From positions 1,708-65,707 of the forward strand of contig CAYRND010000001.1 of assembly GCA_964425365.1 (NCBI GenBank): a DNA stretch of 64,000 bases. Reading direction: 5' to 3'. This document shows, piece after piece, positions 1 to 64,000 of the stretch. Both the position numbers and the translations under genes were made by a program. This DNA is from an uncultured Phycisphaeraceae bacterium. Lineage in GTDB: Bacteria; Planctomycetota; Phycisphaerae; Phycisphaerales; Phycisphaeraceae. The notes beneath the pieces are model-generated. The model was not told the DNA's origin, did no database searches, and saw only the letters and a program-made list of their open reading frames with translations. Every line of letters starts with the position of its first letter. The first letter of the stretch is position 1.

Positions 1-900
1 GGCGTCGGTGACGTCGCCGGCGGCGAATACACCCGGGATCGAGGTATGGGTGTGGGCGGGATTGCTCAATGTGATGTAACCTTTGTCATCCAGTTCGAGT
101 GCGGTATCTTTGAGGAAATCGGTAGCAGGAGTGTGGCCGATGGCGATGAACAGGCCTTTCACATCGAGCGATGACTGCCGGCCGGTTTGTGAATTGGTGA
201 GCATAACGGCCTCGATCCTGTCGCGGCCGATCACATCGGAGACGACACTGTTCCAGACGACTTCTGCTTTGGGGTTTTCGAGAATACGTTTCTGCATGGT
301 CTTGCTCGCCCGTAGCTGATCGCGTCGATGGATGACGTATACCCGGGACGCGAACCTGGTGAGATAAGCGGCTTCTTCCATGGCGGTATCACCGCCGCCG
401 ACCACGGCTAGCGGCTGATTGCGGAAGATGGGCAGCGCGCCGTCGCAGACGGCACAGGCGCTGACCCCGCCGCCGCTTTGTGCGAGTCGCATTTCATTTT
501 CAAGGCCAAGCCAGTTCGCCGTAGCACCTGTGGCGATGATTACCGTATGAGTGCGTATGGTATTGCCGGCTGCATCGTTCAGTGTAAAGGGTGTCACGTT
601 GAAATCGCACTTGACGATATCATCGGTGACAACACGCGTACCGAATCGTTCGGCCTGTTTTTTGAAGTCGGCCATCAATTCCGGCCCGCTTCTGCCTTCT
701 GGGAAACCGGGATAGTTTTCGACCTCGGTAGTGAGCATAAGCTGTCCGCCGGGCAGAACGATACTGGGCGTCTGCTTGGGCTGACCTTCATAGACCAGTG
801 GTTGCAGTTGAGCACGGGCGGCGTAGACAGCAGCGGTCCAGCCGGCGGGCCCTGAACCGATAACAACGACTTTTTCCGTATTTTTACTGGTATCTGTCAT
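1..900 (-). CDS. trxB: Thioredoxin-disulfide reductase; the 3' end runs off the window start
   Basis: Own translation of the minus strand from the ATG at 898-900. The frame stays open to position 1 (300 codons). Motifs: MTDTSKNTEKVVVIGSGPAGWTAAVYAARA (FAD GxGxxG), redox-active CAVCDG, second dinucleotide site VVGGGDTAMEEA, GLFIAIGHTP, GVFAAGDV. It is missing from the ORF track because there is no stop codon inside the window. Confidence 0.9.
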   Translation of the reverse strand, partial: MTDTSKNTEKVVVIGSGPAGWTAAVYAARAQLQPLVYEGQPKQTPSIVLPGGQLMLTTEVENYPGFPEGRSGPELMADFKKQAERFGTRVVTDDIVKCDFNVTPFTLNDAAGNTIRTHTVIIATGATANWLGLENEMRLAQSGGGVSACAVCDGALPIFRNQPLAVVGGGDTAMEEAAYLTRFASRVYVIHRRDQLRASKTMQKRILENPKAEVVWNSVVSDVIGRDRIEAVMLTNSQTGRQSSLDVKGLFIAIGHTPATDFLKDTALELDDKGYITLSNPAHTHTSIPGVFAAGDVTDA

Positions 901-1011
901 GATGTCGGATTGTAGCATTGAATACGTTGTTTATTCAAGCGTGCTCAAGGTTCAAGGAACAAGGTTGGGAAGCGAAGAGAGGTGTTATGATATTCTGTAA
1001 TGGTAATGGGA

Positions 1012-1821
1012 TTAATCCAGGTCATATAGACGGTTGTCCTGACTCAGGAAGCCGCAGTATTCGCCGATCAGCGGCTGTTGGTTCGAGTAGGTGTTGGTGT
1101 GGCGAACTGAGATGGAAGCGGTATGTCCATCGCAGAAGGCGACGTTGGTATGGTTATGATGCCGGTAGCCCTGTGTTCCTGCAGCGCGGGCGCTGAAGCT
1201 ATCGCGTGTTGTGGGTGGTGGAATCCCGGGTACGGCATGGTCGTTTCGGAAAGGTGATCGCATATATTTGTTAGCGCCGTTGATATATTCGCCATCGCCG
1301 AAAATCGCGGTATCGGCGGGGTCGGTGATTTCGCTGTTTCTTGCGGGCGGAACGGTTTTGTCGGGCTGAGCGTCATTGCCGTATCCGCCGATGTAGCTGA
1401 TGTTGTAGTTGTAACCTGTATAAGGGTCGGCTTTGGTATTGCTTTTGCTGTTGTAGGATGGGCATTGGTGTACCTGTTCAGTGGTGGCGTCTTCCATCCA
1501 GAGCAGGCCGGGCGTTACGGTGACCGTTTCCGGCGAAGTGCTCCAGTCGATGTAGGTGGTGAAGTCCCAATCGTGCTGGATTCGCGGTAAGTTGGTGATG
1601 AAATAGGCGAACGGATAGAAATCATTATTGGCCAGATTGTAATGATCTGCAGTCAGGCCGAGCTGTCTGAGGTTATTCAGGCAGACAGCGTTTCTTGCAG
1701 ATTCGCGTGCACTGCCGAGGGCGGGCAGCAGCAGTCCGATCAGCAGTGCGATGATCGCCATCACAACAAGCAGTTCGATGAGTGTGAAGGCATGCATTTG
1801 ATGATTGCCGTTATGTGCCAT
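1012..1821 (-). CDS. Prepilin-type N-terminal cleavage/methylation domain protein, DUF1559 / H-X9-DG family (type II secretion pseudopilin-like)
   Basis: The N-terminus [34 protein letters not shown] is a class III signal/pseudopilin helix. The C-terminal [14 protein letters not shown] fits the H-X9-DG signature. It overlaps the upstream gene by 11 nt. Confidence 0.8.
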
Positions 1822-3040
1822 ATTTGTACTTCATGGTTCTTCGCATGAGTGGAGCAATCATGAAGAGGCAGATGACCGCCGATGCCGGTTCAGGTATTGT
1901 TGTCGTTGCCATGCTTTCGAGCGAATCGGACCGGTCGTAATTGACCAGGACACTGATAAGGTCAACGGCATTGACCTGGCCGTTATTGTCGAGGTCGCCA
2001 TAATATCTACCAGGGTTATCCGATCGGCCGTAACAACTGAGCACCTTTGTGAGGTCGGGTGCATTGACGGATCGGTCCAGGTTCACGTCACCGTCAATAA
2101 GGGCCATGACGTCAGCGACGGCGTCGATTTCAGCCGAGCCGTAATCCGGTCCGTCGATGCGAACGTACTGAATCCAATCGAGTCCGGGGATATCGAGCCA
2201 GTCGAGATCGAACCCGGCCCCGCCGGCCGAGGTTGTGCCTGTGGGTAAGTGCCTGTAGAGCTGAGCATGTTCTGCAACGGTCAGCCCGGCGAGGTCGGCG
2301 AATGATAATGCGGGTTCGACGGGGATGGTGGGGAAGGTGGGCTGGCCCCACCAGAGGTTCCAGTCCCAACTGGTATCTGCGGGATCGTCCGGCCGATACG
2401 GCTCTGACGTGTCGTATTCCCGGCCGAGCGTGGGCGCGAAGTCATCGGCGCACGGGCCGGCGGGGAAGGTATACCACGGTCCGCTTTCGTACTGGCTGAC
2501 TGACACGGTAGCGGGTTCAGCGTTGTACTGACTTGAACCGGTAACGGTATTCGGATCGCCGTTGTCCCACGAGGATACGCTGTCGATGGTGACGCTTGCG
2601 TTACCGAAGATATTGAAGTCGATCCCGTACGGGTTATCAGGATGATTGATGACCGGGTGATCGAATTTAAGGACCAGTCTACCTTGGGGAATTTCAGGTG
2701 AGCCTTGCCCGGCGGGCAGGTAATGGCCGACGGTGACCAGTTCGAAACTGCGGAAGGCGGGATAGACACTGACGACGGGGACCGCCGTATCGATCGGCAT
2801 ACTCCAGCCGGTGCCGGTGGTATCGACGGTCGGCCTGCCGATAGCTGCGGAGGGCTCGGTGAACGGCTCGAACGTGACGTAATCGGGATCGTGTCCCGCG
2901 CCGGGCAGATAATCAATGTATTCGGTTGCGAAATCGGAGGGGTCGAACTGGTACTGGTAATCCGCCGGGCATGGGGGCAGCAGGTTCATGAAAGAACCTG
3001 CTGCCGCGATCGTGGTGATGAGATATTGTCTGAAGGTCAT
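1811..3040 (-). CDS. Secreted PEP-CTERM-anchored protein with dockerin-type Ca-binding repeats
   Basis: The C-terminus [21 protein letters not shown] has the PEP motif, a TM helix and a basic tail. There are two dockerin-like repeats: [19 protein letters not shown] and [17 protein letters not shown]. An N-terminal hydrophobic segment is present. The rest of the protein is unrecognised. Confidence 0.7.
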
Positions 3041-3045
3041 GGCGA

Positions 3046-3573
3046 TTATCCTTGTGAGCGTTTTCTGTTGACAAGTAGAGCGCCCGTGGTGATCAGGACG
3101 GCCAAGGTGTGCGGTTCCGGTACCGGCGTCAGAGCGCTGCCGTAGCGCCAGCCGTCGTAGTAACCGTCGGCGACGATCCGGTCACTGACGCCGATCAGTG
3201 ATGATTCCCATGGATCGAGTTCAGCGTCCTTTGTCCAGTAGTGCCACCAGTCTTCACCGCCGCCGTAGCCGGTGTCGCTGTGCGTATCGAAGCTGATCCC
3301 GTCGATGAATGTGCCGTAGCCGTAATCTTCACGGACAGTGGTAAGGCTGAGTTCCGCCTCGATGATATCGAAGAGTCCGAGTCCGGTGGTAGTGCCGGTG
3401 AAGTTAACGTCGAACAGGTACTGTGCATCATCGCTGAAGTGAAGAGCGAGGTATGCCTGGTTCTCGCCTGTGCCGACTTCGTAGGGGATGATATCTGCCT
3501 GGGCGGTCCGGGTCATTAAGCAGAGGCAGATCAGGACCAATGCAACCAGGGTGTAACGAATCGGTAATGGCAT
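3046..3573 (-). CDS. Small secreted PEP-CTERM protein; a DUF4430/transcobalamin-beta-like domain is suspected (candidate cobalamin-binding protein)
   Basis: The ORF track opens at 3702. However, a signal peptide MPLPIRYTLVALVLICLCLMTRTAQA starts at the ATG at 3573, preceded by AAAAGGAG (3581-3588). The C-terminus VPEPHTLAVLITTGALLVNRKRSQG is a PEP-CTERM anchor. The core GTFIDGISF...EDWWHYWTKD...GVSDRIVADGYYDGWRY resembles the DUF4430 pattern as I remember it. It lies directly downstream of the B12 riboswitch. Confidence 0.65.
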   Translation of the reverse strand: MPLPIRYTLVALVLICLCLMTRTAQADIIPYEVGTGENQAYLALHFSDDAQYLFDVNFTGTTTGLGLFDIIEAELSLTTVREDYGYGTFIDGISFDTHSDTGYGGGEDWWHYWTKDAELDPWESSLIGVSDRIVADGYYDGWRYGSALTPVPEPHTLAVLITTGALLVNRKRSQG

Positions 3574-3739
3574 TACGAAACTCCTTTTGCCCTGTATCGC
3601 GCAGGGCGTCAGCCCCGGGTGTGAATGGAAAAACAACCTATCCTCATGAGGGGAAGCAGGCGTCCTAGAGTCGTTTCGGGGCGTCAACGTGAAGGAGTTC
3701 ATGCCTGGGATTCCTTATCGCGAGGATCCAACCGACGGC

Positions 3740-3952
3740 AGGTTCCAGGCAGGTCTTCCGGCTGAGGGTTTACGTTTCGCTCGGGCCTTCCCGTGGTCAT
3801 GCCCATTGCGGGCGATGCGACAGTGGCCGGTACAGATGAGCGTTACGCCGGTCCCGGTTCGTCCGGGACCACCCATTACGGCGGCGCGTCCGCGGGGGAG
3901 TAGCGGCGATCCGACAGGACGCCGCGCACCCCACTTCCCTTTTCAGGCGAGC
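3740..3952 (-). promoter_or_regulatory. Cobalamin (B12) riboswitch aptamer
   Basis: The minus strand reads ..TGAAAAGGGAAGTGGGGTG.., ..CCGGCCACTGTCGCATCGCCCGCAATGGGCATGACCACGGGAAGGCC.., and the B12 box CAGCCGGAAGACCTGCCTGG (3764-3745). The order and spacing of GGGAA/GGTG, GCCACTG, GGGAAGGC and the B12 box match the Rfam cobalamin family as I know it. An unusually long insertion (about 110 nt) sits between GGTG and GCCACTG. A GCCCTG..CAGGGC hairpin lies just 5' of the AAGGAG of the downstream gene and may be the expression platform. Confidence 0.8.
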
Positions 3953-4212
3953 ATGCCCTTTTAATTCAAAGGTACAAACCGCCAACCTGAAACTTGATTG
4001 TCATCATGTGAGCGTAACCGGTAGCGAGGCAGATGGCAAGACGAGGTTTTTCCGCCTGTGAAGAGGTATTGCGGCAATTCCATGTTTTCAATAGGGTTGT
4101 GATTCAAGGCGGCACTGGCAGAAGCCGGGGATTTCTGTGCGGTGCGGCAGGGACAGTCGCCGGTACTTGAAGGCGGCGTCCCGATTCGTACAATGAAGGG
4201 TCCTGGCAGCAC

Positions 4213-4284
4213 GCGGGTGTAGCTCAGTGGTAGAGCGTCACGTTGCCAACGTGAATGTCGAGGGTTCAAATCCCTTCACCCGCT
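4213..4284 (+). tRNA. tRNA-Gly (anticodon GCC)
   Basis: Hand-folded cloverleaf. Acceptor GCGGGTG/CACCCGC. D arm GCTC-AGTGGTA-GAGC. Anticodon arm TCACG-TTGCCAA-CGTGA, with GCC at 4245-4247. Variable loop ATGTC. T arm GAGGG-TTCAAAT-CCCTT (one G-U pair). Discriminator T. No CCA is encoded. Confidence 0.93.
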
Positions 4285-4625
4285 TTCGAGGCCACCGACG
4301 GACAACCGTGTCCCGGTGGATTCGCTTCTGGTGGGCAAGCTCTTCGGGCGATACCTTATCATCGATTTTGGATTCGGCGACCGCCATCAGGGTCTGACAA
4401 GGGCGAACGTGTATGACCGATGCCGGTGGTCAGAACTGCCAGAGGGCCCACCGGCCTGCCCTATCTGAGGCTGCGGGCTGTCTGTCATCGTTTTCGGTAC
4501 TTCGCGGGGTGAACAGGACCTGAGCGGCGATAATACAATGGGAGAAGTTGAATATGAGGCCGGCGGGAAGTGGGATTTCAGCCTTTTAGATATTCTAAGG
4601 GTCGGTAGACTTCAAATGATGGAGA

Positions 4626-4910
4626 TCAGTGTATATTCGCCATTGCGATCAGCAGGTAGCCCGTCAATGCCGTGACCAGGAGAATTGTGGCGAAGAGTAT
4701 ACCGAGTTCGATGCTGATGATGATCTGACGGCGTTTGAGCTTTCGCCAGGCACGATCGACCTGCTCGGGAGAGAGCCATTTACCGTTAAAGAGCAGTTTG
4801 CCCTCGCGACCGGCGCGTTCCCGCCAGGTGTTAACGGCGTTCTCCCGACTCTGCCGGAGTCGTCGGCCGAGTTCATCGGTCAGCTTTTCATGGTCAGTCA
4901 TCAGGTACAT
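4626..4910 (-). CDS. Small tail-anchored membrane protein, function unknown
   Basis: 94 aa, with a charged N-terminal half and one C-terminal TM helix (IIISIELGILFATILLVTALTGYLLIAM). It is the last gene of the long minus-strand block. Confidence 0.45.
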   Translation of the reverse strand: MYLMTDHEKLTDELGRRLRQSRENAVNTWRERAGREGKLLFNGKWLSPEQVDRAWRKLKRRQIIISIELGILFATILLVTALTGYLLIAMANIH

Positions 4911-4925
4911 GGTCCGCGTGTCCGT

Positions 4926-5168
4926 TCAGATGTGCAGGATCATATTAAAGAGGATGAAGTTGAGCAGCACGGCGGCGACTGAGATGAGTCCGGCCAGCAG
5001 CAGGCCGCCGAGATACTGCAGCGGCCGACTCATGCGGATGAGCGGCAGTCGCCGGGTATCGGGAACCTTACCCTGCTGGATCAGTTCCTGTTCGAACTGT
5101 TCTGCGGCGAGCAGTTGCTGCTCTAATTCGAGACGTCTTATCCGGCTGTCGGTATCGTAATCGGGCAT
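4926..5168 (-). CDS. Small tail-anchored membrane protein with an N-terminal coiled-coil-like segment, function unknown
   Basis: 80 aa. RIRRLELEQQLLAAEQFEQELIQQ is followed by the TM segment LQYLGGLLLAGLISVAAVLLNFILF. Its ATG shares one nucleotide with the TGA of the upstream Wzz-like gene (TGATG at 5170-5166). Confidence 0.5.
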   Translation of the reverse strand: MPDYDTDSRIRRLELEQQLLAAEQFEQELIQQGKVPDTRRLPLIRMSRPLQYLGGLLLAGLISVAAVLLNFILFNMILHI

Positions 5169-6598
5169 CAGGAAACACCTGTGAGTTCGCGGCTGGTTTC
5201 GCCTTGCGTTATCTGATTCGTACGGTGGCGTGATCGCAGCTCCTGTATCAGGGCCGTTCGCCTGCGCGTTTCATGATGCTCCAGTGTGAGCACATAAAGC
5301 ACACCCGCGAGCAGGCCGATCACACCGGCGATCAGGACGTTGAGTACGGTAAGCGGGAACACCGGCCGGCGAGGTACGGCCGCAGGTCTGATGACCAGCC
5401 CCGTCGTTTTCATCTGCAGTGAACTGGTGATCAGACGATCGCGAGCGGTTTCGAGTGATTGTCGCAGCATCTTTTTTTGCATGATCCGGTCTTCGAGGTT
5501 TTCGAGCTCGGCCAGGATGCCTGGTACTTTTCGGACAATCCCTTCGGTGACTTTAATGGCTTTTTCCAAGCCCTCGATACGAGCCTGTACACCTGACAGC
5601 TCGACTTTGTACATCATGAGGTTTTCTCTGAGATCGTCATAGAGGGACCCGGTGGTTTTGGATTTACTGCCGACGACCTGGCTCATATGCCTTGCGAGTG
5701 CTTCCTGAGCCCGGCTGTAGCGATGTTGAAGAGAAATCATGTAAGGATGGTCCGGGCTGAGCATGACCTGCTGGCCGGCGATTTCGACTTCGAGCAGATT
5801 GAGCCGTTCCTGCAGCGCTTCGGTCACGGGGTCCTGCAGAATCATTTCACCTTCGAGATACGCCTTGGATTCTTCATCGAGCTGGTCGGTCAGGTTCTTA
5901 ATCCGCTGCTGGTAGGCGCCCTTGTCCATCGCAAGCTGGTCGAGCTGTTTGTGGAAATCGGCTTTTCGCTCTTCGAGCTTTTCGATCATGACCTCGGGGG
6001 AAGCAATGTGATGGCCCTCGCAGAACTGCTTTTTCGATCCGGTAAGCGATTCGATATCGGCGTTGACCTCCTTCAACTGGTTGTTGAGATTCGCCATAGC
6101 GGCGTTCAGATCGTTCTGAATGACATTCTGGTGAAATTCGTTGAATATTTCGATGATCATATTGACGACCTTGGCTGCCAGTTCAGGGTTATGATCCCGT
6201 GCATAGATACGAATAAGCCCTTCTCGCGTCGCGGTGATATCAATGGCGGTTCGGAAGTGCTTAGCCTGTTCCTCGGGCAGGCGGGCGACGACCTGGCGGA
6301 CGGCGTTTGATTCCTGGAGGACGGCGGCGAAGGTACGTGCATGCGCCTGTACGCCGGAGGGCAGTCTGGCCTTGAGATCGGCGATATCGGTTGCATCGTG
6401 TACATCCTGTGGTACGTAGAAGACACCTCTCGCCTCGTATTGCGGCCTGATGGCGAGGCTGATGACACCACTGAGCACTGCGGCGGTAATGGTCATGAAC
6501 AGTATCATTCCACGCCGCCGGTAGAGGGCGGAGGTGTAATCTTCGAGCCGGTACTCGAAGGGAACGGTTTCGGTCGTATCAGTGGTTTTGTTGTTCAT
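5168..6598 (-). CDS. Polysaccharide chain-length determinant (Wzz/GumC-like PCP, no kinase domain)
   Basis: An N-terminal TM (MILFMTITAAVLSGVISLAI), a long coiled-coil periplasmic region and a C-terminal TM (VLNVLIAGVIGLLAGVLYVL). I prefer the start MNNKTT at 6598 over the track start at 6649. It could belong to the PEP-CTERM-locus chain-length subfamily; this was not tested. Confidence 0.75.
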   Translation of the reverse strand: MNNKTTDTTETVPFEYRLEDYTSALYRRRGMILFMTITAAVLSGVISLAIRPQYEARGVFYVPQDVHDATDIADLKARLPSGVQAHARTFAAVLQESNAVRQVVARLPEEQAKHFRTAIDITATREGLIRIYARDHNPELAAKVVNMIIEIFNEFHQNVIQNDLNAAMANLNNQLKEVNADIESLTGSKKQFCEGHHIASPEVMIEKLEERKADFHKQLDQLAMDKGAYQQRIKNLTDQLDEESKAYLEGEMILQDPVTEALQERLNLLEVEIAGQQVMLSPDHPYMISLQHRYSRAQEALARHMSQVVGSKSKTTGSLYDDLRENLMMYKVELSGVQARIEGLEKAIKVTEGIVRKVPGILAELENLEDRIMQKKMLRQSLETARDRLITSSLQMKTTGLVIRPAAVPRRPVFPLTVLNVLIAGVIGLLAGVLYVLTLEHHETRRRTALIQELRSRHRTNQITQGETSRELTGVS

Positions 6599-8036
6599 AG
6601 TCAATACCGTTTCTTTTCGCCAAGGCATGGAACACGCAGAGGGAGCCACCTGCCATACCCATATACAGCCATGAGACGAAGTTATCGTAAGCGGGTTCGA
6701 AGCACAGGTGAATTGCCAGCGCGGTCATGGCGAGGAACATGGCTTTGCAGGTTGCTTTGGTACGCGTATCAGGTGACCGCAGAGCACGGATCGCCAAAGC
6801 GGCGGTTAGGTAAATAACGAGTGATGCGAGCGTCGCGCCTGCGACGACGCCCATTTCGGCGGCGGTCTGGAGGTAGGCGTTATGGACGGGTGTGGGCAGT
6901 ACCCGGCCGACATTTCTCAGGCCTAGCCCGAACAGGGGATGGGTCCGGATGGCTTCCAGGCCCACGCGGATGAATTCGATCCGGTCGCCGTAGCCCCGGC
7001 CGCCGATGGCGAGCACCACATGTTGAATGAGCCAGTCCATCCCACCGGTAATGAAGAGAACGAGTCCGAGCAGTGCGATGGCGGCGGAATATTGCAAGGC
7101 GTATTGCGGCCTGTGCATATACAGGCCGACAAGCAGTACGGCCGCGGCGGTCAGGTAGGCGCCGATACTGAAGGTCATACCGATTGCCGCCAGCAGTGCG
7201 AGGCAGGACAGTATTCGTGTGTGCCGGGCCATGTCGGCAAAGAGTGTCAGGCCGAGTGCCAGCAGCATGAGATGTGCGAAGCTCTGCGGCGTAGTCATGA
7301 ACCCGGTGACGCGTAGCATCATGCCGAACGGCGTTTGCTTGTGATGAAATTCCGCGGCGTCATCGAAGGTGAACTCGATACCGGTGGCGAGGTAGAGGCA
7401 CTCACTGAAGATACCCACTGCGGCGGCGACCAAGGCAATATAGAGAAAGCACCTGACGGCAAAGCGTTGTCTGTCCGCCGTATTGATCAGGTTCGTTACG
7501 AGGAACATGACCATAATTTTGCTGAGCATCTGATGCTGGGTGATGATACTGATCATCAGGCCGTTGATGATGGACGCCAGCGAGCAGGCGGCCAGTACGG
7601 CGAGCATGATCATGATGGTGATGTCGGTGGCGATGCGTCGGTGTTCGATCAGCATGACCGCGATCCAGAACGACAGTACTATGAGGAACGCCAGATCGGT
7701 CGGATCGAGCCGACTTATATTGACTCCGGAGATGGCACCGGCGAAGATGAGCAGTGCGATGGCGATATTGAATCGATGTCGGAACAGTTCATATTGATAT
7801 CGTAGGCAGGTATAAGCGGCGAGTATGACAAAAATGACAGCGGCGGTAACGGCGGCGAGTCCGCTGTTGAAACCTGTTCCGAACAGTGTCAGGTGATATT
7901 GCACGGCGGTCATGGGGCCGAGCGTGATAGCGGCGGCGATGGCGGTTGTCACGATAAATGCGAAAACCGCATCGCGTGAGGTCAACGTGCCGAAGCCTCG
8001 TGTTTCGGGATGCGTATGATTGGCTGTCACTTCCAA
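6579..8036 (-). CDS. O-antigen ligase / Wzy-type polymerase family membrane protein
   Basis: 485 aa and polytopic (10 or more hydrophobic helices). It has a Wzy_C-like loop ..GLGLRNVGRVLPTPVHNAYLQTAAEMGVVAG... Confidence 0.75.
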   Translation of the reverse strand: MEVTANHTHPETRGFGTLTSRDAVFAFIVTTAIAAAITLGPMTAVQYHLTLFGTGFNSGLAAVTAAVIFVILAAYTCLRYQYELFRHRFNIAIALLIFAGAISGVNISRLDPTDLAFLIVLSFWIAVMLIEHRRIATDITIMIMLAVLAACSLASIINGLMISIITQHQMLSKIMVMFLVTNLINTADRQRFAVRCFLYIALVAAAVGIFSECLYLATGIEFTFDDAAEFHHKQTPFGMMLRVTGFMTTPQSFAHLMLLALGLTLFADMARHTRILSCLALLAAIGMTFSIGAYLTAAAVLLVGLYMHRPQYALQYSAAIALLGLVLFITGGMDWLIQHVVLAIGGRGYGDRIEFIRVGLEAIRTHPLFGLGLRNVGRVLPTPVHNAYLQTAAEMGVVAGATLASLVIYLTAALAIRALRSPDTRTKATCKAMFLAMTALAIHLCFEPAYDNFVSWLYMGMAGGSLCVFHALAKRNGIDYEQQNH

Positions 8037-8101
8037 CTACCTGATTGACGGTGTCAATAACACTATGCAAAAACCGTCGCCGCAGTTCGGCCGGGTTTCG
8101 A

Positions 8102-9289
8102 TCAATCGCAGGCAGGCTCCACACCGGTATGCCGGCTGCGTTTGCAGTTCAAAGCGAGTTCGTACAGGAACTTATCATATTTTACAATCATCCGGTCGAC
8201 ATTGAAACAGGCGAGTGCCCGTCTGCAGCCCTCGTTGCCCATTTTTCTGGCGGATTCGGGATCCCGGATCATACGGCCGAGGGCATCGGCAATTGCCTGA
8301 GGATCACGTGGCGGGACGAGCAGGCCGGTTTTTCCCTCCTGTACGACTTCGGGGATACCATCGACGCGAGTGGCGACGATGGGCAGGTTCCTCGACATGG
8401 CTTCCACCAGAACCATGCCGAAGCTTTCCCAGAGTGAAGCGAGGCAGAATATATCAAGTCCCCACATGAGTCGTGTCACATCGTTTCGCCAGCCGGTGAA
8501 GATGACGGAGGATGTGATGCCCAGGTTGTCAGCGTGTGTTTCCAGTTCAGGTTTAAGCGGGCCGTCGCCCATGATTACGAACCGTAGGTCATTCCGGTTC
8601 CGGCAGAGGATAGCGGCTGCTTCGAGCAGGTAGCTTAATCCTTTCTGCGTTTCACAACGTCCGGCGGTGCCGATGACAATGTCGGTCTCTTCGAGTCCGA
8701 GTTCACGTCGGATGGCGCGTCGGTCGGCCGGCTCGGCCTGATCGATTTCGACTGAGTTGTAAATGACATCGACCTTGTCGGGTTTCATGATGCCTGTGTT
8801 TCGGCCGTATTCCTTCATTGCGTTCGATACGGCCACGTACTTCGTGGTGGGCAGGTCCATTGCGCGTTCGATCCAGTGATAGATGATTCGCGTGAGCCAT
8901 ATCTGATTGGGATGGGAAGCGTAGACCTGAAGGATCATGACGCGAACAGGCACGCCGGTAAGCCATGCTGCAACGCGACCGAGCAGGCCGGCGATGGAGC
9001 ATTCCATACAGACCATCTGGAATCGCTCCTGCTTCATCAGTCGGCAGATTTCGAAGAACCCTCTGATGTTGGTCAGTGGGTTCAGTTTTCTTGACATGGT
9101 GAGTATATGAACGGGGATATCAAGCTGTTTGAACTGGTCGTCAAGTACGTAGCCGGGGCTGAACGCGGCGGTAAGCTCGAACCGGTCCCGCGGCAGATAT
9201 CGTGCCAGGTAATACGCATGGAGTCCAGCGCCGCCGGCGGTACTGGTAATCAGTAGTAACGTTTTAATTGTCTGCTTTCTCTCTTCCAC
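8102..9289 (-). CDS. Glycosyltransferase, GT4 (GT-B fold)
   Basis: N-terminal ITSTAGGAGLHAY, and the C-terminal EX7E region ESFGMVLVEAMSRNLPIVATRVDGIPEVVQEGKTGLLV. Confidence 0.85.
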   Translation of the reverse strand: MEERKQTIKTLLLITSTAGGAGLHAYYLARYLPRDRFELTAAFSPGYVLDDQFKQLDIPVHILTMSRKLNPLTNIRGFFEICRLMKQERFQMVCMECSIAGLLGRVAAWLTGVPVRVMILQVYASHPNQIWLTRIIYHWIERAMDLPTTKYVAVSNAMKEYGRNTGIMKPDKVDVIYNSVEIDQAEPADRRAIRRELGLEETDIVIGTAGRCETQKGLSYLLEAAAILCRNRNDLRFVIMGDGPLKPELETHADNLGITSSVIFTGWRNDVTRLMWGLDIFCLASLWESFGMVLVEAMSRNLPIVATRVDGIPEVVQEGKTGLLVPPRDPQAIADALGRMIRDPESARKMGNEGCRRALACFNVDRMIVKYDKFLYELALNCKRSRHTGVEPACD

Positions 9290-9295
9290 GATGAT

Positions 9296-10513
9296 TTACA
9301 CCTGTTTCGGGTTTGGTTGTCTGTGGTTCTGAATTAGATTCCGGTAAAGATAATCGAGTCGTTCGCCGAGCAACTGTCCGCTGCAATGTCTGCGAACGAA
9401 ACTCGGGCCATCTGCGAGAGCGTTTACGTGCAGATTCGTATTGTCGAGTGCCTTCGCCAGCGTATTGGCGAGAGGCACTATTTCGGGCGTATCAATGAGC
9501 AGGCCGGTCTGATCGTGTTGTATCAGTTCAGGGATGCCGCCGGTCCGCGTCGCAACGACGGCGACGCCGGTAGCGAGTGCCTCGATAACCACAACGCCGC
9601 AAGGCTCGCCCCAGACGGAAGGTACGGCAACGACTCGCGAACGTTGGTAGAACCCAGGCAGCTCCGAATGCGTTATTGTACCACAGAACCGTACATTTCG
9701 ACCGAGATTCAGATGTTTAACGCAATTCTTGCACTGGTTGATATACGAGCCGTGTTCAGTGCCGCCCGTTTCCGGTCCGATGATATGGAGTTTGATTTCA
9801 GGCCGGTCCTGGGCGAGTATACCAATCGCCTTGATCAGTTCCATGACGCCCTTTTCGGCTGCAATACGTCCGACGAAGAGGATATCGATCTCCTTTCGGC
9901 AATTCCTGTCGGGCTTGAAAAGCTGTAGATCAACGACATTAGGGATAATACTTATCCGTGATGAATCAAATTTGTGGTGGTTTTGGATAGCGTCATGGAT
10001 AAAGCGGCTGATGGCGACGAGGTGATCGGTATGGGTAGCGATGAACCGGTCGACGACTCTGCCGCAGGCTGCCGCTGCCCACCGCAGTCCGAATGCGGGG
10101 TAAGCCATTGCTTCGGCCGCTTTCCAGTTATGCACGTGGTAGACGTTGATCCAGGGGTCACGTCGGAACAACCCTGTCGCCGTCATCAGGAGACAGGGGT
10201 AGCGGTAATGATGATGCACGATATCGGGTTTCAGGTCACTGCATTGTTTTCGGGCGAGACGGCTGAATGTATAGACGTTTTTCAGCATGGCGGTCATGCT
10301 TGTACAGCGGTGGCTTTCACCTGTCAGTTGATGATAGGTAGCGTTTTCGTGATTGCGAGTTCGCGTGGTATTGTCAGGTGCGACGGTCATGACATGTATG
10401 TCGTGTCCGCGTTCGGCCAATGCGCGTATCTGTTCACGGACCTGCGATTCGATACCGCCGGTGGTGTACTCCGGTAGTGAATGCAGGTTGGTTGATACGA
10501 TACAAATTCGCAT
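9296..10513 (-). CDS. Glycosyltransferase, GT4 (GT-B fold)
   Basis: MRICIVSTN..TTGGIESQV, and GEPCGVVVIEALATGVAVVATRTGGIPELIQHDQTGLLI. Confidence 0.85.
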   Translation of the reverse strand: MRICIVSTNLHSLPEYTTGGIESQVREQIRALAERGHDIHVMTVAPDNTTRTRNHENATYHQLTGESHRCTSMTAMLKNVYTFSRLARKQCSDLKPDIVHHHYRYPCLLMTATGLFRRDPWINVYHVHNWKAAEAMAYPAFGLRWAAAACGRVVDRFIATHTDHLVAISRFIHDAIQNHHKFDSSRISIIPNVVDLQLFKPDRNCRKEIDILFVGRIAAEKGVMELIKAIGILAQDRPEIKLHIIGPETGGTEHGSYINQCKNCVKHLNLGRNVRFCGTITHSELPGFYQRSRVVAVPSVWGEPCGVVVIEALATGVAVVATRTGGIPELIQHDQTGLLIDTPEIVPLANTLAKALDNTNLHVNALADGPSFVRRHCSGQLLGERLDYLYRNLIQNHRQPNPKQV

Positions 10514-10525
10514 GGCGTTTTCGTT

Positions 10526-11596
10526 TCAGGGGGTATCGGTCATGGCGATGTTCGCCCGTTCCGGTTGAAAGGTATTGTGATGAGGTATCCGTGTCAGGCC
10601 GGTGAGATACTTGATCTGTTTGCCCAGCCCATGCAGCCGTGCGAGCGTCAGGCCCTGTCTGACCGGGTGGTCGCGAGTGAGCCATCGGCAGAATCGGCCG
10701 GGGATCGAACAGTGAGTCAGTGCCGGCGGAGTTTCATTCAGTTCATCGAGGTATGAGCGTGCGGCGTGGTTATAAGGAGAGAGTTCGAAAGTCAGTTGAT
10801 TGTAATAAGCTCGCGGATTACCGCACCAGTTTGTCTGCGGCCGGACATCCCATATTTTCGGTTCCGCTCCGTGCAGGAGAGGCGGGACATGTTCGCGGCC
10901 GCACCGCCTGCGTTCGGTTGCCGTGAAGCCCGCCGGTCCGACACATTGAGCGATTTCACTGCCGCGTCGGATGGTATGAAGCGGGATATGGCTGAACGCT
11001 TTGGATCCGACCAGTGCGGTGAGAACATCCTGATCGCCCTGGAGGTGGATGGGTCTGACGGCCATCGGGTGGATCGTCTGCGCTTTGCGGTAACAGGGCA
11101 GTTCCAGCATTTCCCGCCAGGCCATCAGCAACTCGCGATGCGAGGGTGTCACGCGTATGACACCGCTGCTGAGTGTCGCCGTCAGTCGGCGCCCGACGTC
11201 GAGGCCCCACAGTTCCGTGCGGATGCTGCCCCCGGGATGGCGGTCCCAGTCCCATGCTTCCGAGACGACCAGATCCTGATCGTTTCGATTCGTGAAGAAT
11301 CTGCGGATATCACTTGTGAGGATGATATCGGAGTCGAGCCAGATCAGTTCATGATGTCCTTCGTCGAGCAGTCTGAGCAGCAGGCTGGGTTTGACATCCC
11401 AGCCGTGTGTGGTGAAGTCGGGATCATATCGCATGTCGGCATGTGGGAATCTGTTGAGCCATGACGTGAACCCGGGCGCCTTGGCCGGATAGCTGATCAG
11501 AACCTGCACGCCCGGGCAATGCCGGTTGATACTCAGTACGAGCAGTTTCATACCGAGCAATGCTTTCGGGCGGTTGTCGTAGGTGCAGATCAGCAT
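10526..11596 (-). CDS. Putative nucleotide-diphospho-sugar transferase (GT-A-like, GT8-like)
   Basis: A DxD-like motif WLDSDIILTSD, and an N-terminal Rossmann-like strand MLICTYDN. This is only a weak family assignment made by eye. Confidence 0.5.
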   Translation of the reverse strand: MLICTYDNRPKALLGMKLLVLSINRHCPGVQVLISYPAKAPGFTSWLNRFPHADMRYDPDFTTHGWDVKPSLLLRLLDEGHHELIWLDSDIILTSDIRRFFTNRNDQDLVVSEAWDWDRHPGGSIRTELWGLDVGRRLTATLSSGVIRVTPSHRELLMAWREMLELPCYRKAQTIHPMAVRPIHLQGDQDVLTALVGSKAFSHIPLHTIRRGSEIAQCVGPAGFTATERRRCGREHVPPLLHGAEPKIWDVRPQTNWCGNPRAYYNQLTFELSPYNHAARSYLDELNETPPALTHCSIPGRFCRWLTRDHPVRQGLTLARLHGLGKQIKYLTGLTRIPHHNTFQPERANIAMTDTP

Positions 11597-12909
11597 GTGG
11601 AATGCATCCTGTTTACAGGTTCTGATTCCTTCTGTCCCAGTGACGAGCGGATGATGTCCAGCTCACTTCGCATCAGGTGTTCCCAGTTCAATTCACGGCT
11701 TTCCCGTACCGCGTTATGGATCATTCGCTGTCGTTCATGATCGTTATCAAGTATTCGGCAGATTGCCTGTTCGATCGCTGGTGTCTGGTCGGGAATGACC
11801 AGTCCGCAGTCGAACCGGCGGACCATATCACCGGCTTCGGTATCATCCGTTGCGATGACGGGCATGGCGGCGGCCATGTACTCGATGACCTTCAGTGGGC
11901 AGGCGTATTGTCTGAACGGAACAGGCCGGGAGTTCGCCAACCCGATGTGTCCATCGGCCAGGATATCGGGAATCCGGTGATTGCTTATCGATCCGAGGAA
12001 TCGGCAGTATTGTTGCAGGTTCATTGAATCGACAAGAGTCTTAAGGCAGGCTTCGTAAGCGGGCAGTGCTTTTCCGATAATCAGAAGTCTCACCTGCGGG
12101 TGCCGGTTGATGACGGCGGGCAGTGCCCGTATGGTCTGTTCGAGTCCGCTCCAGTGGACGATGTTGCCGACGTAGACGAGGTTGGCGCCCGGTGTCTTAT
12201 TTGTTCGTGCGGTTTCGAACCGTTGCCAGTTCACACCTGTGGGGATGTAATGGATTGTGCGAGGTGTTTGTGACTGCCGCAGCGCGATGAGCCTTCTGCT
12301 GTTTGCAACGACCTGTTTTGCCCGTCGGATCATCTGCGATTCGAGCCATGCGGTAAAGCGGAACCGTAGTCCTTCGGGCATCAGTGCGGCTTCATAGTCG
12401 CGGTCTTCGTAAACGAGCAAATCGACCCGGTTCATCTTCCGCAGCAGCCATGCAACGGCACTACCCCAGGGGCCGAAGCCGACGGCGGCATGATACCGTC
12501 CTCGCAGGCAGAAAAATGAGGCAATCAGAAAGCAGGGAATCACAAACACAAGCCTCAGTCCGGCCAGTCCGGCCAGCCATCGGATGAGGCGGTATTTCAG
12601 ATTCAATCGTGCCGGGTTCGCGTGTACACCGGCCCGGGCATTGGTGCCCAGGCCGCCGAAGTAATTGAAGAAGGGATCAACCCGGATCATCGTCAGGTCA
12701 ACCTGTTTCCGGCGTCGGCACGACATGGTGATGCAGTCCATGGCCATCTGCCATTTCCGGGTCGACCGGTTAGTGACTTTGTACATGACAGTCACCTCAC
12801 AGCCCAGGGCGTGATATTCTCTGGCCATGTTATGTTCACGGTTGTTCCACGCATCGGTGTAATCGAGAGGCGTAATAAGAAGTATCCGCAGGGGTGATCG
12901 TGTGTTCAT
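11590..12909 (-). CDS. Glycosyltransferase, GT4-like, with an internal hydrophobic insertion
   Basis: LRILLITPLDY..; the C-terminal PLKVIEYMAAAMPVIATDDTEAGDMV; and a hydrophobic segment LAGLAGLRLVFVIPCFLIASFFCL. The start at 12909 gives an ATGA overlap with the upstream stop, whereas the track start is 12939. Confidence 0.75.
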   Translation of the reverse strand: MNTRSPLRILLITPLDYTDAWNNREHNMAREYHALGCEVTVMYKVTNRSTRKWQMAMDCITMSCRRRKQVDLTMIRVDPFFNYFGGLGTNARAGVHANPARLNLKYRLIRWLAGLAGLRLVFVIPCFLIASFFCLRGRYHAAVGFGPWGSAVAWLLRKMNRVDLLVYEDRDYEAALMPEGLRFRFTAWLESQMIRRAKQVVANSRRLIALRQSQTPRTIHYIPTGVNWQRFETARTNKTPGANLVYVGNIVHWSGLEQTIRALPAVINRHPQVRLLIIGKALPAYEACLKTLVDSMNLQQYCRFLGSISNHRIPDILADGHIGLANSRPVPFRQYACPLKVIEYMAAAMPVIATDDTEAGDMVRRFDCGLVIPDQTPAIEQAICRILDNDHERQRMIHNAVRESRELNWEHLMRSELDIIRSSLGQKESEPVNRMHSTC

Positions 12910-14165
12910 GGCGTTTTCACCTCCGCGTGTTTCACACATCGCTGATACAGATCAGTCATGAGATGGAGGTGGTGATCCGGGCTGTATAGCTTTTCGACCG
13001 AATGTTTTGCGTTTTCACCCAGTTGTGACCGGACCGTATCGTTGCGGATGAGTGTGCGTAATGCCTCTGCAAGAGCGTCGACATCGCCGTGTTCCACCAT
13101 CAGGCCGTTGACGTTATCGATCAGCCACTGGCTGATACCCCCGGCATTGAACGCGACGACGGGTCTGGCGAACGACATGGCCTCGATGCCCGCCAGTCCG
13201 AATGACTCGGGTATCAGTGACGGCATGACGAGCAACGAGCATGACGCATAGGCTGTTTGAAGTTCGTCGGCGTTCAGTTCGCCTGTAAATTGGACACGGT
13301 TCTGAAGTCGGTACAGATGGACTTGCTGTTTCGCCTCGTCCAGTAGCGGGCCGTCGCCGATGATTTCCGCGGTCCATGACTCGCCGCCGATCCGGTAGAA
13401 GGCGTCGATCAGTTTCAATATGCCTTTTTCGGGAATCAATCTTCCTGTGAAGAGAATGCGGCATGGCTGGTTGCTATTCTTTGCGGTCGCTTTGATGCCG
13501 GCGAACCGTGAATAGTTCGGAATAACCACGACTTGTCTTTCATCCATACCGTTGACGATACACTGCGATTTCAAATAGGCGCTGGGTACAATCACTGCTT
13601 TTGCGCATCGCATTGCATGGATATGAAGTGGTTGGGCAGCCACGCGGAGCAGGTCGGTCGCCGGCGGGGATAGTCTGCCGATCCGGTAACAACCGCTGGT
13701 GAGGCATCCCAGACCCGCCGGCCTGTCGCAAATCACGCCGTCGGGTAGAAGCTTGGTCTGGTTGAAGCACAGAGATGTGACGTCGTGTAGTGTGCAGACG
13801 ACGGGTACCCACCGGCTGAGCCGGCTGATCAGAGTGGGATGCGTTGCGTAGTAGATGGAATGGATATGGACGAGGTCGGGATTTTCGGTGTGAACAATTC
13901 GCCGGAGTTGCGAATACGTTCGCCGGCCGTTGCGATAGCTCAGCTTGCCGATGCGATAATGGCCTTCGTTGTTGTTGTGGAGCTGGTCGACCGAGATGGT
14001 ATCGGTGATTCGAACGGTGACGACCTCGATCCCCTGTCGCCGGAGAGCATGTACCAGTCCGTCCAGGTAGACACCGATACCACCGCCAGCCATCGCCTGG
14101 GCCTGTATCCGGCCGTTGGTGTGGGAGAAATCGATCGGTTTGGAATAGAGTTGAAGTACTTTCAT
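12906..14165 (-). CDS. Glycosyltransferase, GT4 (GT-B fold)
   Basis: MKVLQLYSK..GGGIGVYL, and ESFGLAGIEAMSFARPVVAFNAGGISQWLIDNVNGLMV. The start at 14165 gives an ATGA overlap with the upstream stop, whereas the track start is 14216. Confidence 0.85.
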   Translation of the reverse strand: MKVLQLYSKPIDFSHTNGRIQAQAMAGGGIGVYLDGLVHALRRQGIEVVTVRITDTISVDQLHNNNEGHYRIGKLSYRNGRRTYSQLRRIVHTENPDLVHIHSIYYATHPTLISRLSRWVPVVCTLHDVTSLCFNQTKLLPDGVICDRPAGLGCLTSGCYRIGRLSPPATDLLRVAAQPLHIHAMRCAKAVIVPSAYLKSQCIVNGMDERQVVVIPNYSRFAGIKATAKNSNQPCRILFTGRLIPEKGILKLIDAFYRIGGESWTAEIIGDGPLLDEAKQQVHLYRLQNRVQFTGELNADELQTAYASCSLLVMPSLIPESFGLAGIEAMSFARPVVAFNAGGISQWLIDNVNGLMVEHGDVDALAEALRTLIRNDTVRSQLGENAKHSVEKLYSPDHHLHLMTDLYQRCVKHAEVKTP

Positions 14166-15031
14166 GGCATTGCGTGTACTCGTGTCATCAGCGATTCGAA
14201 CGCCGCCGGGGTACATTCGTAAAACGCCTCGAAGTATCCTCTGCCGCGTCCGAAATAGATCGATCGGTATGCAGACAGTCCTTCCATTGCACGGATGTAA
14301 TCAATTCGGCGGGTCTGGCTTTCGAAGCATGCGAGTGCCTCTCGCTTACGGTCGATCAGGTTGCCGATATCAATCAGTCTGTTGGCGTGCAGCGGCGACC
14401 AGACTTCGTATCCGCGAAGCAGGCAATTGTTTGTCCGGCTCAGGCCGGCAATGTGCAGGGCGGCGGCGAGAATGCGATTCGTCGTCCAGTGATCGTCATG
14501 GCTGTCCATGACGGACGGATGGTAGATCAGTTGCGGCTTGTGCTGTGAGAGCCACCGGGCCAGTGTCTGGATGTATTGTTCCGTGGGTGCCAGATTTCCG
14601 TCGGGTCCGTCGAGGAAAACCAGTTCGTTGATATCCATCACACGAGCTGCGTTGTGAGCTTCCTGTTTGCGGGTACGTATCAGTGCCTTTTCAGCCTGGT
14701 GGATGGCCGATTCGGCCAGGTTGGTTGTGTACAGGTCGGGATCGCCTTTCGATCCATCGGTCAGGTAGATGACGGTGACGGCCGCGCCGGCCTGCCGGTG
14801 ATGCATGACGGCGCCACCGCAGCCGATGGTTTCGTCATCCATATGCGGCGCGAGGACAAGTACGGTATTCGCATGGAATTGAGAGATCATAACGGGCGGC
14901 TTATCGCGTTCATCGAGCAGCAGAGCCAGCCGGATATGGTTCTTAACGCCCCGCGGCACGAGCGTGCGGTAAGTTAATCGAACCAGGATTCGCAGCAGTC
15001 GTTTCATCGTCTTTTCGTGGTCATCTATCAA
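14162..15031 (-). CDS. PIG-L / LmbE family N-acetyl-sugar deacetylase
   Basis: VLAPHMDDETIGCGGAV (the AHPDDE-type metal site), and a second motif SVMDSHDDHWTT (HxDH). Confidence 0.8.
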   Translation of the reverse strand: MIDDHEKTMKRLLRILVRLTYRTLVPRGVKNHIRLALLLDERDKPPVMISQFHANTVLVLAPHMDDETIGCGGAVMHHRQAGAAVTVIYLTDGSKGDPDLYTTNLAESAIHQAEKALIRTRKQEAHNAARVMDINELVFLDGPDGNLAPTEQYIQTLARWLSQHKPQLIYHPSVMDSHDDHWTTNRILAAALHIAGLSRTNNCLLRGYEVWSPLHANRLIDIGNLIDRKREALACFESQTRRIDYIRAMEGLSAYRSIYFGRGRGYFEAFYECTPAAFESLMTRVHAMP

Positions 15032-15045
15032 GGCCGTTCGCCGGG

Positions 15046-15849
15046 TCAGTACTGGGCGAGTGTGCCTGTCATTTTGGTGTACTGCACTGCGAGGTAGAAA
15101 CTCGTCAGTGCCAGCGGCAGGAGGACGGCGGCGAACAGGAGCAGGATGAGCAACTGTGGAATCAGAGACGCCGTCGATGCTCCTGTAAGCAGTGCCAGCC
15201 GCATACCCTCGAGGCCGTGTGTAATCGGGATCAGCTTCGAGAGCACCTGCATGAATTCGGGCATCAATTCGATCGGGTACATCACACCGCCGAGGATAAG
15301 CGAGGCGATAGAAAGCAGGATATTGAGCATTTCGCCCCGCTTGATGACGACGATCAGGCTGGCGGAGATCATGCCGAACGATGCGAAGCTGAGGATGCTC
15401 AGCAGCAGGATAAGCATGGCGGCCGGAATATTAGCGCCCTGGATATCCAGGCCGAAAAGCAGTCCCACCAGGATATACAGTATGAAACGGACTGTGGTTT
15501 GAACATAGACGTACAGCGAGGAGTAAATCAGGACTTTCGTCAGTGATGTCGGCGAAAGGAGTACGATTTCAAGTGTACCCATGAGCTGGCTGTCTCGCAT
15601 GCTCTGGTTGAATGTCCGCAAGCTGACTGAGAGGTAATCGAGGAACGCGATTCCGATGAGCAGGAAGGCGAAGTAGTTACCGTCGTAGCGATCGAGGAAG
15701 CTGGAATCGGACGATGCGAAGAGTTTACCGAAGAAATAGAAAACCGGAACCGACGCGAGGATATACAGGACCTGCAGAGCGAAGGCCGTGCGATAGCTGA
15801 CGGCGATGAAGAAATCACGTTTCAGAAACGCCAGTGGCAATCTGATCAT
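15046..15849 (-). CDS. ABC-2 type transporter permease
   Basis: 267 aa with six predicted TM helices. It has a 4-nt overlap with the upstream ATPase gene. Confidence 0.8.
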   Translation of the reverse strand: MIRLPLAFLKRDFFIAVSYRTAFALQVLYILASVPVFYFFGKLFASSDSSFLDRYDGNYFAFLLIGIAFLDYLSVSLRTFNQSMRDSQLMGTLEIVLLSPTSLTKVLIYSSLYVYVQTTVRFILYILVGLLFGLDIQGANIPAAMLILLLSILSFASFGMISASLIVVIKRGEMLNILLSIASLILGGVMYPIELMPEFMQVLSKLIPITHGLEGMRLALLTGASTASLIPQLLILLLFAAVLLPLALTSFYLAVQYTKMTGTLAQY

Positions 15850-16892
15850 TCTGTTTCCTCCGTTTCCCGTTTACGATTCTCCTGCCCGATCAGGTAGTGG
15901 AAGATATTATCGAATGACAGTTCTATTTCACTGCAGTGCAGGAGGTCTCCGCCGCTTTCGATGACGGTGCGAATGAACTGTGCGAATCCGTCGGACTGGC
16001 GTTTGAAGCTGACCTGAAGCTCGACGGCGCCGTTTCGGCCGCCGATCTGAGCGGGCAGTGCTGCATGGCAATCCGCGGCGATTTGTGAAAGTTGATTTTC
16101 AGCGAGTCTGCCGATTCGCAATTCATAGGTCAGGCTGTCATCGACCATTCTTCGCAATTCATCGAGGCTGCCCACGGCGATCATCCGGCCGTGGTTCATC
16201 AGCGCGATACGCTTACAGAGCATCTGTATTTCGTTGAGGTTGTGCGAGGTAACGAGGATGGTGGGATTCCACAGGTCGATGACCTGATCACGAATGATGC
16301 GTACGATTTCCGCGGCGCCGATCGGATCGACGCCCTTGGTCGGTTCGTCCATGAAGAGGATTTTCGGTTTGCTGAGCAGGCCTCTTGCCATTGCCAGTCG
16401 CTGTCGCTGGCCGGTGGAGTAGGCATCAAAGCGTTTATCGGCGATTTGTTCGAGTCCGAGCAGGTTGAACAGTTCATCCATCCACCTGCGTGCATCAGTC
16501 GGGTGAAGATGGTACAGGTCGGCGAAGAACGCCAGGTTCTGTCGTCCGGTCAGTCGCCAGTAGAAGCTCCGTTCGTTACTGGTGACCAGGCCGACGCGTT
16601 TTCGCACGTGGTGTCCTTCCCTGGCGACGTCATATCCGTCGATGGTAGCCGAGCCGGAAGTCGGCAGCAGCATATTGGTGAGTATTTTGATGAGTGTGGT
16701 CTTCCCGGCGCCGTTCGGGCCGACCAGGCCGAATATCTCACCGGCGTGAAGGGCCAGGTCGATTTGATCGACGGCGGTGATTGTTCTTCCGCCGGTCTTC
16801 TTCCGCTGGAAAAGCGAGCCGGACCCATTGAACACGCGTGTCAGGCCGTGGGCCTCGATCAGGTATGCGGGCTGTGCTGATGCTCTGCTCAT
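15846..16892 (-). CDS. ABC transporter ATP-binding protein (DrrA-like, with a C-terminal extension)
   Basis: Walker A GPNGAGKTT, signature YSTGQRQRLAMARGL, Walker B ILFMDEPTKGVD, H-loop TSHNL. A C-terminal extension of about 100 aa is present. Confidence 0.88.
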   Translation of the reverse strand: MSRASAQPAYLIEAHGLTRVFNGSGSLFQRKKTGGRTITAVDQIDLALHAGEIFGLVGPNGAGKTTLIKILTNMLLPTSGSATIDGYDVAREGHHVRKRVGLVTSNERSFYWRLTGRQNLAFFADLYHLHPTDARRWMDELFNLLGLEQIADKRFDAYSTGQRQRLAMARGLLSKPKILFMDEPTKGVDPIGAAEIVRIIRDQVIDLWNPTILVTSHNLNEIQMLCKRIALMNHGRMIAVGSLDELRRMVDDSLTYELRIGRLAENQLSQIAADCHAALPAQIGGRNGAVELQVSFKRQSDGFAQFIRTVIESGGDLLHCSEIELSFDNIFHYLIGQENRKRETEETE

Positions 16893-17698
16893 GATATTTG
16901 TAATTGGTCCTGTTGCATTCTTCTGTTGTCGAAGCAGTCTCTATTCATATCCACTCTCCGGCTCAGGATATCGACATTGTTTTCTTCAGTTTCATAGGCA
17001 AGGCAGGCGGTAAAATCCCTGCATCCGCAGTCAATGGTGTGGAACGCCCATTGGCGGCCGGGTTGATCCGGGTCATTCACCGTGAACTGGTACAGGTCGG
17101 GATTCATGGGAAGTTCAAAGGTGTCAAGGTCTCTGATCAGACCGGTACCCGTGGCCTTGAGATAGGCCTCTTTGCGTGTCCAGCCGGTGAAAAACGCGAG
17201 GTTGTGATCTTTCATGGCATGTAGTTCAATTTTCTCCCCGGGTGCGAAATACCGGTTGATAATCACGTCGTTCATAACGTTGGGATTGATATATTCGATA
17301 TCCACGCCCAGTCGGCGTTTGAGTCTGAATCCCATGATCAGCCTGTTCCGCGAGTGCGATACGTTGAATTGGAGTTCATTTCCCGGCAGGATCGGTTTGC
17401 CGAACCCGGTTTCGTCGAATTGGATTACAGCGGGTTTGATACCGGTGTATTCTGCAATAAGCAGCCGAAGCAGTGTACGTCGGAATATAAAGCGGCGTCG
17501 ATCACGATCAAAGCGGAAGCCGTTTGCCCGGGCGCGTTCCATCTCATCCAGCAGGTTCTGCGGGAACGGTTGCCGATCAGACGTTTCGGGCAGTGAGATG
17601 ATCCACAGATGCACCTGGTTTCTCTTGAGCGGGGCAAAGGCAATGCCCGGTGATTGGATGGCCGTATTGGTGATCACGACAACCTCGCTTCGGTACAC
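16889..17698 (-). CDS. 4'-phosphopantetheinyl transferase, Sfp type
   Basis: GKPILPGNELQFNVSHS, LGVDIEY and FFTGWTRKEAYLKATG. Confidence 0.85.
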   Translation of the reverse strand: MYRSEVVVITNTAIQSPGIAFAPLKRNQVHLWIISLPETSDRQPFPQNLLDEMERARANGFRFDRDRRRFIFRRTLLRLLIAEYTGIKPAVIQFDETGFGKPILPGNELQFNVSHSRNRLIMGFRLKRRLGVDIEYINPNVMNDVIINRYFAPGEKIELHAMKDHNLAFFTGWTRKEAYLKATGTGLIRDLDTFELPMNPDLYQFTVNDPDQPGRQWAFHTIDCGCRDFTACLAYETEENNVDILSRRVDMNRDCFDNRRMQQDQLQIS

Positions 17699-18462
17699 AG
17701 GTTCATGATGGTATGCAGGTCACGGCAGAGGAACTGGAAAAAAAGCTGCAGATCGGATTGAATGAAGAAGTGGTGTCCCGGGAACATGCGTACAGTGAAT
17801 GTTTCAGAAGTCCGTTGTCGCCAGGCATCGACTTCGTCGCGGTCAACCGTATGGTCCTGCAGTCCGCCGTAGGCGAAAATCGGGCAATCCAGAGGGGGAT
17901 GATCCTGATAGGAACAGGTTTCACACAACGTAAAATCGGAGCGTAGAACGGGCAGGATCAGATCGAGCAGTTCACGTGATTGCATGACCTCCTGCGGCGT
18001 TCCCTGAAGACATTGCAGTTCATGAATGAACTCCGGTTCGGGCAGATTTCTCAAGGGCGGCCGGGTATCGGGTTTCTGCGGCGCCCGGCGAGCCGAGACA
18101 ATGAGTCCGGCGGGCATCGTCAGGTTTGATGTATGTATCCGCCGCAACCATTCATATGCCAGCAGGCCGCCCATACTGTGTCCGAAAACGGCGTACGGTT
18201 TATTTTCCCACGGTTGCGGGCAATCTGCCATGAACGATTCGATCAGTTCGTCGGCGCGCTGGACGGGCGGTTCGCTGAACCGGCTCTCCCGGCCGGGCAG
18301 TTGAACGGCGCAGAGTTCGACTTCGGGCGGCAACATCGCCTGCCACGGCCGGAAGAACTGTGCCCCGCCGCCGGCAAAGGGGAAGCAGATCAGTCGCAGC
18401 TTCGCCGCGGGGTTCGGCTTGAATATTTTGAGCCAGCGATGGTGTAGATCGTGGTACGTCAT
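17674..18462 (-). CDS. Type II (editing) thioesterase
   Basis: LICFPFAGGGAQFF, the nucleophile elbow GHSMGG, and the C-terminal FPGHHFF. Confidence 0.85.
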   Translation of the reverse strand: MTYHDLHHRWLKIFKPNPAAKLRLICFPFAGGGAQFFRPWQAMLPPEVELCAVQLPGRESRFSEPPVQRADELIESFMADCPQPWENKPYAVFGHSMGGLLAYEWLRRIHTSNLTMPAGLIVSARRAPQKPDTRPPLRNLPEPEFIHELQCLQGTPQEVMQSRELLDLILPVLRSDFTLCETCSYQDHPPLDCPIFAYGGLQDHTVDRDEVDAWRQRTSETFTVRMFPGHHFFIQSDLQLFFQFLCRDLHTIMNLCTEARLS

Positions 18463-18471
18463 AATGGCAAA

Positions 18472-20088
18472 TCAGCTTTCTTTCCGTTTCTGATTCAGTG
18501 TCACCTGCAATAGAAGCACTTCGAACGGTGCCAGATCGCAGGATAAGGTGTTACCCCGCACGTCGGTCGGTTTGTCGCGTTTCGTCGAACTGACGGAAAG
18601 TGCACGTATCACTTCGACCCGGTCCGCACCTGTGAACAGCAGTTTGAGCCGGGTATCTTCGTTTTCATGGCGACGATATATTTCCGAAGCTTTTTTGAAC
18701 AATCCGGCGTACGCGGCCGATTCTGTTCGCCCATGCCGCAACGCATGTTCGAGATCAAGCATACTACTGTAGTTGAGAATCACTTCTCGCGGCACCTGCT
18801 GCTGCAACAGGTAGTCGATAGCCGCGGCACCTGCCGCGGAATAACCAGTTGACCATACCGCTATGGTCATTGTGTCGTCCTGTTCCCGTGAAATAACCAG
18901 TCGCCGATCACCCTGTCGACGATATGAGGAAGGAACAGTCATGATGGCGATGCCTTCCGATCTCGTCGCCAGTTCATGGAACATCCGGTGAATGTGGTAC
19001 ACGTTTTTCTTTTCGAGTTTCTGTGAGATCAATCCATAGCCGCTCTGGTCCCGGTTCGGGACGAAATCCTCCCACGCCGCGAATGTCTGTAGATCGACAC
19101 CGGCTTCATAAAGGTCATAAAACGTATCCGCGGCGAGTGCGGCCGACTCTTGAATACCGCGGTATTTTGAAACGTTGTTCCATTCTGAAACGACGAATTC
19201 CGGCAGGTTCTTGAAGCCCAGCTGGCGACATTCCTGCTCATACGAGCGTTTCGCTTTTCCGATCAGTGACCCGGCAAAGCTGCCGAAATGATGCCATGAA
19301 ATAAAGTCCAGCGGCAGGTCATGGCGGTGAGCATAACGGATCAACTCGATAGTCAGCATGTCACGATCAGGATTTCGCTGCACCCGCCCGTTCCAACTGT
19401 TAACCGATGCGCCGCCCACCTTCGCCTGCGGGTCGATTTGTTTAAGGGTGAGTGCGGTTTGCCGGTACAGTTCAAGATAATGGTCGATATCGTCATGCCA
19501 GTAGGAGGTATCCGGCTCGTTCCAGATTTCATAGTAGCGTTCGACCTGTTCGAAATCGCGGAAGAATACGGCGGCGGCGGCCACAATTTCGTTCCACTTC
19601 GCGTAATCCGACGGATGATAGGTGTGGTAATGCCGCCAGTATCCTTCAATGGCCTGTGGGTCGGATGAACTGCTCAGCCATTGTGGCATGAGTGTGACGG
19701 TGATGATAAAAACCTTGTGCACCCGGCTCATGGTATTGAGATAATCACGTCGTTCCTCGAGCTTTTCCTTGAATGACTCGATATCATTCGCCTGCATCAG
19801 GACATATTCAAACGCGCCGTACAGCCTGGCGGCATGGTGATTTTGAAAGTCGGCAAGGTAAAGTCGGGCACTTTCTATTGACCTCGGATTGAGAAACACA
19901 GAGGATCTGAACAGGTCAGTCCGGGTGTTATCGAAAGACAGCCGGTCGAGGTCAATGGCAATGCCATCCGTCACCTTCGGTATCTCCTGCGGTACGGTCG
20001 CCGTTGTCTCGGCCAGGCCGCCGGTTTCACAGCCTGCCAGGCATGCCGGCAAGGCAAGCAGCATCAGAATGTTCAACAATCTTTTCAA
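18472..20088 (-). CDS. Lipoprotein glycoside hydrolase, clan GH-A (GH39 / PslG-like)
   Basis: A lipobox signal MKRLLNILMLLALPACLAGC, the acid/base region YYEIWNEPD, and a candidate nucleophile VVSEWNN. Confidence 0.65.
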   Translation of the reverse strand: MKRLLNILMLLALPACLAGCETGGLAETTATVPQEIPKVTDGIAIDLDRLSFDNTRTDLFRSSVFLNPRSIESARLYLADFQNHHAARLYGAFEYVLMQANDIESFKEKLEERRDYLNTMSRVHKVFIITVTLMPQWLSSSSDPQAIEGYWRHYHTYHPSDYAKWNEIVAAAAVFFRDFEQVERYYEIWNEPDTSYWHDDIDHYLELYRQTALTLKQIDPQAKVGGASVNSWNGRVQRNPDRDMLTIELIRYAHRHDLPLDFISWHHFGSFAGSLIGKAKRSYEQECRQLGFKNLPEFVVSEWNNVSKYRGIQESAALAADTFYDLYEAGVDLQTFAAWEDFVPNRDQSGYGLISQKLEKKNVYHIHRMFHELATRSEGIAIMTVPSSYRRQGDRRLVISREQDDTMTIAVWSTGYSAAGAAAIDYLLQQQVPREVILNYSSMLDLEHALRHGRTESAAYAGLFKKASEIYRRHENEDTRLKLLFTGADRVEVIRALSVSSTKRDKPTDVRGNTLSCDLAPFEVLLLQVTLNQKRKES

Positions 20089-20989
20089 TCGAACGGTCCT
20101 TGTTGAGATACGTCTGCCGGAACCAGTTACTCACGATCCGGCATAGACAATGCTGGTTGGCGAGCAGTGTAAACGTATGGTCGGAATCGGGCACGACTTT
20201 TTGTGTAATGGTACGGCTGTTCAAAAGAGTATCAGACTGATTGCCGAGTATGACATGCAGGTAGTCCAGGCCGCGGTCACCTTCGGAGTAAACCAGCAGA
20301 GTGCGTATATCGCGTTGGATGAGGTTCTGCATCTGTTTCGCGAGGCGATCCGCCACGCTGCCGACCTCTTTACCGGGCAAGATGCGGTTTTTGATCTGCC
20401 TGCCGATTACAGTCAACAGTCGCCGGTACTGAATCCGGCCGGTCAATGCCCGTTTCCAGCTATCGCGAGAGAACAGCGAGCGTTGCCAGTACTGCTTCGA
20501 CCAGTCGCGGTTCATGATGTACATATTCCACTGTCGGGAAGTTTCATATCCCTGCGCGTTCATCATGACGATCCCTGCAACCCGGTCATCCGTACCGGCG
20601 ACTTTGAAGGCGGTGACCGCGCCCGAGCAGATACCCATCAGAACGAACTGCCGACAGCAATGGCGCCGGGCCATGACGTCCATTGCCTCCCGCACTTCCG
20701 CAGCAGCGCTCTGTTCGTAGGGGATATTGTCTTTCCGTACGCCGCTGTCACCGATACCGCTGTGATCGAATCGCAGAACAATTGCACCTGATTCGGCGAG
20801 CATGCGAGCCAGTCTGACATACAATCGTGCCGGGCCGACGCGGTGGACCATACCTGCGTTGAGCAGAATAACACAGGGCGGACAGCGATCGTTCGAACCG
20901 CTATCGGGTTCGGTGATGGTGCCGATCAGGTTATGCGGCTCACTGAATACGATACGCTGCTCATTCACCGGTTCGTCTCCTTCATCCAC
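20027..20989 (-). CDS. Alpha/beta-hydrolase-fold protein with Cys at the nucleophile elbow (GICSG)
   Basis: ILLNAG (oxyanion region), RFDHSGIGDSG, and the elbow LMGICSGA with Cys121 encoded by TGC at 20629-20627. It overlaps both neighbouring genes. Confidence 0.7.
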   Translation of the reverse strand: MDEGDEPVNEQRIVFSEPHNLIGTITEPDSGSNDRCPPCVILLNAGMVHRVGPARLYVRLARMLAESGAIVLRFDHSGIGDSGVRKDNIPYEQSAAAEVREAMDVMARRHCCRQFVLMGICSGAVTAFKVAGTDDRVAGIVMMNAQGYETSRQWNMYIMNRDWSKQYWQRSLFSRDSWKRALTGRIQYRRLLTVIGRQIKNRILPGKEVGSVADRLAKQMQNLIQRDIRTLLVYSEGDRGLDYLHVILGNQSDTLLNSRTITQKVVPDSDHTFTLLANQHCLCRIVSNWFRQTYLNKDRSIEKIVEHSDAACLAGMPGRL

Positions 20990-21813
20990 TGGACAATGGC
21001 GGCGATCGCCTGCCGAGGTACGACGGCCTCGAACGGTTCAGCCAGCCAGATGCGTGAATCGGAAAGCTGACGGTATGCAAGTCGTGTTCCGCGTTGTTCC
21101 AGATGCGGCTTTAGCGCTGACGGCCCGGCCTCATCCGCGGTATCCAGCAGAAGGACCTGCGAAGCCGGGGGTGCGTTGATTTCATGGACCAGGTCGATCG
21201 CCTGGATATCATCGATCAGTCCGGAGGTGAAGTCGAATCCCATGATTTCTTCAGTGCGTCCGTCGCCAATACCGTTATCATTTATTCGGCCGGGGTCTCC
21301 GAAGCGTTTGAGCTGCGCCGCATGTTGCGGCCGGACCTGGTTGAACCATTCTTCACCGCGTAGTACGGGATCCCAAAGTACCATCTGTAGCGGTGGCGGG
21401 CCGTGCATGGCGGCCATTGCGGCAAATGTTGCGCCCAGTCGTATGCCGATTACCGTGCATGGTTGCTGTTCTGAGAGTGCGGCAAGGGTTCGTCCGGCGG
21501 TATGGATATCAATGATCCACTGTTGCACGCCAGCCTGCTTGTGTTCGCCCTCGGAATCGCCGCAGCCGAAGTAATCGAAACGCATCACGCCGAATCCTGC
21601 GGCGGCAAGCTGCAGGGTCAACTGCTTCAGTGCCCGGTAACAGCGGATATATTCGTGACCCGCCGGATGACAGATCAGCACACTCCGGCCGCATTCGGAC
21701 CCGGTGCGAGGGGGATGGAAGCAGCCGAACAGGCGGTATCCCGACGCTAGTATCTCGACCGGCCTGATGTCGGCTGATGTGTGTTCACAGGTTGGTGATA
21801 TCATATCGTGCAT
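20965..21813 (-). CDS. Alpha/beta-hydrolase-fold protein with Arg at the nucleophile elbow (GIRLG); a likely pseudo-enzyme or non-canonical member
   Basis: ICHPAGHEY, RFDYFGCGDSEG, and the elbow VIGIRLGAT with Arg125 encoded by CGA at 21441-21439. Confidence 0.7.
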   Translation of the reverse strand: MHDMISPTCEHTSADIRPVEILASGYRLFGCFHPPRTGSECGRSVLICHPAGHEYIRCYRALKQLTLQLAAAGFGVMRFDYFGCGDSEGEHKQAGVQQWIIDIHTAGRTLAALSEQQPCTVIGIRLGATFAAMAAMHGPPPLQMVLWDPVLRGEEWFNQVRPQHAAQLKRFGDPGRINDNGIGDGRTEEIMGFDFTSGLIDDIQAIDLVHEINAPPASQVLLLDTADEAGPSALKPHLEQRGTRLAYRQLSDSRIWLAEPFEAVVPRQAIAAIVQWMKETNR

Positions 21814-21835
21814 GGCAGTCCGTTATTATGATCGA

Positions 21836-24800
21836 TCAGTGTGACGGCGTCACCCGTTCGGTTTTTTCTCCAGTAACCATTTTCCGAATGGCGGCCAGCA
21901 TGGCCCTTGCCTTTTTTCCGGTGCCCGCGGCCTGTTTTGTTTCACGCAGATTATCGCATTGGGCAGCGACCTGGCTGAGGTTCTGCAGCATCAGTTCCAT
22001 CGGGTTCAGTTTGACACCTGCCTGCTCCTGCAGTTTAGCGACGACCTCCATAGCCAGCAGTGAATGGCCGCCCAGATCGAAGAAGTTGTCATGGCGCATC
22101 ACGTGTGATATGCCAAGTACCTGCTGCCATATTCCGGCGAGCAGTATTTCCATTTCCGATTCAGGCGCGGCGGACGTACCGTGGGCGTCAACCGGTCGGT
22201 GATGATCGGCGGGGCGGGGCAGTGCCTCGCGATCCACTTTACCGTTGGGCGTAAGCGGCATGTGATCGAGTATCATGATCGTTGCCGGGACCATATATGC
22301 CGGTAGCCGGTCTTTCAGGTACTGTCGAAGCATCTCACTATCATGAACATTCCCATTATCACCGACCACGTAACCGGTCAGTCTTCTGTCGCCGGGTTTA
22401 TCTTCACGTACCTGGACAACGGCTTCGCTTACTTGTTCATGTTCGAGTAGTACGGCTTCGACTTCACCCGGTTCGATTCGGAATCCCCTGAGTTTGACCT
22501 GGTTATCCATCCGGCTGATAAAGATCAGTTCACCGTCTGCCCGTCTGCAGACGAGGTCACCGGTGCGGTATAGTCGTTGCGATCCGTTCAGTCCGGGTAA
22601 GGCGACACGGACGAATTTCTCAGCGGTCAGTTCATCGCGGTTCAGGTAGCCGGTCGCCAAGCCGTCGCCGCCGAGGTACAACTCGCCGGGCACCCCGACG
22701 GGTACAGGGCGTTGATGTTCGTCGAGCACATAGGCAGTGGTATTGGCAATCGGCCGGCCGATGGGTACGGTCGTGGCATCATCGTCGACCTTGTTGATTT
22801 CATACCAGGTACTGAAGGTAGTGTTTTCAGTGGGGCCGTAGACGTGCAGAAGCCGAGCGGGTTTTCCGCCGGCCAGTACGCGTCTGACACTACCGGGGTC
22901 GACGGCCTCGCCGCCGAAGAGGACATGTTTGAACCCGGCGAAGACCGATACCTGCTCACGAGCCATCAGGTTGAACATAGCCGTGGTCAGAAACAGGGTG
23001 GTCACACCCGCTTCCTGCAGTGCTGAAGCGAATTCGCCGGGTGAGAGAATCTGTTCCTGATCGAATATCACCAGTCGTGACCCGTTCAGCAGAGCCCCCC
23101 ATATTTCAAAGGTCGCCGCGTCAAACGAGCAGTTGGAAACCTGTGCGACACGGTCCGAACCGGTTAGTTGAATATAATCGGTTTCGCAGACCAGCCGGAC
23201 GACCCCGCGATGCGGCACACAGACTCCCTTCGGCCTGCCAGTCGAGCCCGAGGTATACATGATGTAGGCCGGGTTATCACCGCCTGTTTCATTGTGGCGT
23301 GTGGTGCTGTATTGCGAGGTGATGGCCGATGACTCGCGGTCCAGACACACAAGCCTGACATGATCCGGAGCCGGGCGCTGCCACAACGACTCTCGTGTGA
23401 TCAGGATCGCCGCATGTGAATCCTCGATCATTAACCTCTGTCGCTGTTCGGGATAATCCGGGTCCAGCGGAATGTAGATGCCGCCCGCCTTGAGAATGCC
23501 CAGCATCGCCACCACCATATCAATCGAGCGATCCAGCGCGATTGCCACCGGCGTGCCGGTGGTCACGTTCAGCGACTGGAGGTATCTCGCCAGTTGATCG
23601 GTTTTCGCTTCCAATTCACCATAGCTGACCTGGTCATTGCCGTGTACGATTGCGATCGCATCAGGGTGCGATTCGGCCCGGCGAGTGAAAAGGTCGGGGA
23701 TGCCGACCTTACGCGGATAATCCGTAGCGGTGTGGTTCCATTCAGTGATGACCTGTTCATATTCACTGTCACTCAACATTGTCAGTTCACGCACCGGAGC
23801 GGAGGGATTCGATACGATCGATTCCAGCAGATGGTGATAGTGTCCGAGCATCCGCTGAATGGTCGAGGCATCGAACAGGTCTGTGTTGTAGGTTATTGTG
23901 ACCACTAGCCCGTCGTCCCGGTCCCACACCTGCGCTTCAAGATCAAAGCGGACTGTCTCGCATTTGATCATCATTTTGCGTAAGGACAGGCCGACCAGAT
24001 CGAGCGGTTCCATGGGAGCGTTCTGGAGTGCGAAGGTCATTTGAATGAGCGGACTGCGGCTGAGATCACGCTGCAGGCCGAGTGATTCGACAAGTTTTTC
24101 GAACGGCATGTCCTGATGACTGTAGGCATCGAGTGTGGTTTTGCGAACACGTTGCATGAGTTCGATAAACGGCCGCTCGGGATCGATCTGTGTTCGCAGG
24201 ACCAGCATATTGACGAAGAATCCGATGAGTCCCTCTATTTCCGAGCGGTTCCGGTTAGCCACCGGCGAGCCGGTGATGATATCATTCTGGCGAGCGTAAC
24301 GGTGCAGGAGCACCTGGAACGCGGCGAGCAGCGTCATGAAGAGCGTGGTCTGTTCACGCCGGCTGAGTTGTTTGATTGAATCCGACAGTTTTTTCGGCAG
24401 TATGTAACTCTCCCACTCGCCGTTGAAAGACTGTACCGCCGGGCGAGGGTGATCGAGCGGCAGTTCCAGAACGGGCAGTTCTCCGGATAGTTGTGATCGC
24501 CAGTAACCGAGTTGTCTTTCGAGTTCATTACCGCTGAGCCATTGACGCTGCCAGATCGCGAAATCCGCATATTGGATGGGCAGCGGTGACAGCGTCGTTG
24601 ATCCGCCGCGGGCATACGCTTCGTACAGGACCGTCAGTTCATTGAACAGTATCCCCAGTGACCAGCCGTCGGATGCAATGTGATGCATTGTGATCAGCAG
24701 AATGTGATGGTCCGTCGAGAATCGCATCAACTGCACGCGAAGCGGGTAGTCACGCGTCAGGTCGAACGGTTGAAAAGCCGCCTCGTTGATGAATCGCTGC

Positions 24801-27800
24801 GATTCCAGGTCACGATCAGCCGGTGCGATATGGCTCATGTCGATGACCGGCATATCGATCACGTCGATCGCATCGATGATCTGTACGGGTTTACCGCCCT
24901 CGTGTCTGAACCGGCTGCGAAGTGTTTCATGGCGCGTAATAATCCGGTTGACGCTTTTCTGGAGTGCATCGAGATCGAGTTTGCCTTCGAGTCCCATGGC
25001 CATGGGGATGTTGTAAACGGGGTTATCCGGCTCCATCTGGCTGATGAACCACAAACGCTGCTGGGCGAATGAGAGGGGTGCGGTATTGCCGCGTTCCACC
25101 GGTACGAGCGGGGGCGTGTCCGAAGAGTCTTGTTCTCGCTGGAGAGAGCAGAGCAGGTCGGCGAACCCGGCGATTGTGGGGCGTTCGAACATTCGAGCGA
25201 CGGGTATGGAGACGTTGAAAGTGTCATTGACGCGGCTGATGACCTGGGTAGCCATGAGCGAATGGCCGCCGATATTGAAGAAGTGATCGTGGATACCGAT
25301 CGTATCCCGGCCGAGCACCTCGGTCCATATTTCCGCCAGTCCTCGCTGGATCGGTGTCTGCGGCTCCACGTATTTCATGCTAGCTTGCGCGGGTTCTGTG
25401 GATTCGATGCGACTTAATGCCTGCCGGTCGATTTTACCGTTCGGCGACAGGGGCATCTGTTGGATCTGAATCCACGACGAAGGCACCATGTAATCGGGAA
25501 GTTGCCTGGCCGCGTATGTCCGAATGCCGTCTTTGTCGAGTGGTCTGTCGTCTGCGGGTACAAGGTATGCGACCAGCCGTTTATCGCCGGGCGATTGTTC
25601 CTGCAGGATAACCGCCGCCGCAGCTATCGCGTGATGCTCGATGAGGATCGATTCGATTTCACCGGGTTCGATCCGGAACCCTCGGAGTTTGATCTGATTA
25701 TCACGCCGCCCGCCGAATTCGAGATTCCCATCCGTCAATCTGCGGACGCGGTCACCGGTTTTGTAGAGCCGAGCGTTTTCTCCGTGACGGAACGGATCTG
25801 TCACAAACCGCTGCCGGGTCAGTTCAGGCTGGTTGAGGTACCCGATCGCAACGCCGTCCCCGCCGATATACAACTCACCCCAGACCCCGGCCGGGACCGG
25901 CTGCAACCGGTCATCGAGCACGTAGGCCGTCGTATTGGCAATCGGCCGGCCGATGGGTATCGCGTTGACGTTGTCCGGCAATGCGGCCGGTATCCTGTAA
26001 CAGCATGCGAATGTGGTGCATTCCGTCGGGCCGTAGCCGTTGATCAGTTGTGTCTGAGGCAGATGTGCCAGTGCCCGTCGGATATGCGGCACAGACAAAG
26101 CTTCGCCGCCTGTGAGTAGCTGTCGGATCGGTCTGAATATCTCCGGCGACTCCGTGATCAGCAGATTGAACAGCGACGCGGTCAGCCACAAGGTATTGAC
26201 GCCGTGGGTTTGTATGACATGCCCCAGTTCTTTACTGTCTGGTACGCGGGCCGGATAAATAACACAACGTCCGCCGTGTAACAGAGCGCCCCACAGTTCG
26301 AACGTCGAGGCGTCGAACGAAATCGGCGCAAGTTGCAGGATCACCTGCTCAGGTCCGAGTTCAGCGTAATCCTCACCGATTACCAGGCGGACGACCCCGC
26401 GATGCGGGACGATCACGCCTTTTGGTCTGCCCGTCGAGCCCGAGGTATACATGATATACGCAGGGTCATCGCCGGTGACCGTTACGCCCGGATCATCGAT
26501 CGGCATATCAGCCTGTTCATCCCTGTTGAGGTCCAGCACGAATACTTCCAGCGTATCGTTGAACTCGCCTAGTGCGGATATGAGTTGTGAATGACTGATG
26601 AGGACGGGCGGTTTGATATCAGCCAGGATCATTTTTAGTCGTTCGGCCGGATAGCCGGCATCAAGCGGCACGTACACGGCGCCTGCTTTCAATATCGCCA
26701 GAATCGTCACCGGGACGTCCGTGCCGCGATGCAGCATGAATCCGACCCTGTCGCCCGGCCGGACGCCATATTCGATCAGGCGGTGCGCCAGTTGGTTCGC
26801 CTGTTCATTCAAGTTACGGTAAGTAAGCTGCTGCCGGCCGCAGATGATCGCCACGGCATCGGGGACCCGTTTTGCCTGCTCTTCAAACAGGCTGTGAATC
26901 GAGGCGTTGCGGGGGTAGTTGACGGTATTCACGGCCAGGTCATGGGTCAGACGGTGATGGTCCGACGGGTCCAGCAGTTCAAATGTGTGCAGCGGCCGGT
27001 CCGGATCAGCCGCGATCCCTGACAGCAGCGTTTCGTAGTGGCGCAGCATACTTCGGATGGTCGATGCGTCGAACAGGTCGGTGTTGAATTCCACTTGGGC
27101 GGTCAGCCCGTCGTTCAGGTCATAAAGGTAAAAGGAAAGGTCGAACTTTGCGGTTCGCGTATCCGACCGGACGTGTTCAAAAGTCAGGCCGTCGAATCCC
27201 GATGATTCCCCGCGACTGCTTTCCAGGGTGAACATGGTCTGAAAAAACGGTGTCAGGTTCGCCTGTCGCGGCGGCTGCAACTGCTCGACCAGCATTTCAA
27301 ACGGAACGTGCTGATTCGCATGCGCCTCCAGCAGGATGCGTCTGACATGTTTCAATAGTTCACGGAAGGACATTTCAGGTGTAAAACGGTTGCGCAGCAC
27401 CAGGGTATTTACAAAGAACCCGATCAACCCTTCCAGTTCGATGCGGTTGCGATTGGCGACCGGAGAGCCGATGGTGATATCGGTCTGGTTCGTATAACGA
27501 TAGAAAAGCAGGTTCAACGCCGCCAGGCACGTCATGAACAGTGTTGCGCCTTCACTTCGGCTGATGGCTTTGAGTGCCCGGATAATCTCGGCGGGTATGA
27601 GATATTCGACGAAGTCGCCGTCGAATGTCTGTACCGCCGGGCGTGGCCGGTCCGTCGGCAGTTCGAGTAACGCCGGATGATCTGCGAGTTGCTTTCGCCA
27701 GTACACCAGTTGTCGATCCAGCACCTCGCCGGTCAGCCATTGGCGCTGCCAGCATGCGTAATCCGGGTATTGTACGGCCAGCGGTTGCAGTGTTATCTGT

Positions 27801-28504
27801 TTTCCGGCAATCAGCGAATTATAGATTACTGATAACTCGCCCATGAAGACGCTGAATGACCAGACGTCGAAAATAATATGATGGAATGTCAGGTAAAGAA
27901 TGCATTCCGCTTGATTCACCTGCAGTAAGGCGCACCGCAGAAGCGGGCCGCTTGCCAGATCGAACGGCGAACGGGCTTCACGCGAGGCGTATCGCCGTAT
28001 CTCCCACTCCTGTTCATCCGGAGGCAGATGCCGGATATCCGTGATCGACAGGTGAAATTTCTGCGGCGGTGAAATAACCTGAACAGGTGTACCGCCTTCC
28101 GATTCGAAACGCGTACGCAGTATCTCATGACGATGGATCATCGCATTCAGGCTTCGCTCGAACACGCCGATATCAAGCCGGCCTGTAACGCGATACACCA
28201 CGGGGATGATGTATGCGGTACTGCCCGGCTCGAGCTGTTCGAGGAACCACAGGCGCTGCTGGTTGAGTGACACCGGCATCCGCGGGTTGCGATCGTACCG
28301 TTCGACGGGCGGGACAATGAAGGTTTCGCCCACAGGGGTCCTCTGCTTTAAATAATCGAGCAGTTCCGTCTTGCGATCCGCCAGTTGCTGCCGGATCGAT
28401 TCGGTGATTGCGCCCCTGGGGGCATTGCACTTCAGCCTGTCACCGTCGGCCGACAGCCTGATATCGAGCGATTTCAGATGTGATAGAAATTCGCTCGTGG
28501 TCAT
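21836..28504 (-). CDS. NRPS, two modules: TubC-like N-terminal docking domain-C-A-T-C-A-T; no release domain
   Basis: Docking domain MTTSEFLSHLKSLDIRLSADGDRLKCNAPRGAI. C motifs HHIIFDVWS and HHIASDGWS. A motifs YIMYTSGSTGRPKGV (twice), YKTGD/YRTGD and PNGKxDR. T motifs GGHSL (twice). The protein ends about 70 aa after the last carrier Ser. Confidence 0.95.
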   Translation of the reverse strand: MTTSEFLSHLKSLDIRLSADGDRLKCNAPRGAITESIRQQLADRKTELLDYLKQRTPVGETFIVPPVERYDRNPRMPVSLNQQRLWFLEQLEPGSTAYIIPVVYRVTGRLDIGVFERSLNAMIHRHEILRTRFESEGGTPVQVISPPQKFHLSITDIRHLPPDEQEWEIRRYASREARSPFDLASGPLLRCALLQVNQAECILYLTFHHIIFDVWSFSVFMGELSVIYNSLIAGKQITLQPLAVQYPDYACWQRQWLTGEVLDRQLVYWRKQLADHPALLELPTDRPRPAVQTFDGDFVEYLIPAEIIRALKAISRSEGATLFMTCLAALNLLFYRYTNQTDITIGSPVANRNRIELEGLIGFFVNTLVLRNRFTPEMSFRELLKHVRRILLEAHANQHVPFEMLVEQLQPPRQANLTPFFQTMFTLESSRGESSGFDGLTFEHVRSDTRTAKFDLSFYLYDLNDGLTAQVEFNTDLFDASTIRSMLRHYETLLSGIAADPDRPLHTFELLDPSDHHRLTHDLAVNTVNYPRNASIHSLFEEQAKRVPDAVAIICGRQQLTYRNLNEQANQLAHRLIEYGVRPGDRVGFMLHRGTDVPVTILAILKAGAVYVPLDAGYPAERLKMILADIKPPVLISHSQLISALGEFNDTLEVFVLDLNRDEQADMPIDDPGVTVTGDDPAYIMYTSGSTGRPKGVIVPHRGVVRLVIGEDYAELGPEQVILQLAPISFDASTFELWGALLHGGRCVIYPARVPDSKELGHVIQTHGVNTLWLTASLFNLLITESPEIFRPIRQLLTGGEALSVPHIRRALAHLPQTQLINGYGPTECTTFACCYRIPAALPDNVNAIPIGRPIANTTAYVLDDRLQPVPAGVWGELYIGGDGVAIGYLNQPELTRQRFVTDPFRHGENARLYKTGDRVRRLTDGNLEFGGRRDNQIKLRGFRIEPGEIESILIEHHAIAAAAVILQEQSPGDKRLVAYLVPADDRPLDKDGIRTYAARQLPDYMVPSSWIQIQQMPLSPNGKIDRQALSRIESTEPAQASMKYVEPQTPIQRGLAEIWTEVLGRDTIGIHDHFFNIGGHSLMATQVISRVNDTFNVSIPVARMFERPTIAGFADLLCSLQREQDSSDTPPLVPVERGNTAPLSFAQQRLWFISQMEPDNPVYNIPMAMGLEGKLDLDALQKSVNRIITRHETLRSRFRHEGGKPVQIIDAIDVIDMPVIDMSHIAPADRDLESQRFINEAAFQPFDLTRDYPLRVQLMRFSTDHHILLITMHHIASDGWSLGILFNELTVLYEAYARGGSTTLSPLPIQYADFAIWQRQWLSGNELERQLGYWRSQLSGELPVLELPLDHPRPAVQSFNGEWESYILPKKLSDSIKQLSRREQTTLFMTLLAAFQVLLHRYARQNDIITGSPVANRNRSEIEGLIGFFVNMLVLRTQIDPERPFIELMQRVRKTTLDAYSHQDMPFEKLVESLGLQRDLSRSPLIQMTFALQNAPMEPLDLVGLSLRKMMIKCETVRFDLEAQVWDRDDGLVVTITYNTDLFDASTIQRMLGHYHHLLESIVSNPSAPVRELTMLSDSEYEQVITEWNHTATDYPRKVGIPDLFTRRAESHPDAIAIVHGNDQVSYGELEAKTDQLARYLQSLNVTTGTPVAIALDRSIDMVVAMLGILKAGGIYIPLDPDYPEQRQRLMIEDSHAAILITRESLWQRPAPDHVRLVCLDRESSAITSQYSTTRHNETGGDNPAYIMYTSGSTGRPKGVCVPHRGVVRLVCETDYIQLTGSDRVAQVSNCSFDAATFEIWGALLNGSRLVIFDQEQILSPGEFASALQEAGVTTLFLTTAMFNLMAREQVSVFAGFKHVLFGGEAVDPGSVRRVLAGGKPARLLHVYGPTENTTFSTWYEINKVDDDATTVPIGRPIANTTAYVLDEHQRPVPVGVPGELYLGGDGLATGYLNRDELTAEKFVRVALPGLNGSQRLYRTGDLVCRRADGELIFISRMDNQVKLRGFRIEPGEVEAVLLEHEQVSEAVVQVREDKPGDRRLTGYVVGDNGNVHDSEMLRQYLKDRLPAYMVPATIMILDHMPLTPNGKVDREALPRPADHHRPVDAHGTSAAPESEMEILLAGIWQQVLGISHVMRHDNFFDLGGHSLLAMEVVAKLQEQAGVKLNPMELMLQNLSQVAAQCDNLRETKQAAGTGKKARAMLAAIRKMVTGEKTERVTPSH

Positions 28505-31500
28505 ATCTCGATCTCCTCGCGGTCACCAACGGATTGTTCGACCGGCTCTGCATCTGTTTCCGCATGCGATGATGGCGGGCGCAGGCGTTCGGCCAGCTTC
28601 GATACAGTCGGCATTTCAAACAGGCTCGCAATTGGAAGCTCAACACCCAGGTTCTTACGCAGTCTCGAAATGATCTGTGTGGCGACAAGAGAATCGCCGC
28701 CCAGTTCAAAGAAATCGTCGTGCCTGCCGATCCGGTTGATGCCGAGCAGTTCCTGCCACACCTGCGCGATAGCGAGCTCCAATTCATCCCCGGGTGCCAC
28801 GTATTCCGTTTCCAGCTCGGGACGATCATGCGAACTCGATCCTGATCCTGTATCGCGTTCGAATTGATCGAATGCCCGTTCGCCGCCGGATGAGTTGAGT
28901 ATATCCAGGCGGTGGTTGAAATCGTACGTTGATACGTATACCTGGCTGATACCGCCATCGAGAACGCGGTGGAATACTTCCATGCCTTCCGACGGCTGGA
29001 TGCCTTTGTTCAGGATCGCCGATTCCGTATCGTCCGGTTTGACCCCAGCATGATGGACCTGCGAGCGCATCGACTGCTGATCGAAGCGATCCAAGTCGAT
29101 CAGTCTCAGGGTGTAGCCGTCGAGTTCGATTACGACTGAACCTTTCTCATCCGTGACGACAATATCGAATTCCAGGGTTTCGTCACCGCCGTGCTGGGTC
29201 TGCGAATAGGTAATGTGACTGACGACTTTCGCCGGCATCGATTTCATGATCCGAACGCGTTTATACATGAACGGCAGATATTGGTGTTCGCCACGCACCC
29301 GGGTGAGCATGAAGGCCGTGGCGACGTCCAGCGTTGCCGGGTGCAGCAGATAATCATCGATATCAGAATGATACGATGATGGTAATGTCACAAAGGCGAT
29401 TCCTTCACCGTCTCGCATATGTACATGCGAGTTGCATTGCCATCTGGGACCGAACTCGACCAACCCGGTCTTTCTCGTATGCTGATGTTCCGTTGTGACG
29501 GCTTCGTCAGTGTTGCACCTGGACCGGATCGCATTGATATCAAGCTTTCGATTCGAAGGCAGGTTGAGTATCTCAACGCTTCCCTTGAAGTGCTCCACCC
29601 ACGGCTCGCCGCCTGATTCCGGACGGCTCATAATGACGAACTCGCTTGTTCCCGATTTACCAGGCGAAATCACGGTATGCACGGTTCGAGGCACATCCGG
29701 TTCTACAACAAGCGGCCTGAGATAATATACATCGCTCAGTTCAACAGGCCGGCCGGCGTCCGTTCGTGCATAGGCCTCCCGGATCATCTCGATATAGGTC
29801 GTACCCGGCAGGATTGATTTGCCGCTGATCCGATGTTCATTCAATACCCATTGTTTGTCGATGGTAAACGTAGAAACGTGAATAACGGATCCATCGTTAT
29901 CCTGATAACGGTGTTCGAAGAGCGGATGATCGACCGTCTCAATTTCACGTTGGACTTGGGTGCGGTCACGTGTCGCCGTCGATGCAAGTTGTCTGACCGC
30001 CTGCACCGCCATGCCGACTTCCTGCCACGTGTCCCAGCCGATGGATAACACCACGGGGCCCCGGCTGCTGTTCTTCAAGCCGGCGTAAGCGTCGAGGAAG
30101 GCGTTGGCCGATGTGTATGCCACCTGGCCTGTCGGCCCGAAGACTGATGACAGCGAAGAACAGAGTATCATGAAATCCGGCGGCATATCACGCAGCAGGC
30201 GTTCGAGCACAAACGTACCCGCCAGCTTCGGTCTGAGCACGGTATCTGAAACAGCCCTTGATCTAGCCTGTATCACGGCGCCGTCCGGGACACCGGCGGA
30301 ATGGATGACACCGTTGATATGACCGAATCGCTCGACGACTTGCGATACCACTTCCCGCATTCGCGTTTCGTCGGCGATATCCGCCTGAACCACCATTACC
30401 TCGCCGCCGGCCTGCTCGATCGCCAGGAGTTTGAGAATCCGGTCACTTGCAGGATCGTTCGGATCGTGATTGTCGAGCCAGTCTCGCCACTCATCCGGTT
30501 GCGGAAACGCCGATCGGCCGATCAGCACGAGCCTGGCGCGGCATGTATCTGCGAGATACTTTGCCAGAGTCAAGCCGATCCCGCCGAGACCGCCGGTGAT
30601 CAGGTATACGCCGTTATCACGGAGTGAGGCGGCCCGGCCATTGCCGGTCGGTTTGATCGGTAATGCGTCGAAACCCTGTACCCAGCGATGCCGGCCGCGA
30701 TAGGCGATGATATCGTCGTCGTCATCACGATGGCTCAATTCCCGAAGCAGCCGTTGTGCATTGTCCTGATGATCCGCGGGTGACCAGACCATGTCGATAT
30801 CCACACTGCGGCATTGGACATTCGGATATTCACGGGGAATGACCTTGCACGGGCCGAGCAACGTTGCATTGATGGGGTAGAGCAGATCGCCTCCGATTAC
30901 TTCCTGCATATTATTGGTTACCACCAGAATCCGGATATCCGGTTGATCATCCAGTTTGCCCAGTGCCTGTGCCAGACAAATCAGGCTGTGATAACCTGCT
31001 TCCAAGGCGAATTGTAATGCCTCATCATCATGGCCGGGACTGTTCGTTGTCAGCGACCACAGATGCACAACCCGGTTCGGCGGGCTGCCGTTTTCACGGA
31101 TGGCGTCGATCAGTGAGATATAATCTTCACTTTCGGCGGGATTGATCTCGAATTGATTATGACTGACCTGGGTAAAGCGATTGCCGCGATTAACGGTATA
31201 TACCCTGTGGCCTTCGTCGCGCAGTCTGGTTATCAGGTCATCAGCCAGGCCGCAGGTATCTGAGAAGACCAATACATCATCATTGTCATGATCGGTTGTA
31301 CTGTCGACGCCATTAAGCGGTAGGGCGCGTCGTTTCCAGTTCGGTACGTAAAACCACCTGGAAAGGTCCGGGTCCTTTTCGGTCGACACGGTTATTGCTT
31401 TCTTCTGCTCCCGATTGCCTGTTGGCTCGATCCAGAATCGCTTTCGTTCGAACGGGTAAGTCGGACAGGCGACGCGGTACCGGGCTTCATGCTGGTAAAA

Positions 31501-34095
31501 GCCACACCAGTCGATGTCCACACCGTGCAGCCATAATCTGCCCAGCGCCGTCAGTGTGAACGCATCGTCCGCCTGCTGATCGTTCGGGTGTCGCATGGAC
31601 GAAAGGATCAGGTGCCCGCCGTTGCGACTTGTATGGCGAGATGCCAGTGTCGTGAGCGTTCTGCCCGGCCCGGTTTCCAGCAGGACCCGTGCCGGGTCCT
31701 GGAACAACTGTTCCAGTCCCGCGGCGAACAGGACCGGCCGGCGAAGGTGTGTTGACCAGTAGCCGGGGTCAGTCGCCTGGTCGTCCGTGATCCACCGGCC
31801 TGTCACGTTCGAGATAAAAGGCGTCTCAGGCGATTTCAAGTTCAATTTGCCGACCATGTCCGCGAATGGCTTGATCACCGGCTCCATCGATTCGGAATGA
31901 AAGGCATGTGATGTATGCAGTGGCCGGGAACTGATTTCTTCCAATTCCAGTTGATTCATCAGTTGTTCAACCAGGGTGCTCGGGCCGGATACCACACACG
32001 ATGACAGTTCATTGACGGCCGCTATTGACAATCCGGCTTCAAGTTTCGGCTCCAGTTCGTGGCGTGGCAGTGGTACGGCAAGCATACTGCCGGCGGGCAT
32101 GCTCTGCATGAGCCGGCCTCGTGCCGCAACCAGTGATAATGCGCTCTCCAGGTCAAAGACGCCTGACAGGGTGGCTGCGACGTATTCGCCGATGCTGTGG
32201 CCGATCATCGAATCCGGCACAACGCCCCAGCTCATCCAAAGCTTCGCCATGGCGTATGACACGACAAACAGCGCCGGCTGGGCATACATCGTCTGTTTCA
32301 ATTTATCTCCTGACGATGATCGGTCATCACCGTCGGCATACAGCAGATCCCGCAGATCGACTGAATCAAGGTGCAACTTCAGAAATGAGCAGCAATCATC
32401 CATCGCCTGCCGGAACACCGGTTCGTTGTCATACAGGTCCCTGCCCATTCCGGGATATTGAGCGCCCTGACCTGGTAAGAGGAAAGAGACGTGACGGTCG
32501 ACCGGTTCATGGTGATGATCGATGATCCGTCCGCCGCCGGGGTCAGTCAATGCCGGAATGGCATCCTGCTTGTCGCGGCAGACAAGCACACGGCGGTATT
32601 TATGCGATTTGCGTCCGATCTTCAATGTATATGCGATGTCCGCGAAATCATCCGCGTTGTTATCGACAAGAAAGTTCGCCAGATTCGACGTGACCTGGTC
32701 CAATGCCGATGGACTGTAGGCGGATAAGGTGATTAGCTGGTATTTGCGAGAAGTGCCCGGTTGCCTGCGGATGGGAGCTTCTTCCAGGATCACATGAGCG
32801 TTCGTGCCGCCCATCCCGAACGAGCTGACGGCCGCCCGACGTGGTGTGGTGTCCTCCTGCCAGTCGCGCAAGTCGGCGTTGACGTAAAAAGGACTGTCGG
32901 CCATATGCGTTTCAGGATTCGGGCGCTTGTAGTGCAGGCTGGGCGGCAATTTTCGGTGTTTCAATGCCGATACCGCCTTGATCAACCCGGTAACACCCGC
33001 CGCGGTATCGAGATGGCCGACATTCGTCTTGACCGAACCGATCGCGCAATACCCTTTTTTCTGTGTGTACTTGCGGTAACATTGTGTCAGTGCGGCGATT
33101 TCGATCGGATCACCCAGGTTGGTGCCCGTCCCATGAGCTTCGATCAGGCCGATGGTCTCGGGATGGACGTCCGCCATCATGATCGCACGTTCGATCGCTG
33201 CGGCCTGGCCGTTGACGCTCGGCGCCATATACCCCACCTTGTCCGATCCGTCGTTATTGATCGCGGATGCCCGGATCACCGCCAGGATATTATCGCGGTC
33301 GGCGATGGCGTCGGTGAGACGTTTGAGCAGAATCAGCCCGATTCCATCGCCACCGATCGTACCATTAGCGTCGGCATCAAATGCGCGGCAATGTCCGTCA
33401 GGCGATGAGATCCCGCCCTCCTGGTACAGATAGCCGGTATCCCGCGGATATCGAATCGATACCCCGCCGGTCAGCGCCATGTCGCATTCCCCGCTCAACA
33501 GAGCCTGGCATGCCTGATGAACGGCCACCAGTGACGTCGAGCAGGCGCTCTGGACCAGGACACTCGGGCCGGTCAGATTCAGTTTGTACGAGATTTTCGT
33601 TACAAGGAAATTCTTGTCATTACCCAGCATGATCAGGTGCCGCGTCTCCAGGTCATCGGCCTGGGGATGCGACATGATATTCTGCTGCTGATACGTGTCC
33701 GCATTGACGCCTGCGTAAACGCCGACGCCCCTGCCGTCACGCTCGACGTTATAACCTGCATGTTCGAACGCCGTCCAGGCATGTTCCAGAAACAGCCGGT
33801 GCTGCGGGTCCATCAACTCCGCCTGTTTCGGGGTATAACCGAAGAACATCGCGTCGAACATGTCATGATCATCAATTACCCCTTTCGCCGGTACGTAAGC
33901 AGGATTATCGATCAATCGCCGCGGGACGCCTGCTTTCTGCAGCGATTCGTTGCTGAAAAAGGTGATCGATTCGACTGACCGGCAGATATTGTCCCAAAGC
34001 TGATCAACGTTACCGGCGCCCGGGAACCGGCCTGCCATGCCGATTACCGCTATCGACATCTCGTTCGAATAATCAGAATCATACGTTTTCTGCAT
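28501..34095 (-). CDS. Type I PKS module KS-AT-KR-DH-ACP (AT malonyl-type)
   Basis: KS motifs QSACSTSLVAVH, EAHGTGT and KTNVGHLDTAAG. AT motifs GHSIGEYVA plus HAFH (malonyl signature). KR motifs LITGGLGGIG (aa 1165-1173) and AYTSANAFLD. DH motifs HRISGKSILPG (HxxxGxxxxP, His1421) and LLHPATLDVA. ACP motif GGDSL (Ser1801). Residues were counted by hand. Confidence 0.95.
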   Translation of the reverse strand: MQKTYDSDYSNEMSIAVIGMAGRFPGAGNVDQLWDNICRSVESITFFSNESLQKAGVPRRLIDNPAYVPAKGVIDDHDMFDAMFFGYTPKQAELMDPQHRLFLEHAWTAFEHAGYNVERDGRGVGVYAGVNADTYQQQNIMSHPQADDLETRHLIMLGNDKNFLVTKISYKLNLTGPSVLVQSACSTSLVAVHQACQALLSGECDMALTGGVSIRYPRDTGYLYQEGGISSPDGHCRAFDADANGTIGGDGIGLILLKRLTDAIADRDNILAVIRASAINNDGSDKVGYMAPSVNGQAAAIERAIMMADVHPETIGLIEAHGTGTNLGDPIEIAALTQCYRKYTQKKGYCAIGSVKTNVGHLDTAAGVTGLIKAVSALKHRKLPPSLHYKRPNPETHMADSPFYVNADLRDWQEDTTPRRAAVSSFGMGGTNAHVILEEAPIRRQPGTSRKYQLITLSAYSPSALDQVTSNLANFLVDNNADDFADIAYTLKIGRKSHKYRRVLVCRDKQDAIPALTDPGGGRIIDHHHEPVDRHVSFLLPGQGAQYPGMGRDLYDNEPVFRQAMDDCCSFLKLHLDSVDLRDLLYADGDDRSSSGDKLKQTMYAQPALFVVSYAMAKLWMSWGVVPDSMIGHSIGEYVAATLSGVFDLESALSLVAARGRLMQSMPAGSMLAVPLPRHELEPKLEAGLSIAAVNELSSCVVSGPSTLVEQLMNQLELEEISSRPLHTSHAFHSESMEPVIKPFADMVGKLNLKSPETPFISNVTGRWITDDQATDPGYWSTHLRRPVLFAAGLEQLFQDPARVLLETGPGRTLTTLASRHTSRNGGHLILSSMRHPNDQQADDAFTLTALGRLWLHGVDIDWCGFYQHEARYRVACPTYPFERKRFWIEPTGNREQKKAITVSTEKDPDLSRWFYVPNWKRRALPLNGVDSTTDHDNDDVLVFSDTCGLADDLITRLRDEGHRVYTVNRGNRFTQVSHNQFEINPAESEDYISLIDAIRENGSPPNRVVHLWSLTTNSPGHDDEALQFALEAGYHSLICLAQALGKLDDQPDIRILVVTNNMQEVIGGDLLYPINATLLGPCKVIPREYPNVQCRSVDIDMVWSPADHQDNAQRLLRELSHRDDDDDIIAYRGRHRWVQGFDALPIKPTGNGRAASLRDNGVYLITGGLGGIGLTLAKYLADTCRARLVLIGRSAFPQPDEWRDWLDNHDPNDPASDRILKLLAIEQAGGEVMVVQADIADETRMREVVSQVVERFGHINGVIHSAGVPDGAVIQARSRAVSDTVLRPKLAGTFVLERLLRDMPPDFMILCSSLSSVFGPTGQVAYTSANAFLDAYAGLKNSSRGPVVLSIGWDTWQEVGMAVQAVRQLASTATRDRTQVQREIETVDHPLFEHRYQDNDGSVIHVSTFTIDKQWVLNEHRISGKSILPGTTYIEMIREAYARTDAGRPVELSDVYYLRPLVVEPDVPRTVHTVISPGKSGTSEFVIMSRPESGGEPWVEHFKGSVEILNLPSNRKLDINAIRSRCNTDEAVTTEHQHTRKTGLVEFGPRWQCNSHVHMRDGEGIAFVTLPSSYHSDIDDYLLHPATLDVATAFMLTRVRGEHQYLPFMYKRVRIMKSMPAKVVSHITYSQTQHGGDETLEFDIVVTDEKGSVVIELDGYTLRLIDLDRFDQQSMRSQVHHAGVKPDDTESAILNKGIQPSEGMEVFHRVLDGGISQVYVSTYDFNHRLDILNSSGGERAFDQFERDTGSGSSSHDRPELETEYVAPGDELELAIAQVWQELLGINRIGRHDDFFELGGDSLVATQIISRLRKNLGVELPIASLFEMPTVSKLAERLRPPSSHAETDAEPVEQSVGDREEIEI

Positions 34096-34099
34096 GATG

Positions 34100-37000
34100 C
34101 TATTCCCTCCTGGTTGATACCGCTCTACTCTTGATAAGCCTGTTGCGTAATCGATCCCGTCCTTCGTCGATGGTCTTGACCACTGCCTGTTTCTGCTCCT
34201 GTTCAGTCCGTGCGTCAGCCTCTTTGTCGTTACCCAGGTAATCCACCAGCGATCGGATCGTGGGATTGCGGAACAGGTCGACCACCGGGATATCCAGCTT
34301 CAGTACCGCTGCCACCCGGCTGCGTAGACGAACGATCAGCAGTGAATTGCCACCCATATCGAAGAAGTTGTCGTTCAAGCCGATGTGATCGATCCGTAAA
34401 ATATCTCGCCAGATATCAACAAGCTGTTTTTCCAGTACTGTTTTCGGCTCGACGAATCCGCCCTTGATCGGATCGAGTCCGGCTGGTGCGGGCAGTGCCC
34501 TGCGATCCACCTTCCCGTTGGGTGTCAGCGGTATGTGTTCAACGGGCATGAGCGCGGAAGGGATCATATAATCCGGTAGTTTCTTTTTCAGGTAATCGCG
34601 AAGTGAGATCATGTCCGGATTTTCACCTGCTTTGGCGACGACGTAACCCACCAGTCGCTTATCGTTCGGCACATCTTCACGCAGGATCACCACCGAGTCG
34701 GCGATCTGTTCGTGATTACACAGGACAGACCGGATTTCCTCCAGTTCAATACGGTACCCGCGAACTTTCACCTGTTCGTCGTGACGGCCGAGGTAATCCA
34801 GATCACCGCTGGGCAGCCATCGAACGAGGTCGCCGGTACGATAAAGCAGGTTATCATTTTCTGAGCGACTGAAGGGATTGGGGACGAATCTTTCGGCGGT
34901 GAGCTCCGGCCGGTTCAGGTACCCGCGTGCCAGGCCGTCTCCGCCGAGGTATAACTCGCCTGTCACTCCGACGGGCACCGGCGCCTGCCGGGCATCCAGC
35001 ACATAAGCACTTGTATTGGCGATCGGCCGGCCGATGGGGATCGAACGTGCGCCTTCCGGGACTGAGTTTACTTGAAAACAGCACGCGAAAGTCGTGCATT
35101 CCGTCGGTCCGTAGCCGTTGACCAGCCGGCCGGTCGGTTTTTTCGCAAGTGCATGACGGACCCACTTCGGGTCGGCGGCCTCACCGCCGAAGATGACCTG
35201 GTCAACCGCTGACAGAATGGACGTCGACTCCTTTGCGAACAGGTTGAACACGGAAGTGGTGAGGAACATCGTATTGATCTTTTCCCGTTTGATGCAATCA
35301 AGAAACAATTGTGAAGACAGCAGCATTTCCTTATCGATGAGAACCAGTTTGCAACCGGTTAACAGCGCACCCCAGATTTCGAAAGTGGAGGCATCGAACG
35401 AACTGTTTGAAAGCTGTGGAATGCAGGCCGTCGGGCCGAGCTCGATATAATCCGGTTGATTCGCCAGGCGCACGACACCACGATGATGGATCATCACGCC
35501 TTTGGGTTTGCCCATCGAGCCGGAGGTGTACATCACATACGCCAGGTCGCCGCCCGAGGATCGCGGCTCGGGATTCCCCGTACTGTAGTCGCCCGGCAGG
35601 TCGCGTGAATCCGACAGGTTGAATACGGTTGATGAATGCTCCGGCAGATCAGCGATTCCGGCTTCGTCGGTCAGGATCACCTTCACACCCGTATCCGAGA
35701 TCATGAACGACAGGCGTTCGGCCGGATAGGACATGTCCAGTGGTACATAAGCGCCGCCGGCCTTGAGTATTCCCAGCATTGCGGCGATCATCTCGGGACC
35801 TCGGTCCATATAGAAGGCAACCAGCGTGTCCTGCTCGACACCCTGCTCGATCAGCCGGTGGGCGATCTGGTTGGACCGGGCGTTTAATTGCTCGTAAGTG
35901 ATCCGACGCTCATTGTGAACCAGCGCGATCGATGACGGATACTGCTCTACCTGGGCTTCAAACAGAGATTGAATCGATGCATCTCGCGGGTAATCGACGT
36001 CATTGCGACTCCAGCTTGTGAGAATCTCGTGACGATCGCGATCGCTCAACATGCTGAGTTCGGATATCCGCCGATCAGGCTCACTGACGATATTCTCCAG
36101 CAGAACACGGTAATGTTCCAGCATCCGCTGGATGGTTGTCGAATCGAACAGGTCCGTGTTATAGATAAACACGGGTACCAGGATCCCGTCACGTTCCCAC
36201 ACGTGGACTTCGATATCATACCGTGCCGTTTTGTAGGGCATTTCAACCGGTCCGATTTCCAGGCCCTTCAACTGCAATGGTTTGAATGGCGCGTTCTGCA
36301 GTGCGAAGGTCACCTGGAAAAGCGGATTGCGACTCATATCCCGCTCGAGCTTCAGTTCATCAATCAATTTTTCGAATGGCATGGCCTGGTAGTCGAAGGA
36401 CGACGAGACCATTCGCTGGTTACGCTGGAGCAGTTCATGAAAAGTCGGTTCACCTGACAAATCCGTGCGAAGCGGCAGCATATTCACGAAGAAGCCGATC
36501 AGTTTTTCCGTTTCGATCCGGGTTCGACCGGCTATCGGTGAGCCGATGACGAAATCGTCCTGGCCGCTGTAGCGGTGAAGCAGTACCGCGAAAGCGGTGA
36601 ACAGTGTTGTGAACAGTGTTACGGATTCCCGCTGACTCATTTGCCTGAGTGAATCGGACAGCGACGCCGACAACGGCAAACGGTGGCCGCTGCCGCAGTA
36701 CGTGACGGTCGACGGTCGGGGTCGGTCTGTCAACAGGTTCAATACCGGCGGTTCGGCGCCGAGTCGGTGTTTCCAGTAATCAACATGCTGTTGGAGCATC
36801 TGGTCACGAAGGTATTGACGCTGCCAGTACGCGTAATCGACGTATTGAATGGGCAGCGGCTCGAGTGGTGATGCATGGTCATCGAGGTACGATTCATACA
36901 GATCGCCGAGTTCATCGACAAAAACACCAAGGGACCAGCCGTCGATGATGATATGGTGGAAGATGATGATCAGGATGTGCTCATCGTCCGCCAGTTGAAT

Positions 37001-40000
37001 CAGATGTATGCGGAACAGCGGGCATTGCGACAGGTCGAAAGCCGTTTGCGCCGCTTCCTGGTAAGCCGACTGGAGTGCGGCGTCCTGATCACGCGGCGGC
37101 AATGCGCTGAGGTCTGTCTGTTTGATGTTTACCACGGCGCTGTTTTCGATCTGCTGGTGCGGCCGGCCTTCGTCCGGAATGATCCGTGTACGGAACACTT
37201 CATGACGGCTGACCAGTTCATTCAACGCTTTTTCCAGGACGGGAACATGCAGCCTGCCGCGAAGGCGAACGGGTAGCGGTATGCAGTAACCTGCTTTACC
37301 CGGCTCCATCTGGTCAAGCAGCCATAACCGTTGCTGAGCGAATGACAACGGCAACTGACTTTCGCGGTCAATCGTTGTAAGTTGCGGTGCCTGATGACTT
37401 GAACGGCTTTCACGCTGCAGGTCTTCGATCTGACCCGCCATCGCTGAAATAGTCGGATTGTCGAAAAACGCCTGCAGCGGGTAATTCACTTGAAATGCCT
37501 GGTTGACGCGAGAGATTAAACGAATTGCGTCAAGCGAATGGCCGCCGGACTCGAAGAAGTTGTTGTGTGCACCCGCACGGTCCAGTTTCATGACCGATTT
37601 CCAGATTTCCGCCAGTCTGGTTTCGATCATGCCGGTCGGCGCAACGTATCCTTTCACATCACTGATCGTATTACGATCCGGTGACGGCAATGCCTGGCGA
37701 TCGACTTTATTATTCGTTGAAAGCGGCAGTTCGTCCATCTGCACAAACGCCGACGGCAGCATGTACTCGGGCAATTTATCCTGCAGGAACTCGCGAAGTT
37801 CGGCAACGCCCGGCCAATCGTCGGGGTTATGGCATGTCACGTACGCGACCAGGCGCTTGTCGCCCGGCGAAAACTCCCGGGCAATGACTGCAACGGCTTT
37901 CACGGCCGGGTGAAGCGACAGGACCGATTCGATCTCACTGAGTTCGATACGAAATCCGCGAATCTTCACTTGTGTATCGAGTCGGCCGAGAAATTGGATG
38001 TTACCGTCCGGCAGGTAATGGACCAGGTCGCCGGAGCGATAGAGCCGGGAGCCGGGGTCTGTACTGAACGGATCGGCGATGAATTTTTCGGATGTCAAGT
38101 CAATGCGATTCAGGTAACCACGCGCCAGGCACGTGCCGCCGATGTATAATTCGCCCGGTACGCCGACGGGAACCGGTCGACGCTGCGGATCGAGTATATA
38201 CATTCTCGCGTTGTCGATCGGCCTGCCGATCGGGGGCAGCAGCGGCCAGGTCGAAGGTGAACCGGTCAGCGTATAACTGGTTACCACGTGTGATTCCGAC
38301 GGGCCGTACTGGTTATGAAGGGTGCAGTCGCCGAGCTTTTCGAACCATGCGGCGATCGGGGGCGTGATCTGCAGTTGTTCGCCCGCCGTAATGATCTCAC
38401 GCAGGGATTCCGGGTAGACGTCATTATATACCGCTTCTTCAGCAAGGTGCAGCAATGCGATGAACGGTACGAATAACCGCTGCACGGATGCGGTGTCGAT
38501 CAGTTTGAGCAGTGCGACCATATCAAGGCGCAGTGATTCAGGAATGACAACCAGTGTGCCGCCGCCGCACCACGTGGAGAAGATCTCCTGGAAGGATACA
38601 TCAAAGCCCAGTGAGGCAAACTGAAGTGTCTTCGCCTTCACGCCGGAGGTGGTCTGCGATAGCTGCCAGTGAAGCAGATTGCAGAGCGCGCCGTGCGACA
38701 TGACGATGCCCTTCGGCTGGCCGGTCGAACCCGAGGTGTAGATCAGGTACGCGGCATGTTCTGCCCGGGTGATATCTTCCGGACCGGTATCAGAGCCCGG
38801 TGCATCGTTATCCGCCCGGCCATCGACGAGGATCGTCTGGTAGTCACCGGCCGGTCTGACGTGCGACAGCGAAGATTCACTGAGCATGATACCTGCCCCG
38901 GTATCAGACATGGTGAACGACAGGCGAGACGCGGGATAGGACGGATCGAGCGCCACGTATGCGCTGCCGGCCTTCAGCACCGCTAATACGGAGATTACCA
39001 TTTCCAATGACCGGTTGAGCATGATCGCCACCGGCACGTCCGGGCCGGCGCCCGATGCACGCAGCTCGATCGCCAGGTCATTCGCCAGTTCGTTCAGCCG
39101 CCTGTAGCTCAGCGAGGTGCCCTGGTATTCAACGGCGACGGCGTCCGGGTTGGACAGCACGCTGCGCTCGAACATACGGTGAATAACCTGATCGCCGCCG
39201 TGTTTACACGCTGTGGCGTTCCACTCGTGCAACAGCACATGCTCTTCCGATTCGGTCAACAGTCTGATCTGTGAAATCGGCGACGTCGGCGAGGCAAGAA
39301 CATGCGTCAGAATCTGCTCATAATGTCCCAGCATTCGCTGGATCGTGTCGTCGTTATAGAGATCCGTGTTGTACTCCATGACGCCGAGCAGGCAGCCTTC
39401 GTGCTCTTCAAGTGAAAACAGCAGGTCGAACTTGGACGTGGTGTTCGGCACGGGCAGATGACCGACTGTCAAACCCGTAAATTCGAATGTATCAACGCCC
39501 TGGTTCTGGAGCACCAGCATCACCTGAAAAAGGGGATTGCGGCTCATGTCACGTTCGGGTTGAATCGCTTCGACCAGTTTTTCGAATGGTATGTCCTGGT
39601 ACTCATAGGCCTTCATGACGTTATCGCGCATACGCGAAAGAAGCTCACGAAAACCTGGATCACCGCTCAGATCACAGCGCAGCGGCAGTGTATTGACGAA
39701 GAAGCCGATCAGGCGTTCGATTTCCGAACGATTACGATTAGCGATCGGCGAGCCGATGACGATGTCATCCTGTCCGCTGTAGCGATGAAGCAGGATATAG
39801 AACGCCGAAATCAATACCATGAAAAGCGTGACATGCTCCTGGCGGGTGAACGCATGCAGGGCCTGTGTCATCGATTCTGAAAATTCGATCTTCTTGTGGT
39901 TGCCGTTGTATGTCTGGATTGCCGGGCGTGGGTGATCGGTCGGCAACTGCAAGGCGGCGAATCCCGCCAGCTTCTGCTTCCAGTAGTCGAGCTGTTCCTG

Positions 40001-40783
40001 GTAAACCGGCCCGGTCAGCCAGTCTCGCTGCCAGAGCGTGAAGTCGGCGTACTGGATCGGAAGGGGTTCCAGTGGCGACGGGCGGTTCCGGACATAGGCG
40101 TCGTATAGTTGTTTCAGCTCATTCACCAGGATACCGAGAGACCAGCCGTCGGCGACGATATGATGGATCGATAAGAGGAACCAGTGTTCCTCCGGCTTCA
40201 GCTTCAGGAGCTTCGCCCGCAGCAGAGGTGTGCGTGTCAGGTCGAACGGAATCAAATATTCCTGCCGTGCGATTTCATTGCCTCGTCGCTCTCGCTCGTC
40301 GTCGGGCAGGTTACTCAGATCGATCAGCTCCAGCTTGAGCTGGATACTGACCTCGATGCGTTGAACGGATTCTCCGTTCAATTGCTCGAAGCAGGTTCGC
40401 AGTGACTCATGGCGGCGAATCACTTCGTTCAGACTTCGCTCGAGTGCCGCGATATTCAGCGTTCCGTGCAGGCGAAGCGCCCTGAGCATATTGTAGTGAT
40501 GACTGTTCGGAATAAGCTGATCGAGGAACCAGAGCCGCTGCTGGGCATAACTGAGCGGTACCGGCCGGGTACGTGATACGGCTTTGATCGGACCGGACCC
40601 TGACGATTGCATACGCTGCGCCGCCCGGAGGAATTGGATGATCGCCTCCTTATGCATGACGATCTCGCCGCGAAGCGAGTCCGTCATGACATTCGCCGGG
40701 GCATCGAATTGCAAACGATCATCATTTAATCGCAGACGAATATCCAGTTCGCGTAACCTGGACAGTAAATCCGATACACTCAT
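34100..40783 (-). CDS. NRPS, two modules: TubC-like N-terminal docking domain-C-A-T-C-A-T
   Basis: Docking domain MSVSDLLSRLRELDIRLRLNDDRLQFDAPANVM. C motifs HHIVADGWS and HHIIIDGWS. A motifs YLIYTSGSTGQPKGI and YVMYTSGSMGKPKGV. T motifs GGHSL and GGNSL. ATGA overlap with the upstream NRPS. Confidence 0.95.
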   Translation of the reverse strand: MSVSDLLSRLRELDIRLRLNDDRLQFDAPANVMTDSLRGEIVMHKEAIIQFLRAAQRMQSSGSGPIKAVSRTRPVPLSYAQQRLWFLDQLIPNSHHYNMLRALRLHGTLNIAALERSLNEVIRRHESLRTCFEQLNGESVQRIEVSIQLKLELIDLSNLPDDERERRGNEIARQEYLIPFDLTRTPLLRAKLLKLKPEEHWFLLSIHHIVADGWSLGILVNELKQLYDAYVRNRPSPLEPLPIQYADFTLWQRDWLTGPVYQEQLDYWKQKLAGFAALQLPTDHPRPAIQTYNGNHKKIEFSESMTQALHAFTRQEHVTLFMVLISAFYILLHRYSGQDDIVIGSPIANRNRSEIERLIGFFVNTLPLRCDLSGDPGFRELLSRMRDNVMKAYEYQDIPFEKLVEAIQPERDMSRNPLFQVMLVLQNQGVDTFEFTGLTVGHLPVPNTTSKFDLLFSLEEHEGCLLGVMEYNTDLYNDDTIQRMLGHYEQILTHVLASPTSPISQIRLLTESEEHVLLHEWNATACKHGGDQVIHRMFERSVLSNPDAVAVEYQGTSLSYRRLNELANDLAIELRASGAGPDVPVAIMLNRSLEMVISVLAVLKAGSAYVALDPSYPASRLSFTMSDTGAGIMLSESSLSHVRPAGDYQTILVDGRADNDAPGSDTGPEDITRAEHAAYLIYTSGSTGQPKGIVMSHGALCNLLHWQLSQTTSGVKAKTLQFASLGFDVSFQEIFSTWCGGGTLVVIPESLRLDMVALLKLIDTASVQRLFVPFIALLHLAEEAVYNDVYPESLREIITAGEQLQITPPIAAWFEKLGDCTLHNQYGPSESHVVTSYTLTGSPSTWPLLPPIGRPIDNARMYILDPQRRPVPVGVPGELYIGGTCLARGYLNRIDLTSEKFIADPFSTDPGSRLYRSGDLVHYLPDGNIQFLGRLDTQVKIRGFRIELSEIESVLSLHPAVKAVAVIAREFSPGDKRLVAYVTCHNPDDWPGVAELREFLQDKLPEYMLPSAFVQMDELPLSTNNKVDRQALPSPDRNTISDVKGYVAPTGMIETRLAEIWKSVMKLDRAGAHNNFFESGGHSLDAIRLISRVNQAFQVNYPLQAFFDNPTISAMAGQIEDLQRESRSSHQAPQLTTIDRESQLPLSFAQQRLWLLDQMEPGKAGYCIPLPVRLRGRLHVPVLEKALNELVSRHEVFRTRIIPDEGRPHQQIENSAVVNIKQTDLSALPPRDQDAALQSAYQEAAQTAFDLSQCPLFRIHLIQLADDEHILIIIFHHIIIDGWSLGVFVDELGDLYESYLDDHASPLEPLPIQYVDYAYWQRQYLRDQMLQQHVDYWKHRLGAEPPVLNLLTDRPRPSTVTYCGSGHRLPLSASLSDSLRQMSQRESVTLFTTLFTAFAVLLHRYSGQDDFVIGSPIAGRTRIETEKLIGFFVNMLPLRTDLSGEPTFHELLQRNQRMVSSSFDYQAMPFEKLIDELKLERDMSRNPLFQVTFALQNAPFKPLQLKGLEIGPVEMPYKTARYDIEVHVWERDGILVPVFIYNTDLFDSTTIQRMLEHYRVLLENIVSEPDRRISELSMLSDRDRHEILTSWSRNDVDYPRDASIQSLFEAQVEQYPSSIALVHNERRITYEQLNARSNQIAHRLIEQGVEQDTLVAFYMDRGPEMIAAMLGILKAGGAYVPLDMSYPAERLSFMISDTGVKVILTDEAGIADLPEHSSTVFNLSDSRDLPGDYSTGNPEPRSSGGDLAYVMYTSGSMGKPKGVMIHHRGVVRLANQPDYIELGPTACIPQLSNSSFDASTFEIWGALLTGCKLVLIDKEMLLSSQLFLDCIKREKINTMFLTTSVFNLFAKESTSILSAVDQVIFGGEAADPKWVRHALAKKPTGRLVNGYGPTECTTFACCFQVNSVPEGARSIPIGRPIANTSAYVLDARQAPVPVGVTGELYLGGDGLARGYLNRPELTAERFVPNPFSRSENDNLLYRTGDLVRWLPSGDLDYLGRHDEQVKVRGYRIELEEIRSVLCNHEQIADSVVILREDVPNDKRLVGYVVAKAGENPDMISLRDYLKKKLPDYMIPSALMPVEHIPLTPNGKVDRRALPAPAGLDPIKGGFVEPKTVLEKQLVDIWRDILRIDHIGLNDNFFDMGGNSLLIVRLRSRVAAVLKLDIPVVDLFRNPTIRSLVDYLGNDKEADARTEQEQKQAVVKTIDEGRDRLRNRLIKSRAVSTRRE

Positions 40784-43700
40784 AATTCACCACTTTCCCG
40801 GTCTGATGATGACACTGCATCGTCCAGTGCCGTTACTGATGTTCTGCCGGCCCAATAGACCATCTCGATCAATTTCGCCTGCTCGGCGATCGTGGCATGC
40901 TCGAACATGCTGCTTAACGGTAATTCCACACCCAGCTCCTGACGCAGGCGGCTGACCACACGTGTGGCCAGTAAGGAATGGCCGCCTATTTCAAAGAAAC
41001 GCTCGTATATCCCGACGGTTTTCATCCCGAGGACTGCACGCCAGATCGAAGCAATGCGTTCTTCAAGCTCATTGCGAGGCGGGACCAGTTTGTCTTCCGG
41101 CAGGCTGCGAAGTTCCGGTTTCGGCAGCTTGCGTCGATCGACCTTGCCGTTCGGTGACAGCGGCAGTTCATCCATGGGTACCAGTACGGGTGGTACCATA
41201 TAGTCCGGCAATTTGCATTGCAGGTATGTCCTGATCTGTTCCAGGTCGGCCGTTTCGCCATTGAATGGGACAATATAGCCGATCAGACGTTTATCACCCG
41301 GTTCGCGTTCATGAACGTTGACCACCGCCTCACGCACGTTTTCGTGTGACGCCAGAACCGATTCAATTTCGCCCAGTTCAATGCGGAACCCCCGGATTTT
41401 CACCTGGTCGTCTCGCCGACCGCCGAATTCCAGGTTGCCGTCACCGAGCAGGCGAACGATATCACCCGTTCGATAAAGGCAGGCGTCTTGATCATTACTG
41501 AAAGGATTTCGAACGAATCGTTCGGCTGTCAACTCCGGCCGGTTCAAATAGCCGGCCGCCAGGCCGTCGCCGCCGATGTATAATTCGCCCCAGACCCCTT
41601 CAGGGACCAGGTTCATGTGAGTGTCCATGACGTACGCGGTGGTGTTCGGGATCAGCCGGCCGATGGGGATCGAATTGAGCGGGACCGGCAGGTTTGCAGG
41701 AATGCGGTAACAGCAGGTGAAGGTCGTATTTTCCGTCGGGCCGTATCCGTTAATGAGCCGGACGCCCGGCAGATCTGCTAAACCCTGCCGGATATGCGGT
41801 ACCGACAGCGCCTCACCACCCGTTAACAGCTGCTTCAATCCTCGCAGCACTTCCGGTGATTCGCCGATCAGCAGGTTGAATAACGAGGACGTCAGCCACA
41901 TCGTACTCACACGTTCACGCGTAATCACTTCACCCAGTTCACGGGCGCTCGGGACCGCAGACGGGAATAGCACGCAGCGGCCGCCGTTAAGCAGCGATCC
42001 CCAGATCTCGAATGTGGAGGCGTCAAAGGAGATCGGCGCCAGTTGTAACAACACCTCGTCGGTGCCGAGCTCAACGTAATCAACGTTCGTTACCAGGCGG
42101 ACGACGCCACGGTGGCGGACCATGACACCCTTCGGCCGGCCGGTTGAGCCCGAGGTATACATGATGTACGCCAGGTCAGTCGGTTCGGTATCAATACCGG
42201 GATTGGAAACGGGCATCGACGATAAATCCATGTCATCGCCGTCCAGGCAGACCGGTTGGGAAGCGGATGCAGGAATACCGTCGCACAGCGATCGATGGGA
42301 AAGGATAATCGGCGTACGCGTATCTTCCAGCATGAACGACAGTCGCTGCGACGGGTAGCTCGGGTCAAGCGGTACGTACGCGCCACCGGCTTTGAGAATG
42401 GCCAGTATTGATACGATCACGTCGATACTGCGATGCATGTACAGGCCGACGAGATCGCCCCGGACGATACCCCTGCCGATCAGCCAATGTGCCAACTGGT
42501 TTGCTCGTTCATTCAACGCCTTGTACGTGATCCGCTCGTTGCCCCATACCAACGCGATCGATTCCGGCGACTGTTTCGCATGGTCTTCGAACAGGGTGTG
42601 AATACAACGGTTCCGCGGATAGGAATAAGCCCGGCCGTTCCAATCAACGAGTTGCCGGGTACGCTCTTCGGGGCTTAACAGGCTCAGCTCCGAAACGTGA
42701 CGATCGTCATTGCTGATCATGTCGGCCAGGATGGATTGATAATGACCCGCCATCCGTTCGACCGTCGAACGATCGAATAAGTCCGTGTTGTATTCCCAGA
42801 CGATCGAAAATCCATCCGAGTCGCCCGCGTGTTTTCCGAACCGTTGTGAAGTATGCGGAACAACGATGATCGTCATGTCGAATTTAGACGAGCCGTTATT
42901 CAAGCCCAGTGTCAGCTCGCCGGTCAGGCCCGAGTGGGTACCCTGTGGCATGGGTGCGTCATGCAGTCCGAACATGACCTGGAACAGCGGGTTGTAACTG
43001 ATATTCCGCTCGGGTTGAACCGCTTCCACCACGCGATCGAACGGGACGTCCTGGTTCGCATACGCCTCGACTGAAATCCGGCGGATCTGCTTCATGAGTT
43101 CACGGATCGTCGGATTATTCGATACATCGCATCGCAGGACCACGTTATTGATGATCATGCCGATCAACGATTCCATTTCGGACAGGCGGCGATTTGCCAT
43201 GCCCGTGCCGATATTGATATCCGTCTGGCCGCTGTATCGATAAAACAACGCAGCCAGGCCGGCCAGCAGGATCATGAACTGCGTGTTATCGCTCCGTCGA
43301 CTATAGTCACAGATCATGCGGCTCAGTTTGGAAGGTAAATCAAATCGCATTGCCGCGCCGTTGAAAGTCTGGACCGACTGGCGAGGCCGATCGTAAGGCA
43401 GCTCCAGCAGCGGCGAGGCGCCTGAGAGCTGTCTTCGCCAGTATGACAACTGCTGATCGGCCTGCTCACTTTCGGACCACGTTCGCTGCCAATGTGAAAA
43501 ATCAGCGAATTGGATCGCCGGCTCCGGCAGGCACGAGTCCCGGCCGGCCTGGTACGATTCATACAGGGATAATAACTCGCCTAGGAATACGTTGATCGAC
43601 CAGCCGTCATGCACCAGATGGTGCTCGATGTGTAATAATTCGTAATCGTCATCGCCATGCTGAAGCAGCATCCAGCGGATCAGGTACAGTCGTTCGATGT

Positions 43701-46700
43701 CGAAGGGCCGGCGTATTTCCCGCTCGATGATCGCGTCAGCACGCCGCCTTGTGCCTCCTTCGCCGCCATCCGATCTCAGGTCAATCACGTCAAGAGTGAT
43801 CGGCTGGGGATCATGTATGACCTGGACGGTTCGGCCGTCTGTAAGCGTTTTGAATGTCGTGCGGTAGATCTCGTGACGACGGATGATTTCATTGAGGCTT
43901 CTTTCGAGTGCATGAATATTCAGGTTGCCATGCAGACGGATCGTCGCCTGGAAGTTGTATGCGATAGTGCCCGGGTCCAACTGGTGAATGAAGCAGACGC
44001 GTTCCTGGGCAGACGAAACCGGCAGATTCTCGCGACGCTCAACATGCTCGATGACCGACGGCCGCGCTCGCCCGGCCGGGGTGGTCGGCAGTTCAATACA
44101 CTCGGCAAGTTCACGAAGTGATCGGCTGTCGAATATCCGGTCGATCGTAAGTTCCGCATTGTATCGATCGTGAAGTCTGGCGATAATCTGAACGGCGTGG
44201 AGAGAATGGCCGCCCAGTGCGTGAAAATTGTCCGTTGCACTGGCGCGATCGATCCCCAGCACTTCCTGCCACAGGTCCGCCAGCACCTTTTCTTCCCGTG
44301 TTCGGGGCGGGACATACATTCCGTCATCATCATGTTCGCGGCCGCTGGAAGGCGCGGGTAGCGATTTTCGGTCGACTTTGCCGTTCGGCGTCAGCGGCAG
44401 CGAACCGAGAAATAAAAATTTCGATGGAATCATATACCCGGGCAGCATGGTGCGTAAATGATCGCAAAGCATCGCTTCGTCCGGTTCCCCGCCGTCGTGC
44501 AGGACCACGTAACCGACCAGGCGTTTATCGCCTGGTTCATCTTCACGCAGCATGACGAACGTTTCACTCACCGACGGATGTTCCGACAGGACTGATTCGA
44601 TTTCACCCAGCTCGATTCGAAATCCCCGCAGCTTGACCTGGCTGTCGAGCCGGCCGAGGAATACCAGTGTTCCGTCATCTCGCCGTCGGACAAGATCGCC
44701 TGTGCGATACAGACATGATTCGCCGTTACGATCAAACGGATTGGTAACGAACTTTTCTCGTGTCAGCTCATCGTGGCCGAGGTAACCCAGTGCCAGGCCG
44801 TCGCCGCCGATGTATAATTCGCCCGGCTCGCCCGGGGCCACCGGCCGCTTATTACGATCGAGCACGTAGATACGCGTGTTCGCGATCGCCCGGCCGATCG
44901 GAACGGTCCAGGCATCCGCCGGTACCGATTTCACCTCGTACCAGGAGGTGAAAGTCGTATTCTCCGTCGGGCCGTAGACATGAAGCAGTCGCACCGGCCC
45001 GTTCTCATCAAGTACACGCCGAACCCATTGCGGATCGACCTGTTCGCCGCCGAAGAGCACATGCGATACATTCGCAATCGCACCCGGCGACTGCTTCGCC
45101 AGGACATTGAAAAGCGCCGTTGTCAGAAACAGTACTGTAACGCCGTCCGACTTCAGACGTTCGGCCAGTCGCGGCGGTGAAAGCACCGTTTCGCGATCAA
45201 GTACCACCAGCGTGGCTCCGGAAAGCAGGGCGCTCCATATCTCGAAGGTCGAGGCGTCGAACGAACAGTTCGACACATGCGCGACGCGATCCGATGCTGT
45301 CAGTGACAGGTAATCCGTGTCACAGACCAGGCGGACGATCCCGCGATGCGGGATCATCACACCCTTGGGCTGACCTGTTGAGCCGGAGGTGTACATGACA
45401 TAAGCAAGGTCATCGCCGCCGGTCGGGGTTTCGGGGTTATCAGTCGGCATGCTGTCAAGTGGCTCATCAGACCGGGCGAGATCGATCACCTGGACCCCGG
45501 GTCCCGCCGGTATGGCCGGGAGCGACCCGTCTGTGATAAGTACGCTGCAGCCGGAATCCGCCAGCATGTACGCCAGTCGATGTTCAGGATACCCGGGGTC
45601 CAGCGGCACGTAGGCGGCGCCCGCTTTGAGGATGCCCAGGATCGCGACAATCATCTCGATCGAACGGTCAAGATGGACGCAGACCAGTGATCCGCGACTC
45701 ACACCCGATGTCATCAGGTAATGTGCCAGACGGTTCGCCCGTTCGTTCAACGCACCGTATGTGTCATACCGCTCACCGTCGACGACAGCGATTGCTTCAG
45801 GTTTCGCGGCGGTGCAGCGTTCGAACAGCGAATGGACACCGGATTTACGTGGATAGTCAGTCGTCTCGCCGCTCCATGCGTCCTTGATCAACCTTCGCTG
45901 TGATTCATCAATTAAAGTCAACTCGTCAACGGCACTTGAAGGTGACGCAACTGCCTGTTCAAGTACATACAGATACTGTCGCATGAAGCGCCGGGCTGTT
46001 TCGTTATCAAACAGCTCGTGTGAGTAGACCATTGAAACTGTGTAACGGCAGCCGTCATCACGGACGTCCAGCACCAGGTCATGACTCAGCGGATAGTAGT
46101 CATGGTGTAGAACCTCGATTGTAAGTTCTACGGAATCATAGCGTCGGACAAGGTCACCGGTTCCGCAGCGGATCGTAACGTTCGGCATTCCACCGGCGGT
46201 GCGATTTTCGATACCGGCCGGTTGCCGGATGAAACGTTCGATCAGGTCATTGACTGTTGTATGGTCATGGAAGTCCGCACAGACGATCTGCTCTTGATCG
46301 CCCGCCATCCACGCGGGCTCGCCTGCCGGATCGAAGGGCGATTCCGATACCATCCCGAACGATAATGATTCCGACGGATCCAGGTGATGGCACCACGCGG
46401 CCAGTGCCGCCGCGAATACCGCTGAGTCGGGGACGTGTATTTTCTGCATACGGCTTCTGATCCGATCCGACATCAGTTCATCAAGACGGCGGCAGATCAG
46501 CGAGCCTTGGCCGCTGCCCGGCACCGGCCGGATGCGGTCGCGTGGCAGACGGATCAGCTCGGCGGCGGTTAATTCCTCCGGTATCGCCGGGCGCGTGTCG
46601 TCCGAGACAACCTCAGATCTGCTTTCATCGCCCGGGTGGTAAGGATATGTATATCGTTCACCCGCTTCCTCGGCCGCGTAACAGGCAAATAGTTCGTTCG

Positions 46701-47220
46701 TCAATGACACAAGCGACCGAGCGGAGCAGCATATGGCGTGTGACGTGAGCAGCAGAATATGGTCATGAGTTCCCAGTTCGATCAGTGTCGGTCGAATCAG
46801 CGGCCCGCGTGACAAGTCGAACTCACGCCGGACGTGATCCGCAATGAGCTGATCCAATTTCTCCCGGTTGTTCTGTTTGACCAGGGCGACCTTCTCAAGT
46901 ACTGGAGCGGCATCCACGCCGCGTTTACGAACAGGACTGCCAGCCTTCTCGATGAACGCCATGCGAAGCCGGGGGGTATGGCCGCACAGGACGTGCAGTG
47001 CGCGAGCAAGTGAATCTGTTTTCAGTTCACCTGTGATATGAACGGCAAAGTGATTGTGAAGTCTGATATCGCCCGGGTCCATTTGCTCGCGATACCAGAT
47101 CGACTGCTCCGCATGAGAGAGTATACCGGCGAACTCATCGGTTACAGGATTGATATCAGTATCCGCATTATCTGTGACAATTGATCTGCTGCCGGATTCG
47201 GGAGATACACCCATGACCAT
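40780..47220 (-). CDS. NRPS, loading plus one elongation module: degenerate starter C-like domain-A-T-C-A-T
   Basis: The N-terminal region of about 430 aa has a C-domain fold, but the active-site motif reads SHAICCS (aa 160-166, nt 46743-46723) instead of HHxxxDG. This is followed by A (YVMYTSGSTGQPKGV), T (GGHSL), C (HHLVHDGWS), A (YIMYTSGSTGRPKGV) and T (GGHSL). The C-terminal tail is acidic: ..SSDRESGEL. Confidence 0.95.
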   Translation of the reverse strand: MVMGVSPESGSRSIVTDNADTDINPVTDEFAGILSHAEQSIWYREQMDPGDIRLHNHFAVHITGELKTDSLARALHVLCGHTPRLRMAFIEKAGSPVRKRGVDAAPVLEKVALVKQNNREKLDQLIADHVRREFDLSRGPLIRPTLIELGTHDHILLLTSHAICCSARSLVSLTNELFACYAAEEAGERYTYPYHPGDESRSEVVSDDTRPAIPEELTAAELIRLPRDRIRPVPGSGQGSLICRRLDELMSDRIRSRMQKIHVPDSAVFAAALAAWCHHLDPSESLSFGMVSESPFDPAGEPAWMAGDQEQIVCADFHDHTTVNDLIERFIRQPAGIENRTAGGMPNVTIRCGTGDLVRRYDSVELTIEVLHHDYYPLSHDLVLDVRDDGCRYTVSMVYSHELFDNETARRFMRQYLYVLEQAVASPSSAVDELTLIDESQRRLIKDAWSGETTDYPRKSGVHSLFERCTAAKPEAIAVVDGERYDTYGALNERANRLAHYLMTSGVSRGSLVCVHLDRSIEMIVAILGILKAGAAYVPLDPGYPEHRLAYMLADSGCSVLITDGSLPAIPAGPGVQVIDLARSDEPLDSMPTDNPETPTGGDDLAYVMYTSGSTGQPKGVMIPHRGIVRLVCDTDYLSLTASDRVAHVSNCSFDASTFEIWSALLSGATLVVLDRETVLSPPRLAERLKSDGVTVLFLTTALFNVLAKQSPGAIANVSHVLFGGEQVDPQWVRRVLDENGPVRLLHVYGPTENTTFTSWYEVKSVPADAWTVPIGRAIANTRIYVLDRNKRPVAPGEPGELYIGGDGLALGYLGHDELTREKFVTNPFDRNGESCLYRTGDLVRRRDDGTLVFLGRLDSQVKLRGFRIELGEIESVLSEHPSVSETFVMLREDEPGDKRLVGYVVLHDGGEPDEAMLCDHLRTMLPGYMIPSKFLFLGSLPLTPNGKVDRKSLPAPSSGREHDDDGMYVPPRTREEKVLADLWQEVLGIDRASATDNFHALGGHSLHAVQIIARLHDRYNAELTIDRIFDSRSLRELAECIELPTTPAGRARPSVIEHVERRENLPVSSAQERVCFIHQLDPGTIAYNFQATIRLHGNLNIHALERSLNEIIRRHEIYRTTFKTLTDGRTVQVIHDPQPITLDVIDLRSDGGEGGTRRRADAIIEREIRRPFDIERLYLIRWMLLQHGDDDYELLHIEHHLVHDGWSINVFLGELLSLYESYQAGRDSCLPEPAIQFADFSHWQRTWSESEQADQQLSYWRRQLSGASPLLELPYDRPRQSVQTFNGAAMRFDLPSKLSRMICDYSRRSDNTQFMILLAGLAALFYRYSGQTDINIGTGMANRRLSEMESLIGMIINNVVLRCDVSNNPTIRELMKQIRRISVEAYANQDVPFDRVVEAVQPERNISYNPLFQVMFGLHDAPMPQGTHSGLTGELTLGLNNGSSKFDMTIIVVPHTSQRFGKHAGDSDGFSIVWEYNTDLFDRSTVERMAGHYQSILADMISNDDRHVSELSLLSPEERTRQLVDWNGRAYSYPRNRCIHTLFEDHAKQSPESIALVWGNERITYKALNERANQLAHWLIGRGIVRGDLVGLYMHRSIDVIVSILAILKAGGAYVPLDPSYPSQRLSFMLEDTRTPIILSHRSLCDGIPASASQPVCLDGDDMDLSSMPVSNPGIDTEPTDLAYIMYTSGSTGRPKGVMVRHRGVVRLVTNVDYVELGTDEVLLQLAPISFDASTFEIWGSLLNGGRCVLFPSAVPSARELGEVITRERVSTMWLTSSLFNLLIGESPEVLRGLKQLLTGGEALSVPHIRQGLADLPGVRLINGYGPTENTTFTCCYRIPANLPVPLNSIPIGRLIPNTTAYVMDTHMNLVPEGVWGELYIGGDGLAAGYLNRPELTAERFVRNPFSNDQDACLYRTGDIVRLLGDGNLEFGGRRDDQVKIRGFRIELGEIESVLASHENVREAVVNVHEREPGDKRLIGYIVPFNGETADLEQIRTYLQCKLPDYMVPPVLVPMDELPLSPNGKVDRRKLPKPELRSLPEDKLVPPRNELEERIASIWRAVLGMKTVGIYERFFEIGGHSLLATRVVSRLRQELGVELPLSSMFEHATIAEQAKLIEMVYWAGRTSVTALDDAVSSSDRESGEL

Positions 47221-47607
47221 ATCACTCCGATTCGATATTCATAACAATAGTCATCACGAATGTCGCTGATACTCATTCTGGCCACGATCTCCGTCTCGAT
47301 GACGTTACGACATTCGTTTCAGATGAATTTTAAAACGGGTAAGTACTTCTCCCTGTCCTTGGGTAAACCATGACCTACCCAGCTATTTACGGCCCAACAT
47401 CTTAGCAGATATGGTTGTTGCAGTCGATTGATTTAACTGATTTTTTAAAAAGGGTACGCTTAATTGCTAATCAAAAAATAACACATTATGCAGGCTAGCC
47501 CGCCTGGTATGGCAATCTGGACGGATTACGCCAGAACACAGCGCAGCATCTAATGGAAAACCCTTAGAAATGAATAATGTGTGATGTTGATATGTCATCT
47601 GGGCGCG
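47221..47607 (-). promoter_or_regulatory. AT-rich leader/promoter region of the NRPS-PKS-EPS block (no specific site assigned)
   Basis: A 387-bp intergenic gap that is visibly AT-rich compared with its flanks (for example ttgatttaactgattttttaaaaagggtacgcttaattgctaatcaaaaaataac). It is the only sizeable gap upstream of the 43-kb co-directional block. Confidence 0.3.
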
Positions 47608-49740
47608 TCAGGATTTCAAGTGAATCAATGTACTGCTGAAGTCGCCGAACAGTTTGACGCCGATGCCCTGTTTCATGAGCGACTTGCCGCTGAAAGTGCC
47701 GAGATGGTCAATGGTATAACGTTGGTCGTCCTGCAGACCTCGGGGGTGGATGACCGGGAGCATATCGATATTCTCGAGAGAATGCAGCATGGCGAAGATG
47801 ACCGATTCGCGTTTGTCCGCTGTAACGTACTGTACTGCGGCCAGGTTGCTATCTCGCGGAGAGAGCAGCCGGTACAGGCGTCCTTCCTGGACAATGTGTC
47901 GGATCGACTTGTACGTTGTGATGTGATGCTTCGCGCGGGCCATGTCAAGGTCAGACCAGTGGTTCAGGTTACCGCCGATACCGAGAGATCCCATCATTGC
48001 GGAGTGGAAACGGTAATCCAATGAAAGGGTACGTTTATTGAGGCCGGTGGGTGAGTCGGTGACCCAGGCCATCATGACCTTCGGGCAGTACGCCAGAGAA
48101 AAACCTTCCTGAATCTTGAGTCGGTCGAACGCATCGGTGTTATCGCTGGTCCACGCCTGGTCGGTACGTTTGAGGATACCCAGGTCGACCCGGCCGCCGC
48201 CGCTGGCACACGTTTCGATCAGTACGCGAGGGAACTTCGCCTTCAGTCGGTCGAGCACGGCGTACAGGCCGTCCACATGGCGAACCCAAACCTCCCGCTG
48301 GTGTTCAATCGGGCACGCCGGGTATCCGGGTTCGCTGATCGCGCGATTGAAGTCCCACTTGATGAAATCAATGTTGAAATCCGTGAGCAGTTGGGAGAGC
48401 ATACTATGTATGTATTCACATACATCATTCCGGCAGAAGTTCAGGACAAGCTGGTTTCGCGCTTCGGTCCGCTGCCGGTTGGGGAAGTGATAGACCCAAT
48501 CGGGGTGCATGCGGTACAGGTCGCTGTCCGGGTTGACCATTTCGGGCTCGACCCACAGTCCGAAGTCCATTCCCAGGCCGTGAATGTGATCGATCAGCGG
48601 CGAGAGTCCATTCGGGAACTTCTCGCGGTTCACGTACCAGTCGCCGAGGCCGGCGTTATCACCGTTGCGTTTTCCGAACCAGCCGTCGTCGACCACGAAC
48701 ATTTCGACGCCGATCGATGCGGCCCGGTCGGCCAGTTTCATCTGGTCTGATTCGTTGATGGCGAACGCAGTGGCTTCCCATGAGTTGTAAAGGATTTTCC
48801 GCATTGTTCGTGCGTGTTCTCGTGGCAGGATATGGTCAAGCTGGTATTGGTGCAGGTTCCGGCTCATCTGCCCGAAACCGTATTGGGTGAATCCGCAGCT
48901 TACGGCGGGTGTGGTGAAGGCGTCGCCCGGCTCGAGGTGTCTGCGGAAATCGAAGTCGTGGACGCCGGCGTAGAGTGCCATGCGATTGTAATTGCCAAGC
49001 TCGGCGGTCATCCGCCAGTTGCCGCTGTAGTGCAGAGCGGCGAACCATACCTCGCCGCTTTCCTCGGTTGCCTCGCAGGCGTCGATCGCGCACCACGGGT
49101 TCGATTCGTGGCTGGTGAAGCCCCGCCTGCTTTCGATCACTTTTTTACCTTCCGTGAGCAGGTCGCGTCTGATCTGGAATTCGCCGACCCACCTGCCGGT
49201 GACGTGTGACATGCGATACCTACGCCCGCGTGGCATGTGAAGAGCCGCACTCATCACCGTTTCCAGATCAATCGAATGCTTTGAAAGGTTGCGGATTTCC
49301 ACCCACCGGTCGATCAGGTCGCAATCATCGATGACGCGGTAATGCAGGGAGATCGCCAGGCCGTAATGTTCGTCGGATAATTCGACCGTGAGATGATCAT
49401 CCTGTTGCGTGTGCCCGACGTAGTCGGGTCGGCAGTCACGCACGCCGTCGTGGTAGCAGAGCTTGAGGCACGGTTCGTGGTAGTTCAGGCCGTCCATGTG
49501 TGTGGGATATTCGAGGTTGAGCACGGATTGTAACGACGACGGATGCATCACGGGATGTTCGGGCACTCCGCCGCCCCAGAACATTGCGGTTTGCGGGTCG
49601 GCGTAGTCCGAATCGTACGGCAGCGAATTGTTCCAGTACACGTGCTGCAGCCGGTTGTTATCGTTGACGGCGAAGACATAAGCGGTACGGCGTGTTTCGA
49701 GGATCCACATTCTGCGATTTTCAAGGTAGCGTATTGACAT
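47608..49740 (-). CDS. Alpha-galactosidase, GH36
   Basis: 710 aa, with KWDFNR, ETCASGGGRVDLG and WTSDNTDAFDRLKIQEGFS, which are typical of GH36. Confidence 0.85.
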   Translation of the reverse strand: MSIRYLENRRMWILETRRTAYVFAVNDNNRLQHVYWNNSLPYDSDYADPQTAMFWGGGVPEHPVMHPSSLQSVLNLEYPTHMDGLNYHEPCLKLCYHDGVRDCRPDYVGHTQQDDHLTVELSDEHYGLAISLHYRVIDDCDLIDRWVEIRNLSKHSIDLETVMSAALHMPRGRRYRMSHVTGRWVGEFQIRRDLLTEGKKVIESRRGFTSHESNPWCAIDACEATEESGEVWFAALHYSGNWRMTAELGNYNRMALYAGVHDFDFRRHLEPGDAFTTPAVSCGFTQYGFGQMSRNLHQYQLDHILPREHARTMRKILYNSWEATAFAINESDQMKLADRAASIGVEMFVVDDGWFGKRNGDNAGLGDWYVNREKFPNGLSPLIDHIHGLGMDFGLWVEPEMVNPDSDLYRMHPDWVYHFPNRQRTEARNQLVLNFCRNDVCEYIHSMLSQLLTDFNIDFIKWDFNRAISEPGYPACPIEHQREVWVRHVDGLYAVLDRLKAKFPRVLIETCASGGGRVDLGILKRTDQAWTSDNTDAFDRLKIQEGFSLAYCPKVMMAWVTDSPTGLNKRTLSLDYRFHSAMMGSLGIGGNLNHWSDLDMARAKHHITTYKSIRHIVQEGRLYRLLSPRDSNLAAVQYVTADKRESVIFAMLHSLENIDMLPVIHPRGLQDDQRYTIDHLGTFSGKSLMKQGIGVKLFGDFSSTLIHLKS

Positions 49741-49806
49741 GGTTCTGACTCACCTCGTTAGTCTGGTTCGGTGTGGGGGAATCGGGTGTCGGAGTGTTAG
49801 CGAATT

Positions 49807-50310
49807 TCAGCGTTCGATCGGGCCGTCGAGTTTCGGGACGCGTCGGACCATTAGCGGCAGGGTCTTCTGGTGGTAACCGTCGAGGCTGACGTCGAGCGAG
49901 TAATCGCCGAATTGATTGAACCGCATGTCCTGCACCTGGACAATCACATTCGCCACACCCGAGGACAGCTCGTCGGGGAACTGGACGTTCATTTCGCCGT
50001 CCAGTGGTGGCATCATACTGTTGCCGTCTGCGTCGACGATAGTGATCCGCATGGCATGTTGCCCGCGTTCCTCGCGGTTGAACCGGAAGCGAACGACCAC
50101 GACGCACTGCTGGTGGATCACGGGCACATCGCGAGCCCAGAGTACATCGAAGGCTCCCAGGATATTGAGTTTTCCGCCCGATTCCGTCGCCGCGTCACAT
50201 AATGTGTATAGTTCAATAACCACCTGGTTCTCACTTTGACTGTTATGATGATAAGTACCGGCCCCGATTTCGAGGCACTGAACTTGACAAACCTGGTCAG
50301 CCCGGAACAT
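49807..50310 (-). CDS. Hypothetical protein (start uncertain)
   Basis: 167-aa ORF with a non-repetitive, beta-rich sequence (..IELYTLCDAATESGGKLNILGAFD..). No motif that I can name with confidence. Confidence 0.5.
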   Translation of the reverse strand: MFRADQVCQVQCLEIGAGTYHHNSQSENQVVIELYTLCDAATESGGKLNILGAFDVLWARDVPVIHQQCVVVVRFRFNREERGQHAMRITIVDADGNSMMPPLDGEMNVQFPDELSSGVANVIVQVQDMRFNQFGDYSLDVSLDGYHQKTLPLMVRRVPKLDGPIER

Positions 50311-50326
50311 CGATGTAACAGGGCAT

Positions 50327-50776
50327 TTACTGAGCGGCTTCGATTGCCTGGACTTTTTCGAGCCGGCGGAGGAACCGCTGTTCGCCGGCGAACGAGGCGG
50401 TGAGGAAGCTCTTGACCAGAACCCCGGCGACGGCGACGCCGATGACTCTTGAGCCGAGGCAGAGCACGTTCATATCGTCGTGTTCGACGCCCTGCCTGGC
50501 GGAGTAGCAGTCGTGGCAGACCGATGCACGAACGCCTTTGTGCTTATTGGCGACGATAGAAGCGCCGACGCCTGAGCCGCAGAGCATGACCCCGCGGTCG
50601 GCCTGGCCGTGTTGAATTGCCTGGCTGACGTATCGTGCGAAGTCGGGGTAGTCGTCTGTTTCGACGAATTTGTGCGCGCCCAGGTCGAGCACTTCGTGGC
50701 CGAGTTTGGCGATGAGTTCGATTAAAGGTTCTTTGAGTGCGAATCCGCCGTGGTCACAGGCAATAGCAACTTTCAT
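50327..50776 (-). CDS. rpiB: Ribose-5-phosphate isomerase B (RpiB/LacAB family)
   Basis: MKVAIACDHGGFALKEPL.., GVMLCGSGVGASIVANK and NVLCLGSRVIG. I prefer the start at 50776 (MKVAI) over the track start at 50875. Confidence 0.88.
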   Translation of the reverse strand: MKVAIACDHGGFALKEPLIELIAKLGHEVLDLGAHKFVETDDYPDFARYVSQAIQHGQADRGVMLCGSGVGASIVANKHKGVRASVCHDCYSARQGVEHDDMNVLCLGSRVIGVAVAGVLVKSFLTASFAGEQRFLRRLEKVQAIEAAQ

Positions 50777-50939
50777 AAAATTCCGCTCCAACCGGTTACG
50801 GGTGGTCCGGGATGTTCCCGAGTTGTCCGGGAGTCCGGGAGGCGGCCGGGCCGCAACCCCGAATCTCTGTATCAATTTACCATCCTAACCGGAGAGGGTA
50901 TGGCCGTAAAATGTCGGCGTGATGCGTGGATGAATGAGT

Positions 50940-51780
50940 GGGGGCGGTAAAGTTCAAGGTTGGGGGGAGGATTATTGTGTGTGGGTTGGGGGGTGGGGGA
51001 GTGTATTTACCATGAGATTGGTGAGGGAGATGAAGAAGTGTGATTGTCTTTATTGCTGTAAGTGCTTGTCAGAGTCATAGATGCTCATAGATGCGCGCGT
51101 GAAGTTGCTGTAGGGTCATGTTTTGCAGGTATTTAGGTTGTGCTCCATAGATGCGCGGGTGGGGGAGTGTGAAGCGGCTTGGGGCGTGAAGCGGCTTGGG
51201 GCTTGAGGCTTGGGGCTTGGGGCTTGGGGTGGAGAACCATGGGGCAAGGGAGGGAGTTCAAGGTTGGGGATAGTGGTCGGATTCTGCATCGGGGTCGGGG
51301 TCGGGATCGGGGTCGGGTATCGGTCTTCGGTATTTCGGATTTTTTATTGCACGCTGAGGCGTGGAGGTCGCGGAGGAGAGGTTTGTTATTCGCAGAAGTG
51401 GAGGGATGGGCGCAGATAGTTGATGGTTTTTACCATGAAGGCCGTGACGGACATGAAGGATTCAGATCGGATGGGAGTGGGGGGAATTCATTGCGGATTC
51501 TGTCTTTTGGGTTTCGGATTGGGGGTGGGGACAATGATTAATGAGGTGTTGTAGTGATGTGGTGATGTGGGTGATGTGGGTGATCGAATGGGGTGTGGTG
51601 TGTGTGTGGGGCGTGTGTGTTGGGGGAATAGGTATGCGTCTTTGTCTGGCTTGGGGCGATTTGATATGATTTGCGGCGGAAGTGCGGTTGGGATTTACAT
51701 TTAGAATGATTCTAAAGTACGGGCGTTGTGTGTTGGGCGATATCAGCCGGGTTGGGAGTGTTTTTATCATTAATGGCTGA
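50940..51780. repeat. G/T-rich, C-depleted non-coding region built from short tandem repeats
   Basis: On the plus strand: a 17-mer GTGAAGCGGCTTGGGGC twice (51169-51202); TTGGGGC/TTGAGGC five times (51196-51230); GGGGTC-type hexamers (51291-51338); GTGATGTGG about three times (51553-51585); a GT/GGT tract (51590-51626); CATAGATGC three times (51077-51155); duplicated AGTTCAAGGTTGGGG (50951, 51256); and duplicated TTTACCATGA(G/A).. elements (51006, 51430). Several 60-nt lines contain only 2-6 C. Confidence 0.85.
51352..51376 (+). repeat. (CGCGGAGN)x3-type octamer repeat, copy D (degenerate)
   Basis: gCA CGCTGAGG CGTGGAGG t CGCGGAGG agagg. Confidence 0.6.
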
Positions 51781-51908
51781 CTGGTTCAGGTATGGTATTT
51801 TACGTGGAAAGCCGGTTTTCAGTAACAGGCTGGTCGTAATAAAGGATCACGAAAGGTCGAGATAGATATGAATGCCATGTTTGAAACAATCGCGTTTTGT
51901 AACAACTG

Positions 51909-54764
51909 ATGAATACGGTTTATCACAGTCAATATTGGGCAAATGCGCTTACTTTGAGAGGGTCGGGTGGAGATATCGATTCACTCACAAAATCGATTGC
52001 CAATGCCCGTGTCGACCTGAATCCGCATCAGATCGATGCCGCGCTATTTGCATTACGTTCGCCGTTTACGAACGGTGCTGTTCTGGCTGACGAGGTGGGC
52101 TTGGGCAAGACGGTGGAAGCGGGGATTGTGCTGTCGCAGCGATGGGCGGAACGTCGTCGTCGGATATTGATTATCGTGCCTGCGATGCTTCGCAATCAGT
52201 GGCAGCAGGAGTTGATTGAGAAATTCTTTATTGCCTCGGAAGTGCTGGATTCGAAGGGTTACAAACGCTTCAGCAAGGATGGCCTGGCCAACCCATTCGA
52301 TCAGAAAGACAAGGCGATCATCTGTTCATATAATTTCGCTGTATCGAGAACCGCTGAATTGTCACAAATTCCATGGGATCTGGTGGTTATTGACGAAGCC
52401 CACCGTCTGCGAAACGTCTATCGCTCTCGAACACGCATACAGAACAACCCTGACGCCAGAAAAACAATGGCCCACCGCATAACCGATTCGTTGGGCAATG
52501 CTTCGAAGCTTCTGTTAACCGCCACACCACTCCAGAATTCTTTACTTGAATTGTTCAGTCTGGTAAGCGTCATCGACCCGCATGTGTTCGGTGATGTTGC
52601 ATCGTTTCGCGAGCAGTTCATCAATAATCCTGACGAAGTCACTCGGAATCTGTCACTTAAGCAACGGATTACCCCGGTCTGCACACGTACCTTGCGAAAG
52701 CAGGTCATCGAGTATATTCCATTCACCAATCGCATCCCGATCACGCAGGAATTTCTGCCTACTGATGAGGAGCAGGCATTATATGATGAGATTACCTCTT
52801 ACCTGCAGCGGGAGGTGCTTTATGCTCTTCCGGCGAGCCAGCGTCGGCTTATCACAATGGTGCTCCGTAAGCTGCTGGCATCGTCCACATTCGCGATTGC
52901 CCGAACGCTTCGGCGTCTTGCTGACCGTCTGGAGAATCTGGGTGAAGCCCTGGACCTTTTCGATGACGAAGATATCGAGGGCATTGATGAGATCGCAGAT
53001 GAGTATGAAGAAGATACCGATTCCGATCCTGATAGCGGTCGGATTGTTCCTGAGAAGTTAAAAAGTGAACTGTCCGACCTTCGCCGGTATGCGGAACTCG
53101 CCGCCGACATCAGTCATAACGCAAAAGGCGACAAGCTTCTCCCGGCACTTCAGATAGCTTTCGCCAGAGCTGAGGAGATTGGCTCGGCACGCAAGGCCGT
53201 TATATTCACCGAGTCACGCGAAACGCAGATGTACCTTTACAAATTGTTGAATGCCAATGGATACGAGGGTCAGGCGGTTACGATTAACGGTACGAACAAA
53301 CAGCCGCATCATGCCGCCATTTACGAGCAGTGGCTTGTTAAGCATAAGGGAACGGACCGGGTCACGGGCTCTCGCGCGATCGACATGAAAGCGGCCATTG
53401 TCGAGTATTTCCGCGACGAGGCAACCATTCTTATCGCCACCGAGGCTGCCGCCGAGGGCGTCAACCTCCAGTTCTGCTCACTGGTGGTGAATTTTGATCT
53501 TCCATGGAACCCACAGCGTATTGAGCAGCGTATCGGCCGGTGCCACCGGTACGGCCAGAAGCATGATGTGGTTGTCGTCAACTTTCTGAATCTTCGTAAT
53601 GAGGCGGACAAACGTGTCTATGAACTTCTGAGTGAGAAATTCAAGCTTTTCGATGGCGTATTCGGCGCTTCCGACGAAGTTCTGGGTGCTCTCGAATCGG
53701 GGGTGGACATTGAGCGGCGTATCGCCGAGGTTTACCAGACCTGCCGCACCAGTGAAGAAATCAAAACGGCATTTGATGCATTACAGGCGGAGCTTGACGC
53801 GAAAATTCAAGCACGTCTTGCCGCAACTCGCCGGGCTTTGCTGGAGCATTTCGACGAGGATGTCCGCTATCGTCTGAAAATCAACCGGGAAAAAACGATT
53901 GAATTTCTATCGCAGCGGGAACGCTGGTTACTCGAATTGACACGGGTTGAACTTAACGGTGATGCCCGTTTTGATGATCAAAGGCCCAGATTCCATTATT
54001 CCGGCCCTGACGCCGGACAAGGCTGGTACAATCTGGCCTGGAAAGAGGCGGAAGCTACCGACGAGCATTTCTACCGTCCCGATCATCCGCTGGCCCTACA
54101 TCTGATCAATCAGGCCAAGGCCCGGCAGTTACCCGCAGCCGAGGTTGTATTCGACTACACGAATCACCCGTCGAAGATCAGCATTTTCGAGCCATTGGTC
54201 GGCCAGTCCGGCTGGCTGGAAGTTTCCAAACTTACGGTATCGGCCGTGGAGGTGGACGAGTTTCTTGTTTTCGCTTGTAGAACTGACCATAACCAGCGAT
54301 TGGACGAGGACATCTGCCGGAAGCTCTTGTCGCTTTCCGCCGCAGTCGAATCGGAGGCTACTGACGCACCCAGTCTGGCCGTGATCCGCGATGCCGAAGT
54401 GAACGCCCGTCTCAAGGAGATCGACACCCGCAACGCCCGCTTCTTCGATGAGGAAGTCCTGAAGCTCGACTGTTGGAGCGAGGACCTGAAAATATCTCTG
54501 GAGCATGAGATCAAGGAGCTTGACAGGCAGATCCGCGAGCTTCGCCGCACGGCTGCTCTTGCTCAATCCCTCCAGGACAAGCTGACCCACCAGAAACAAC
54601 TGCGCGATCTCGAACGCCGCCGCAACGTGAAGCGGCGCGAACTCTTCGACGCCCAGGACGCCATTGACACGCAGCGGGAAGAACTGATCGGTAAGATTGA
54701 GAAACAGTTGAAGCATACCAGCACCGTCCAAGCCCTGTTTACGATACGATGGAGGCTTTTATGA
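51909..54764 (+). CDS. SNF2-family helicase/translocase with a long coiled-coil C-terminal region
   Basis: Motif I LADEVGLGKT; Ia IIVPAMLRNQW; II VVIDEAHRLRN; III LLLTATPLQNSLLELFSL; V ILIATEAAAEGVNLQ; VI WNPQRIEQRIGRCHRYGQ. About 350 aa C-terminal to the helicase core end in a coiled coil, ..ELFDAQDAIDTQREELIGKIEKQLKH... Confidence 0.9.
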   Translation: MNTVYHSQYWANALTLRGSGGDIDSLTKSIANARVDLNPHQIDAALFALRSPFTNGAVLADEVGLGKTVEAGIVLSQRWAERRRRILIIVPAMLRNQWQQELIEKFFIASEVLDSKGYKRFSKDGLANPFDQKDKAIICSYNFAVSRTAELSQIPWDLVVIDEAHRLRNVYRSRTRIQNNPDARKTMAHRITDSLGNASKLLLTATPLQNSLLELFSLVSVIDPHVFGDVASFREQFINNPDEVTRNLSLKQRITPVCTRTLRKQVIEYIPFTNRIPITQEFLPTDEEQALYDEITSYLQREVLYALPASQRRLITMVLRKLLASSTFAIARTLRRLADRLENLGEALDLFDDEDIEGIDEIADEYEEDTDSDPDSGRIVPEKLKSELSDLRRYAELAADISHNAKGDKLLPALQIAFARAEEIGSARKAVIFTESRETQMYLYKLLNANGYEGQAVTINGTNKQPHHAAIYEQWLVKHKGTDRVTGSRAIDMKAAIVEYFRDEATILIATEAAAEGVNLQFCSLVVNFDLPWNPQRIEQRIGRCHRYGQKHDVVVVNFLNLRNEADKRVYELLSEKFKLFDGVFGASDEVLGALESGVDIERRIAEVYQTCRTSEEIKTAFDALQAELDAKIQARLAATRRALLEHFDEDVRYRLKINREKTIEFLSQRERWLLELTRVELNGDARFDDQRPRFHYSGPDAGQGWYNLAWKEAEATDEHFYRPDHPLALHLINQAKARQLPAAEVVFDYTNHPSKISIFEPLVGQSGWLEVSKLTVSAVEVDEFLVFACRTDHNQRLDEDICRKLLSLSAAVESEATDAPSLAVIRDAEVNARLKEIDTRNARFFDEEVLKLDCWSEDLKISLEHEIKELDRQIRELRRTAALAQSLQDKLTHQKQLRDLERRRNVKRRELFDAQDAIDTQREELIGKIEKQLKHTSTVQALFTIRWRLL

Positions 54765-55864
54765 CCGGTAAAATGCCCATACCCAGCCCTTCTCCTGACA
54801 CCAAAGGCTTCGAGCAGATCAAGCTCGTAAACTCGCACGGAGCCGAATACTGGATCGCCCGCGACTTGCAGGTTCTACTGGGCTACAGCCAGTGGCGGCG
54901 GTTCGAGGAGGCCATCTCCCGCGCCATAACCTCCTGCACCCAGTCAGGTAATGACCCCGCCCACCATTTTGCCGGTGCCGGCAAAATGGTCACGCTCGGC
55001 TCTGGCAGCCAGCGGGAAGTGCCCGACTATCACCTTTCCCGCTTCGCCTGCTACCTGATCGCCCAGAACGGCGACCCCCGTAAGCCGGAGATCGCCTTTG
55101 CCCAGAAGTATTTCGCCATCCAGACCCGCCGCCAGGAGTTGACCGACGCCTGCCGCCGCGACCAGGAGCGGCTGGAGCTGCGTCAGCAGACCAAGGAGGA
55201 GTACAAGGCCCTCTCCGGCGCGGCCCAGGATGCCGGCGTCCAGAGCCGGATGTTCGGCATCTTCCACGACGCCGGCTACAAGGGGCTCTACGGCGGGCTG
55301 GGCAACGAGCAGATCAAGTCCCGCAAGGGCATCCCCAAAGACGAAAACCTGATGGACCGCATGGACACCACTGAGCTGGCCGCCAACCAGTTCCGCATGA
55401 CACAGGCCCGAGAGAAGCTCGCACGTCAGCGAATCAAAGGCCAGCATCAGGCCATCGACACGCACAGGCAGGTGGGCAAGGAAGTCCGGGAGGCCATCAA
55501 ACGTATCGGCGGGACGATGCCTGAAAACCTGTCCCCCGGCGAACACATCAAGCAGGTGGAGAAGCGGCTGAAAAATTCTATCCCAAAACTTGAACTCGAA
55601 GGCTCCGACGCCAAAGGATTGACTGGCGATGAGGACAACAAATGGATAACGAAAATCCAACTCAGGCAAAATCGAGATTCAGTGGACTGCAACCAAAGGC
55701 GTAAAAACGATGATTTCAGGAAGAATGTTACGAGCAAACGCAAGCAACCGGCGATTGCCATCTGTTACGACTTTGATGGAACGCTTTCACTTGGGAATAT
55801 GCAGGAACATGAGTTTATATCAGAGAAGAAGTTCACGCGGAGGCGCGGAGACGTGGAGGGGTAG
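54761..55864 (+). CDS. dinD: DNA-damage-inducible protein D (DinD) homologue, reading through into a foreign fragment of about 75 aa
   Basis: FEQIKLVNSHGAEYWIARDL.., ..FACYLIAQNGDPRKPEIAFAQKYFAIQTRRQEL.., ..GYKGLYGG.. and ..TELAANQFRMTQ.. are co-linear with E. coli DinD as I remember it. ATGA overlap with the SNF2 stop. The tail contains KQPAIAICYDFDGTLS (HAD motif I, DxDxT) and then the octamer repeat. Confidence 0.8.
   Translation: MTGKMPIPSPSPDTKGFEQIKLVNSHGAEYWIARDLQVLLGYSQWRRFEEAISRAITSCTQSGNDPAHHFAGAGKMVTLGSGSQREVPDYHLSRFACYLIAQNGDPRKPEIAFAQKYFAIQTRRQELTDACRRDQERLELRQQTKEEYKALSGAAQDAGVQSRMFGIFHDAGYKGLYGGLGNEQIKSRKGIPKDENLMDRMDTTELAANQFRMTQAREKLARQRIKGQHQAIDTHRQVGKEVREAIKRIGGTMPENLSPGEHIKQVEKRLKNSIPKLELEGSDAKGLTGDEDNKWITKIQLRQNRDSVDCNQRRKNDDFRKNVTSKRKQPAIAICYDFDGTLSLGNMQEHEFISEKKFTRRRGDVEG
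55836..55859 (+). repeat. (CGCGGAGN)x3 octamer repeat, copy A
   Basis: tCA CGCGGAGG CGCGGAGA CGTGGAGG gg. It lies at the 3' end of the DinD read-through ORF, right after the HAD-like fragment. Confidence 0.8.
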
Positions 55865-55969
55865 AGGTTATGAATTACCCATAACTGTTTTTGTGAACTC
55901 TGATACTCTGCGTGAGAAAGCGCATATCAAGGGCGATTGTTTTTATTATTTGATTCCAGGGGTATCGGT

Positions 55970-57445
55970 ATGACAGCCAAGTCGCATTCAGAACATCCTT
56001 ATGGCAGGAAAGAGGGTCTGGCACTTGAGTTCAAGCGAGCCACGGATCGTTTGCCCGCCAACTTTTTCGAATCCGTCTGCGCGTTTTTGAACCTTGACGG
56101 CGGAACCATCATATTGGGCGTGGAGGACGACGGCGCCGTCGCCGGCATATCTCCCCAAGCCGTCGAACGAATCAAAGCTGACATCGCCAATCTTTCCAAC
56201 AACCCGCAAAAGCTCGATCCGCCGTATCTTCTATTTCCCCGGGACGAGCAGGTGAACGGCAAGTGGATCATCAAAGTCGCCGTACCGGTCAGTTCTCAGG
56301 TTCACCAGACGGCGGGTGAGGTCTTCCTTCGCAATGAAGACGGCGACTATCGTGTCCGGGGCGTCAATCGTCTTGCCGGATTGCTCAATCGCAAGCTTGG
56401 CATTTTCACCGAGCAAAGGATTTGTCCCCATCTGGAGATGTCGGACCTTGACCCCGGCCTGTTCGAGAAGGCCCGTCGGCTGATGGTTGCCCGTATGCCC
56501 AAGCACCCCTGGGCCAACCTGTCTCCGGCGGAACTGTTGAACGTGGCGGGGTTCGTTCGCAGGGATCAGGACACCGGACGACCCGCTTACACATTGGCTG
56601 CTGGTTTGATGTTCGGGACTGATTCGATCATTCAGGAGCTGGTACCCGGCTACAAGTTCGATGCGTTGCTCCGCCGCCGCGACACTGAACGCTACGACGA
56701 CCGTCTGATAGTCCGGACCAACCTGATCGACGCCTTCGACCTGCTCATGGGTTTTGTCGAGAAGCACCTGAACGACCCGTTCTATCAGGAAGGCACGCAG
56801 AGCCGCAGTCTGCGGGCCATTATTTTCCGCGAACTGGTTGCCAATATCATTGCTCACCGTGAGTACACCAGTGCCGCTCCTGCGACTATGGTTATCTATA
56901 CGGACCGCGTCGAATTCACGAATCCGAACGTACCGCATTACTTCGGCCGCATCGATCCCAACCGTTTCACGCCGTTTCCGAAGAACCCGACGATCTGCAA
57001 GTTCATGTTGCAGATGGGCCAGTATGAAGAGTTGGGATCCGGCGTTCGTCGGGTGAACCAGTACCTGCCTTATTATGCCCCGGGTGCGGGCAAGCCGGTT
57101 TTTGAAGATGATGATATGTTCGCTGTGACGGTGCCGCTTGCAGGGCCGAGTGTTCCCGAAGTTGAGGCACAAGTTGAGGCACAAGTTGAGGCACAAGTTG
57201 AGGCACAAGTTGATTCCCGTATTCTGGCGGCATGCTCTGAGCGTCCGTTATCGTCAGGAGCAATCGCCGCTGCGCTGGGTCATCAAACGTTAAGTGGAAA
57301 CCTTCGCAAGTCTTTCCCGCGTTTGATCGGCGCCGGTTTACTCGAATACACCATCCCCGACAAACCCCGCAGCCGGTTGCAGAAGTATCGGCTGACGGAG
57401 AAAGGCCGTGCGGTGTTGGAGCAGATGGAGGGGGGTGACGGATGA
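55970..57445 (+). CDS. AlbA_2 (Schlafen-like) plus HATPase_c_4 plus C-terminal winged-helix protein (COG2865-type, 'RecG-like' putative regulator)
   Basis: EGLALEFKRA..LPANFFESVCAFLNLDGGTIILGVEDDGAV (AlbA_2); IFRELVANIIAHREY (HATPase-like); and a C-terminal wHTH-like segment. The ATG at 55970 is preferred over the track's TTG at 55937. Confidence 0.8.
   Translation: MTAKSHSEHPYGRKEGLALEFKRATDRLPANFFESVCAFLNLDGGTIILGVEDDGAVAGISPQAVERIKADIANLSNNPQKLDPPYLLFPRDEQVNGKWIIKVAVPVSSQVHQTAGEVFLRNEDGDYRVRGVNRLAGLLNRKLGIFTEQRICPHLEMSDLDPGLFEKARRLMVARMPKHPWANLSPAELLNVAGFVRRDQDTGRPAYTLAAGLMFGTDSIIQELVPGYKFDALLRRRDTERYDDRLIVRTNLIDAFDLLMGFVEKHLNDPFYQEGTQSRSLRAIIFRELVANIIAHREYTSAAPATMVIYTDRVEFTNPNVPHYFGRIDPNRFTPFPKNPTICKFMLQMGQYEELGSGVRRVNQYLPYYAPGAGKPVFEDDDMFAVTVPLAGPSVPEVEAQVEAQVEAQVEAQVDSRILAACSERPLSSGAIAAALGHQTLSGNLRKSFPRLIGAGLLEYTIPDKPRSRLQKYRLTEKGRAVLEQMEGGDG
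57161..57208 (+). repeat. Perfect in-frame 12-bp tandem repeat (GTTGAGGCACAA)x4 encoding (VEAQ)4
   Basis: Read directly from the sequence: gttgaggcacaa four times, followed by a partial gttga. It lies in the linker before the C-terminal wHTH of the AlbA_2 protein. Confidence 0.95.
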
Positions 57446-57489
57446 TCTGTATCACGCGGAGAGATTGGATGGTTGGGAGGGAGCGTTCA

Positions 57490-57513
57490 CGCGGAGGCGC
57501 GGAGACGCGGAGA
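57490..57513 (+). repeat. (CGCGGAGN)x3 octamer repeat, copy B
   Basis: tCA CGCGGAGG CGCGGAGA CGCGGAGA gggggg. It lies immediately upstream of the SNF2 3' remnant. Confidence 0.8.
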
Positions 57514-57569
57514 GGGGGGAGGAATGTTTTGCCGGAATCTTGTTTTTCATGTTTCGCGGTTGGGCGTGA

Positions 57570-57726
57570 GTTTGAATGTTGGCACAATGTGAAGCGGTGT
57601 GAACTGTTTGACGCCCGGGATGCCATTGATCGACAACGAGAAGTCCTGATCAGCAAGATAGAGAAGCAGTTGAAGCATACGACTAACAAGCAGACCCTGT
57701 TTGTGATTCGATGGAAGGTCGCGTGA
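57570..57726 (+). pseudogene. 3'-terminal remnant of a second, diverged SNF2 helicase gene
   Basis: 57589-57726 aligns without gaps to 54627-54764 (138 nt each). The translations are NVKRCELFDARDAIDRQREVLISKIEKQLKHTTNKQTLFVIRWKVA* versus NVKRRELFDAQDAIDTQREELIGKIEKQLKHTSTVQALFTIRWRLL*, with 33 of 46 residues identical by hand. There is no helicase core upstream; the repeat element is there instead. Confidence 0.75.
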
Positions 57727-57740
57727 TAGGAGGATACGCC

Positions 57741-58736
57741 ATGAACGCGAAAGATGTACTATTAGAGATTCGATTCGACGGTAAAGTGGTCGGGCCGGGC
57801 AAAATACCCGTGGCTCACCTGCTGCGATTTCTGTCAAATCTAAATAAGGCACTGCAACGCACCGGGCGGGTTCTCATTGGTGACAGTGATAGTGCCCGAC
57901 AAGGCCGTCCGCCACAAAACATCAAGGCCGAGGTCGCGCTAGACCTTGTTCTGCTTACCGAAGGCAGCCCCGCAGCGGTGCTTGGCTTTGATCGCCGACA
58001 AGAAAACGCATCGCTGCCGCAGATGGACTTTGGCCTTGAAATCCTCGAAAGCTCTATTCTTGGCTTAGACCAAGTTCAGAAAGACAACGGCGGCGAGCAA
58101 CTGCCCAAAGGTTATGACGCAGGCGTTCTGATGGCTTGGCGCGATGCGGGCATGCTGTTCAATCAAGGCGTCGAGCAAATCGAAATCACCTTGAATCATC
58201 GTGCAACGCCACTCAGTGCCATATTCAACCATACCGGCTATGAACGCATTCAACAACGCATCAAGGGACCGCAGACGAATATCCGCACCATCGAAGGCCG
58301 ACTGCTGATGGCTGACTTCAAGGAGCATGGCACGCGATGCCGAGTGCATCCGAGCGTTGGCGAGCCGGTATTGTGCCTTTTCGACGATGAGCAAAAGGAC
58401 GAAGTGCTGGAGGACATTCTTCAGTATGTCCGAATTGTTGGCGAGGCCAAGGAAGACCCGCTTACCGGGAAGATTTCCAGCATCAAGATTCATGACATCG
58501 AACGACTGGAAGACCGTGAAGCCGAGGCGACGGAACTACTGCCGCAGGGGACACCGGTGTCACGGAGTTTCTGGGAGTCGCCGACACTTGATGAGCTGGC
58601 GCTGACCCAAAACGTCAAGCCATTGCAGGACGTGGCAGCACTGTTTGGAACCTGGCCCGGCGAGGATGATGACGGTTTCGAAGCGGCCGTGGATGATCTG
58701 CGACATCGCGCCGGCGATAGGAGGAACCCGCGATGA
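57741..58736 (+). CDS. Unknown 331-aa protein in the antitoxin position of a VapC module
   Basis: A strong SD (AGGAGG, 57729-57734) lies 6 nt before the ATG at 57741. ATGA overlap with vapC. I recognise no domain in the N-terminal 270 aa or so. The acidic C-terminal tail is ..SFWESPTLDELALTQNVKPLQDVAALFGTWPGEDDDGFEAAVDDLRHR... Confidence 0.7.
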   Translation: MNAKDVLLEIRFDGKVVGPGKIPVAHLLRFLSNLNKALQRTGRVLIGDSDSARQGRPPQNIKAEVALDLVLLTEGSPAAVLGFDRRQENASLPQMDFGLEILESSILGLDQVQKDNGGEQLPKGYDAGVLMAWRDAGMLFNQGVEQIEITLNHRATPLSAIFNHTGYERIQQRIKGPQTNIRTIEGRLLMADFKEHGTRCRVHPSVGEPVLCLFDDEQKDEVLEDILQYVRIVGEAKEDPLTGKISSIKIHDIERLEDREAEATELLPQGTPVSRSFWESPTLDELALTQNVKPLQDVAALFGTWPGEDDDGFEAAVDDLRHRAGDRRNPR

Positions 58737-59158
58737 GTGACGTAAAGATCATCCTCGATACCTGCATTGTGTCCTATCTCATGCGTGGTGGAGACCAGGC
58801 AAAGGCCTACCTGCCTCACGTTCAGGGAAAGCTTCTTGCCATAAGCTTCATCACCGTGGGCGAACTGTACTTTGGCGCTGAAAAGGCCCAATGGGGCGAG
58901 CCAAAGCGAAAGCAGCTTGAGACCACGCTCCGCAATTTTGTGGTCATTCCGTATGACCACGAAATCGCCCGCTGCTACGGGCGATTAGTAGCCCAACGGC
59001 AACGCAACGGAATGCCCATCGCCCCCAACGACGCGTGGATTGCCGCCTGCACGGTCCGGCACAGCCTGCCGCTGGTCACACACAACCCAAAGGACTTTGC
59101 AGCAATCCAAGACCTCAGCGTCATTACAGAACATCGGGTTGACAATCCGGGGGAATAG
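58733..59158 (+). CDS. vapC: PIN-domain ribonuclease toxin (VapC family)
   Basis: 141 aa, with the acidic tetrad context ILDTCIV, TVGELYFG, PNDAWIAAC and THNPKDF. Confidence 0.85.
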   Translation: MSDVKIILDTCIVSYLMRGGDQAKAYLPHVQGKLLAISFITVGELYFGAEKAQWGEPKRKQLETTLRNFVVIPYDHEIARCYGRLVAQRQRNGMPIAPNDAWIAACTVRHSLPLVTHNPKDFAAIQDLSVITEHRVDNPGE

Positions 59159-59165
59159 CACCGAC

Positions 59166-60857
59166 ATGGCGAAAAGCAATACACGGTTGGAACTGACCTG
59201 GATCGGCAAGGAGAAGCGGCCGAAGCTGGAGCCGCGCGTCCTGATCGAGGACCCGGATAAGTCGTACCACGCTGCCCATCGAGTCAGCGAGGACGACCTG
59301 TTCGACAACCGGCTGATCTTCGGCGACAACCTCCTGGCCCTCAAGGCGCTGGAGCAGGAGTTCAGTGGCAAGATCAAGTGCATCTACATTGACCCGCCGT
59401 ACAACACGGGGTCAGCGTTCACACATTACGAGGATGGCGTTGAGCATTCACTCTGGCTCTCGCTTATGCGCGACCGCCTCGAAGTCCTCCGCCGCCTTCT
59501 CTGCCCCAAAGGTTCAATATGGATAAGTATTGATGATAACGAAATGCCCTATCTTCGCGTACTGATGGACGAGGTGTTCGGTCGGCAGAACTTCGTCGCG
59601 CAGTGCATCTGGGAGAAGGTGTATTCCCCCAAGAGTACTGCCAAGTTCCTGTCAGTGAACCACGACTACATTGTCTGCTACGCGCGCGACGTGTCCTGTT
59701 GGGAACGCAATCTCCTGCCGCGCAGTGAGAAACAGGATAAGGCGTACAAGAACCCCGATGACGACCCGCGAGGGCCCTGGAAGCCAAGCGACTTGTCAGC
59801 ACGAAACTATTACAGCGTGGGTCGCTATGCCATCAGGTGTCCGTCGGGACGGACAATTGAGGGGCCACCTCAAGGCATGTACTGGCGAGTATCCAAACAG
59901 CGGTTGGAAGAGATGGATCGGGATCACAGAATCTGGTGGGGTAAGAATGGCGACAACGTCCCGGCCATAAAGCGGTTTCTCTCAGAAGTTATCAATGGTA
60001 TCGTGCCTGAGACGATTTGGACTTATCAGGAGGTTGGGCACAACCAGGCTGCCAAGCAGCATCTAAAGGAAGTCCTTCCTGATGTCGAAGAGCTGTTTGT
60101 CACACCGAAGCCAGAGGGGCTAATCGAGCGCATCCTGACAATTGCTTCCGCTCCTGGCGAGTGGGTTCTCGACTCGTTTGCGGGGACTGGAACGACAGGT
60201 ACTGCGGCCCACAAGATGGGTCGTCGATGGATCATGGTGGAGCTTGGCGAACACTGCCACACACACATCATCCCGCGGATGAAAAAGGTGATCGACGGCG
60301 ATGACCAGGGCGGAATCAGCAATGCAGTCAACTGGAAGGGTGGCGGCGGCTTCCGTTACTCCAAGCTCGGTCCGACACTGATAGTCGAGGACGAATGGGG
60401 TAACCCGGTCATCAACCCGGAGTTCAACGCGGCGATGCTGGCCGAGGCGATGTGCAAGCTGGAGGGCTTCACGTTCGATCCGAACGCGGAGGTCTACTGG
60501 CAGCAAGGCCGCAGCAGCGAGACGGACTTCATCTACGTCACCACACAGTTCATGAGCAAGGACATGCTGGCCAAGATCAGCGACGAGGTTGGCCTGAGCC
60601 GCAGCCTGCTGATCTGTTGCAGTGCCTTCCGCTGTGATGTCAGCCAATTCGAGAACCTGACGGTGAAGAAGATACCCAAGGCGGTGCTTAAGAAGTGTGA
60701 GTGGGGCCACGACGATTACTCGCTGGAGATTGCGAATTTGCCGGCTGCGCCGCCGCCCCCGGAAGAAGAGGCGGCGGATGACACCCGGCCGAAGAAGCCC
60801 GCAAGGACGTTCGGCAAGGACAAGGGCCAGATGCTCTTCGACCTGGAGGATGCGTAA
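59166..60857 (+). CDS. mod: Type III R-M DNA methyltransferase (Mod; N6-adenine, beta class)
   Basis: Motif IV IYIDPPYNTGSAF, and motif I LDSFAGTGTTGTAAHKMGRRWIMVE. I prefer the start MAKSNTRLELTWIGKE at 59166. The track start at 59040 would overlap vapC by 119 nt. Confidence 0.85.
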   Translation: MAKSNTRLELTWIGKEKRPKLEPRVLIEDPDKSYHAAHRVSEDDLFDNRLIFGDNLLALKALEQEFSGKIKCIYIDPPYNTGSAFTHYEDGVEHSLWLSLMRDRLEVLRRLLCPKGSIWISIDDNEMPYLRVLMDEVFGRQNFVAQCIWEKVYSPKSTAKFLSVNHDYIVCYARDVSCWERNLLPRSEKQDKAYKNPDDDPRGPWKPSDLSARNYYSVGRYAIRCPSGRTIEGPPQGMYWRVSKQRLEEMDRDHRIWWGKNGDNVPAIKRFLSEVINGIVPETIWTYQEVGHNQAAKQHLKEVLPDVEELFVTPKPEGLIERILTIASAPGEWVLDSFAGTGTTGTAAHKMGRRWIMVELGEHCHTHIIPRMKKVIDGDDQGGISNAVNWKGGGGFRYSKLGPTLIVEDEWGNPVINPEFNAAMLAEAMCKLEGFTFDPNAEVYWQQGRSSETDFIYVTTQFMSKDMLAKISDEVGLSRSLLICCSAFRCDVSQFENLTVKKIPKAVLKKCEWGHDDYSLEIANLPAAPPPPEEEAADDTRPKKPARTFGKDKGQMLFDLEDA

Positions 60858-61889
60858 ATGGCAAAGCAACGAAAGAATGAACCGCATCACCTGGTCCGCA
60901 GCACAGCGGCGGAGTATCTCACGTTCATCACCGCCCGTGGTGAGGGCGGCGTGGAAGCGATCTACGCTGACGAAGACGTGTGGCTGAGCCAGAAAATGAT
61001 GGCCGGCCTGTACGATGTTGAGACCCAAACGATCAACTATCATCTCAAAAAGTTATTTTCTGACAGTGAGTTAGAAGAAAACTCAGTTATTCGAAATTTT
61101 CGAATAACTGCCACTGACGGAAAGTCCTATGACACCGGGCATTACAATCTCTCTGCCATTATTGCCGTGGGGTACAAGGTCAATTCCGAGCGTGCCGTGC
61201 AGTTCCGCAAGTGGGCGACCGCGATCATCCGGGAGTTTACCATCAAGGGCTACACGATGGATGATGAGCGACTCAAGAATGACGGCTCGGTTCTGGGCAA
61301 ACAGTATTTTGAAGAGCAACTGCAGCGGATTCGGGAGATTCGTCTTTCCGAGCGGAAGTTCTACCAGAAGATTACCGACGTCTATGCCACGGCCATCGAC
61401 TATGACGTGACCGCACAGGCGACCAAGCGTTTCTTCGCAATGGTGCAGAACAAGCTGCATTGGGCGATCCATGGACAGACGGCAGCCGAAGTCATTGTGG
61501 ATCGTGCCGATGCCAGGAAGGATCACATGGGATTGACGACCTGGAAGGACGCGCCGAAGGGTAAGATTCAGAAATTCGACGTTGTTGTGGCGAAGAACTA
61601 CCTGACCGAAGACGAAATGGCCCAGCTACAGCGGCTGGTTTCGGCCTATCTGGACATCGCGGAAGACATGGCGAGGCGTCATATCCCAATGACAATGGCA
61701 GATTGGGAATCCCGCCTGAACCGGTTCATCGAGGCGACCGACCGGGAGGTGCTGCAGGATGCGGGGAAGGTCACTGCGGAGATCGCCAGAGCGCACGCGG
61801 AAAGTGAATTTGAGAGATTCCGGATCGTACAGGATCAGTTGTTCGAGAGTGACTTTGACCGTGAGATCAAACGCCTGGAGGGCAAGTAA
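60858..61889 (+). CDS. rhuM: RhuM-family protein embedded between mod and res
   Basis: ..INYHLKKLFSDSELEENSVIRNFRITATDGKSYDTGHYNLSAIIAVGYKVNSERAVQFRKWAT.. and ..KFYQKITDVYATAIDYD.. are characteristic of RhuM as I remember it. It starts on the base after the mod TAA. Confidence 0.8.
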   Translation: MAKQRKNEPHHLVRSTAAEYLTFITARGEGGVEAIYADEDVWLSQKMMAGLYDVETQTINYHLKKLFSDSELEENSVIRNFRITATDGKSYDTGHYNLSAIIAVGYKVNSERAVQFRKWATAIIREFTIKGYTMDDERLKNDGSVLGKQYFEEQLQRIREIRLSERKFYQKITDVYATAIDYDVTAQATKRFFAMVQNKLHWAIHGQTAAEVIVDRADARKDHMGLTTWKDAPKGKIQKFDVVVAKNYLTEDEMAQLQRLVSAYLDIAEDMARRHIPMTMADWESRLNRFIEATDREVLQDAGKVTAEIARAHAESEFERFRIVQDQLFESDFDREIKRLEGK

Positions 61890-61891
61890 TC

Positions 61892-64000
61892 ATGGCGATT
61901 CAACATGTCAATGCCATCAGTAACCGCCTGAGCCTCCGGCCGCCCCAGCGTGATTCGCTGGAGATTCTGGCCCGGGTCTGTGAGATCGTGTCACTGGCCA
62001 AGGACGCCGACCCGGCAGCGGCACTGGAAGCGATTGAAAGCGAGTTTCAAACAGTCGAGGATTTTGAGCGTGAGTTTCCGTCGCTGTGCTTTGCTCTGGC
62101 GACGGGTGTGGGCAAGACAAGGCTGATGGGTGCGTTCATTGCTTACCTGTTTCAGTCCGAGGGCATTCGGAACTTCTTCGTGCTTGCGCCGAATCTGACG
62201 ATTTACAACAAGCTGATCGCGGACTTTACGCCGAACACACCCAAGTATGTATTCAAGGGTATCGGTGAGTTTGCGATCAATCCGCCGGTGGTCATCACGG
62301 GTGAGACATATGAATCAATTTCATCAACACGCGATCATTTATATGGCATGTCCTCTTCAAATGACTGCCACATCAACATCTTCAACATCTCAAAGATCAA
62401 CAGCGAGGTGCGCGGCGGCAATGCTCCGCGCATCAAGCGACTGAGCGAGTACATCGGTCAGAGTTACTTCGATTATCTGGCGGAATTGGACGACCTGGTG
62501 ATGCTGATGGACGAAAGCCATCGTTACCGTGCGACGGCGGGTGTGCGGGCGATCAACGAGCTTAAGCCGATTCTCGGCCTGGAACTGACCGCCACGCCGC
62601 AGATAGAACGTGGCAGTAAGTCGGAGCCATTTAAAAATGTCATCTACAGCTATCCGCTGTCGGCGGCAATGACGGACGGGTTTGTTAAGGAGCCAGCCGT
62701 AGCGACACGGGAGAACTTTGATTACAAAGCCTATTCGCCCGAGGGCCTGGAGAAGATCAAACTCGAAGACGGCGTGCGGATTCATGAGAATACGAAGGTC
62801 GAGCTGGAGGTGTACGGTCGCAATCATGGCAAGGACGTGGTCAAGCCGTTCATGCTGGTTGTGGCGACCGACACTACGCATGCCAATGCCCTCCAGCAGG
62901 TCATCGAAGGCGATACGTTCTTCGATGGCCGGTACAAGGGCAAGGTCATCCAGGTGCACTCGAATATCCGGGGCGAGGAGAAGGATGATGTGGTTCAGCA
63001 GCTATTGACTGTTGAGCATGCGGATAATCCGGTGGAGATCGTCATTCACGTCAATATGCTCAAGGAAGGCTGGGACGTGACGAACCTCTATACCATTGTT
63101 CCGCTACGGGCGGCGAACTCGCGCACGCTCGTGGAGCAGTCCATCGGTCGCGGGTTGCGTTTGCCGTATGGCAAGCGTGTGGGTGTGCCGGCGGTGGACC
63201 GGTTGACTATTGTTTCACATGACAAGTTCCAGGAGATTGTGGACCACGCCAATGATCCGGACTCGATTATCCGTGCGGGCGTGGTAATTGGGCGGGATAT
63301 TCCGGAAGCTGGCCGCAAGGCTGTGGAGGTCAGGAGTGTGTTTGAGGAGGTGATTACTCACGCGGAGGCGCGGAGCGGCGGAGAGGGATTGAATGATAAG
63401 CAGCGGGAGCTTTTTGAGAGGCCGGAGGTGCAGGAGGTCGCCAAGGCAACCTACCAGGTCATCAAGCAGTTCGAACGGCTCAAGGGAAGCGATCAACTCC
63501 AGAACCCCGAGGTCCAGCGGGAAATGGTGCAGAAGGTCCAGGAGAACATTCGGCCTGCCCAGGGCGTGCTTGAAGGCATTGTCGAGGCGGTGAACGTGGC
63601 CGAGGTGGTGCAGAAGACCACGGAGCTGTATCGCGAGCTGTCTATCGACGTGCCGAAGATCGTGGTCGTGCCTAAGGGTGAAGTGACCTGCGGATATGAA
63701 GACTTCGATCTTGACGCACGTAACATCAACCTTCAGCCGGTCGCCCAAGACATCTTGATTCAGCACCTGCACGAGAACCAGCGTTACCGCCTGCAGGATG
63801 GGTCGGGAATCATTCAGGAGAAGCGGCCCGAGGACTACCTCGTTCGCGGGCTGATCGATTTTGATGATGTCAGCTACGACGAGCACGCGGGGCTGCTGTA
63901 CAAGCTGGCGGGCCAGGTCGTGGCGCGGCTACGCGAATACCTGGCCGACGAAGATGACGTCATCAACGTGCTTCAATATCACCAGCAGAGCTTGGTAAAC
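61892..64000 (+). CDS. res: Type III restriction enzyme Res subunit (SF2 helicase-nuclease); the 3' end runs off the window
   Basis: Own translation from the ATG at 61892, open to 64000 (703 codons): MAIQHVNAISNRLSLRPPQRDSLEIL.., motif I FALATGVGKTRLM, motif II VMLMDESHRY, later LKEGWDVTNLYTIVPLR. It is absent from the ORF track because there is no stop in the window. Confidence 0.85.
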   Translation, partial: MAIQHVNAISNRLSLRPPQRDSLEILARVCEIVSLAKDADPAAALEAIESEFQTVEDFEREFPSLCFALATGVGKTRLMGAFIAYLFQSEGIRNFFVLAPNLTIYNKLIADFTPNTPKYVFKGIGEFAINPPVVITGETYESISSTRDHLYGMSSSNDCHINIFNISKINSEVRGGNAPRIKRLSEYIGQSYFDYLAELDDLVMLMDESHRYRATAGVRAINELKPILGLELTATPQIERGSKSEPFKNVIYSYPLSAAMTDGFVKEPAVATRENFDYKAYSPEGLEKIKLEDGVRIHENTKVELEVYGRNHGKDVVKPFMLVVATDTTHANALQQVIEGDTFFDGRYKGKVIQVHSNIRGEEKDDVVQQLLTVEHADNPVEIVIHVNMLKEGWDVTNLYTIVPLRAANSRTLVEQSIGRGLRLPYGKRVGVPAVDRLTIVSHDKFQEIVDHANDPDSIIRAGVVIGRDIPEAGRKAVEVRSVFEEVITHAEARSGGEGLNDKQRELFERPEVQEVAKATYQVIKQFERLKGSDQLQNPEVQREMVQKVQENIRPAQGVLEGIVEAVNVAEVVQKTTELYRELSIDVPKIVVVPKGEVTCGYEDFDLDARNINLQPVAQDILIQHLHENQRYRLQDGSGIIQEKRPEDYLVRGLIDFDDVSYDEHAGLLYKLAGQVVARLREYLADEDDVINVLQYHQQSLVN
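63361..63384 (+). repeat. (CGCGGAGN)x3 octamer repeat, copy C, in frame inside res
   Basis: tCA CGCGGAGG CGCGGAGC GGCGGAGA ggg. Within Res it is translated as ..THAEARSGGEG... Confidence 0.75.

Follow-up and report, generated by a model that had tools for sequence, protein, structure and literature searches.

Cobalamin riboswitches overwhelmingly control genes for B12 transport, B12 synthesis or B12-independent isozymes. In a 64,000-nucleotide stretch of DNA from an uncultured Phycisphaeraceae bacterium (the window), an initial annotation recognized such a riboswitch ahead of two PEP-CTERM proteins and a DUF1559 protein, 'instead of any known B12 gene'. Why should these three genes be under the control of B12? 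By sequence, none of them matched the BtuB, BtuFCD, cob/cbi or isozyme families, and to this extent the description stands; by fold, however, two of the three are similar to modules known to bind B12. We consider it likely that the cassette is a B12-repressed operon for a PEP-CTERM-anchored surface relay, by which a PVC-type (Planctomycetota-like) bacterium would capture corrinoids, with gene 3 in an envelope-spanning role.

The presence of a cobalamin riboswitch on the minus strand was confirmed by Rfam cmscan, which gave a significant match to the full-length RF00174 model (1-189) with 64.7 bits, against a gathering threshold of 31.5, and an E-value of 1.1e-13. The span first proposed, 3952-3740, corresponds to the conserved core, but P1 and the 5' part extend farther upstream, out to 4005. 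The B12 box had been placed at 3764-3745; it is indeed present, but ends at 3748. Its sequence, CAGCCGGAAGACCTGCC, occurs only once in the window and was matched by none of 100 shuffled sequences. The aptamer ends 157 nt ahead of the gene-1 ATG on the same strand, and thus forms part of the 5' leader of the operon (Table 1).

Table 1. Position of the riboswitch, its leader and the three genes of the cassette in the window
Feature	Position	Strand	Description
Cobalamin riboswitch aptamer (RF00174)	4005-3731	minus	Rfam cmscan; B12 box at 3764-3748
Leader/expression platform	3574-3730	minus	between aptamer and gene 1
Gene 1	3573-3046	minus	175 aa; ATG after AAGGAG
Gene 2	3040-1811	minus	409 aa; 5-nt gap after gene 1
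Gene 3	1821-1012	minus	269 aa; 11-nt overlap with gene 2

In the MFE folds of the leader, an anti-Shine-Dalgarno sequence GAACUCCUU (3700-3692) is paired with AAGGAGUUU (3586-3578), a segment that includes the Shine-Dalgarno sequence AAGGAG, 7 nt ahead of the gene-1 ATG. The resulting helix is 9 bp long, with eight Watson-Crick pairs and one G-U pair. No canonical intrinsic terminator was found in the leader between 3574 and 3730, and the stability of the leader as a whole does not exceed that of shuffled sequence (folding z-score, -0.08). The operon in the window is probably shut off through sequestration of its ribosome-binding site, while most of its relatives would be shut off by an intrinsic terminator. 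The initial annotation named a separate promoter and terminator between the leader and the genes as something that would refute its reading. A terminator between aptamer and genes would not do so, because a strong intrinsic terminator constitutes the expression platform in 54 of 63 related leaders.

The tight packing of the three genes behind the riboswitch was confirmed, and no terminator was found within the run from gene 1 to gene 3. A longer ORF at 3702-3046 was considered as the true gene 1 and rejected, because it has no Shine-Dalgarno sequence, overlaps the leader structure, and is not followed by the homologues, which align from the start at 3573. The cassette is adjoined in the window by a PEP-CTERM/XrtA-like EPS locus, the genes of which score below the curated cutoffs. 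No exosortase gene was identified with NCBIfam among the ten proteins at 5.2-16.9 kb of the window.

The gene-1 product has a signal peptide (…TAQA/D) and a PEP-CTERM sorting tail (VPEP…RKR), with a module between them that spans approximately residues 30-146. It had been described as a small PEP-CTERM protein, and in agreement with this the tail scored 16.8 bits with TIGR02595, above the cutoff of 16; PF07589 (PEP-CTERM) was matched by 29 of 34 gene-1 relatives. The module itself contains no Pfam domain, and the family is conserved, with 1,570 representatives at 50% clustering in a search at E <= 1e-3. When the AF2 model (pLDDT 86.3, pTM 0.74) was compared with the PDB by Foldseek, the top 15 matches were all beta-domains of transcobalamin, intrinsic factor or haptocorrin, or the DUF4430 protein 3U7Z. 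Their probability was 0.99-1.00 and their TM-score 0.62-0.69 as normalized to the isolated beta-domain, with modest E-values of 2e-3 to 3e-2; the list below these 15 was ubiquitin-like noise. The module is thus predicted to adopt the fold of the transcobalamin beta-domain and DUF4430 (5NP4, 2BB6, 2PMV, 4KKI, 3U7Z), with no other confident match in the PDB. It is also of similar size (about 110 aa), and in our own visual reading shares with DUF4430 an aromatic-rich segment of the type W-x-Y-W…G…DG…W-x-Y. In contrast to these known domains, it lies between a signal peptide and a PEP-CTERM tail, and it is not accompanied by an alpha-domain, which in the eukaryotic carriers is needed to complete the B12 pocket. 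The Pfam HMM of DUF4430 (PF14478) matched neither gene 1 nor its 34 close, 40 remote and 3 divergent relatives, and a gene-1 HMM profile found no match among the PDB sequences. As all these sequence searches were negative, the link of gene 1 to DUF4430 and transcobalamin is one of fold.

Gene 2 encodes a signal peptide, a conserved beta-rich core of about 280 aa (approximately 35-312), a dockerin-like pair of Ca-binding repeats (317-362), and a PEP-CTERM-like tail, and has more than 496 homologues. The initial annotation of a 409-aa PEP-CTERM/dockerin protein was correct in length, and the tail is visible by eye, but in the window copy the type I dockerin (PF00404) reached 20.9 bits, just under the cutoff of 22.9, and the tail was not called by HMM. 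Among 115 homologues, the dockerin passed (E 0.05) in 46 and the PEP-CTERM tail was called in 30. No lipobox is present, and anchoring would involve the signal peptide and the tail. When the AF2 model (pLDDT 89.4, pTM 0.84) was searched against 350,542 PDB chains by Foldseek, the sole match below E 1e-3 was BtuG1 (8BLW_B; E 2.3e-6, probability 1.00), with TM-scores of only 0.25 and 0.17 and with the G- and H-domains not distinguished in the output. BtuH2 (7BIZ) was absent from the top 50 matches, and the lower-ranked matches were lectins and CBMs. As judged from the model, the core of gene 2 probably resembles BtuG1, with the BtuH-type domain as its likely counterpart. BtuG1 is a surface lipoprotein of Bacteroides for B12 capture, contains a BtuH domain, and carries two B12 sites (PMC10404256). 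At the level of sequence, homology of gene 2 to BtuH or BtuG was not detected: the profile of the 115 homologues found only dockerins among PDB sequences (E 4.5e-5), and a Pfam search of the 115 members gave only dockerin, PEP-CTERM and EF-hand matches. Longer variants of about 636 aa have an extra N-terminal domain of about 330 aa, which gave a faint hint of beta-propeller repeats when tested for likeness to the BtuG propeller.

The gene-3 product has a prepilin-type methylation helix (FTLIELLVV) at its N-terminus, followed by a globular DUF1559 domain and, in the C-terminal part, an H-X9-DG motif. The scores exceeded the cutoffs for both N_methyl (PF07963; 29.7 against 21.2 bits) and DUF1559 (PF07596; 26.3 against 23.3 bits). 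The H-X9-DG HMM (TIGR04294) gave 13.6 bits, under its cutoff of 19, but the motif is visible in the sequence and conserved in the orthologues. Its identification as a DUF1559 pseudopilin-like protein, of the kind known from PVC bacteria, is supported by the two domain scores. The PDB matches to pilins involve only the N-terminal pilin helix, and no sign of corrinoid handling was recognized in the gene-3 sequence. The DUF1559 genes that follow the binders belong to one orthologous group, with HMM scores of 266-375 bits against 54-138 for the flanking paralogues, and differ from other DUF1559 genes in lying inside a B12-riboswitch operon beside predicted B12 binders. In about 55 loci an orthologue of gene 3 lies beside the cassette, and these orthologues have conserved motifs in common; a distinct second DUF1559 type accompanies gene 1 in eight loci without gene 2. 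In the searchable literature on DUF1559, we found genome and transcriptome surveys only, and no paper that pairs the family with a cobalamin riboswitch.

The cassette is conserved in about 70 Planctomycetota-type genomes. Among 72 gene-1 loci, taken from one-genome-per-species contigs, 62 carry an RF00174 that reaches the gathering threshold, directly upstream and on the same strand; three of the 72 are without any upstream DNA. Five distant loci have matches to the AdoCbl riboswitch RF01482 in the same position, which are sub-threshold (38-45 bits; E 4e-5 to 2e-3). RF00174 was also present at all six loci found by gene-2 homologues (95-112 bits), of which three are without gene 1, and the loci with genes 2 and 3 only carry an RF00174 of their own. 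Recurrence of the riboswitch upstream of the homologues, proposed in the initial annotation as a check, was thus observed. Elsewhere in the approximately 767 kb scanned, RF00174 was found only once, driving btuF-btuD-btuC beside the cassette in locus L025. A gene for the BtuR/CobO adenosyltransferase (PF02572; E 1e-58) comes next after gene 1 in L069.

The arrangement of the cassette varies between g1-g2-g3, g1g2 fusion-g3, g2-g3, g1-g3-g2, g2-g3-g1, and g1 with the second DUF1559 type. In about 22 loci, genes 1 and 2 are joined in one ORF, which in five of them has two gene-1 domains. Gene 1 is found alone in L021, L055 and L069, indicating that the pseudopilin is not obligatory. Apparent fusions of gene 2 with gene 3 (P0042, P0073), in which an internal PEP-CTERM tail is followed by an internal prepilin leader, were judged to be read-through or gene-call artefacts and for this reason not used as Rosetta-stone evidence; the real fusions are those of gene 1 with gene 2. 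No BtuB/TonB-dependent receptor was recognized among the recurrent ORF clusters (neighbourhoods of about 10 kb) or the inspected neighbours of 78 loci. Clustering of all neighbouring ORFs revealed no further conserved partners (BtuB, secretin, pilus ATPase) beyond local synteny, represented by ComF-like, LexA-like and sigma-factor genes.

The model that we propose is as follows. At high intracellular concentrations, cobalamin would bind the leader aptamer and turn the operon off; when B12 is scarce, all three proteins would be made. Gene 1 would provide a small secreted module with a predicted fold like the B12-binding beta-domain of transcobalamin, and gene 2 a larger secreted protein with a BtuG1-like core and a dockerin-like module. 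Since both carry PEP-CTERM tails, an exosortase presumably sorts them, and they would be retained at the envelope or the exopolysaccharide layer and bind corrinoids there. Gene 3 may be the envelope-spanning partner that receives or presents the ligand and helps to move it toward a BtuFCD-type importer in the inner membrane, taking the place of the BtuB/TonB step, which was not seen at the examined loci. An envelope apparatus for corrinoid capture, as suggested in the initial annotation, has gained strength from the fold evidence for genes 1 and 2, from which ligand binding is predicted; uptake, as opposed to mere capture, may be added to it. A more specific form of this model, which we offer tentatively, makes gene 3 a ligand-specific uptake pseudopilin. 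The PEP-CTERM binders would pass the corrinoid to a short pilus-like fibre built with gene 3, which would bring it into the periplasm by way of a secretin-type channel in the outer membrane and so replace BtuB. An analogy is found in the competence pseudopili, which take up DNA.

The same proteins could also be read as a reservoir of corrinoid outside the cell, or as a competitive sink, comparable to Bacteroides BtuJ/BtuH. Gene 3 would then be a generic helper of secretion or assembly, or a scaffold to which the dockerin of gene 2 docks, and uptake would be left to a conventional transporter encoded elsewhere. In Bacteroides, binders of this sort serve as reservoirs ahead of BtuB (PMC13616437; bioRxiv 10.1101/2025.07.01.662609). 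In addition, the predicted folds point to binders rather than channels, the dockerin-like module of gene 2 implies that the protein docks to a partner, some loci have only gene 1, and our search for BtuB covered short neighbourhoods only. We still regard this reading as rather unlikely, because a dedicated DUF1559 orthologue stays with the binders although the gene order has been rearranged many times, and a generic secretion component would not usually do so; to our knowledge, canonical T2SS pseudopilins are not substrate-specific.

It would be a different matter if the fold matches were coincidental, genes 1 and 2 being beta-grasp-like and jelly-roll surface proteins for binding polysaccharide, metal or another tetrapyrrole, under an indirect B12 control such as surface remodelling tied to B12-dependent metabolism. 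The low TM-scores of gene 2, its lectin and CBM matches, the deposition of 3U7Z merely as a putative metal-binding protein, and the lack of a sequence-level link to DUF4430 or BtuH agree with coincidence. This coincidence appears improbable, however, as it would have to concern two independent proteins, each with B12 binders as its best or only significant PDB match, within an operon under a B12 riboswitch. Moreover, two classes of cobalamin-clan riboswitch precede the gene-1 homologues (the RF01482 matches being sub-threshold), btuFDC and BtuR occur as neighbours, and the overwhelming use of cobalamin riboswitches for B12-related genes, as noted above, also argues against it. Least probable in our judgement is that the riboswitch controls gene 1 only, with genes 2 and 3 as functionally unrelated passengers transcribed from an internal promoter. 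A sigma-70-like site (TTGTCA-18-GATAAT, 10 of 12 matches) does lie at the gene 1/gene 2 junction (3074-3045), but the promoter scan gave 6 sites in all, against a chance expectation of 2.6. The short gap and the overlap between the genes with no terminator, the fusion of genes 1 and 2, and the separate RF00174 of the loci with genes 2 and 3 only all speak for common control.

The mechanism by which bacteria scavenge corrinoids at their surface is known mainly from gut Bacteroides, and we found no paper addressing B12 acquisition by Planctomycetota and their relatives. A system such as proposed here was not found described in the searchable literature, and nothing relevant was found that pairs a cobalamin riboswitch with DUF1559, PEP-CTERM, DUF4430 or Planctomycetes. 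The cassette supplies two candidate families of B12 binders outside Pfam coverage, and one orthologous group of DUF1559, a massively expanded family long listed as of unknown function, is tied through the riboswitch to a defined small molecule. This gives DUF1559 its first candidate ligand and opens it to direct testing. If the prediction for gene 1 is confirmed, the transcobalamin beta-domain fold would extend to environmental PVC bacteria, which would be relevant to the evolutionary descent of the B12 carriers of eukaryotes. If the uptake-pseudopilin reading of gene 3 is true, the PVC DUF1559 family would represent a repertoire of substrate-specific import adaptors, with B12 as the first identified cargo.

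The DUF4465 family of B12 binders (BtuJ family) includes members from Mucisphaera calidilacus and Coraliomargarita akajimensis (PMC13398666), but genes 1-3 gave no DUF4465 match in Pfam and represent different folds and families. The closest known parallel is the Btu relay of Bacteroides thetaiotaomicron, composed of BtuG, BtuH and BtuJ together with BtuB (PMC6143338, PMC8941943, PMC10404256, PMC13616437). Both are cobalamin-riboswitch loci with several accessory surface proteins ahead of import, corrinoid-binding in Bacteroides and predicted binders in the cassette. Binders are fused in both, as G plus H in BtuG1 and as gene 1 plus gene 2 in the cassette, and both have a BtuFCD-type importer at the inner membrane (L025 for the cassette). 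The cassette differs in its hosts, which are Planctomycetota, Kiritimatiellae and related MAGs; its sequence similarity to BtuG/BtuH is undetectable, and the TonB-dependent transporter BtuB of the Bacteroides relay was not seen. A transcobalamin-beta-like binder, as predicted for gene 1, is not described in the cited Bacteroides papers, and the DUF1559 pseudopilin is integral to the cassette only. Anchoring appears to follow a different logic as well, the lipid anchor of the Btu lipoproteins being replaced by a PEP-CTERM/exosortase signal together with a dockerin.

The minus strand of the window matched the full-length Rfam covariance model RF00174 at 64.7 bits (gathering score 31.5; E 1.1e-13), and three genes were found packed behind it on the same strand. 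This confirmed the riboswitch and three-gene arrangement proposed in the initial annotation, in which the named cobalamin riboswitch motifs are indeed present. The aptamer core had been placed correctly, with about 50 nt more to be added on the upstream side, and the B12 box, a single occurrence in the window, ends three bases earlier than proposed. Apart from this aptamer, Rfam matched the 64-kb window only at a divergent tRNA-Gly(GCC). An exopolysaccharide locus directly upstream of the riboswitch and the tRNA resembles PEP-CTERM/XrtA systems and encodes a chain-length-determinant-like protein, a 485-aa polytopic membrane protein and several GT4 glycosyltransferases; none of the PEP-CTERM/XrtA-type matches there reaches its curated cutoff, and the locus showed no identifiable exosortase gene. 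Beyond gene 3, a thioredoxin-reductase-like gene begins after 113 nt, with its own promoter-like site ahead. The window also carries a hybrid NRPS-PKS assembly line of four consecutive giant ORFs, with C-A-PCP modules, TubC_N docking domains and one KS-AT-KR-DH-ACP module, and an SNF2-family helicase gene.

Coordinates of the cassette, its leader and other features of the window and of comparative loci (L handles)
Feature	Position	Strand	Remarks
RF00174 aptamer	4005-3731	-	
B12 box	3764-3748	-	
Candidate promoter	4039-4011		TTGCCA-17-TACGCT
Leader segment GAACUCCUU	3700-3692		
Leader segment AAGGAGUUU	3586-3578		
Gene 1	3573-3046	-	175 aa; AAGGAG ahead of ATG
Gene 2	3040-1811	-	409 aa; 5-nt gap after gene 1
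Gene 3	1821-1012	-	269 aa; 11-nt overlap with gene 2
Sigma-70-like match	3074-3045	-	TTGTCA-18-GATAAT (10/12)
tRNA-Gly(GCC)	4213-4284		
Exopolysaccharide locus	5168-14216	-	
NRPS-PKS ORFs	21836-47220	-	2222, 1864, 2227, 2146 aa
SNF2-family helicase gene	51909-54764	+	951 aa
L025 second RF00174	7961-8145	-	opposite strand to cassette
L025 btuF, btuD, split btuC	5095-7850	-	btuF = Peripla_BP_2, E 5e-29
L014 tandem RF00174	5262-5458, 5624-5820		87 and 107 bits
L016 additional proteins	6517-8128		
L069 riboswitch and genes	5589-7228		
L073 gene-2 variant	5001-6947		
L074 gene-2 variant	3264-5174		

Scanning of the gene-1 alignment against one genome per species gave 72 loci, nearly all in Planctomycetota MAGs (Phycisphaerae, Sedimentisphaerales and Pirellulales-labelled bins), with one in Kiritimatiellae and a few labelled otherwise. 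Labels of the MAGs holding L003, L007, L021, L055, L067 and L071 include Anaerolineales, Myxococcota, delta proteobacterium, Armatimonadetes and even Bifidobacterium; such non-PVC labels point to mis-binning or, alternatively, to horizontal transfer of the cassette beyond PVC. Recurrence of RF00174 ahead of cassette homologues, a check suggested in the initial annotation, was borne out: at the gathering threshold, 62 of the 72 loci have the aptamer directly upstream and in the same orientation. Among the remaining 10, gene 1 stands at the contig edge with no upstream DNA in three, and one gives a dubious partial match. Five further loci, whose gene-1 homologues form a divergent subgroup (L060, L064, L068, L070 and L071), have at the same position matches to another class of the cobalamin clan, the AdoCbl riboswitch RF01482 (38-45 bits versus a gathering score of 50; E 4e-5 to 2e-3). 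No cobalamin-clan aptamer was found upstream of gene 1 in L067. With the three edge loci and the dubious one set aside, a cobalamin-clan aptamer of either class, including the five sub-threshold RF01482 matches, is present at 67 of 68 evaluable gene-1 loci. RF00174 was also detected in all six gene-2-derived loci (95-112 bits), three of which lack gene 1. Over the roughly 767 kb scanned, RF00174 occurs just once more, in L025, where it drives btuF-btuD-btuC convergently with the cassette.

Several individual loci were noted. Two RF00174 aptamers stand in tandem ahead of the cassette in L014. In L069, the riboswitch is followed by gene 1, a BtuR/CobO corrinoid adenosyltransferase gene (PF02572, E 1e-58) and, by our own reading, a PdxA-like ORF, genes 2 and 3 being absent. 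At the four RF01482-type loci with downstream sequence (L060, L064, L068 and L071), the gene-1 homologue precedes a membrane protein of about 220-240 aa, one copy of which gives a weak PAP2 match.

As to the mode of regulation, 54 of 63 leaders carry, between aptamer and start codon, a GC-rich hairpin (-18 to -28 kcal/mol) with a U-run behind it, which is a classical transcription-termination platform. The initial annotation named a separate promoter and terminator between leader and genes as a finding that would refute its reading; a terminator at this place belongs to the switch and does not count against it. No such terminator was found in the window's own leader. There, GAACUCCUU pairs with AAGGAGUUU, which contains the Shine-Dalgarno sequence, and this 9-bp helix is formed in minimum-free-energy folds. 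Repression of translation on ligand binding is put forward for the window as a hypothesis only, because the whole leader folds no more stably than shuffled sequence (z -0.08). A weak candidate promoter ahead of the aptamer was read by eye and is absent from the promoter-scan output.

Locus architecture was determined by tblastn and HMM re-annotation. The order gene 1-gene 2-gene 3 was observed in most loci, with gene 1-gene 3-gene 2 in L013 and L078 and gene 2-gene 3-gene 1 in the Kiritimatiellae locus L017. In about 22 loci genes 1 and 2 form a single ORF, five of these having two gene-1 domains before the gene-2 core, so that the two predicted binders are truly fused as domains of one protein. 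Clustering of flanking ORFs across loci gave no further conserved partner. Between genes 1 and 2 of L016 stand two additional PEP-CTERM proteins, apparently remote paralogues, one of gene 2 (...GTPFDLD...IQYVRL...) and one of gene 1.

By sequence, gene 1 has no Pfam domain, and a PEP-CTERM tail is all that is recognised in it (TIGR02595, 16.8 bits; cutoff 16). Its AlphaFold2 model, built from 34 homologues (pLDDT 86.3, pTM 0.74), was compared with PDB by Foldseek. Ranks 1-15 were occupied solely by transcobalamin, intrinsic factor, haptocorrin, the isolated transcobalamin beta-domain both with and without B12, and the DUF4430 protein 3U7Z, all at a probability of 0.99-1.00 and TM of 0.62-0.69 normalised to the isolated domain; thereafter came ubiquitin-like folds at a probability of 0.63 or less. 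The gene-1 family is far bigger than the word-indexed search had indicated: in a search of 1.84 billion representatives, 1,570 (at 50% clustering) were recovered at E <= 1e-3 and 318 at E <= 1e-10. The domain occurs in up to five tandem copies (the 775-aa homologue P0162) and in some relatives is fused to FG-GAP or Ig domains.

In gene 2 a dockerin scores close to threshold, and a PEP-CTERM-like tail can be seen. For its AlphaFold2 model from 115 homologues (pLDDT 89.4, pTM 0.84), the lone match under E 1e-3 among 350,542 PDB chains was 8BLW chain B (E 2.3e-6), which is BtuG1 of Bacteroides thetaiotaomicron; TM-scores of this match are low, its aligned region is not reported and 7BIZ falls outside the top 50. 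BtuG1 is a surface lipoprotein in which a B12-binding beta-propeller is fused to a B12-binding BtuH domain (PMC10404256, PMC8941943). The structural matches ranking next were jelly rolls of lectins and CBMs, and a dockerin. The beta-rich gene-2 core (about 280 aa) is similar in length to the BtuH domain (about 250-270 aa), so that the match may fall on the H-domain. Gene-2 variants of about 636 aa (P0082, P0086, P0102, P0103, P0111 and P0120; also at L073 and L074) carry a dockerin, no PEP-CTERM and an extra N-terminal domain of about 330 aa, with repeated GN(L)Y/HxGxG motifs and no more than a faint beta-propeller hint; they may have a BtuG-like G+H architecture. In L073 a DUF1559 gene comes next (faint PF07596), and the 250-aa neighbour in L074 has no Pfam match.

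Gene 3 contains a prepilin methylation motif and DUF1559, both over cutoff, and its match to solved pilins is confined to the N-terminal helix. The cassette DUF1559 proteins constitute one orthologous group (266-375 bits by HMM versus 54-138 for unrelated flanking paralogues), sharing QCP-F, TGYNYN-SY-G, FGDG...GANK-MR-P and AG-Q--RH...DG. Another type of DUF1559 protein (150-205 bits) was found in eight loci lacking gene 2. In seven of them (L004, L008, L026, L036, L042, L049 and L061) gene 1 is followed by this second type, with about 27-33% identity to gene 3, and by a lipoprotein-like ORF of about 165 aa, which together make up a variant cassette. When the loci that carry only genes 2 and 3 (L073, L074 and L077) are counted in, no other partner is as constant as the pseudopilin-like gene.

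With a putative OFF polarity of the switch, the operon would be expressed at B12 scarcity. Products of genes 1 and 2 would be exported via Sec signal peptides, sorted through their PEP-CTERM tails for predicted anchoring, and may bind corrinoids at the surface; the prepilin-like gene 3 might join capture to envelope passage toward a BtuFCD-type importer. Alternatively, the cassette could serve capture or sequestration only. No TonB-dependent receptor was seen, by clustering and reading, in recurrent clusters or inspected neighbours. The fold likenesses could also be coincidental: HMMER detected neither the link of gene 1 to transcobalamin/DUF4430 nor that of gene 2 to BtuG1, and none of 40 scanned remote gene-1 relatives (from P0155-P0304) matched DUF4430. 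An internal promoter might instead stand behind the genes downstream of gene 1, as there is a sigma-70-like match at the gene 1/gene 2 junction; this match is, however, probably due to chance, because the promoter scan found six sites versus 2.6 expected.

In published full texts, no link was found between cobalamin riboswitches and DUF1559, and nothing relevant joining these riboswitches with PEP-CTERM, DUF4430 or Planctomycetes; DUF1559 appeared in just four papers, each a genome or transcriptome survey. Planctomycetes, transcobalamin and pilins go unmentioned in a September 2026 review of cobamide scavenging. DUF4465 binders, assayed from one Phycisphaerae and one Verrucomicrobium (PMC13398666), are of another family than the cassette proteins. 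DUF4430, grouped by Pfam with the transcobalamin C-terminus (PMC4350170), resembles gene 1 in predicted fold, although gene 1 lies outside DUF4430 by HMM. The nearest known system is the extracellular cobamide relay of Bacteroides, consisting of BtuJ, BtuH, BtuG and BtuB (PMC13616437), and the cassette would be a variant of riboswitch-controlled surface corrinoid capture. Common to both are riboswitch control, several surface binders (predicted here), fused binder domains, the gene 1-gene 2 fusion recalling the BtuG-BtuH fusion in BtuG1, and a BtuFCD end-point; gene 2 resembles BtuG1 in predicted fold alone. Involvement of a DUF1559 pseudopilin would be new biology, if gene 3 takes part in uptake. 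Unlike the relay, the cassette belongs to another phylum, with putative PEP-CTERM and dockerin anchoring, a transcobalamin-beta-like predicted binder, no BtuB within the cassette, and a DUF1559 gene as an integral member.

What the first reader, a model, noticed from the sequence alone, without database searches (positions are those of the whole stretch)
3046..3573. Candidate exosortase-anchored cobalamin-binding protein
After signal-peptide removal the mature protein is about 150 aa. It ends in a textbook PEP-CTERM anchor (VPEP, TM helix, RKR). Its core (GTFIDGISF..GGGEDWWHYWTKD..IGVSDRIVADGYYDGWRY) fits my memory of the DUF4430 pattern, a fold related to the transcobalamin/intrinsic-factor beta domain (G.fi..I.G....yW.y.v....G......dGd...w.y). 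Its position as the first gene after the B12 riboswitch independently supports a corrinoid-related role. I do not know of a described case of a B12-binding domain on a PEP-CTERM anchor.
Basis: inference. Interest (0 to 1): 0.6.

Follow-up and report, generated by a model that had tools for sequence, protein, structure and literature searches.

The report
Surface-anchored vitamin B12 capture protein
This small exported protein is predicted to fold like the B12-gripping half of human transcobalamin, carries a PEP-CTERM sorting tail, and is the first gene behind the genome's only vitamin-B12 riboswitch, so it is most likely part of an undescribed B12-scavenging cassette of planctomycete-type (PVC) bacteria.

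Summary
A 175-aa gene on the minus strand (3573 to 3046) has a signal peptide, a roughly 120-aa domain and a PEP-CTERM tail. It lies 157 nt behind a cobalamin riboswitch (3731-4005).

The Pfam DUF4430 model does not detect it. In the PDB Foldseek search, the 15 best matches to a confident AlphaFold model are transcobalamin, intrinsic-factor and haptocorrin beta domains and the DUF4430 protein 3U7Z. A profile-profile comparison with canonical DUF4430 proteins gives 87% probability.

Context is the strongest evidence:
- This is the only B12 riboswitch in a 96%-complete genome.
- That genome has B12-dependent enzymes but no hits for CbiC, CobS or any TonB-dependent receptor.
- In 60 of 66 related loci from other species, the same riboswitch precedes the same gene.
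- The gene is usually followed by the same two partners, a beta-rich dockerin protein and a DUF1559 pseudopilin.
- BtuFCD genes are sometimes adjacent.
- Gene 1 and gene 2 are fused, in either order, in many species.

I read it as a divergent transcobalamin-like corrinoid binder in a B12-repressed capture cassette. Binding itself is untested. Two earlier follow-ups of this scan reported the same type of cassette on other DNA.

The parts
3731..4005 (-). Cobalamin riboswitch aptamer (RF00174). It is the only one found in the whole genome.
   Evidence: cmscan 64.7 bits against a gathering score of 31.5, E=1.1e-13. It is the single match in the 3.88-Mb genome.
3574..3730 (-). Expression platform and 5' leader. 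In the minimum-free-energy fold, AACUCCUU (about 3701-3694) pairs with the Shine-Dalgarno AAGGAGUU just before the ATG, so this may be a translational OFF switch.
   Evidence: Sequence and MFE fold. The fold energy is no better than that of shuffled sequences (z=-0.08), so this is inference only. No intrinsic terminator was found on this strand.
3046..3573 (-). Gene 1, the finding: a 175-aa exported protein with a transcobalamin-beta / DUF4430-like (SLBB) domain and a PEP-CTERM tail. The stop codon is at 3046-3048.
3496..3573 (-). Signal peptide, aa 1-26 (MPLPIRYTLVALVLICLCLMTRTAQA|D).
   Evidence: Read from the sequence. Modelled as a helix with low pLDDT. Homologues share a variable hydrophobic N-terminus.
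3130..3495 (-). Ligand-binding-type beta-grasp domain, aa 27-148. It carries the family signature FIDGI..GHS..GYGGGEDWWHYW...W.S..G..DR.V.DG..DGW.YG.
   Evidence: pLDDT is mostly above 90. The best Foldseek hits are 3U7Z and the transcobalamin beta domains 5NP4 and 5NO0. hhalign to DUF4430 covers 101 columns. Invariant residues are listed.
3049..3126 (-). PEP-CTERM sorting signal, aa 150-175 (VPEP + HTLAVLITTGALLV + NRKRSQG).
   Evidence: TIGR02595 18.5 bits, above the cut-off of 16. P152/E153/P154 are invariant in 34 homologues. The genome has four exosortase genes.
1811..3040 (-). Gene 2: a 409-aa exported partner. It has a conserved beta-rich core (aa ~35-310) with no confident known fold match, a dockerin-like EF-hand pair (aa ~317-365) and a PEP-CTERM-like tail (IPEP..RR). 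It starts 5 nt after the gene 1 stop.
   Evidence: Orthologues are 41-47% identical and sit in the same position in 50 other loci. AF2 pLDDT is 86.6. Foldseek finds only the dockerin confidently (2Y3N, TM 0.84). The HMM search of the PDB finds dockerins only. It is fused to gene 1 in 21 genome loci and in further database proteins, in both orders.
1012..1821 (-). Gene 3: a 269-aa prepilin-type pseudopilin (cleavage and methylation motif HA|[12 protein letters not shown]1559, weak HX9DG). It overlaps the end of gene 2 by 11 nt.
   Evidence: PF07963 scores 29.7 bits and PF07596 scores 26.3 bits, both above their cut-offs. TIGR02532 is passed. A tblastn match in the same position occurs in 55 other loci, strong (38-71% identical) in about 45 of them. 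The genome has one prepilin peptidase and four secretins.

Best explanation
Gene 1 encodes a secreted corrinoid-binding protein. Its core is a divergent member of the transcobalamin-like clade of the SLBB beta-grasp superfamily, a sister family of Pfam DUF4430.

Proposed sequence of events:
1. When intracellular cobalamin is low, the riboswitch lets the three-gene cassette be expressed. When cobalamin is high, the aptamer probably hides the ribosome-binding site.
2. Gene 1 protein is exported by Sec. Its PEP-CTERM tail is recognised by one of the four exosortases, which leaves the ~120-aa domain attached at the cell envelope or surface.
3. There it captures cobalamin or other cobamides together with the beta-rich core of gene 2. 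The two are fused into one polypeptide in many species, which suggests a two-domain clamp analogous to the alpha and beta domains of transcobalamin.
4. The gene 3 pseudopilin links the pair to a type II secretion / type IV pilus-like apparatus and secretin, or otherwise helps pass the vitamin inwards.
5. A BtuF/BtuC-type ABC importer, encoded elsewhere in this genome and adjacent in other species, takes the vitamin across the inner membrane.

Shown here: the gene, the fold prediction, the remote homology, the riboswitch, the conserved cassette, the fusions and the genome's B12 dependence.

Inferred: corrinoid binding, exosortase processing, surface location, the clamp with gene 2 and the role of the pseudopilin.
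For: Fold. The AF2 model has pLDDT 86 and pTM 0.74. Foldseek PDB ranks 1-15 are exclusively 3U7Z (DUF4430) and transcobalamin, intrinsic-factor or haptocorrin beta domains. They include 5NP4, the isolated human beta domain with cyanocobalamin bound (TM 0.66). Probability is 0.99-1.00 for these and at most 0.63 for the next hits. The order of secondary-structure elements, two strands, a helix, a beta-hairpin and three strands, fits the hairpin insert that defines the transcobalamin-like clade (Burroughs 2007, PMC1796856).

Homology. hhalign of 190 family domains against 19 canonical DUF4430 sequences gives 87% probability and P=4e-6 over 101 columns. The reversed control gives 0.1%.

Regulation. 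The riboswitch scores 64.7 bits and is the only one in the genome. A riboswitch lies upstream on the same strand in 5 of 5 metagenome loci and in 60 of 66 species-genome loci.

Context. The order gene 1, gene 2, gene 3 is found in 47 loci. BtuF/C/D-like genes are adjacent in about 10, and CobA/BtuR is nearby in L004.

Fusions. Gene 1 and gene 2 are fused in frame in 21 of 74 loci. Among database proteins both orders occur.

Need. The genome has 8 B12-binding-domain hits, including a 1191-aa open frame whose size would fit methionine synthase MetH (my guess, not checked). It has no hit for CbiC, CobS or TonB-dependent receptors at 96% completeness.

Machinery. The genome has 4 exosortases, 4 secretins and 1 prepilin peptidase, and BtuF + BtuC on contig C102.
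Against: - No binding data exist for this family or, as far as I could find, for any bacterial DUF4430 protein.
- The Pfam DUF4430 HMM does not detect the protein, and no PDB sequence or profile hit exists.
- Foldseek E-values are modest (2e-3 to 3e-2), and sequence identity to transcobalamin is 9-18%.
- The family's most conserved block (GHS..GYGGGEDWWHYW) has no counterpart in canonical DUF4430, so the ligand could differ.
- SLBB domains also bind polysaccharide-related ligands, and an L. sakei preprint that mentions 'transcobalamin-like' concerns haem uptake (I saw only its abstract).
- The gene 2 core has no known B12-binding relative.
- TonB-dependent receptors occur in 21 of 40 cassette-bearing genomes, so the cassette is not simply a BtuB substitute.
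- PEP-CTERM proteins have never been shown experimentally to be surface-attached in these phyla.
- The Shine-Dalgarno-sequestering fold is not statistically distinguishable from shuffled sequences.
Confidence: 0.65

Rival explanations
1. Same fold and same B12-responsive regulation, but a different job. Under this reading the cassette is a B12-starvation-induced adhesion or envelope-remodelling module. The dockerin, the CBM-like beta-sandwich and the pilin would attach the cell to B12-producing neighbours or to matrix polysaccharide. The SLBB domain of gene 1 would bind a glycan or another tetrapyrrole rather than a corrinoid.
For: - Other SLBB clades act on polysaccharide or DNA at the cell surface (Wza-type exporters, ComEA; PMC1796856).
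- The weak Foldseek hits of gene 2 are carbohydrate-binding modules, lectins and laminin-type domains, and it carries a dockerin.
- PEP-CTERM proteins are classically linked to exopolysaccharide loci, and an EPS locus lies next door in the window.
- The conserved WWHYW block is not found in canonical DUF4430.
Against: - The closest structural matches are specifically the transcobalamin-type clade, not the Wza/ComEA clade.
- BtuFCD importer genes sit directly beside the cassette in several species.
- As general knowledge, cobalamin riboswitches control B12 transport, B12 synthesis or B12-independent isozymes. I know of no case where one controls an adhesin.
- The genome needs imported B12 and has no other riboswitch-marked uptake locus.
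Confidence: 0.15
2. A corrinoid binder, but not a surface one. The PEP-CTERM-like tail would act as a plain C-terminal membrane anchor, or be cleaved to release the domain into the periplasm. Gene 1 and gene 2 would then work inside the periplasm as a relay or store feeding BtuF, and exosortase would play no part.
For: - The tail is below the Pfam PEP-CTERM cut-off in this member.
- No exosortase gene lies in or next to the cassette in the window, nor was one listed among the genes of the loci inspected.
- In the 21 fused versions the PEP-CTERM of gene 1 is dispensable.
- PVC bacteria can have enlarged periplasms (general knowledge).
Against: - TIGR02595 is passed.
- P-E-P is invariant across unfused homologues, which argues for recognition by a sorting enzyme and not just for a membrane helix.
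- Four exosortases are present.
- Gene 2 carries its own PEP-CTERM or dockerin tail, both typical of extracytoplasmic surface display.
Confidence: 0.15
3. A chance or decaying ORF behind an orphan riboswitch, with no function.
For: None beyond the lack of any annotation. Sources name its relatives only 'hypothetical protein' or 'PEP-CTERM sorting domain-containing protein'.
Against: - There are 291 homologous clusters.
- 17 columns are invariant across 34 homologues.
- The fold prediction is confident.
- Synteny and the riboswitch are conserved in dozens of species.
Confidence: 0.02

Closest known systems
Beta (C-terminal) domain of transcobalamin, intrinsic factor and haptocorrin: the transcobalamin-like clade of the SLBB beta-grasp superfamily (Burroughs et al. 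2007, PMC1796856)
   Same: - Predicted fold: Foldseek ranks 2-15, with TM 0.62-0.66 on the isolated beta domain 5NP4/5NO0.
- A beta-grasp with a hairpin after the helix.
- An extracytoplasmic protein.
- A link to B12 acquisition.
   Different: - Only 9-18% identical, with no sequence-level hit.
- No alpha/alpha-toroid partner domain. The partner is instead an unrelated beta-rich protein (gene 2).
- It has a family-specific GHS..GYGGGEDWWHYW block.
- It is bacterial, PEP-CTERM-tailed and riboswitch-controlled.
Bacterial and archaeal DUF4430 proteins (Pfam PF14478), for example RUMGNA_00854 of Ruminococcus gnavus (PDB 3U7Z) and the LPXTG-anchored versions of Firmicutes
   Same: - 3U7Z is the best structural hit (E=2e-3, TM 0.68).
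- Profile-profile homology at 87%.
- A small signal-peptide protein.
- The 2007 paper already predicted a B12-scavenging role at the cell surface and noted members in planctomycetes.
   Different: - It is not detected by the PF14478 HMM.
- It uses a different anchor: PEP-CTERM instead of LPXTG, or no anchor.
- It has different partners. The published contexts are CbiO/CbiQ-type transporter operons. Here the partners are a dockerin protein and a pseudopilin.
- The canonical DUF4430 genes in the window's own phylum often lie next to TonB-dependent receptor genes.
BtuG, BtuH and BtuJ surface lipoproteins of Bacteroides (PMC8941943; bioRxiv 10.1101/2025.08.21.671476)
   Same: The functional logic is the same: accessory, extracytoplasmic B12 binders encoded in riboswitch-regulated loci together with btuFCD, used to scavenge cobamides.
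   Different: - Their folds are unrelated: a beta-propeller, the BtuH globular domain, and DUF4465.
- No DUF4465 is found in this genome, and BtuH (7BIZ) is not among my top 50 Foldseek hits for gene 2.
- They are lipid-anchored, not PEP-CTERM-tailed.
- They work with the TonB-dependent BtuB, which this genome lacks.
Competence DNA-uptake machinery: the ComEA SLBB receptor plus the ComG pseudopilus (analogy only)
   Same: - An SLBB-domain ligand receptor is encoded together with a prepilin-type pseudopilin.
- A ComF-like gene (DZR_2 + phosphoribosyltransferase) follows gene 3 in 19 loci.
   Different: - It belongs to a different SLBB clade and binds a different ligand.
- There is no ComEC.
- The ComF-like neighbour is absent from this window, and its position may reflect synteny only.

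Membership tests
Pfam DUF4430 (PF14478) | Match to the family HMM at or above the gathering score (23.8 bits) | tested here: not met
   There is no hit at E<=1 for the protein. There is none at E<=10 in a six-frame scan of the genome. Only 1 of 34 homologues reaches E=0.23.
Pfam DUF4430 (PF14478) | Remote homology to bona fide members (profile against profile) | tested here: met
   hhalign of 190 family domains against 19 planctomycete-type DUF4430 sequences that pass the Pfam cut-off gives probability 87% and P=4e-6 over 101 collinear columns. The reversed control gives 0.1%. The smaller alignment A1 against A3 gives 41% and P=2.8e-4.
[quoted passage not shown] | Beta-grasp fold matching the transcobalamin, intrinsic-factor or haptocorrin beta domain | tested here: met
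   Foldseek PDB ranks 1-15 are all of this clade, at probability 0.99-1.00 and TM 0.62-0.69 normalised on the isolated domains. The model has pLDDT 86. This rests on a prediction, not on an experimental structure.
[quoted passage not shown] | [quoted passage not shown] | tested here: inconclusive
   In the model's secondary structure, helix 64-74 is followed by strands 78-83 and 88-95 and then by three more strands, which fits the insert. I could not superpose coordinates or map the residue that stacks on the base.
[quoted passage not shown] | Two superfamily-conserved glycines | tested here: inconclusive
   G64 (after strand 2) and G92 (FIDGI, aligned to the SIDGV glycine of DUF4430) are invariant. 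Their equivalence to the published positions is inferred from the hhalign alignment only.
[quoted passage not shown] | Binds cobalamin or another corrinoid | not testable with these tools
   This needs purified protein. Only contextual support exists.
PEP-CTERM / exosortase substrates (TIGR02595, PF07589) | C-terminal PEP motif + TM helix + basic cluster recognised by the family model | tested here: met
   TIGR02595 scores 18.5 bits against a cut-off of 16, at residues 194-216 of the 218-aa frame, which is the extreme C-terminus. PF07589 scores only 11-13 bits against 20.7 for this member, but all 34 homologues hit it, with a best E of 6.5e-7. P-E-P is invariant.
PEP-CTERM / exosortase substrates (TIGR02595, PF07589) | An exosortase is encoded in the same genome | tested here: met
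   There are four PF09721 matches of 121-165 bits on contigs C22, C3, C163 and C16.
PEP-CTERM / exosortase substrates (TIGR02595, PF07589) | Actual cleavage and attachment by exosortase | not testable with these tools
   There are no proteomic or genetic data.
Cobalamin riboswitch regulon (RF00174) | A riboswitch above the gathering score, upstream on the same strand, conserved in orthologous loci | tested here: met
   The window scores 64.7 bits. Rfam hits are found in 5 of 5 metagenome loci and in 7 of 13 weak or unclear loci. An nhmmer profile hits 55 further loci. In total that is 60 of 66 species loci that have upstream DNA.
DUF4465 / BtuJ and BtuH B12-binding domains (considered for gene 2) | HMM or structural match | tested here: not met
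   PF14717 has no match at E<=10 in the genome. No Pfam family covers the gene 2 core in 30 orthologues. 7BIZ and 8BLW are not among the top 50 Foldseek hits.

The most novel reading that the evidence does not exclude
The three genes may form a new kind of outer-envelope vitamin importer. Gene 1 (the SLBB domain) and the beta-rich core of gene 2 would together make a 'split bacterial transcobalamin' that clamps a cobamide at the cell surface. The dedicated gene 3 pseudopilin would then hand the loaded binder, or the vitamin, through a secretin-type channel into the periplasm by a type II secretion / type IV pilus-like piston. That would make this a TonB-independent route for B12 in PVC bacteria such as this one, which has no TonB-dependent receptor at all. 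It would be mechanistically analogous to ComEA plus the competence pseudopilus in DNA uptake.
Probability: 0.2. Interest if true: 0.85.

Novelty: new variant of a known kind. Interest (0 to 1): 0.62.

Why it matters
Most bacteria that need vitamin B12 cannot make it. The known ways of catching it at the cell surface are BtuB with TonB, the Bacteroides BtuG/H/J lipoproteins and ECF-CbrT. These do not explain how PVC bacteria that lack TonB-dependent receptors obtain it.

This family supplies a concrete, testable candidate. It is a small, easily expressed domain predicted to share the fold of the human B12 carriers. It sits under direct B12 control and has two conserved partners of unknown function.

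- If binding is confirmed, the transcobalamin-type B12 grip would be shown to work in free-living bacteria with a different partner domain.
- The PEP-CTERM/exosortase system would gain one of its first substrates with a defined ligand.
- One member of the poorly understood DUF1559 pseudopilin family of Planctomycetota would be linked to a specific nutrient.
- About 290 clusters of 'hypothetical' proteins in environmental metagenomes could be annotated.

Tried and rejected
Direct family assignment
- Pfam, NCBIfam and PDB sequence or profile searches found only the PEP-CTERM tail.
- A Pfam DUF4430 scan of the whole genome found nothing.

Residue-level mapping onto transcobalamin contacts
- The canonical DUF4430 profile reaches 3U7Z only at E=0.029 and does not reach transcobalamin.

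Gene 2 as a known B12 binder
- I could not reproduce it. It is not in the Foldseek top 50, there is no PDB profile hit other than dockerin or EF-hand, no Pfam family covers the core, and there is no DUF4465.

Cassette as a substitute for TonB-dependent uptake
- This holds for this genome.
- Elsewhere, 21 of 40 cassette-bearing genomes do have TonB-dependent receptors, so I rejected it as a general rule.

Riboswitch next to canonical DUF4430 genes of the window's phylum
- None was found within 1.5 kb in 16 loci. The loci are too short for this to be conclusive.

Expression platform
- No intrinsic terminator was found.
- A Shine-Dalgarno-sequestering pairing is seen, but the fold is no more stable than shuffled sequences.

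Transcription evidence

Literature
- Searches for DUF4430, PEP-CTERM with cobalamin riboswitch, DUF1559 with cobalamin, and Planctomycetes with B12 riboswitch found no description of this cassette.
Full report
**1. The observation**

The finding's coordinates hold a real gene on the minus strand. The ATG is at 3573 and the TAA stop at 3048-3046, giving 175 aa. A longer frame opening at 3702 exists. The 3573 start is preferred for two reasons: it has an AAAGGAG Shine-Dalgarno sequence 6 nt upstream, and it matches the N-termini of 33 aligned homologues.

The protein has three parts:
- a signal peptide ending in AQA|D;
- a domain of about 120 aa;
- the tail VPEP-HTLAVLITTGALLV-NRKRSQG.

The tail passes NCBIfam TIGR02595 (18.5 bits against a cut-off of 16). 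It falls below the Pfam PF07589 cut-off in this particular member. P-E-P is invariant in all 34 aligned homologues.

Rfam finds a cobalamin riboswitch (RF00174, 64.7 bits against a gathering score of 31.5) at 3731-4005 on the same strand, 157 nt upstream of the ATG.

Two more genes follow tightly. A 409-aa gene (3040-1811) starts 5 nt after the stop. A 269-aa gene (1821-1012) overlaps the end of that one by 11 nt.

**2. Is the domain transcobalamin / DUF4430-like?**

PF14478 gives no hit for the protein. It gives none at E<=10 anywhere in the genome. Only 1 of 34 homologues reaches E=0.23. Sequence and profile searches of the PDB also find nothing.

The structural test succeeds. An AlphaFold2 model built on the 34-sequence alignment, without templates, has mean pLDDT 86 and is mostly above 90 in the domain. 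Foldseek against the PDB returns these as its 15 best hits, at probability 0.99-1.00:
- the DUF4430 protein 3U7Z (E=2e-3, TM 0.68 on the target);
- transcobalamin, intrinsic-factor and haptocorrin entries;
- among them the isolated human transcobalamin beta domain with and without cyanocobalamin (5NP4, 5NO0; TM 0.62-0.66).

From rank 16 on, the hits are generic ubiquitin/UBX beta-grasp proteins at probability 0.63 or less.

To test homology rather than shape, I took canonical DUF4430 proteins that pass the Pfam cut-off from genomes of the window's phylum. I compared profiles. With 190 family domains against 19 DUF4430 sequences, hhalign gives 87% probability and P=4e-6 over 101 collinear columns. 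The reversed control gives 0.1%. The smaller tool-built alignments give 41% and P=2.8e-4.

The alignment places FIDGI on SIDGV, WWHYW on the W.Y..NG strand, and DGW.YG on GD..W.Y.

The model's element order is two strands, a helix, a hairpin and three strands. [quoted passage not shown]

My conclusion is that the domain is a divergent sister family of DUF4430 inside the transcobalamin-like SLBB clade. It is not a Pfam DUF4430 member in the strict sense.

**3. Context**

The family is sizeable: 291 clusters at 50% identity match at E<=1e-3. A pattern scan of one genome per GTDB species returned 70 loci. Nearly all are labelled Planctomycetota (Phycisphaerae, Sedimentisphaerales, Phycisphaerales and Pirellulales-type bins), and one is Kiritimatiellae.

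Riboswitch association:
- Five metagenome loci all carry an RF00174 riboswitch directly upstream.
- Among the 66 species loci with upstream DNA, an nhmmer profile built from four Rfam-validated aptamers finds the riboswitch upstream on the same strand in 55.
- Rfam confirms it in five more.
- The six loci without it hold the most divergent homologues (31-34% identity). These also lack the partner genes.

Partner genes:
- Orthologues of gene 2 (41-47% identity) occur in 50 of the 74 comparison loci outside the window. tblastn matches to gene 3 occur in 55, strong (38-71% identical) in about 45 of them.
- The commonest order is gene 1, gene 2, gene 3, found in 47 loci.
- The Kiritimatiellae locus has riboswitch, gene 2, gene 3, gene 1.

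B12 transport neighbours:
- BtuF/BtuC/BtuD-like genes are adjacent in about ten loci.
- A CobA/BtuR gene is nearby in one.

Fusions:
- In 21 loci, gene 1 loses its PEP-CTERM tail and is fused in frame to gene 2, sometimes with two copies of the gene 1 domain.
- Among database proteins, fusions occur in both orders.
- Tandem arrays of 2-5 copies of the gene 1 domain also exist.

Fusion in both orders is classical evidence that two proteins act as one unit.

**4. The host genome**

The assembly is 3.88 Mb and 96% complete. This riboswitch is the only cobalamin riboswitch in it.

| Feature searched | Result |
|---|---|
| B12-binding domain (PF02310) | 8 hits, including a 1191-aa open frame (size would fit MetH; not checked) |
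| CbiC | no hit |
| CobS | no hit |
| TonB-dependent receptor | no hit |
| BtuF + BtuC pair | present on contig C102, without a riboswitch |
| Exosortases | 4 |
| Secretins | 4 |
| Prepilin peptidase | 1 |
| DUF1559 pseudopilins | about 5, the best-scoring being gene 3 |

The organism therefore needs imported B12 and lacks the usual outer-membrane transporter. The only locus it places under B12 control is this cassette.

This last point does not generalise. 21 of 40 other cassette-bearing genomes do encode TonB-dependent receptors.

**5. The partners**

Gene 2 models confidently (pLDDT 86.6). It has a beta-rich core (~35-310), a dockerin-like EF-hand pair and a PEP-CTERM-like tail. Only the dockerin finds a confident match: 2Y3N at TM 0.84, and dockerin HMM hits down to 5e-8. 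No Pfam family covers the core in 30 orthologues.

I could not reproduce that here.

Gene 3 is a prepilin-type protein with N_methyl, DUF1559 and weak HX9DG matches.

**6. Mechanism**

The best-supported reading runs as follows.
1. B12 scarcity derepresses the cassette. A pairing between AACUCCUU and the Shine-Dalgarno sequence suggests translational control, but it is not statistically supported.
2. Gene 1 protein is exported and sorted by its PEP-CTERM tail.
3. Together with the gene 2 core it binds cobamides outside the cytoplasmic membrane.
4. The pseudopilin couples this to a pilus or secretin apparatus.
5. BtuFC(D) completes import.

Shown here: the sequence features, the predicted fold, the remote homology, the riboswitch, the synteny, the fusions and the host's B12 dependence.

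Inferred: ligand binding, exosortase processing, surface exposure, the two-domain clamp and any pilus-driven transport.

Rivals are a different ligand or an adhesion role, and a periplasmic rather than surface location. A chance ORF is excluded.

**7. What is known**

Burroughs et al. (2007) defined the SLBB superfamily. They noted transcobalamin-like members in low-GC Gram-positives and planctomycetes, often with signal peptides and LPXTG anchors. They predicted B12 scavenging. That paper mentions neither riboswitches nor PEP-CTERM, and describes no pseudopilin partner for this clade.

Full-text searches found no paper describing DUF4430 function in bacteria or this cassette.

The Bacteroides BtuG/H/J proteins are functional analogues with unrelated folds and a TonB-dependent core.

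Two earlier follow-ups of this scan (e1-916523, e1-2168804) reached a similar reading on other genomes. I treated them as leads only.

**8. Verdict**

It is a new, Pfam-invisible variant of the transcobalamin-like B12-binding domain. It has a new anchor type and new partners, under direct B12 control, and is widespread in PVC bacteria. Biochemical proof is lacking.

Noticed in passing
L001:8424-9200 and the equivalent position in 18 other loci (e.g. L017, L020, L022, L029, L032, L041, L046-L050, L063, L072): A ComF-like gene (double zinc ribbon DZR_2 + phosphoribosyltransferase) directly follows the pseudopilin gene in 19 loci, at 49-76% identity. In the window's genome the only homologue is elsewhere, on contig C90. 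This could be plain synteny, or a functional link to a competence-like uptake apparatus.
   Followed up: partly
Own genome, contig C158:5800-6354 (minus strand), outside the window: A second, stand-alone paralogue of gene 1 (184 aa, PEP-CTERM tail, profile E=1.7e-21). It has no riboswitch and no gene 2 or gene 3 neighbours.
   Followed up: partly
Genomes of the window's phylum: G087:C55, G132:C1 (3.859-3.861 Mb), G032:C1 (3.969-3.971 Mb), G169:C3, G112:C35, G186:C125: Canonical Pfam DUF4430 genes (about 130-150 aa) lie within 0.3-2.3 kb of TonB-dependent receptor genes, which suggests an accessory role at a BtuB-like transporter. No cobalamin riboswitch was found within the 1.5-kb flanks I held.
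   Followed up: partly
L034:7974-8108 (minus strand): A second riboswitch-like hit (nhmmer E=1.2e-13) faces a BtuF/BtuD/BtuC-like gene group a few kb downstream of the cassette. In that species the cassette and the ABC importer seem to have separate B12 switches.
   Followed up: no
L037, L040, L043, L053 and proteins P0078, P0049, P0057, P0071, P0123: Tandem arrays of 2-5 copies of the gene 1 domain occur in one polypeptide. P0123 also has immunoglobulin I-set domains. These are multivalent versions of the putative binder.
   Followed up: no
window 5168-20088 and 21836-47220 (minus strand): The cassette sits beside a large exopolysaccharide-type locus and four giant ORFs of 1864-2227 aa. The locus includes a possible Wzz-like chain-length determinant and O-antigen-ligase-like membrane protein (labels by eye), and other ORFs that earlier notes of this scan call glycosyltransferases. 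Those notes also describe the giant ORFs as an NRPS/PKS assembly line. I did not examine any of these.
   Followed up: no
window 4213-4284 (+): A tRNA gene (75.5 bits) lies divergently just upstream of the riboswitch. It marks the likely 5' limit of the cassette's promoter region.
   Followed up: no
Window's phylum versus cassette distribution: Only 4 of 201 sampled genomes of the window's own phylum carry the family, and 70% of that phylum has TonB-dependent receptors. Most carriers in the species collection are labelled Planctomycetota. The window's organism may therefore belong to a neighbouring PVC lineage (Kiritimatiellia- or Lentisphaeria-like), and the cassette may have moved between PVC phyla. 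I did not test this.
   Followed up: no

Follow-up and report, generated by a model that had tools for sequence, protein, structure and literature searches.

The question raised by this locus is whether an NRPS-PKS assembly line and the glycan genes that accompany it on the same strand build one product or two. The window, that is, the whole stretch of DNA that was analysed (64 kb from an uncultured Phycisphaeraceae bacterium), contains a block of genes in which, according to the original prediction, the two pathways are merged. Judged by its gene context, this block is tentatively read here, with slightly less than an even chance of being right, as a single composite unit that makes a surface glycan bearing a peptide/polyketide, or else a glycolipopeptide.

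The block is an uninterrupted 43-kb train on the minus strand, running from 47220 down to 4626, and the ORF listing and the reading of the junctions resolve it into 21 back-to-back ORFs. A single strand had been predicted and was borne out; the predicted count of 24 genes was not, as it is reached only when three co-directional upstream genes (GH36, DUF6941 and RpiB, 47608-50875) are added. All the stop/start overlaps listed previously are real (ATGA at 40780-40783, 28501-28504, 16889-16892, 15846-15849, 14162-14165 and 12906-12909, and TGATG at 5168), and among the remaining junctions the longest overlap measures 62 nt and the widest gap 65 nt, the latter between the genes of the fourth GT4 glycosyltransferase and the Wzy_C protein. 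The single large upstream gap was likewise found (47221-47607, 5' of NRPS 1); it may contain the promoter, and neither a sigma-70 promoter consensus nor a terminator consensus was found in it. Internal promoters and terminators were dropped as evidence, since their counts did not exceed the shuffled expectation. Pfam and NCBIfam agree with the predicted identity of the four megasynthases, the two alpha/beta hydrolases, the GH39 protein, the type II thioesterase and the Sfp/HetI-type PPTase, as well as that of the ABC ATPase and ABC-2 permease, PIG-L, Wzy_C and Wzz, and the peptide-polyketide and glycan genes are indeed interleaved within one compact co-directional unit.

Whether the two halves are ever linked in relatives had been proposed as a check, and they are, in a composite order that extends across phyla. 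This order (NRPS/PKS, hydrolase 2, hydrolase 1, GH39, type II thioesterase, PPTase, ABC-2 exporter, PIG-L, glycosyltransferases) is shared, at protein identities of only 39-50%, by Phycisphaeraceae, by a MAG of the Ectothiorhodospiraceae and by several contigs that are unassigned. It is whole in L083/L084, L081/L082, L004 (Phycisphaeraceae), L041 (Ectothiorhodospiraceae) and L091, and partial in L095, L098 and L100, with identities of 33-50% over these loci. In L083/L084 it reads NRPS, hydrolase 2, hydrolase 1, GH39, type II thioesterase, PPTase, an NTP-transferase~Bac_transf fusion, Poly_export, ABC ATPase, ABC-2 permease, PIG-L and GT4. Among the syntenic loci it is the release and glycan part that is kept, and the assembly lines differ. 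The glycan module is found without the NRPS module in L087, L092 and probably L085, and the fact that both modules occur separately elsewhere could suggest an accidental adjacency of two unrelated clusters. Such an accident is very improbable, however, when at least five independent loci of different phyla repeat the order at 33-50% identity, and when overlapping junctions cross the supposed boundary, as does the ATGA that couples the PPTase and ABC genes.

The assembly line (all genes of the block described below are on the minus strand) is formed by six NRPS modules and one PKS module, and it has no release domain. According to the Pfam matches (Condensation, AMP-binding, PP-binding), NRPS 1 (2146 aa; 40780-47220) consists of a degenerate C-like domain followed by A-T-C-A-T, while NRPS 2 (2227 aa; 34100-40783), whose start is joined to the stop of NRPS 1 by an ATGA, and NRPS 3 (2222 aa; 21836-28504; Pfam and motif map) both consist of a TubC_N docking domain followed by C-A-T-C-A-T. 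The PKS module (1864 aa; 28501-34095) has the Pfam order KS-AT-psiKR-KR-DH-ACP, with the Cys (SACSTS) and His motifs of the KS, GHSIGE in the AT and HxxxGxxxxP in the DH; the location of the DH after the KR is unusual. With its PPTase, the modular type I set is complete (C, A, T, KS, AT, KR, DH and ACP, by Pfam and core motifs). The A-domain codes, for which a GrsA fragment served as the template and which are to be taken as leads only, are DAFFLGV.. and DAFWLGG.. in NRPS 1 (hydrophobic, Ile/Val-like), DVQFIAQV. (Pro-like) and DAFFIGGTF (Val/Ile-like) in NRPS 2, and DAFWLGGTF and DAFFLGVTF in NRPS 3. The chain predicted from these codes is very hydrophobic, roughly Ile/Val-Val-Pro-Val/Ile-(C2 ketide)-Val-Ile. 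As for a lipid starter, there is no FAAL and no active starter C domain, the N-terminal C-like domain of NRPS 1 showing SHAICCS where HHxxxDG is expected. At the other end, NRPS 3 finishes in a PP-binding domain at aa 2144, with no TE, R or terminal C domain (no Thioesterase or NAD_binding_4 match). The description of the line as lacking a thioesterase is thus correct for a cis domain; it does not hold overall, given that in other loci the place of the thioesterase is taken by a conserved pair of hydrolases.

This pair is encoded immediately downstream by two adjacent genes with a 25-nt overlap, hydrolase 2 (20965-21813), for which the role of an adaptor in the thioesterase position is proposed, and hydrolase 1 (20027-20989), a proposed transacylase or release enzyme; the two are paralogous and of the alpha/beta fold. 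Their best NCBIfam matches are TIGR03101 (hydr2_PEP; 89.1 bits against a cutoff of 202.75) and TIGR03100 (hydr1_PEP; 116.2 bits against 168.45), respectively; true membership of these families is ruled out by the curated cutoffs, and the pairs of L047, L059, L011, L083 and L071 fall in the same sub-threshold range. In the open-access literature no functional study of either family was found, TIGR03100 appearing there only as an annotation label, nor was any found of an exosortase combined with an NRPS or of TE-less release by hydrolases.

Across 80 related loci, 65 of which contain a megasynthase and 73 hydrolase 2, the pair follows the last carrier domain in about 65, spread over 10 or more phyla. 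Fusions put hydrolase 2 directly in the thioesterase position, behind the last T domain, in nine loci, and three loci have the two hydrolases fused to each other. Clustered at 50% identity, the family as a whole falls into about 5,000 groups, from many phyla, and in L011 the pair lies inside a glycan cluster without a megasynthase. Of the Pfam families encoded co-directionally downstream in 45 loci, the commonest are Polysacc_synt (8), GT4 (5), GT2 (3), AsnB (3), Poly_export (2) and Bac_transf (2), and a glycan-type BLAST match was obtained in 16 of the 42 loci with at least 8 kb of downstream sequence.

The two proteins differ at the active site. The nucleophile elbow of hydrolase 2 is G-x-R-x-G, with Arg at the nucleophile position in 100% of 76 aligned sequences, among which no His is conserved; this Arg aligns with the Ser of 9pjb, and it is also present in P0255 (alignment A2), named by JGI “exosortase A-associated hydrolase 2”. 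Hydrolase 1 has the elbow G-x-C-S-G (Cys in 98% and His271 in 100% of 85 sequences), its Cys aligns with the nucleophile Ser of 9pjb and 8b4u, and its triad is probably Cys121-Asp238-His271. The search pattern used on genome contigs contained the CSGA motif, which biased the 80 loci toward Cys; in alignment A1, which holds 25 sequences gathered without that pattern, the Cys is invariant too. The AF2 models of hydrolase 2 (pLDDT 87.6) and hydrolase 1 (pLDDT 84, with a four-helix cap) matched only generic esterases and lipases in Foldseek (TM 0.5-0.7), with no close structural relative.

Like type I thioesterase domains, the pair places an alpha/beta fold after the last carrier domain, and as in the alpha/beta enzymes that use a Cys nucleophile (PhaC, dienelactone hydrolase and the ObiF/SulM thioesterases), this residue favours transfer over hydrolysis. 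Unlike in type I thioesterases, the system has two parts: the protein in the thioesterase position has neither a nucleophile nor a His, and the Cys enzyme is separate. A second likeness is to the exosortase A (XrtA/EpsH) locus, whose cassette contains hydr1_PEP (TIGR03100), hydr2_PEP (TIGR03101), an AMP-forming ligase (TIGR03098), a carrier protein and a PLP decarboxylase (TIGR03099). There, too, an adjacent, diverged alpha/beta-fold pair lies by an adenylating enzyme and a carrier protein in a polysaccharide locus; the difference is that the block has a seven-module NRPS-PKS in place of the ligase, ACP and decarboxylase, and no exosortase gene in the window. It is conceivable, if somewhat unlikely, that the pair is a two-component off-loading module for carrier-bound chains, in which hydrolase 2 would be a pseudo-hydrolase adaptor in the thioesterase position (invariant Arg) and hydrolase 1 a Cys-His-Asp transacylase catalysing thioester aminolysis onto a de-N-acetylated sugar or other amine, so as to yield peptide- or acyl-anchored surface glycans, and that the same chemistry underlies the exosortase A cassette.

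The exosortase-type context had originally been drawn from nearby PEP-CTERM proteins, which are weak evidence. A tRNA-Gly on the plus strand stands between the block and the PEP-CTERM genes, and the latter form a separate unit behind their own cobalamin riboswitch, for which reasons they were ruled out as part of the unit. What remains of that context is a flavour given by sub-threshold matches (hydr1_PEP, hydr2_PEP, pepcterm_ChnLen and stp2); exosortase A, the ligase TIGR03098 and the decarboxylase TIGR03099 are all missing among the ORFs of the 64-kb window. The proteins of the window include prepilin/Verru_Chthon-like and PEP-CTERM proteins, which hint at a PVC-type origin; exact look-ups of its own proteins (P0001, P0121) gave no record.

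The hydrolases are followed by a GH39-like lipoprotein (18472-20088; Glyco_hydro_39, 56 bits; lipobox LAGC), a PslG-like glycan hydrolase whose catalytic motifs NEP and SEW are kept in orthologues. Its close orthologues adjoin the hydrolase pair, the thioesterase, the PPTase and/or glycan genes: of the eight with readable flanks, four lie by the thioesterase and PPTase or the hydrolase pair and four by glycan genes, and that of L091 lies by both. (In the metagenome scan for GH39 a single-protein query found nothing, and an alignment-based scan worked.) In L003 the order NRPS, hydrolase 2, hydrolase 1 and GH39 is followed by housekeeping genes. The type II (editing) thioesterase (17674-18462; Pfam Thioesterase, 153 bits) and the PPTase (16889-17698; ACPS and AASDHPPT_N; 126 bits against NCBIfam HetI, sub-threshold) come next.

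Beyond these lie an ABC transporter ATPase (15846-16892; ABC_tran; DrrA-like, with TIGR01188 at 248 bits) and an ABC-2 permease (15046-15849; ABC2_membrane), encoded with the glycosyltransferases. Orthologues of the ATPase (328-411 bits) are in the glycan half of related loci and those of the permease (243-322 bits) in syntenic loci, the orthologous pairs of L083, L085, L091 and L094 being in the glycan half. The PIG-L family de-N-acetylase (14162-15031; PF02585, 101 bits; best NCBIfam match BshB1, 89 bits) is conserved in L004, L083, L085, L092 and L094, and its gene shares an ATGA overlap with that of GT4 enzyme a (12906-14165), which is closest to BshA (99 bits, NCBIfam). Of the five glycosyltransferases predicted, four are GT4 enzymes by Pfam, namely a, b (11590-12909; orthologues at 291-365 bits in L041, L085, L086, L087, L091 and L094), c (9296-10513) and d (8102-9289; stp2-like, TIGR03088 at 181 bits, cutoff 409). 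The fifth (10526-11596) has no Pfam or NCBIfam match, and its assignment as a GT-A-like nucleotide-diphospho-sugar transferase comes from its homologues, several of the 135 being so named; it carries a DSD motif. The Wzy_C-family polytopic membrane protein (6579-8036; PF04932, 39.6 bits, cutoff 31.7) may be a polymerase or a WaaL-type ligase, as Pfam Wzy_C also spans WaaL ligases and O-oligosaccharyltransferases, and the Wzz/PCP-like chain-length protein (5168-6649; PF02706, 31.6 bits; 81 bits against TIGR03007 pepcterm_ChnLen, cutoff 279) has no kinase domain. The train ends with two conserved tail-anchored membrane proteins of 80 aa (4926-5168) and 94 aa (4626-4910), whose ORFs are considered real because in L086, L087 and L094 their homologues come, in this order, directly after Wzz.

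It was previously proposed that these genes constitute a Wzy-type pathway, and this was not supported. No Wzx flippase was found in the block (no Polysacc_synt, MurJ or MatE match among the ORFs), and a tblastn search with the Bac_transf fusion and Poly_export of L083 showed that a priming phosphoglycosyl transferase and a Poly_export/Wza-type OPX protein are absent from the 64-kb window, although syntenic relatives carry both inside the cluster. A clean Wzx/Wzy assignment is rejected for this reason. Given these absences, and because the ABC-2 pair accompanies the glycan half, the latter looks ABC-transporter-dependent, with a WaaL/Wzy_C-family membrane protein and a pump that is predicted to carry a lipid-linked glycan. 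The set resembles Wzm/Wzt plus WaaL O-antigen systems and KpsMTED capsules in its ABC-2 permease and ATPase, PCP/Wzz-like and Wzy_C proteins and, in relatives, Poly_export, and resembles Psl in that a GH39 hydrolase (PslG there) is encoded in the operon. It differs from Wzm/Wzt and Kps in that a Wzt carbohydrate-binding domain was not detected and KpsS/C are missing, as well as in its coupling to a megasynthase, and from ABC-dependent glycan systems in the lack of a priming transferase and an OPX protein in the window.

The same absences speak for a different proposal, that no polysaccharide is made and the peptide-ketide, released or tethered, is the aglycone of a small glycolipopeptide comparable to mycobacterial glycopeptidolipids or heterocyst glycolipids, glycosylated stepwise in the cytoplasm by the GT4 and GT-A enzymes, tailored by PIG-L and exported by the ABC-2 pair. 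The adjacent GT4a and PIG-L genes, which resemble BshA and BshB, enzymes of small acceptors, and the lipid-like character of the predicted peptide agree with it. Nevertheless, the presence of Bac_transf and Poly_export within the cluster of syntenic relatives, together with the Wzy_C, Wzz-like and PslG-like proteins, which suggest that a polymer is handled in the periplasm, makes it rather improbable. In mycobacterial glycopeptidolipid loci, and in other glycolipopeptide clusters, one glycoconjugate is made by an NRPS, glycosyltransferases and a dedicated exporter encoded together. Release there is by a reductase domain, glycosylation by GT1 enzymes and export by MmpL; the block has no release domain, and contains instead the Cys/Arg hydrolases, glycosyltransferases of the GT4 and GT-A types, an ABC-2 exporter and the Wzy_C and Wzz proteins.

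A more serious contender, even if it is also considered unlikely, is that one operon encodes two products, a free hydrophobic peptide-ketide, linear or cyclic, and an unrelated surface glycan. Hydrolase 1 would then hydrolyse or cyclise the chain, a DrrAB-like ABC pump would export it, and the linkage would reflect co-regulation, for example of a biofilm matrix and a surfactant. The type II thioesterase, the PPTase and the DrrA/DrrB-like ABC proteins are standard accessories of NRPS lines, some loci have one half only, and about 60% of the loci with the hydrolase pair have no detectable glycan gene within 10 kb. However, the ABC pair is orthologous to that of L085, which stays with the glycan half though no thioesterase or PPTase is encoded immediately upstream; in relatives the PPTase and the ABC pair are separated by the priming transferase and Poly_export, which leaves no clean boundary; GH39 lies within the NRPS-accessory segment in several lineages; and the curated families nearest to the hydrolase pair are defined by polysaccharide loci.

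In the joint-product reading, hydrolase 2 would dock on the terminal carrier domain and recruit hydrolase 1, the Cys of which would receive the chain by transthioesterification and hand it on, not to water but to another nucleophile. As acceptor, the free amine of a glucosamine is the most plausible; PIG-L would expose it on a lipid-linked glycan that the GT4 and GT-A enzymes assemble. The chain may otherwise go to water or to an intramolecular nucleophile. The ABC-2 pair and the Wzz-like and Wzy_C-family proteins would export or ligate the conjugate, with the additional need for an outer-membrane exporter encoded elsewhere, and GH39 would trim it in the periplasm. Deacetylation followed by N-acylation is also the logic of NodB/NodA/NodIJ lipochitooligosaccharides, of the MshB/BshB thiol pathways and of the teicoplanin deacetylase and acyltransferase, the resemblance being one of logic only: the block has a de-N-acetylase by a GlcNAc transferase-like enzyme (the BshA-like GT4 adjoining the BshB-like PIG-L), an acyl-carrier system and an ABC-2 exporter, but no NodA-, MshC- or BshC-type transferase, and the donor proposed here is a peptidyl-ketide carried by a T domain of the NRPS.

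Taken together, the compactness of the unit (21 ORFs, seven stop/start overlaps and no gap above 65 nt), the synteny conserved at low identity around variable assembly lines, the association of GH39 with both halves, the hydrolase pair as a mark of carrier-protein termini, with Cys and Arg at the nucleophile-Ser position of solved homologues, and the polysaccharide loci to which its nearest curated families and its neighbours belong argue for a joint product. Against it are the existence of each half without the other, the housekeeping genes after GH39 in L003, the lack in the window of a priming transferase and a Poly_export protein, both of which belong to the cluster in relatives, and the ordinary nature, as NRPS accessories, of the DrrAB-like pair, the thioesterase and the PPTase.

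If the joint-product model is true, the locus would define a class of surface glycoconjugates in which an assembly line supplies the hydrophobic anchor or decoration, and the enzymes that couple the peptide-polyketide and glycan pathways would have been named. Genome-mining tools that handle “NRPS” and “saccharide” regions apart would mis-split such clusters. Independently of that model, the Cys/Arg pair may account for release from thousands of thioesterase-less NRPS/PKS lines of uncultured Acidobacteriota, Planctomycetota, Chloroflexota, Myxococcota and others, and the “exosortase A-associated hydrolases 1 and 2” gain a testable function.

The block is made up of 21 open reading frames (ORFs) that run unbroken on the minus strand from 47220 to 4626, and the 24 genes of the original prediction are reached only when three co-directional upstream genes (a GH36 α-galactosidase, DUF6941 and RpiB) are added. 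The junctions named there are all real: ATGA overlaps are found at 40780, 28501, 16889, 15846, 14162 and 12906, and a TGATG overlap at 5168; at the other junctions the genes overlap by up to 62 nt or lie up to 65 nt apart. Promoter-like and terminator-like matches within the block show no excess over the shuffled expectation, and neither kind was found in the 387-nt gap at 47221–47607. Beyond the 3′ end lie a tRNA-Gly (4213–4284, plus strand) and then a cobalamin riboswitch (3731–4005, minus strand; RF00174, 64.7 bits), directly upstream of the ORFs of two surface proteins on the same strand, one of 218 aa (3702–3046) with a weak, sub-threshold PEP-CTERM match and one of 409 aa (3040–1811) that has a dockerin-like repeat and, judged from its sequence, a PEP-CTERM-like tail. 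These proteins had been taken as the context of the block; since the tRNA gene and their own riboswitch stand in between, they form a separate unit, whose products may be B12-regulated exosortase substrates and possibly capture B12. A 269-aa protein at 1012–1821 (minus strand), which carries an N-terminal methylation motif of the prepilin type and weakly matches Verru_Chthon cassette protein D, hints that the contig stems from the PVC superphylum. Beside the cluster, the stretch at 51909–61889 (plus strand) has the look of a mobile or defence island: it encodes an SNF2 helicase, a Bro-N protein, a Schlafen/AlbA_2 protein, an N6/N4 DNA methylase and RhuM.

The megasynthases are all encoded on the minus strand. 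NRPS1 (40780–47220) has a degenerate C-like domain followed by A-T-C-A-T, NRPS2 (34100–40783) and NRPS3 (21836–28504) each consist of a docking domain and C-A-T-C-A-T, and the PKS (28501–34095) reads KS-AT-ψKR-KR-DH-ACP, in which the DH after the KR is unusual, unlike canonical cis-AT modules. Among related loci of other genomes that carry the hydrolase pair discussed below, L051, L058, L064 and L076 have PKS ORFs with KS, AT, KR and DH hits, recorded as presence only. The C-like domain of NRPS1 (residues 1–450; 45870–47220, minus strand) contains SHAICCS in place of HHxxxDG; that it is a lipo-initiation starter C domain is not obvious, and no FAAL was found near NRPS1. The A-domain codes, extracted with a GrsA fragment as template and to be taken as leads only, are all hydrophobic in the window: DAFFLGV.., DAFWLGG.., DVQFIAQV. 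(Pro-like), DAFFIGGTF, DAFWLGGTF and DAFFLGVTF, the latter being the last code also in two related loci, L002 and L083. By the same template, a Gly-like terminal code (DILQLG(M/L)(I/V)W or DILALGMVW) is present in 20 of the 35 loci whose terminal A domain is close to hydrolase 2, which suggests that most hydrolase-pair lines may end in glycine.

According to its motif map, NRPS3 ends in a carrier domain and has no TE, R or terminal C domain. The description of the line as TE-less holds for a domain in cis, but a putative release pair is encoded next: hydrolase 2 (20965–21813) and hydrolase 1 (20027–20989), both on the minus strand, whose best curated matches, each below cutoff, are TIGR03101 (exosortase-A-associated hydrolase 2, 89 bits) and TIGR03100 (exosortase-A-associated hydrolase 1, 116 bits). 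A scan of genome contigs with a hydrolase-1 alignment gave 80 loci in at least ten phyla; by BLAST labelling of their ORFs, 65 contain a megasynthase and 73 contain hydrolase 2. The pair normally lies directly 3′ of an ORF with a T domain at its end; nine loci have hydrolase 2 joined straight onto the end of the last T domain, where a thioesterase domain would sit, and three, all from Myxococcota, have hydrolases 2 and 1 in one protein. Cultivable carriers of the pair include Aliiglaciecola lipolytica E3 and Zoogloea oleivorans. An exhaustive profile search for the hydrolase-2 family returned 5,012 representative clusters at E ≤ 1e-30, including forms of ~600 aa (pair fusion) and of ~1,360–1,400 aa (C-A-T fused to hydrolase 2).

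The elbow of hydrolase 1, G-x-C-S-G, has Cys in 98% of 85 sequences, a set biased toward Cys to the extent that the pattern used to find the 80 loci included CSGA; Cys is also invariant in an unbiased alignment of 25 sequences, and His271 is present in all 85. The hydrolase 2 elbow is G-x-R-x-G; the Arg is there in 100% of the 76 sequences aligned, among which no His is conserved. By profile alignment, this Cys and this Arg fall exactly on the nucleophile Ser of solved esterases (9pjb, 8b4u). The AF2 models of the two hydrolases are confident (pLDDT 84 and 88) and resemble only generic esterases and lipases. Taken together, a widespread, putative bipartite hydrolase 2/1 release module would explain the TE-less state of the window line.

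After the pair come a GH39-like lipoprotein (NEP and SEW motifs intact), a type II thioesterase (TEII), an Sfp/HetI-type phosphopantetheinyl transferase (PPTase), a DrrA-like ATPase, an ABC-2 permease, PIG-L, two GT4 proteins, a GT-A-like protein (no Pfam match; homologues named nucleotide-diphospho-sugar transferase), two more GT4 proteins, a Wzy_C protein, a Wzz-like protein without a kinase (best NCBIfam match pepcterm_ChnLen, sub-threshold) and two small tail-anchored proteins. In four loci (window, 4626–5168, minus strand; L086, 6980–7579; L087, 8760–9358; L094, 13299–13881) the Wzz-like gene is always followed by such a pair, of ~80 and 95–100 aa, and both members have a membrane helix at the C-terminus. 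The pair is conserved and unnamed; its motifs include PDTR...ILFN.ILHI and LF.G.WL.

The glycan genes had been assigned to a Wzy-type pathway, a label that is not supported as it stands: the block encodes no flippase-family protein and neither a priming transferase nor a Poly_export protein was found in the 64-kb window, so that this is not a clean Wzx/Wzy pathway. Relatives carry the last two between the PPTase and the ABC pair, and their glycan half is headed by an NTP_transferase/LbH sugar-1-phosphate nucleotidyltransferase fused to a Bac_transf phosphoglycosyl transferase (L083, 14626–16533; L081, 12831–14591; L085, 1806–3599), a fusion absent from the window. The ABC pair of the window is orthologous to the glycan-half pairs of related loci (328–411 and 243–322 bits), also in L085, which lacks an adjacent TEII or PPTase. 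This orthology, the Wzy_C protein (WaaL-family) and the kinase-less Wzz, together with GT9 and the Wza-type Poly_export protein of relatives, give the glycan half the appearance of an O-antigen-like or capsule-like system that depends on an ABC transporter.

The fused NRPS and glycan architecture does recur. In L083/L084 (hydrolase 1 at 47% identity) the order is NRPS, hydrolase 2, hydrolase 1, GH39, TEII, PPTase, the nucleotidyltransferase–Bac_transf fusion, Poly_export, ABC, ABC-2, PIG-L and GT4; in L081/L082 (50%) it is NRPS, hydrolase 2, hydrolase 1, TEII, PPTase, the Bac_transf fusion and ABC, and the same pattern is seen in L004 (Phycisphaeraceae) and L041 (Ectothiorhodospiraceae). L091, found via GH39, has TEII, PPTase, Bac_transf, ABC, ABC-2, GH39, GT4b, GT4, GT-A and GT9, and in L095, L098 and L100 GH39 adjoins TEII and PPTase, with hydrolase 1 also in L095 and L100 and hydrolase 2 in L095. 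Across syntenic loci the assembly lines vary, unlike the release and glycan genes, which are conserved. With the order recurring in this way, chance adjacency of the two halves is highly improbable. The halves are also met apart: L087, L092 and L094 hold glycan genes only within the locus sequence covered, and L003 has NRPS, the pair, GH39 and then IlvD. Of the 42 hydrolase-pair loci whose downstream sequence reaches 8 kb or more, only 16 have a glycan-type match. Loci with one half alone would suit two co-regulated products rather than one conjugate, an unlikely though serious alternative. Polysaccharide families nevertheless came out on top when Pfam hits were pooled for 197 co-directional ORFs lying downstream in 45 loci: Polysacc_synt (8), GT4 (5), GT2 (3), Asn synthase (3), Poly_export (2) and Bac_transf (2). 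In L011 the pair even lies within a glycan cluster, beside a PEP_O_lig_1-like protein, with no megasynthase.

The gene train originally described is thus confirmed, and the joint product proposed for it is partly supported, though without its Wzy-type label and PEP-CTERM context; one peptide/polyketide-bearing surface glycan or glycolipopeptide is, tentatively, the best explanation of the block. Hydrolase 2 would bind the last T domain and bring in hydrolase 1, the hydrophobic peptidyl-ketide would move onto the Cys of hydrolase 1, and this enzyme would hand the chain to a nucleophile other than water. The acceptor could be a GlcN residue that de-N-acetylation has exposed on the growing glycan, as suggested by the conserved PIG-L adjoining a BshA-like GT4. 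The logic of deacetylation plus acyl transfer is matched in NodB/NodA, MshB/BshB and the teicoplanin deacetylase with its acyltransferase. The conjugate would then be exported or ligated by the ABC-2 system together with the Wzz-like and Wzy_C proteins, and trimmed by GH39; that the product is instead a small glycolipopeptide and not a polymer seems improbable, more so than two separate products.

Hybrid NRPS-saccharide clusters and glycolipopeptides are already known kinds. Searches of the open-access literature turned up no paper that describes what the hydrolase pair does, or an NRPS-polysaccharide composite like that of the window. What appears as a new variant here is the putative bipartite Cys/Arg release module, recurrently coupled to what its genes suggest is an ABC-dependent glycan module.
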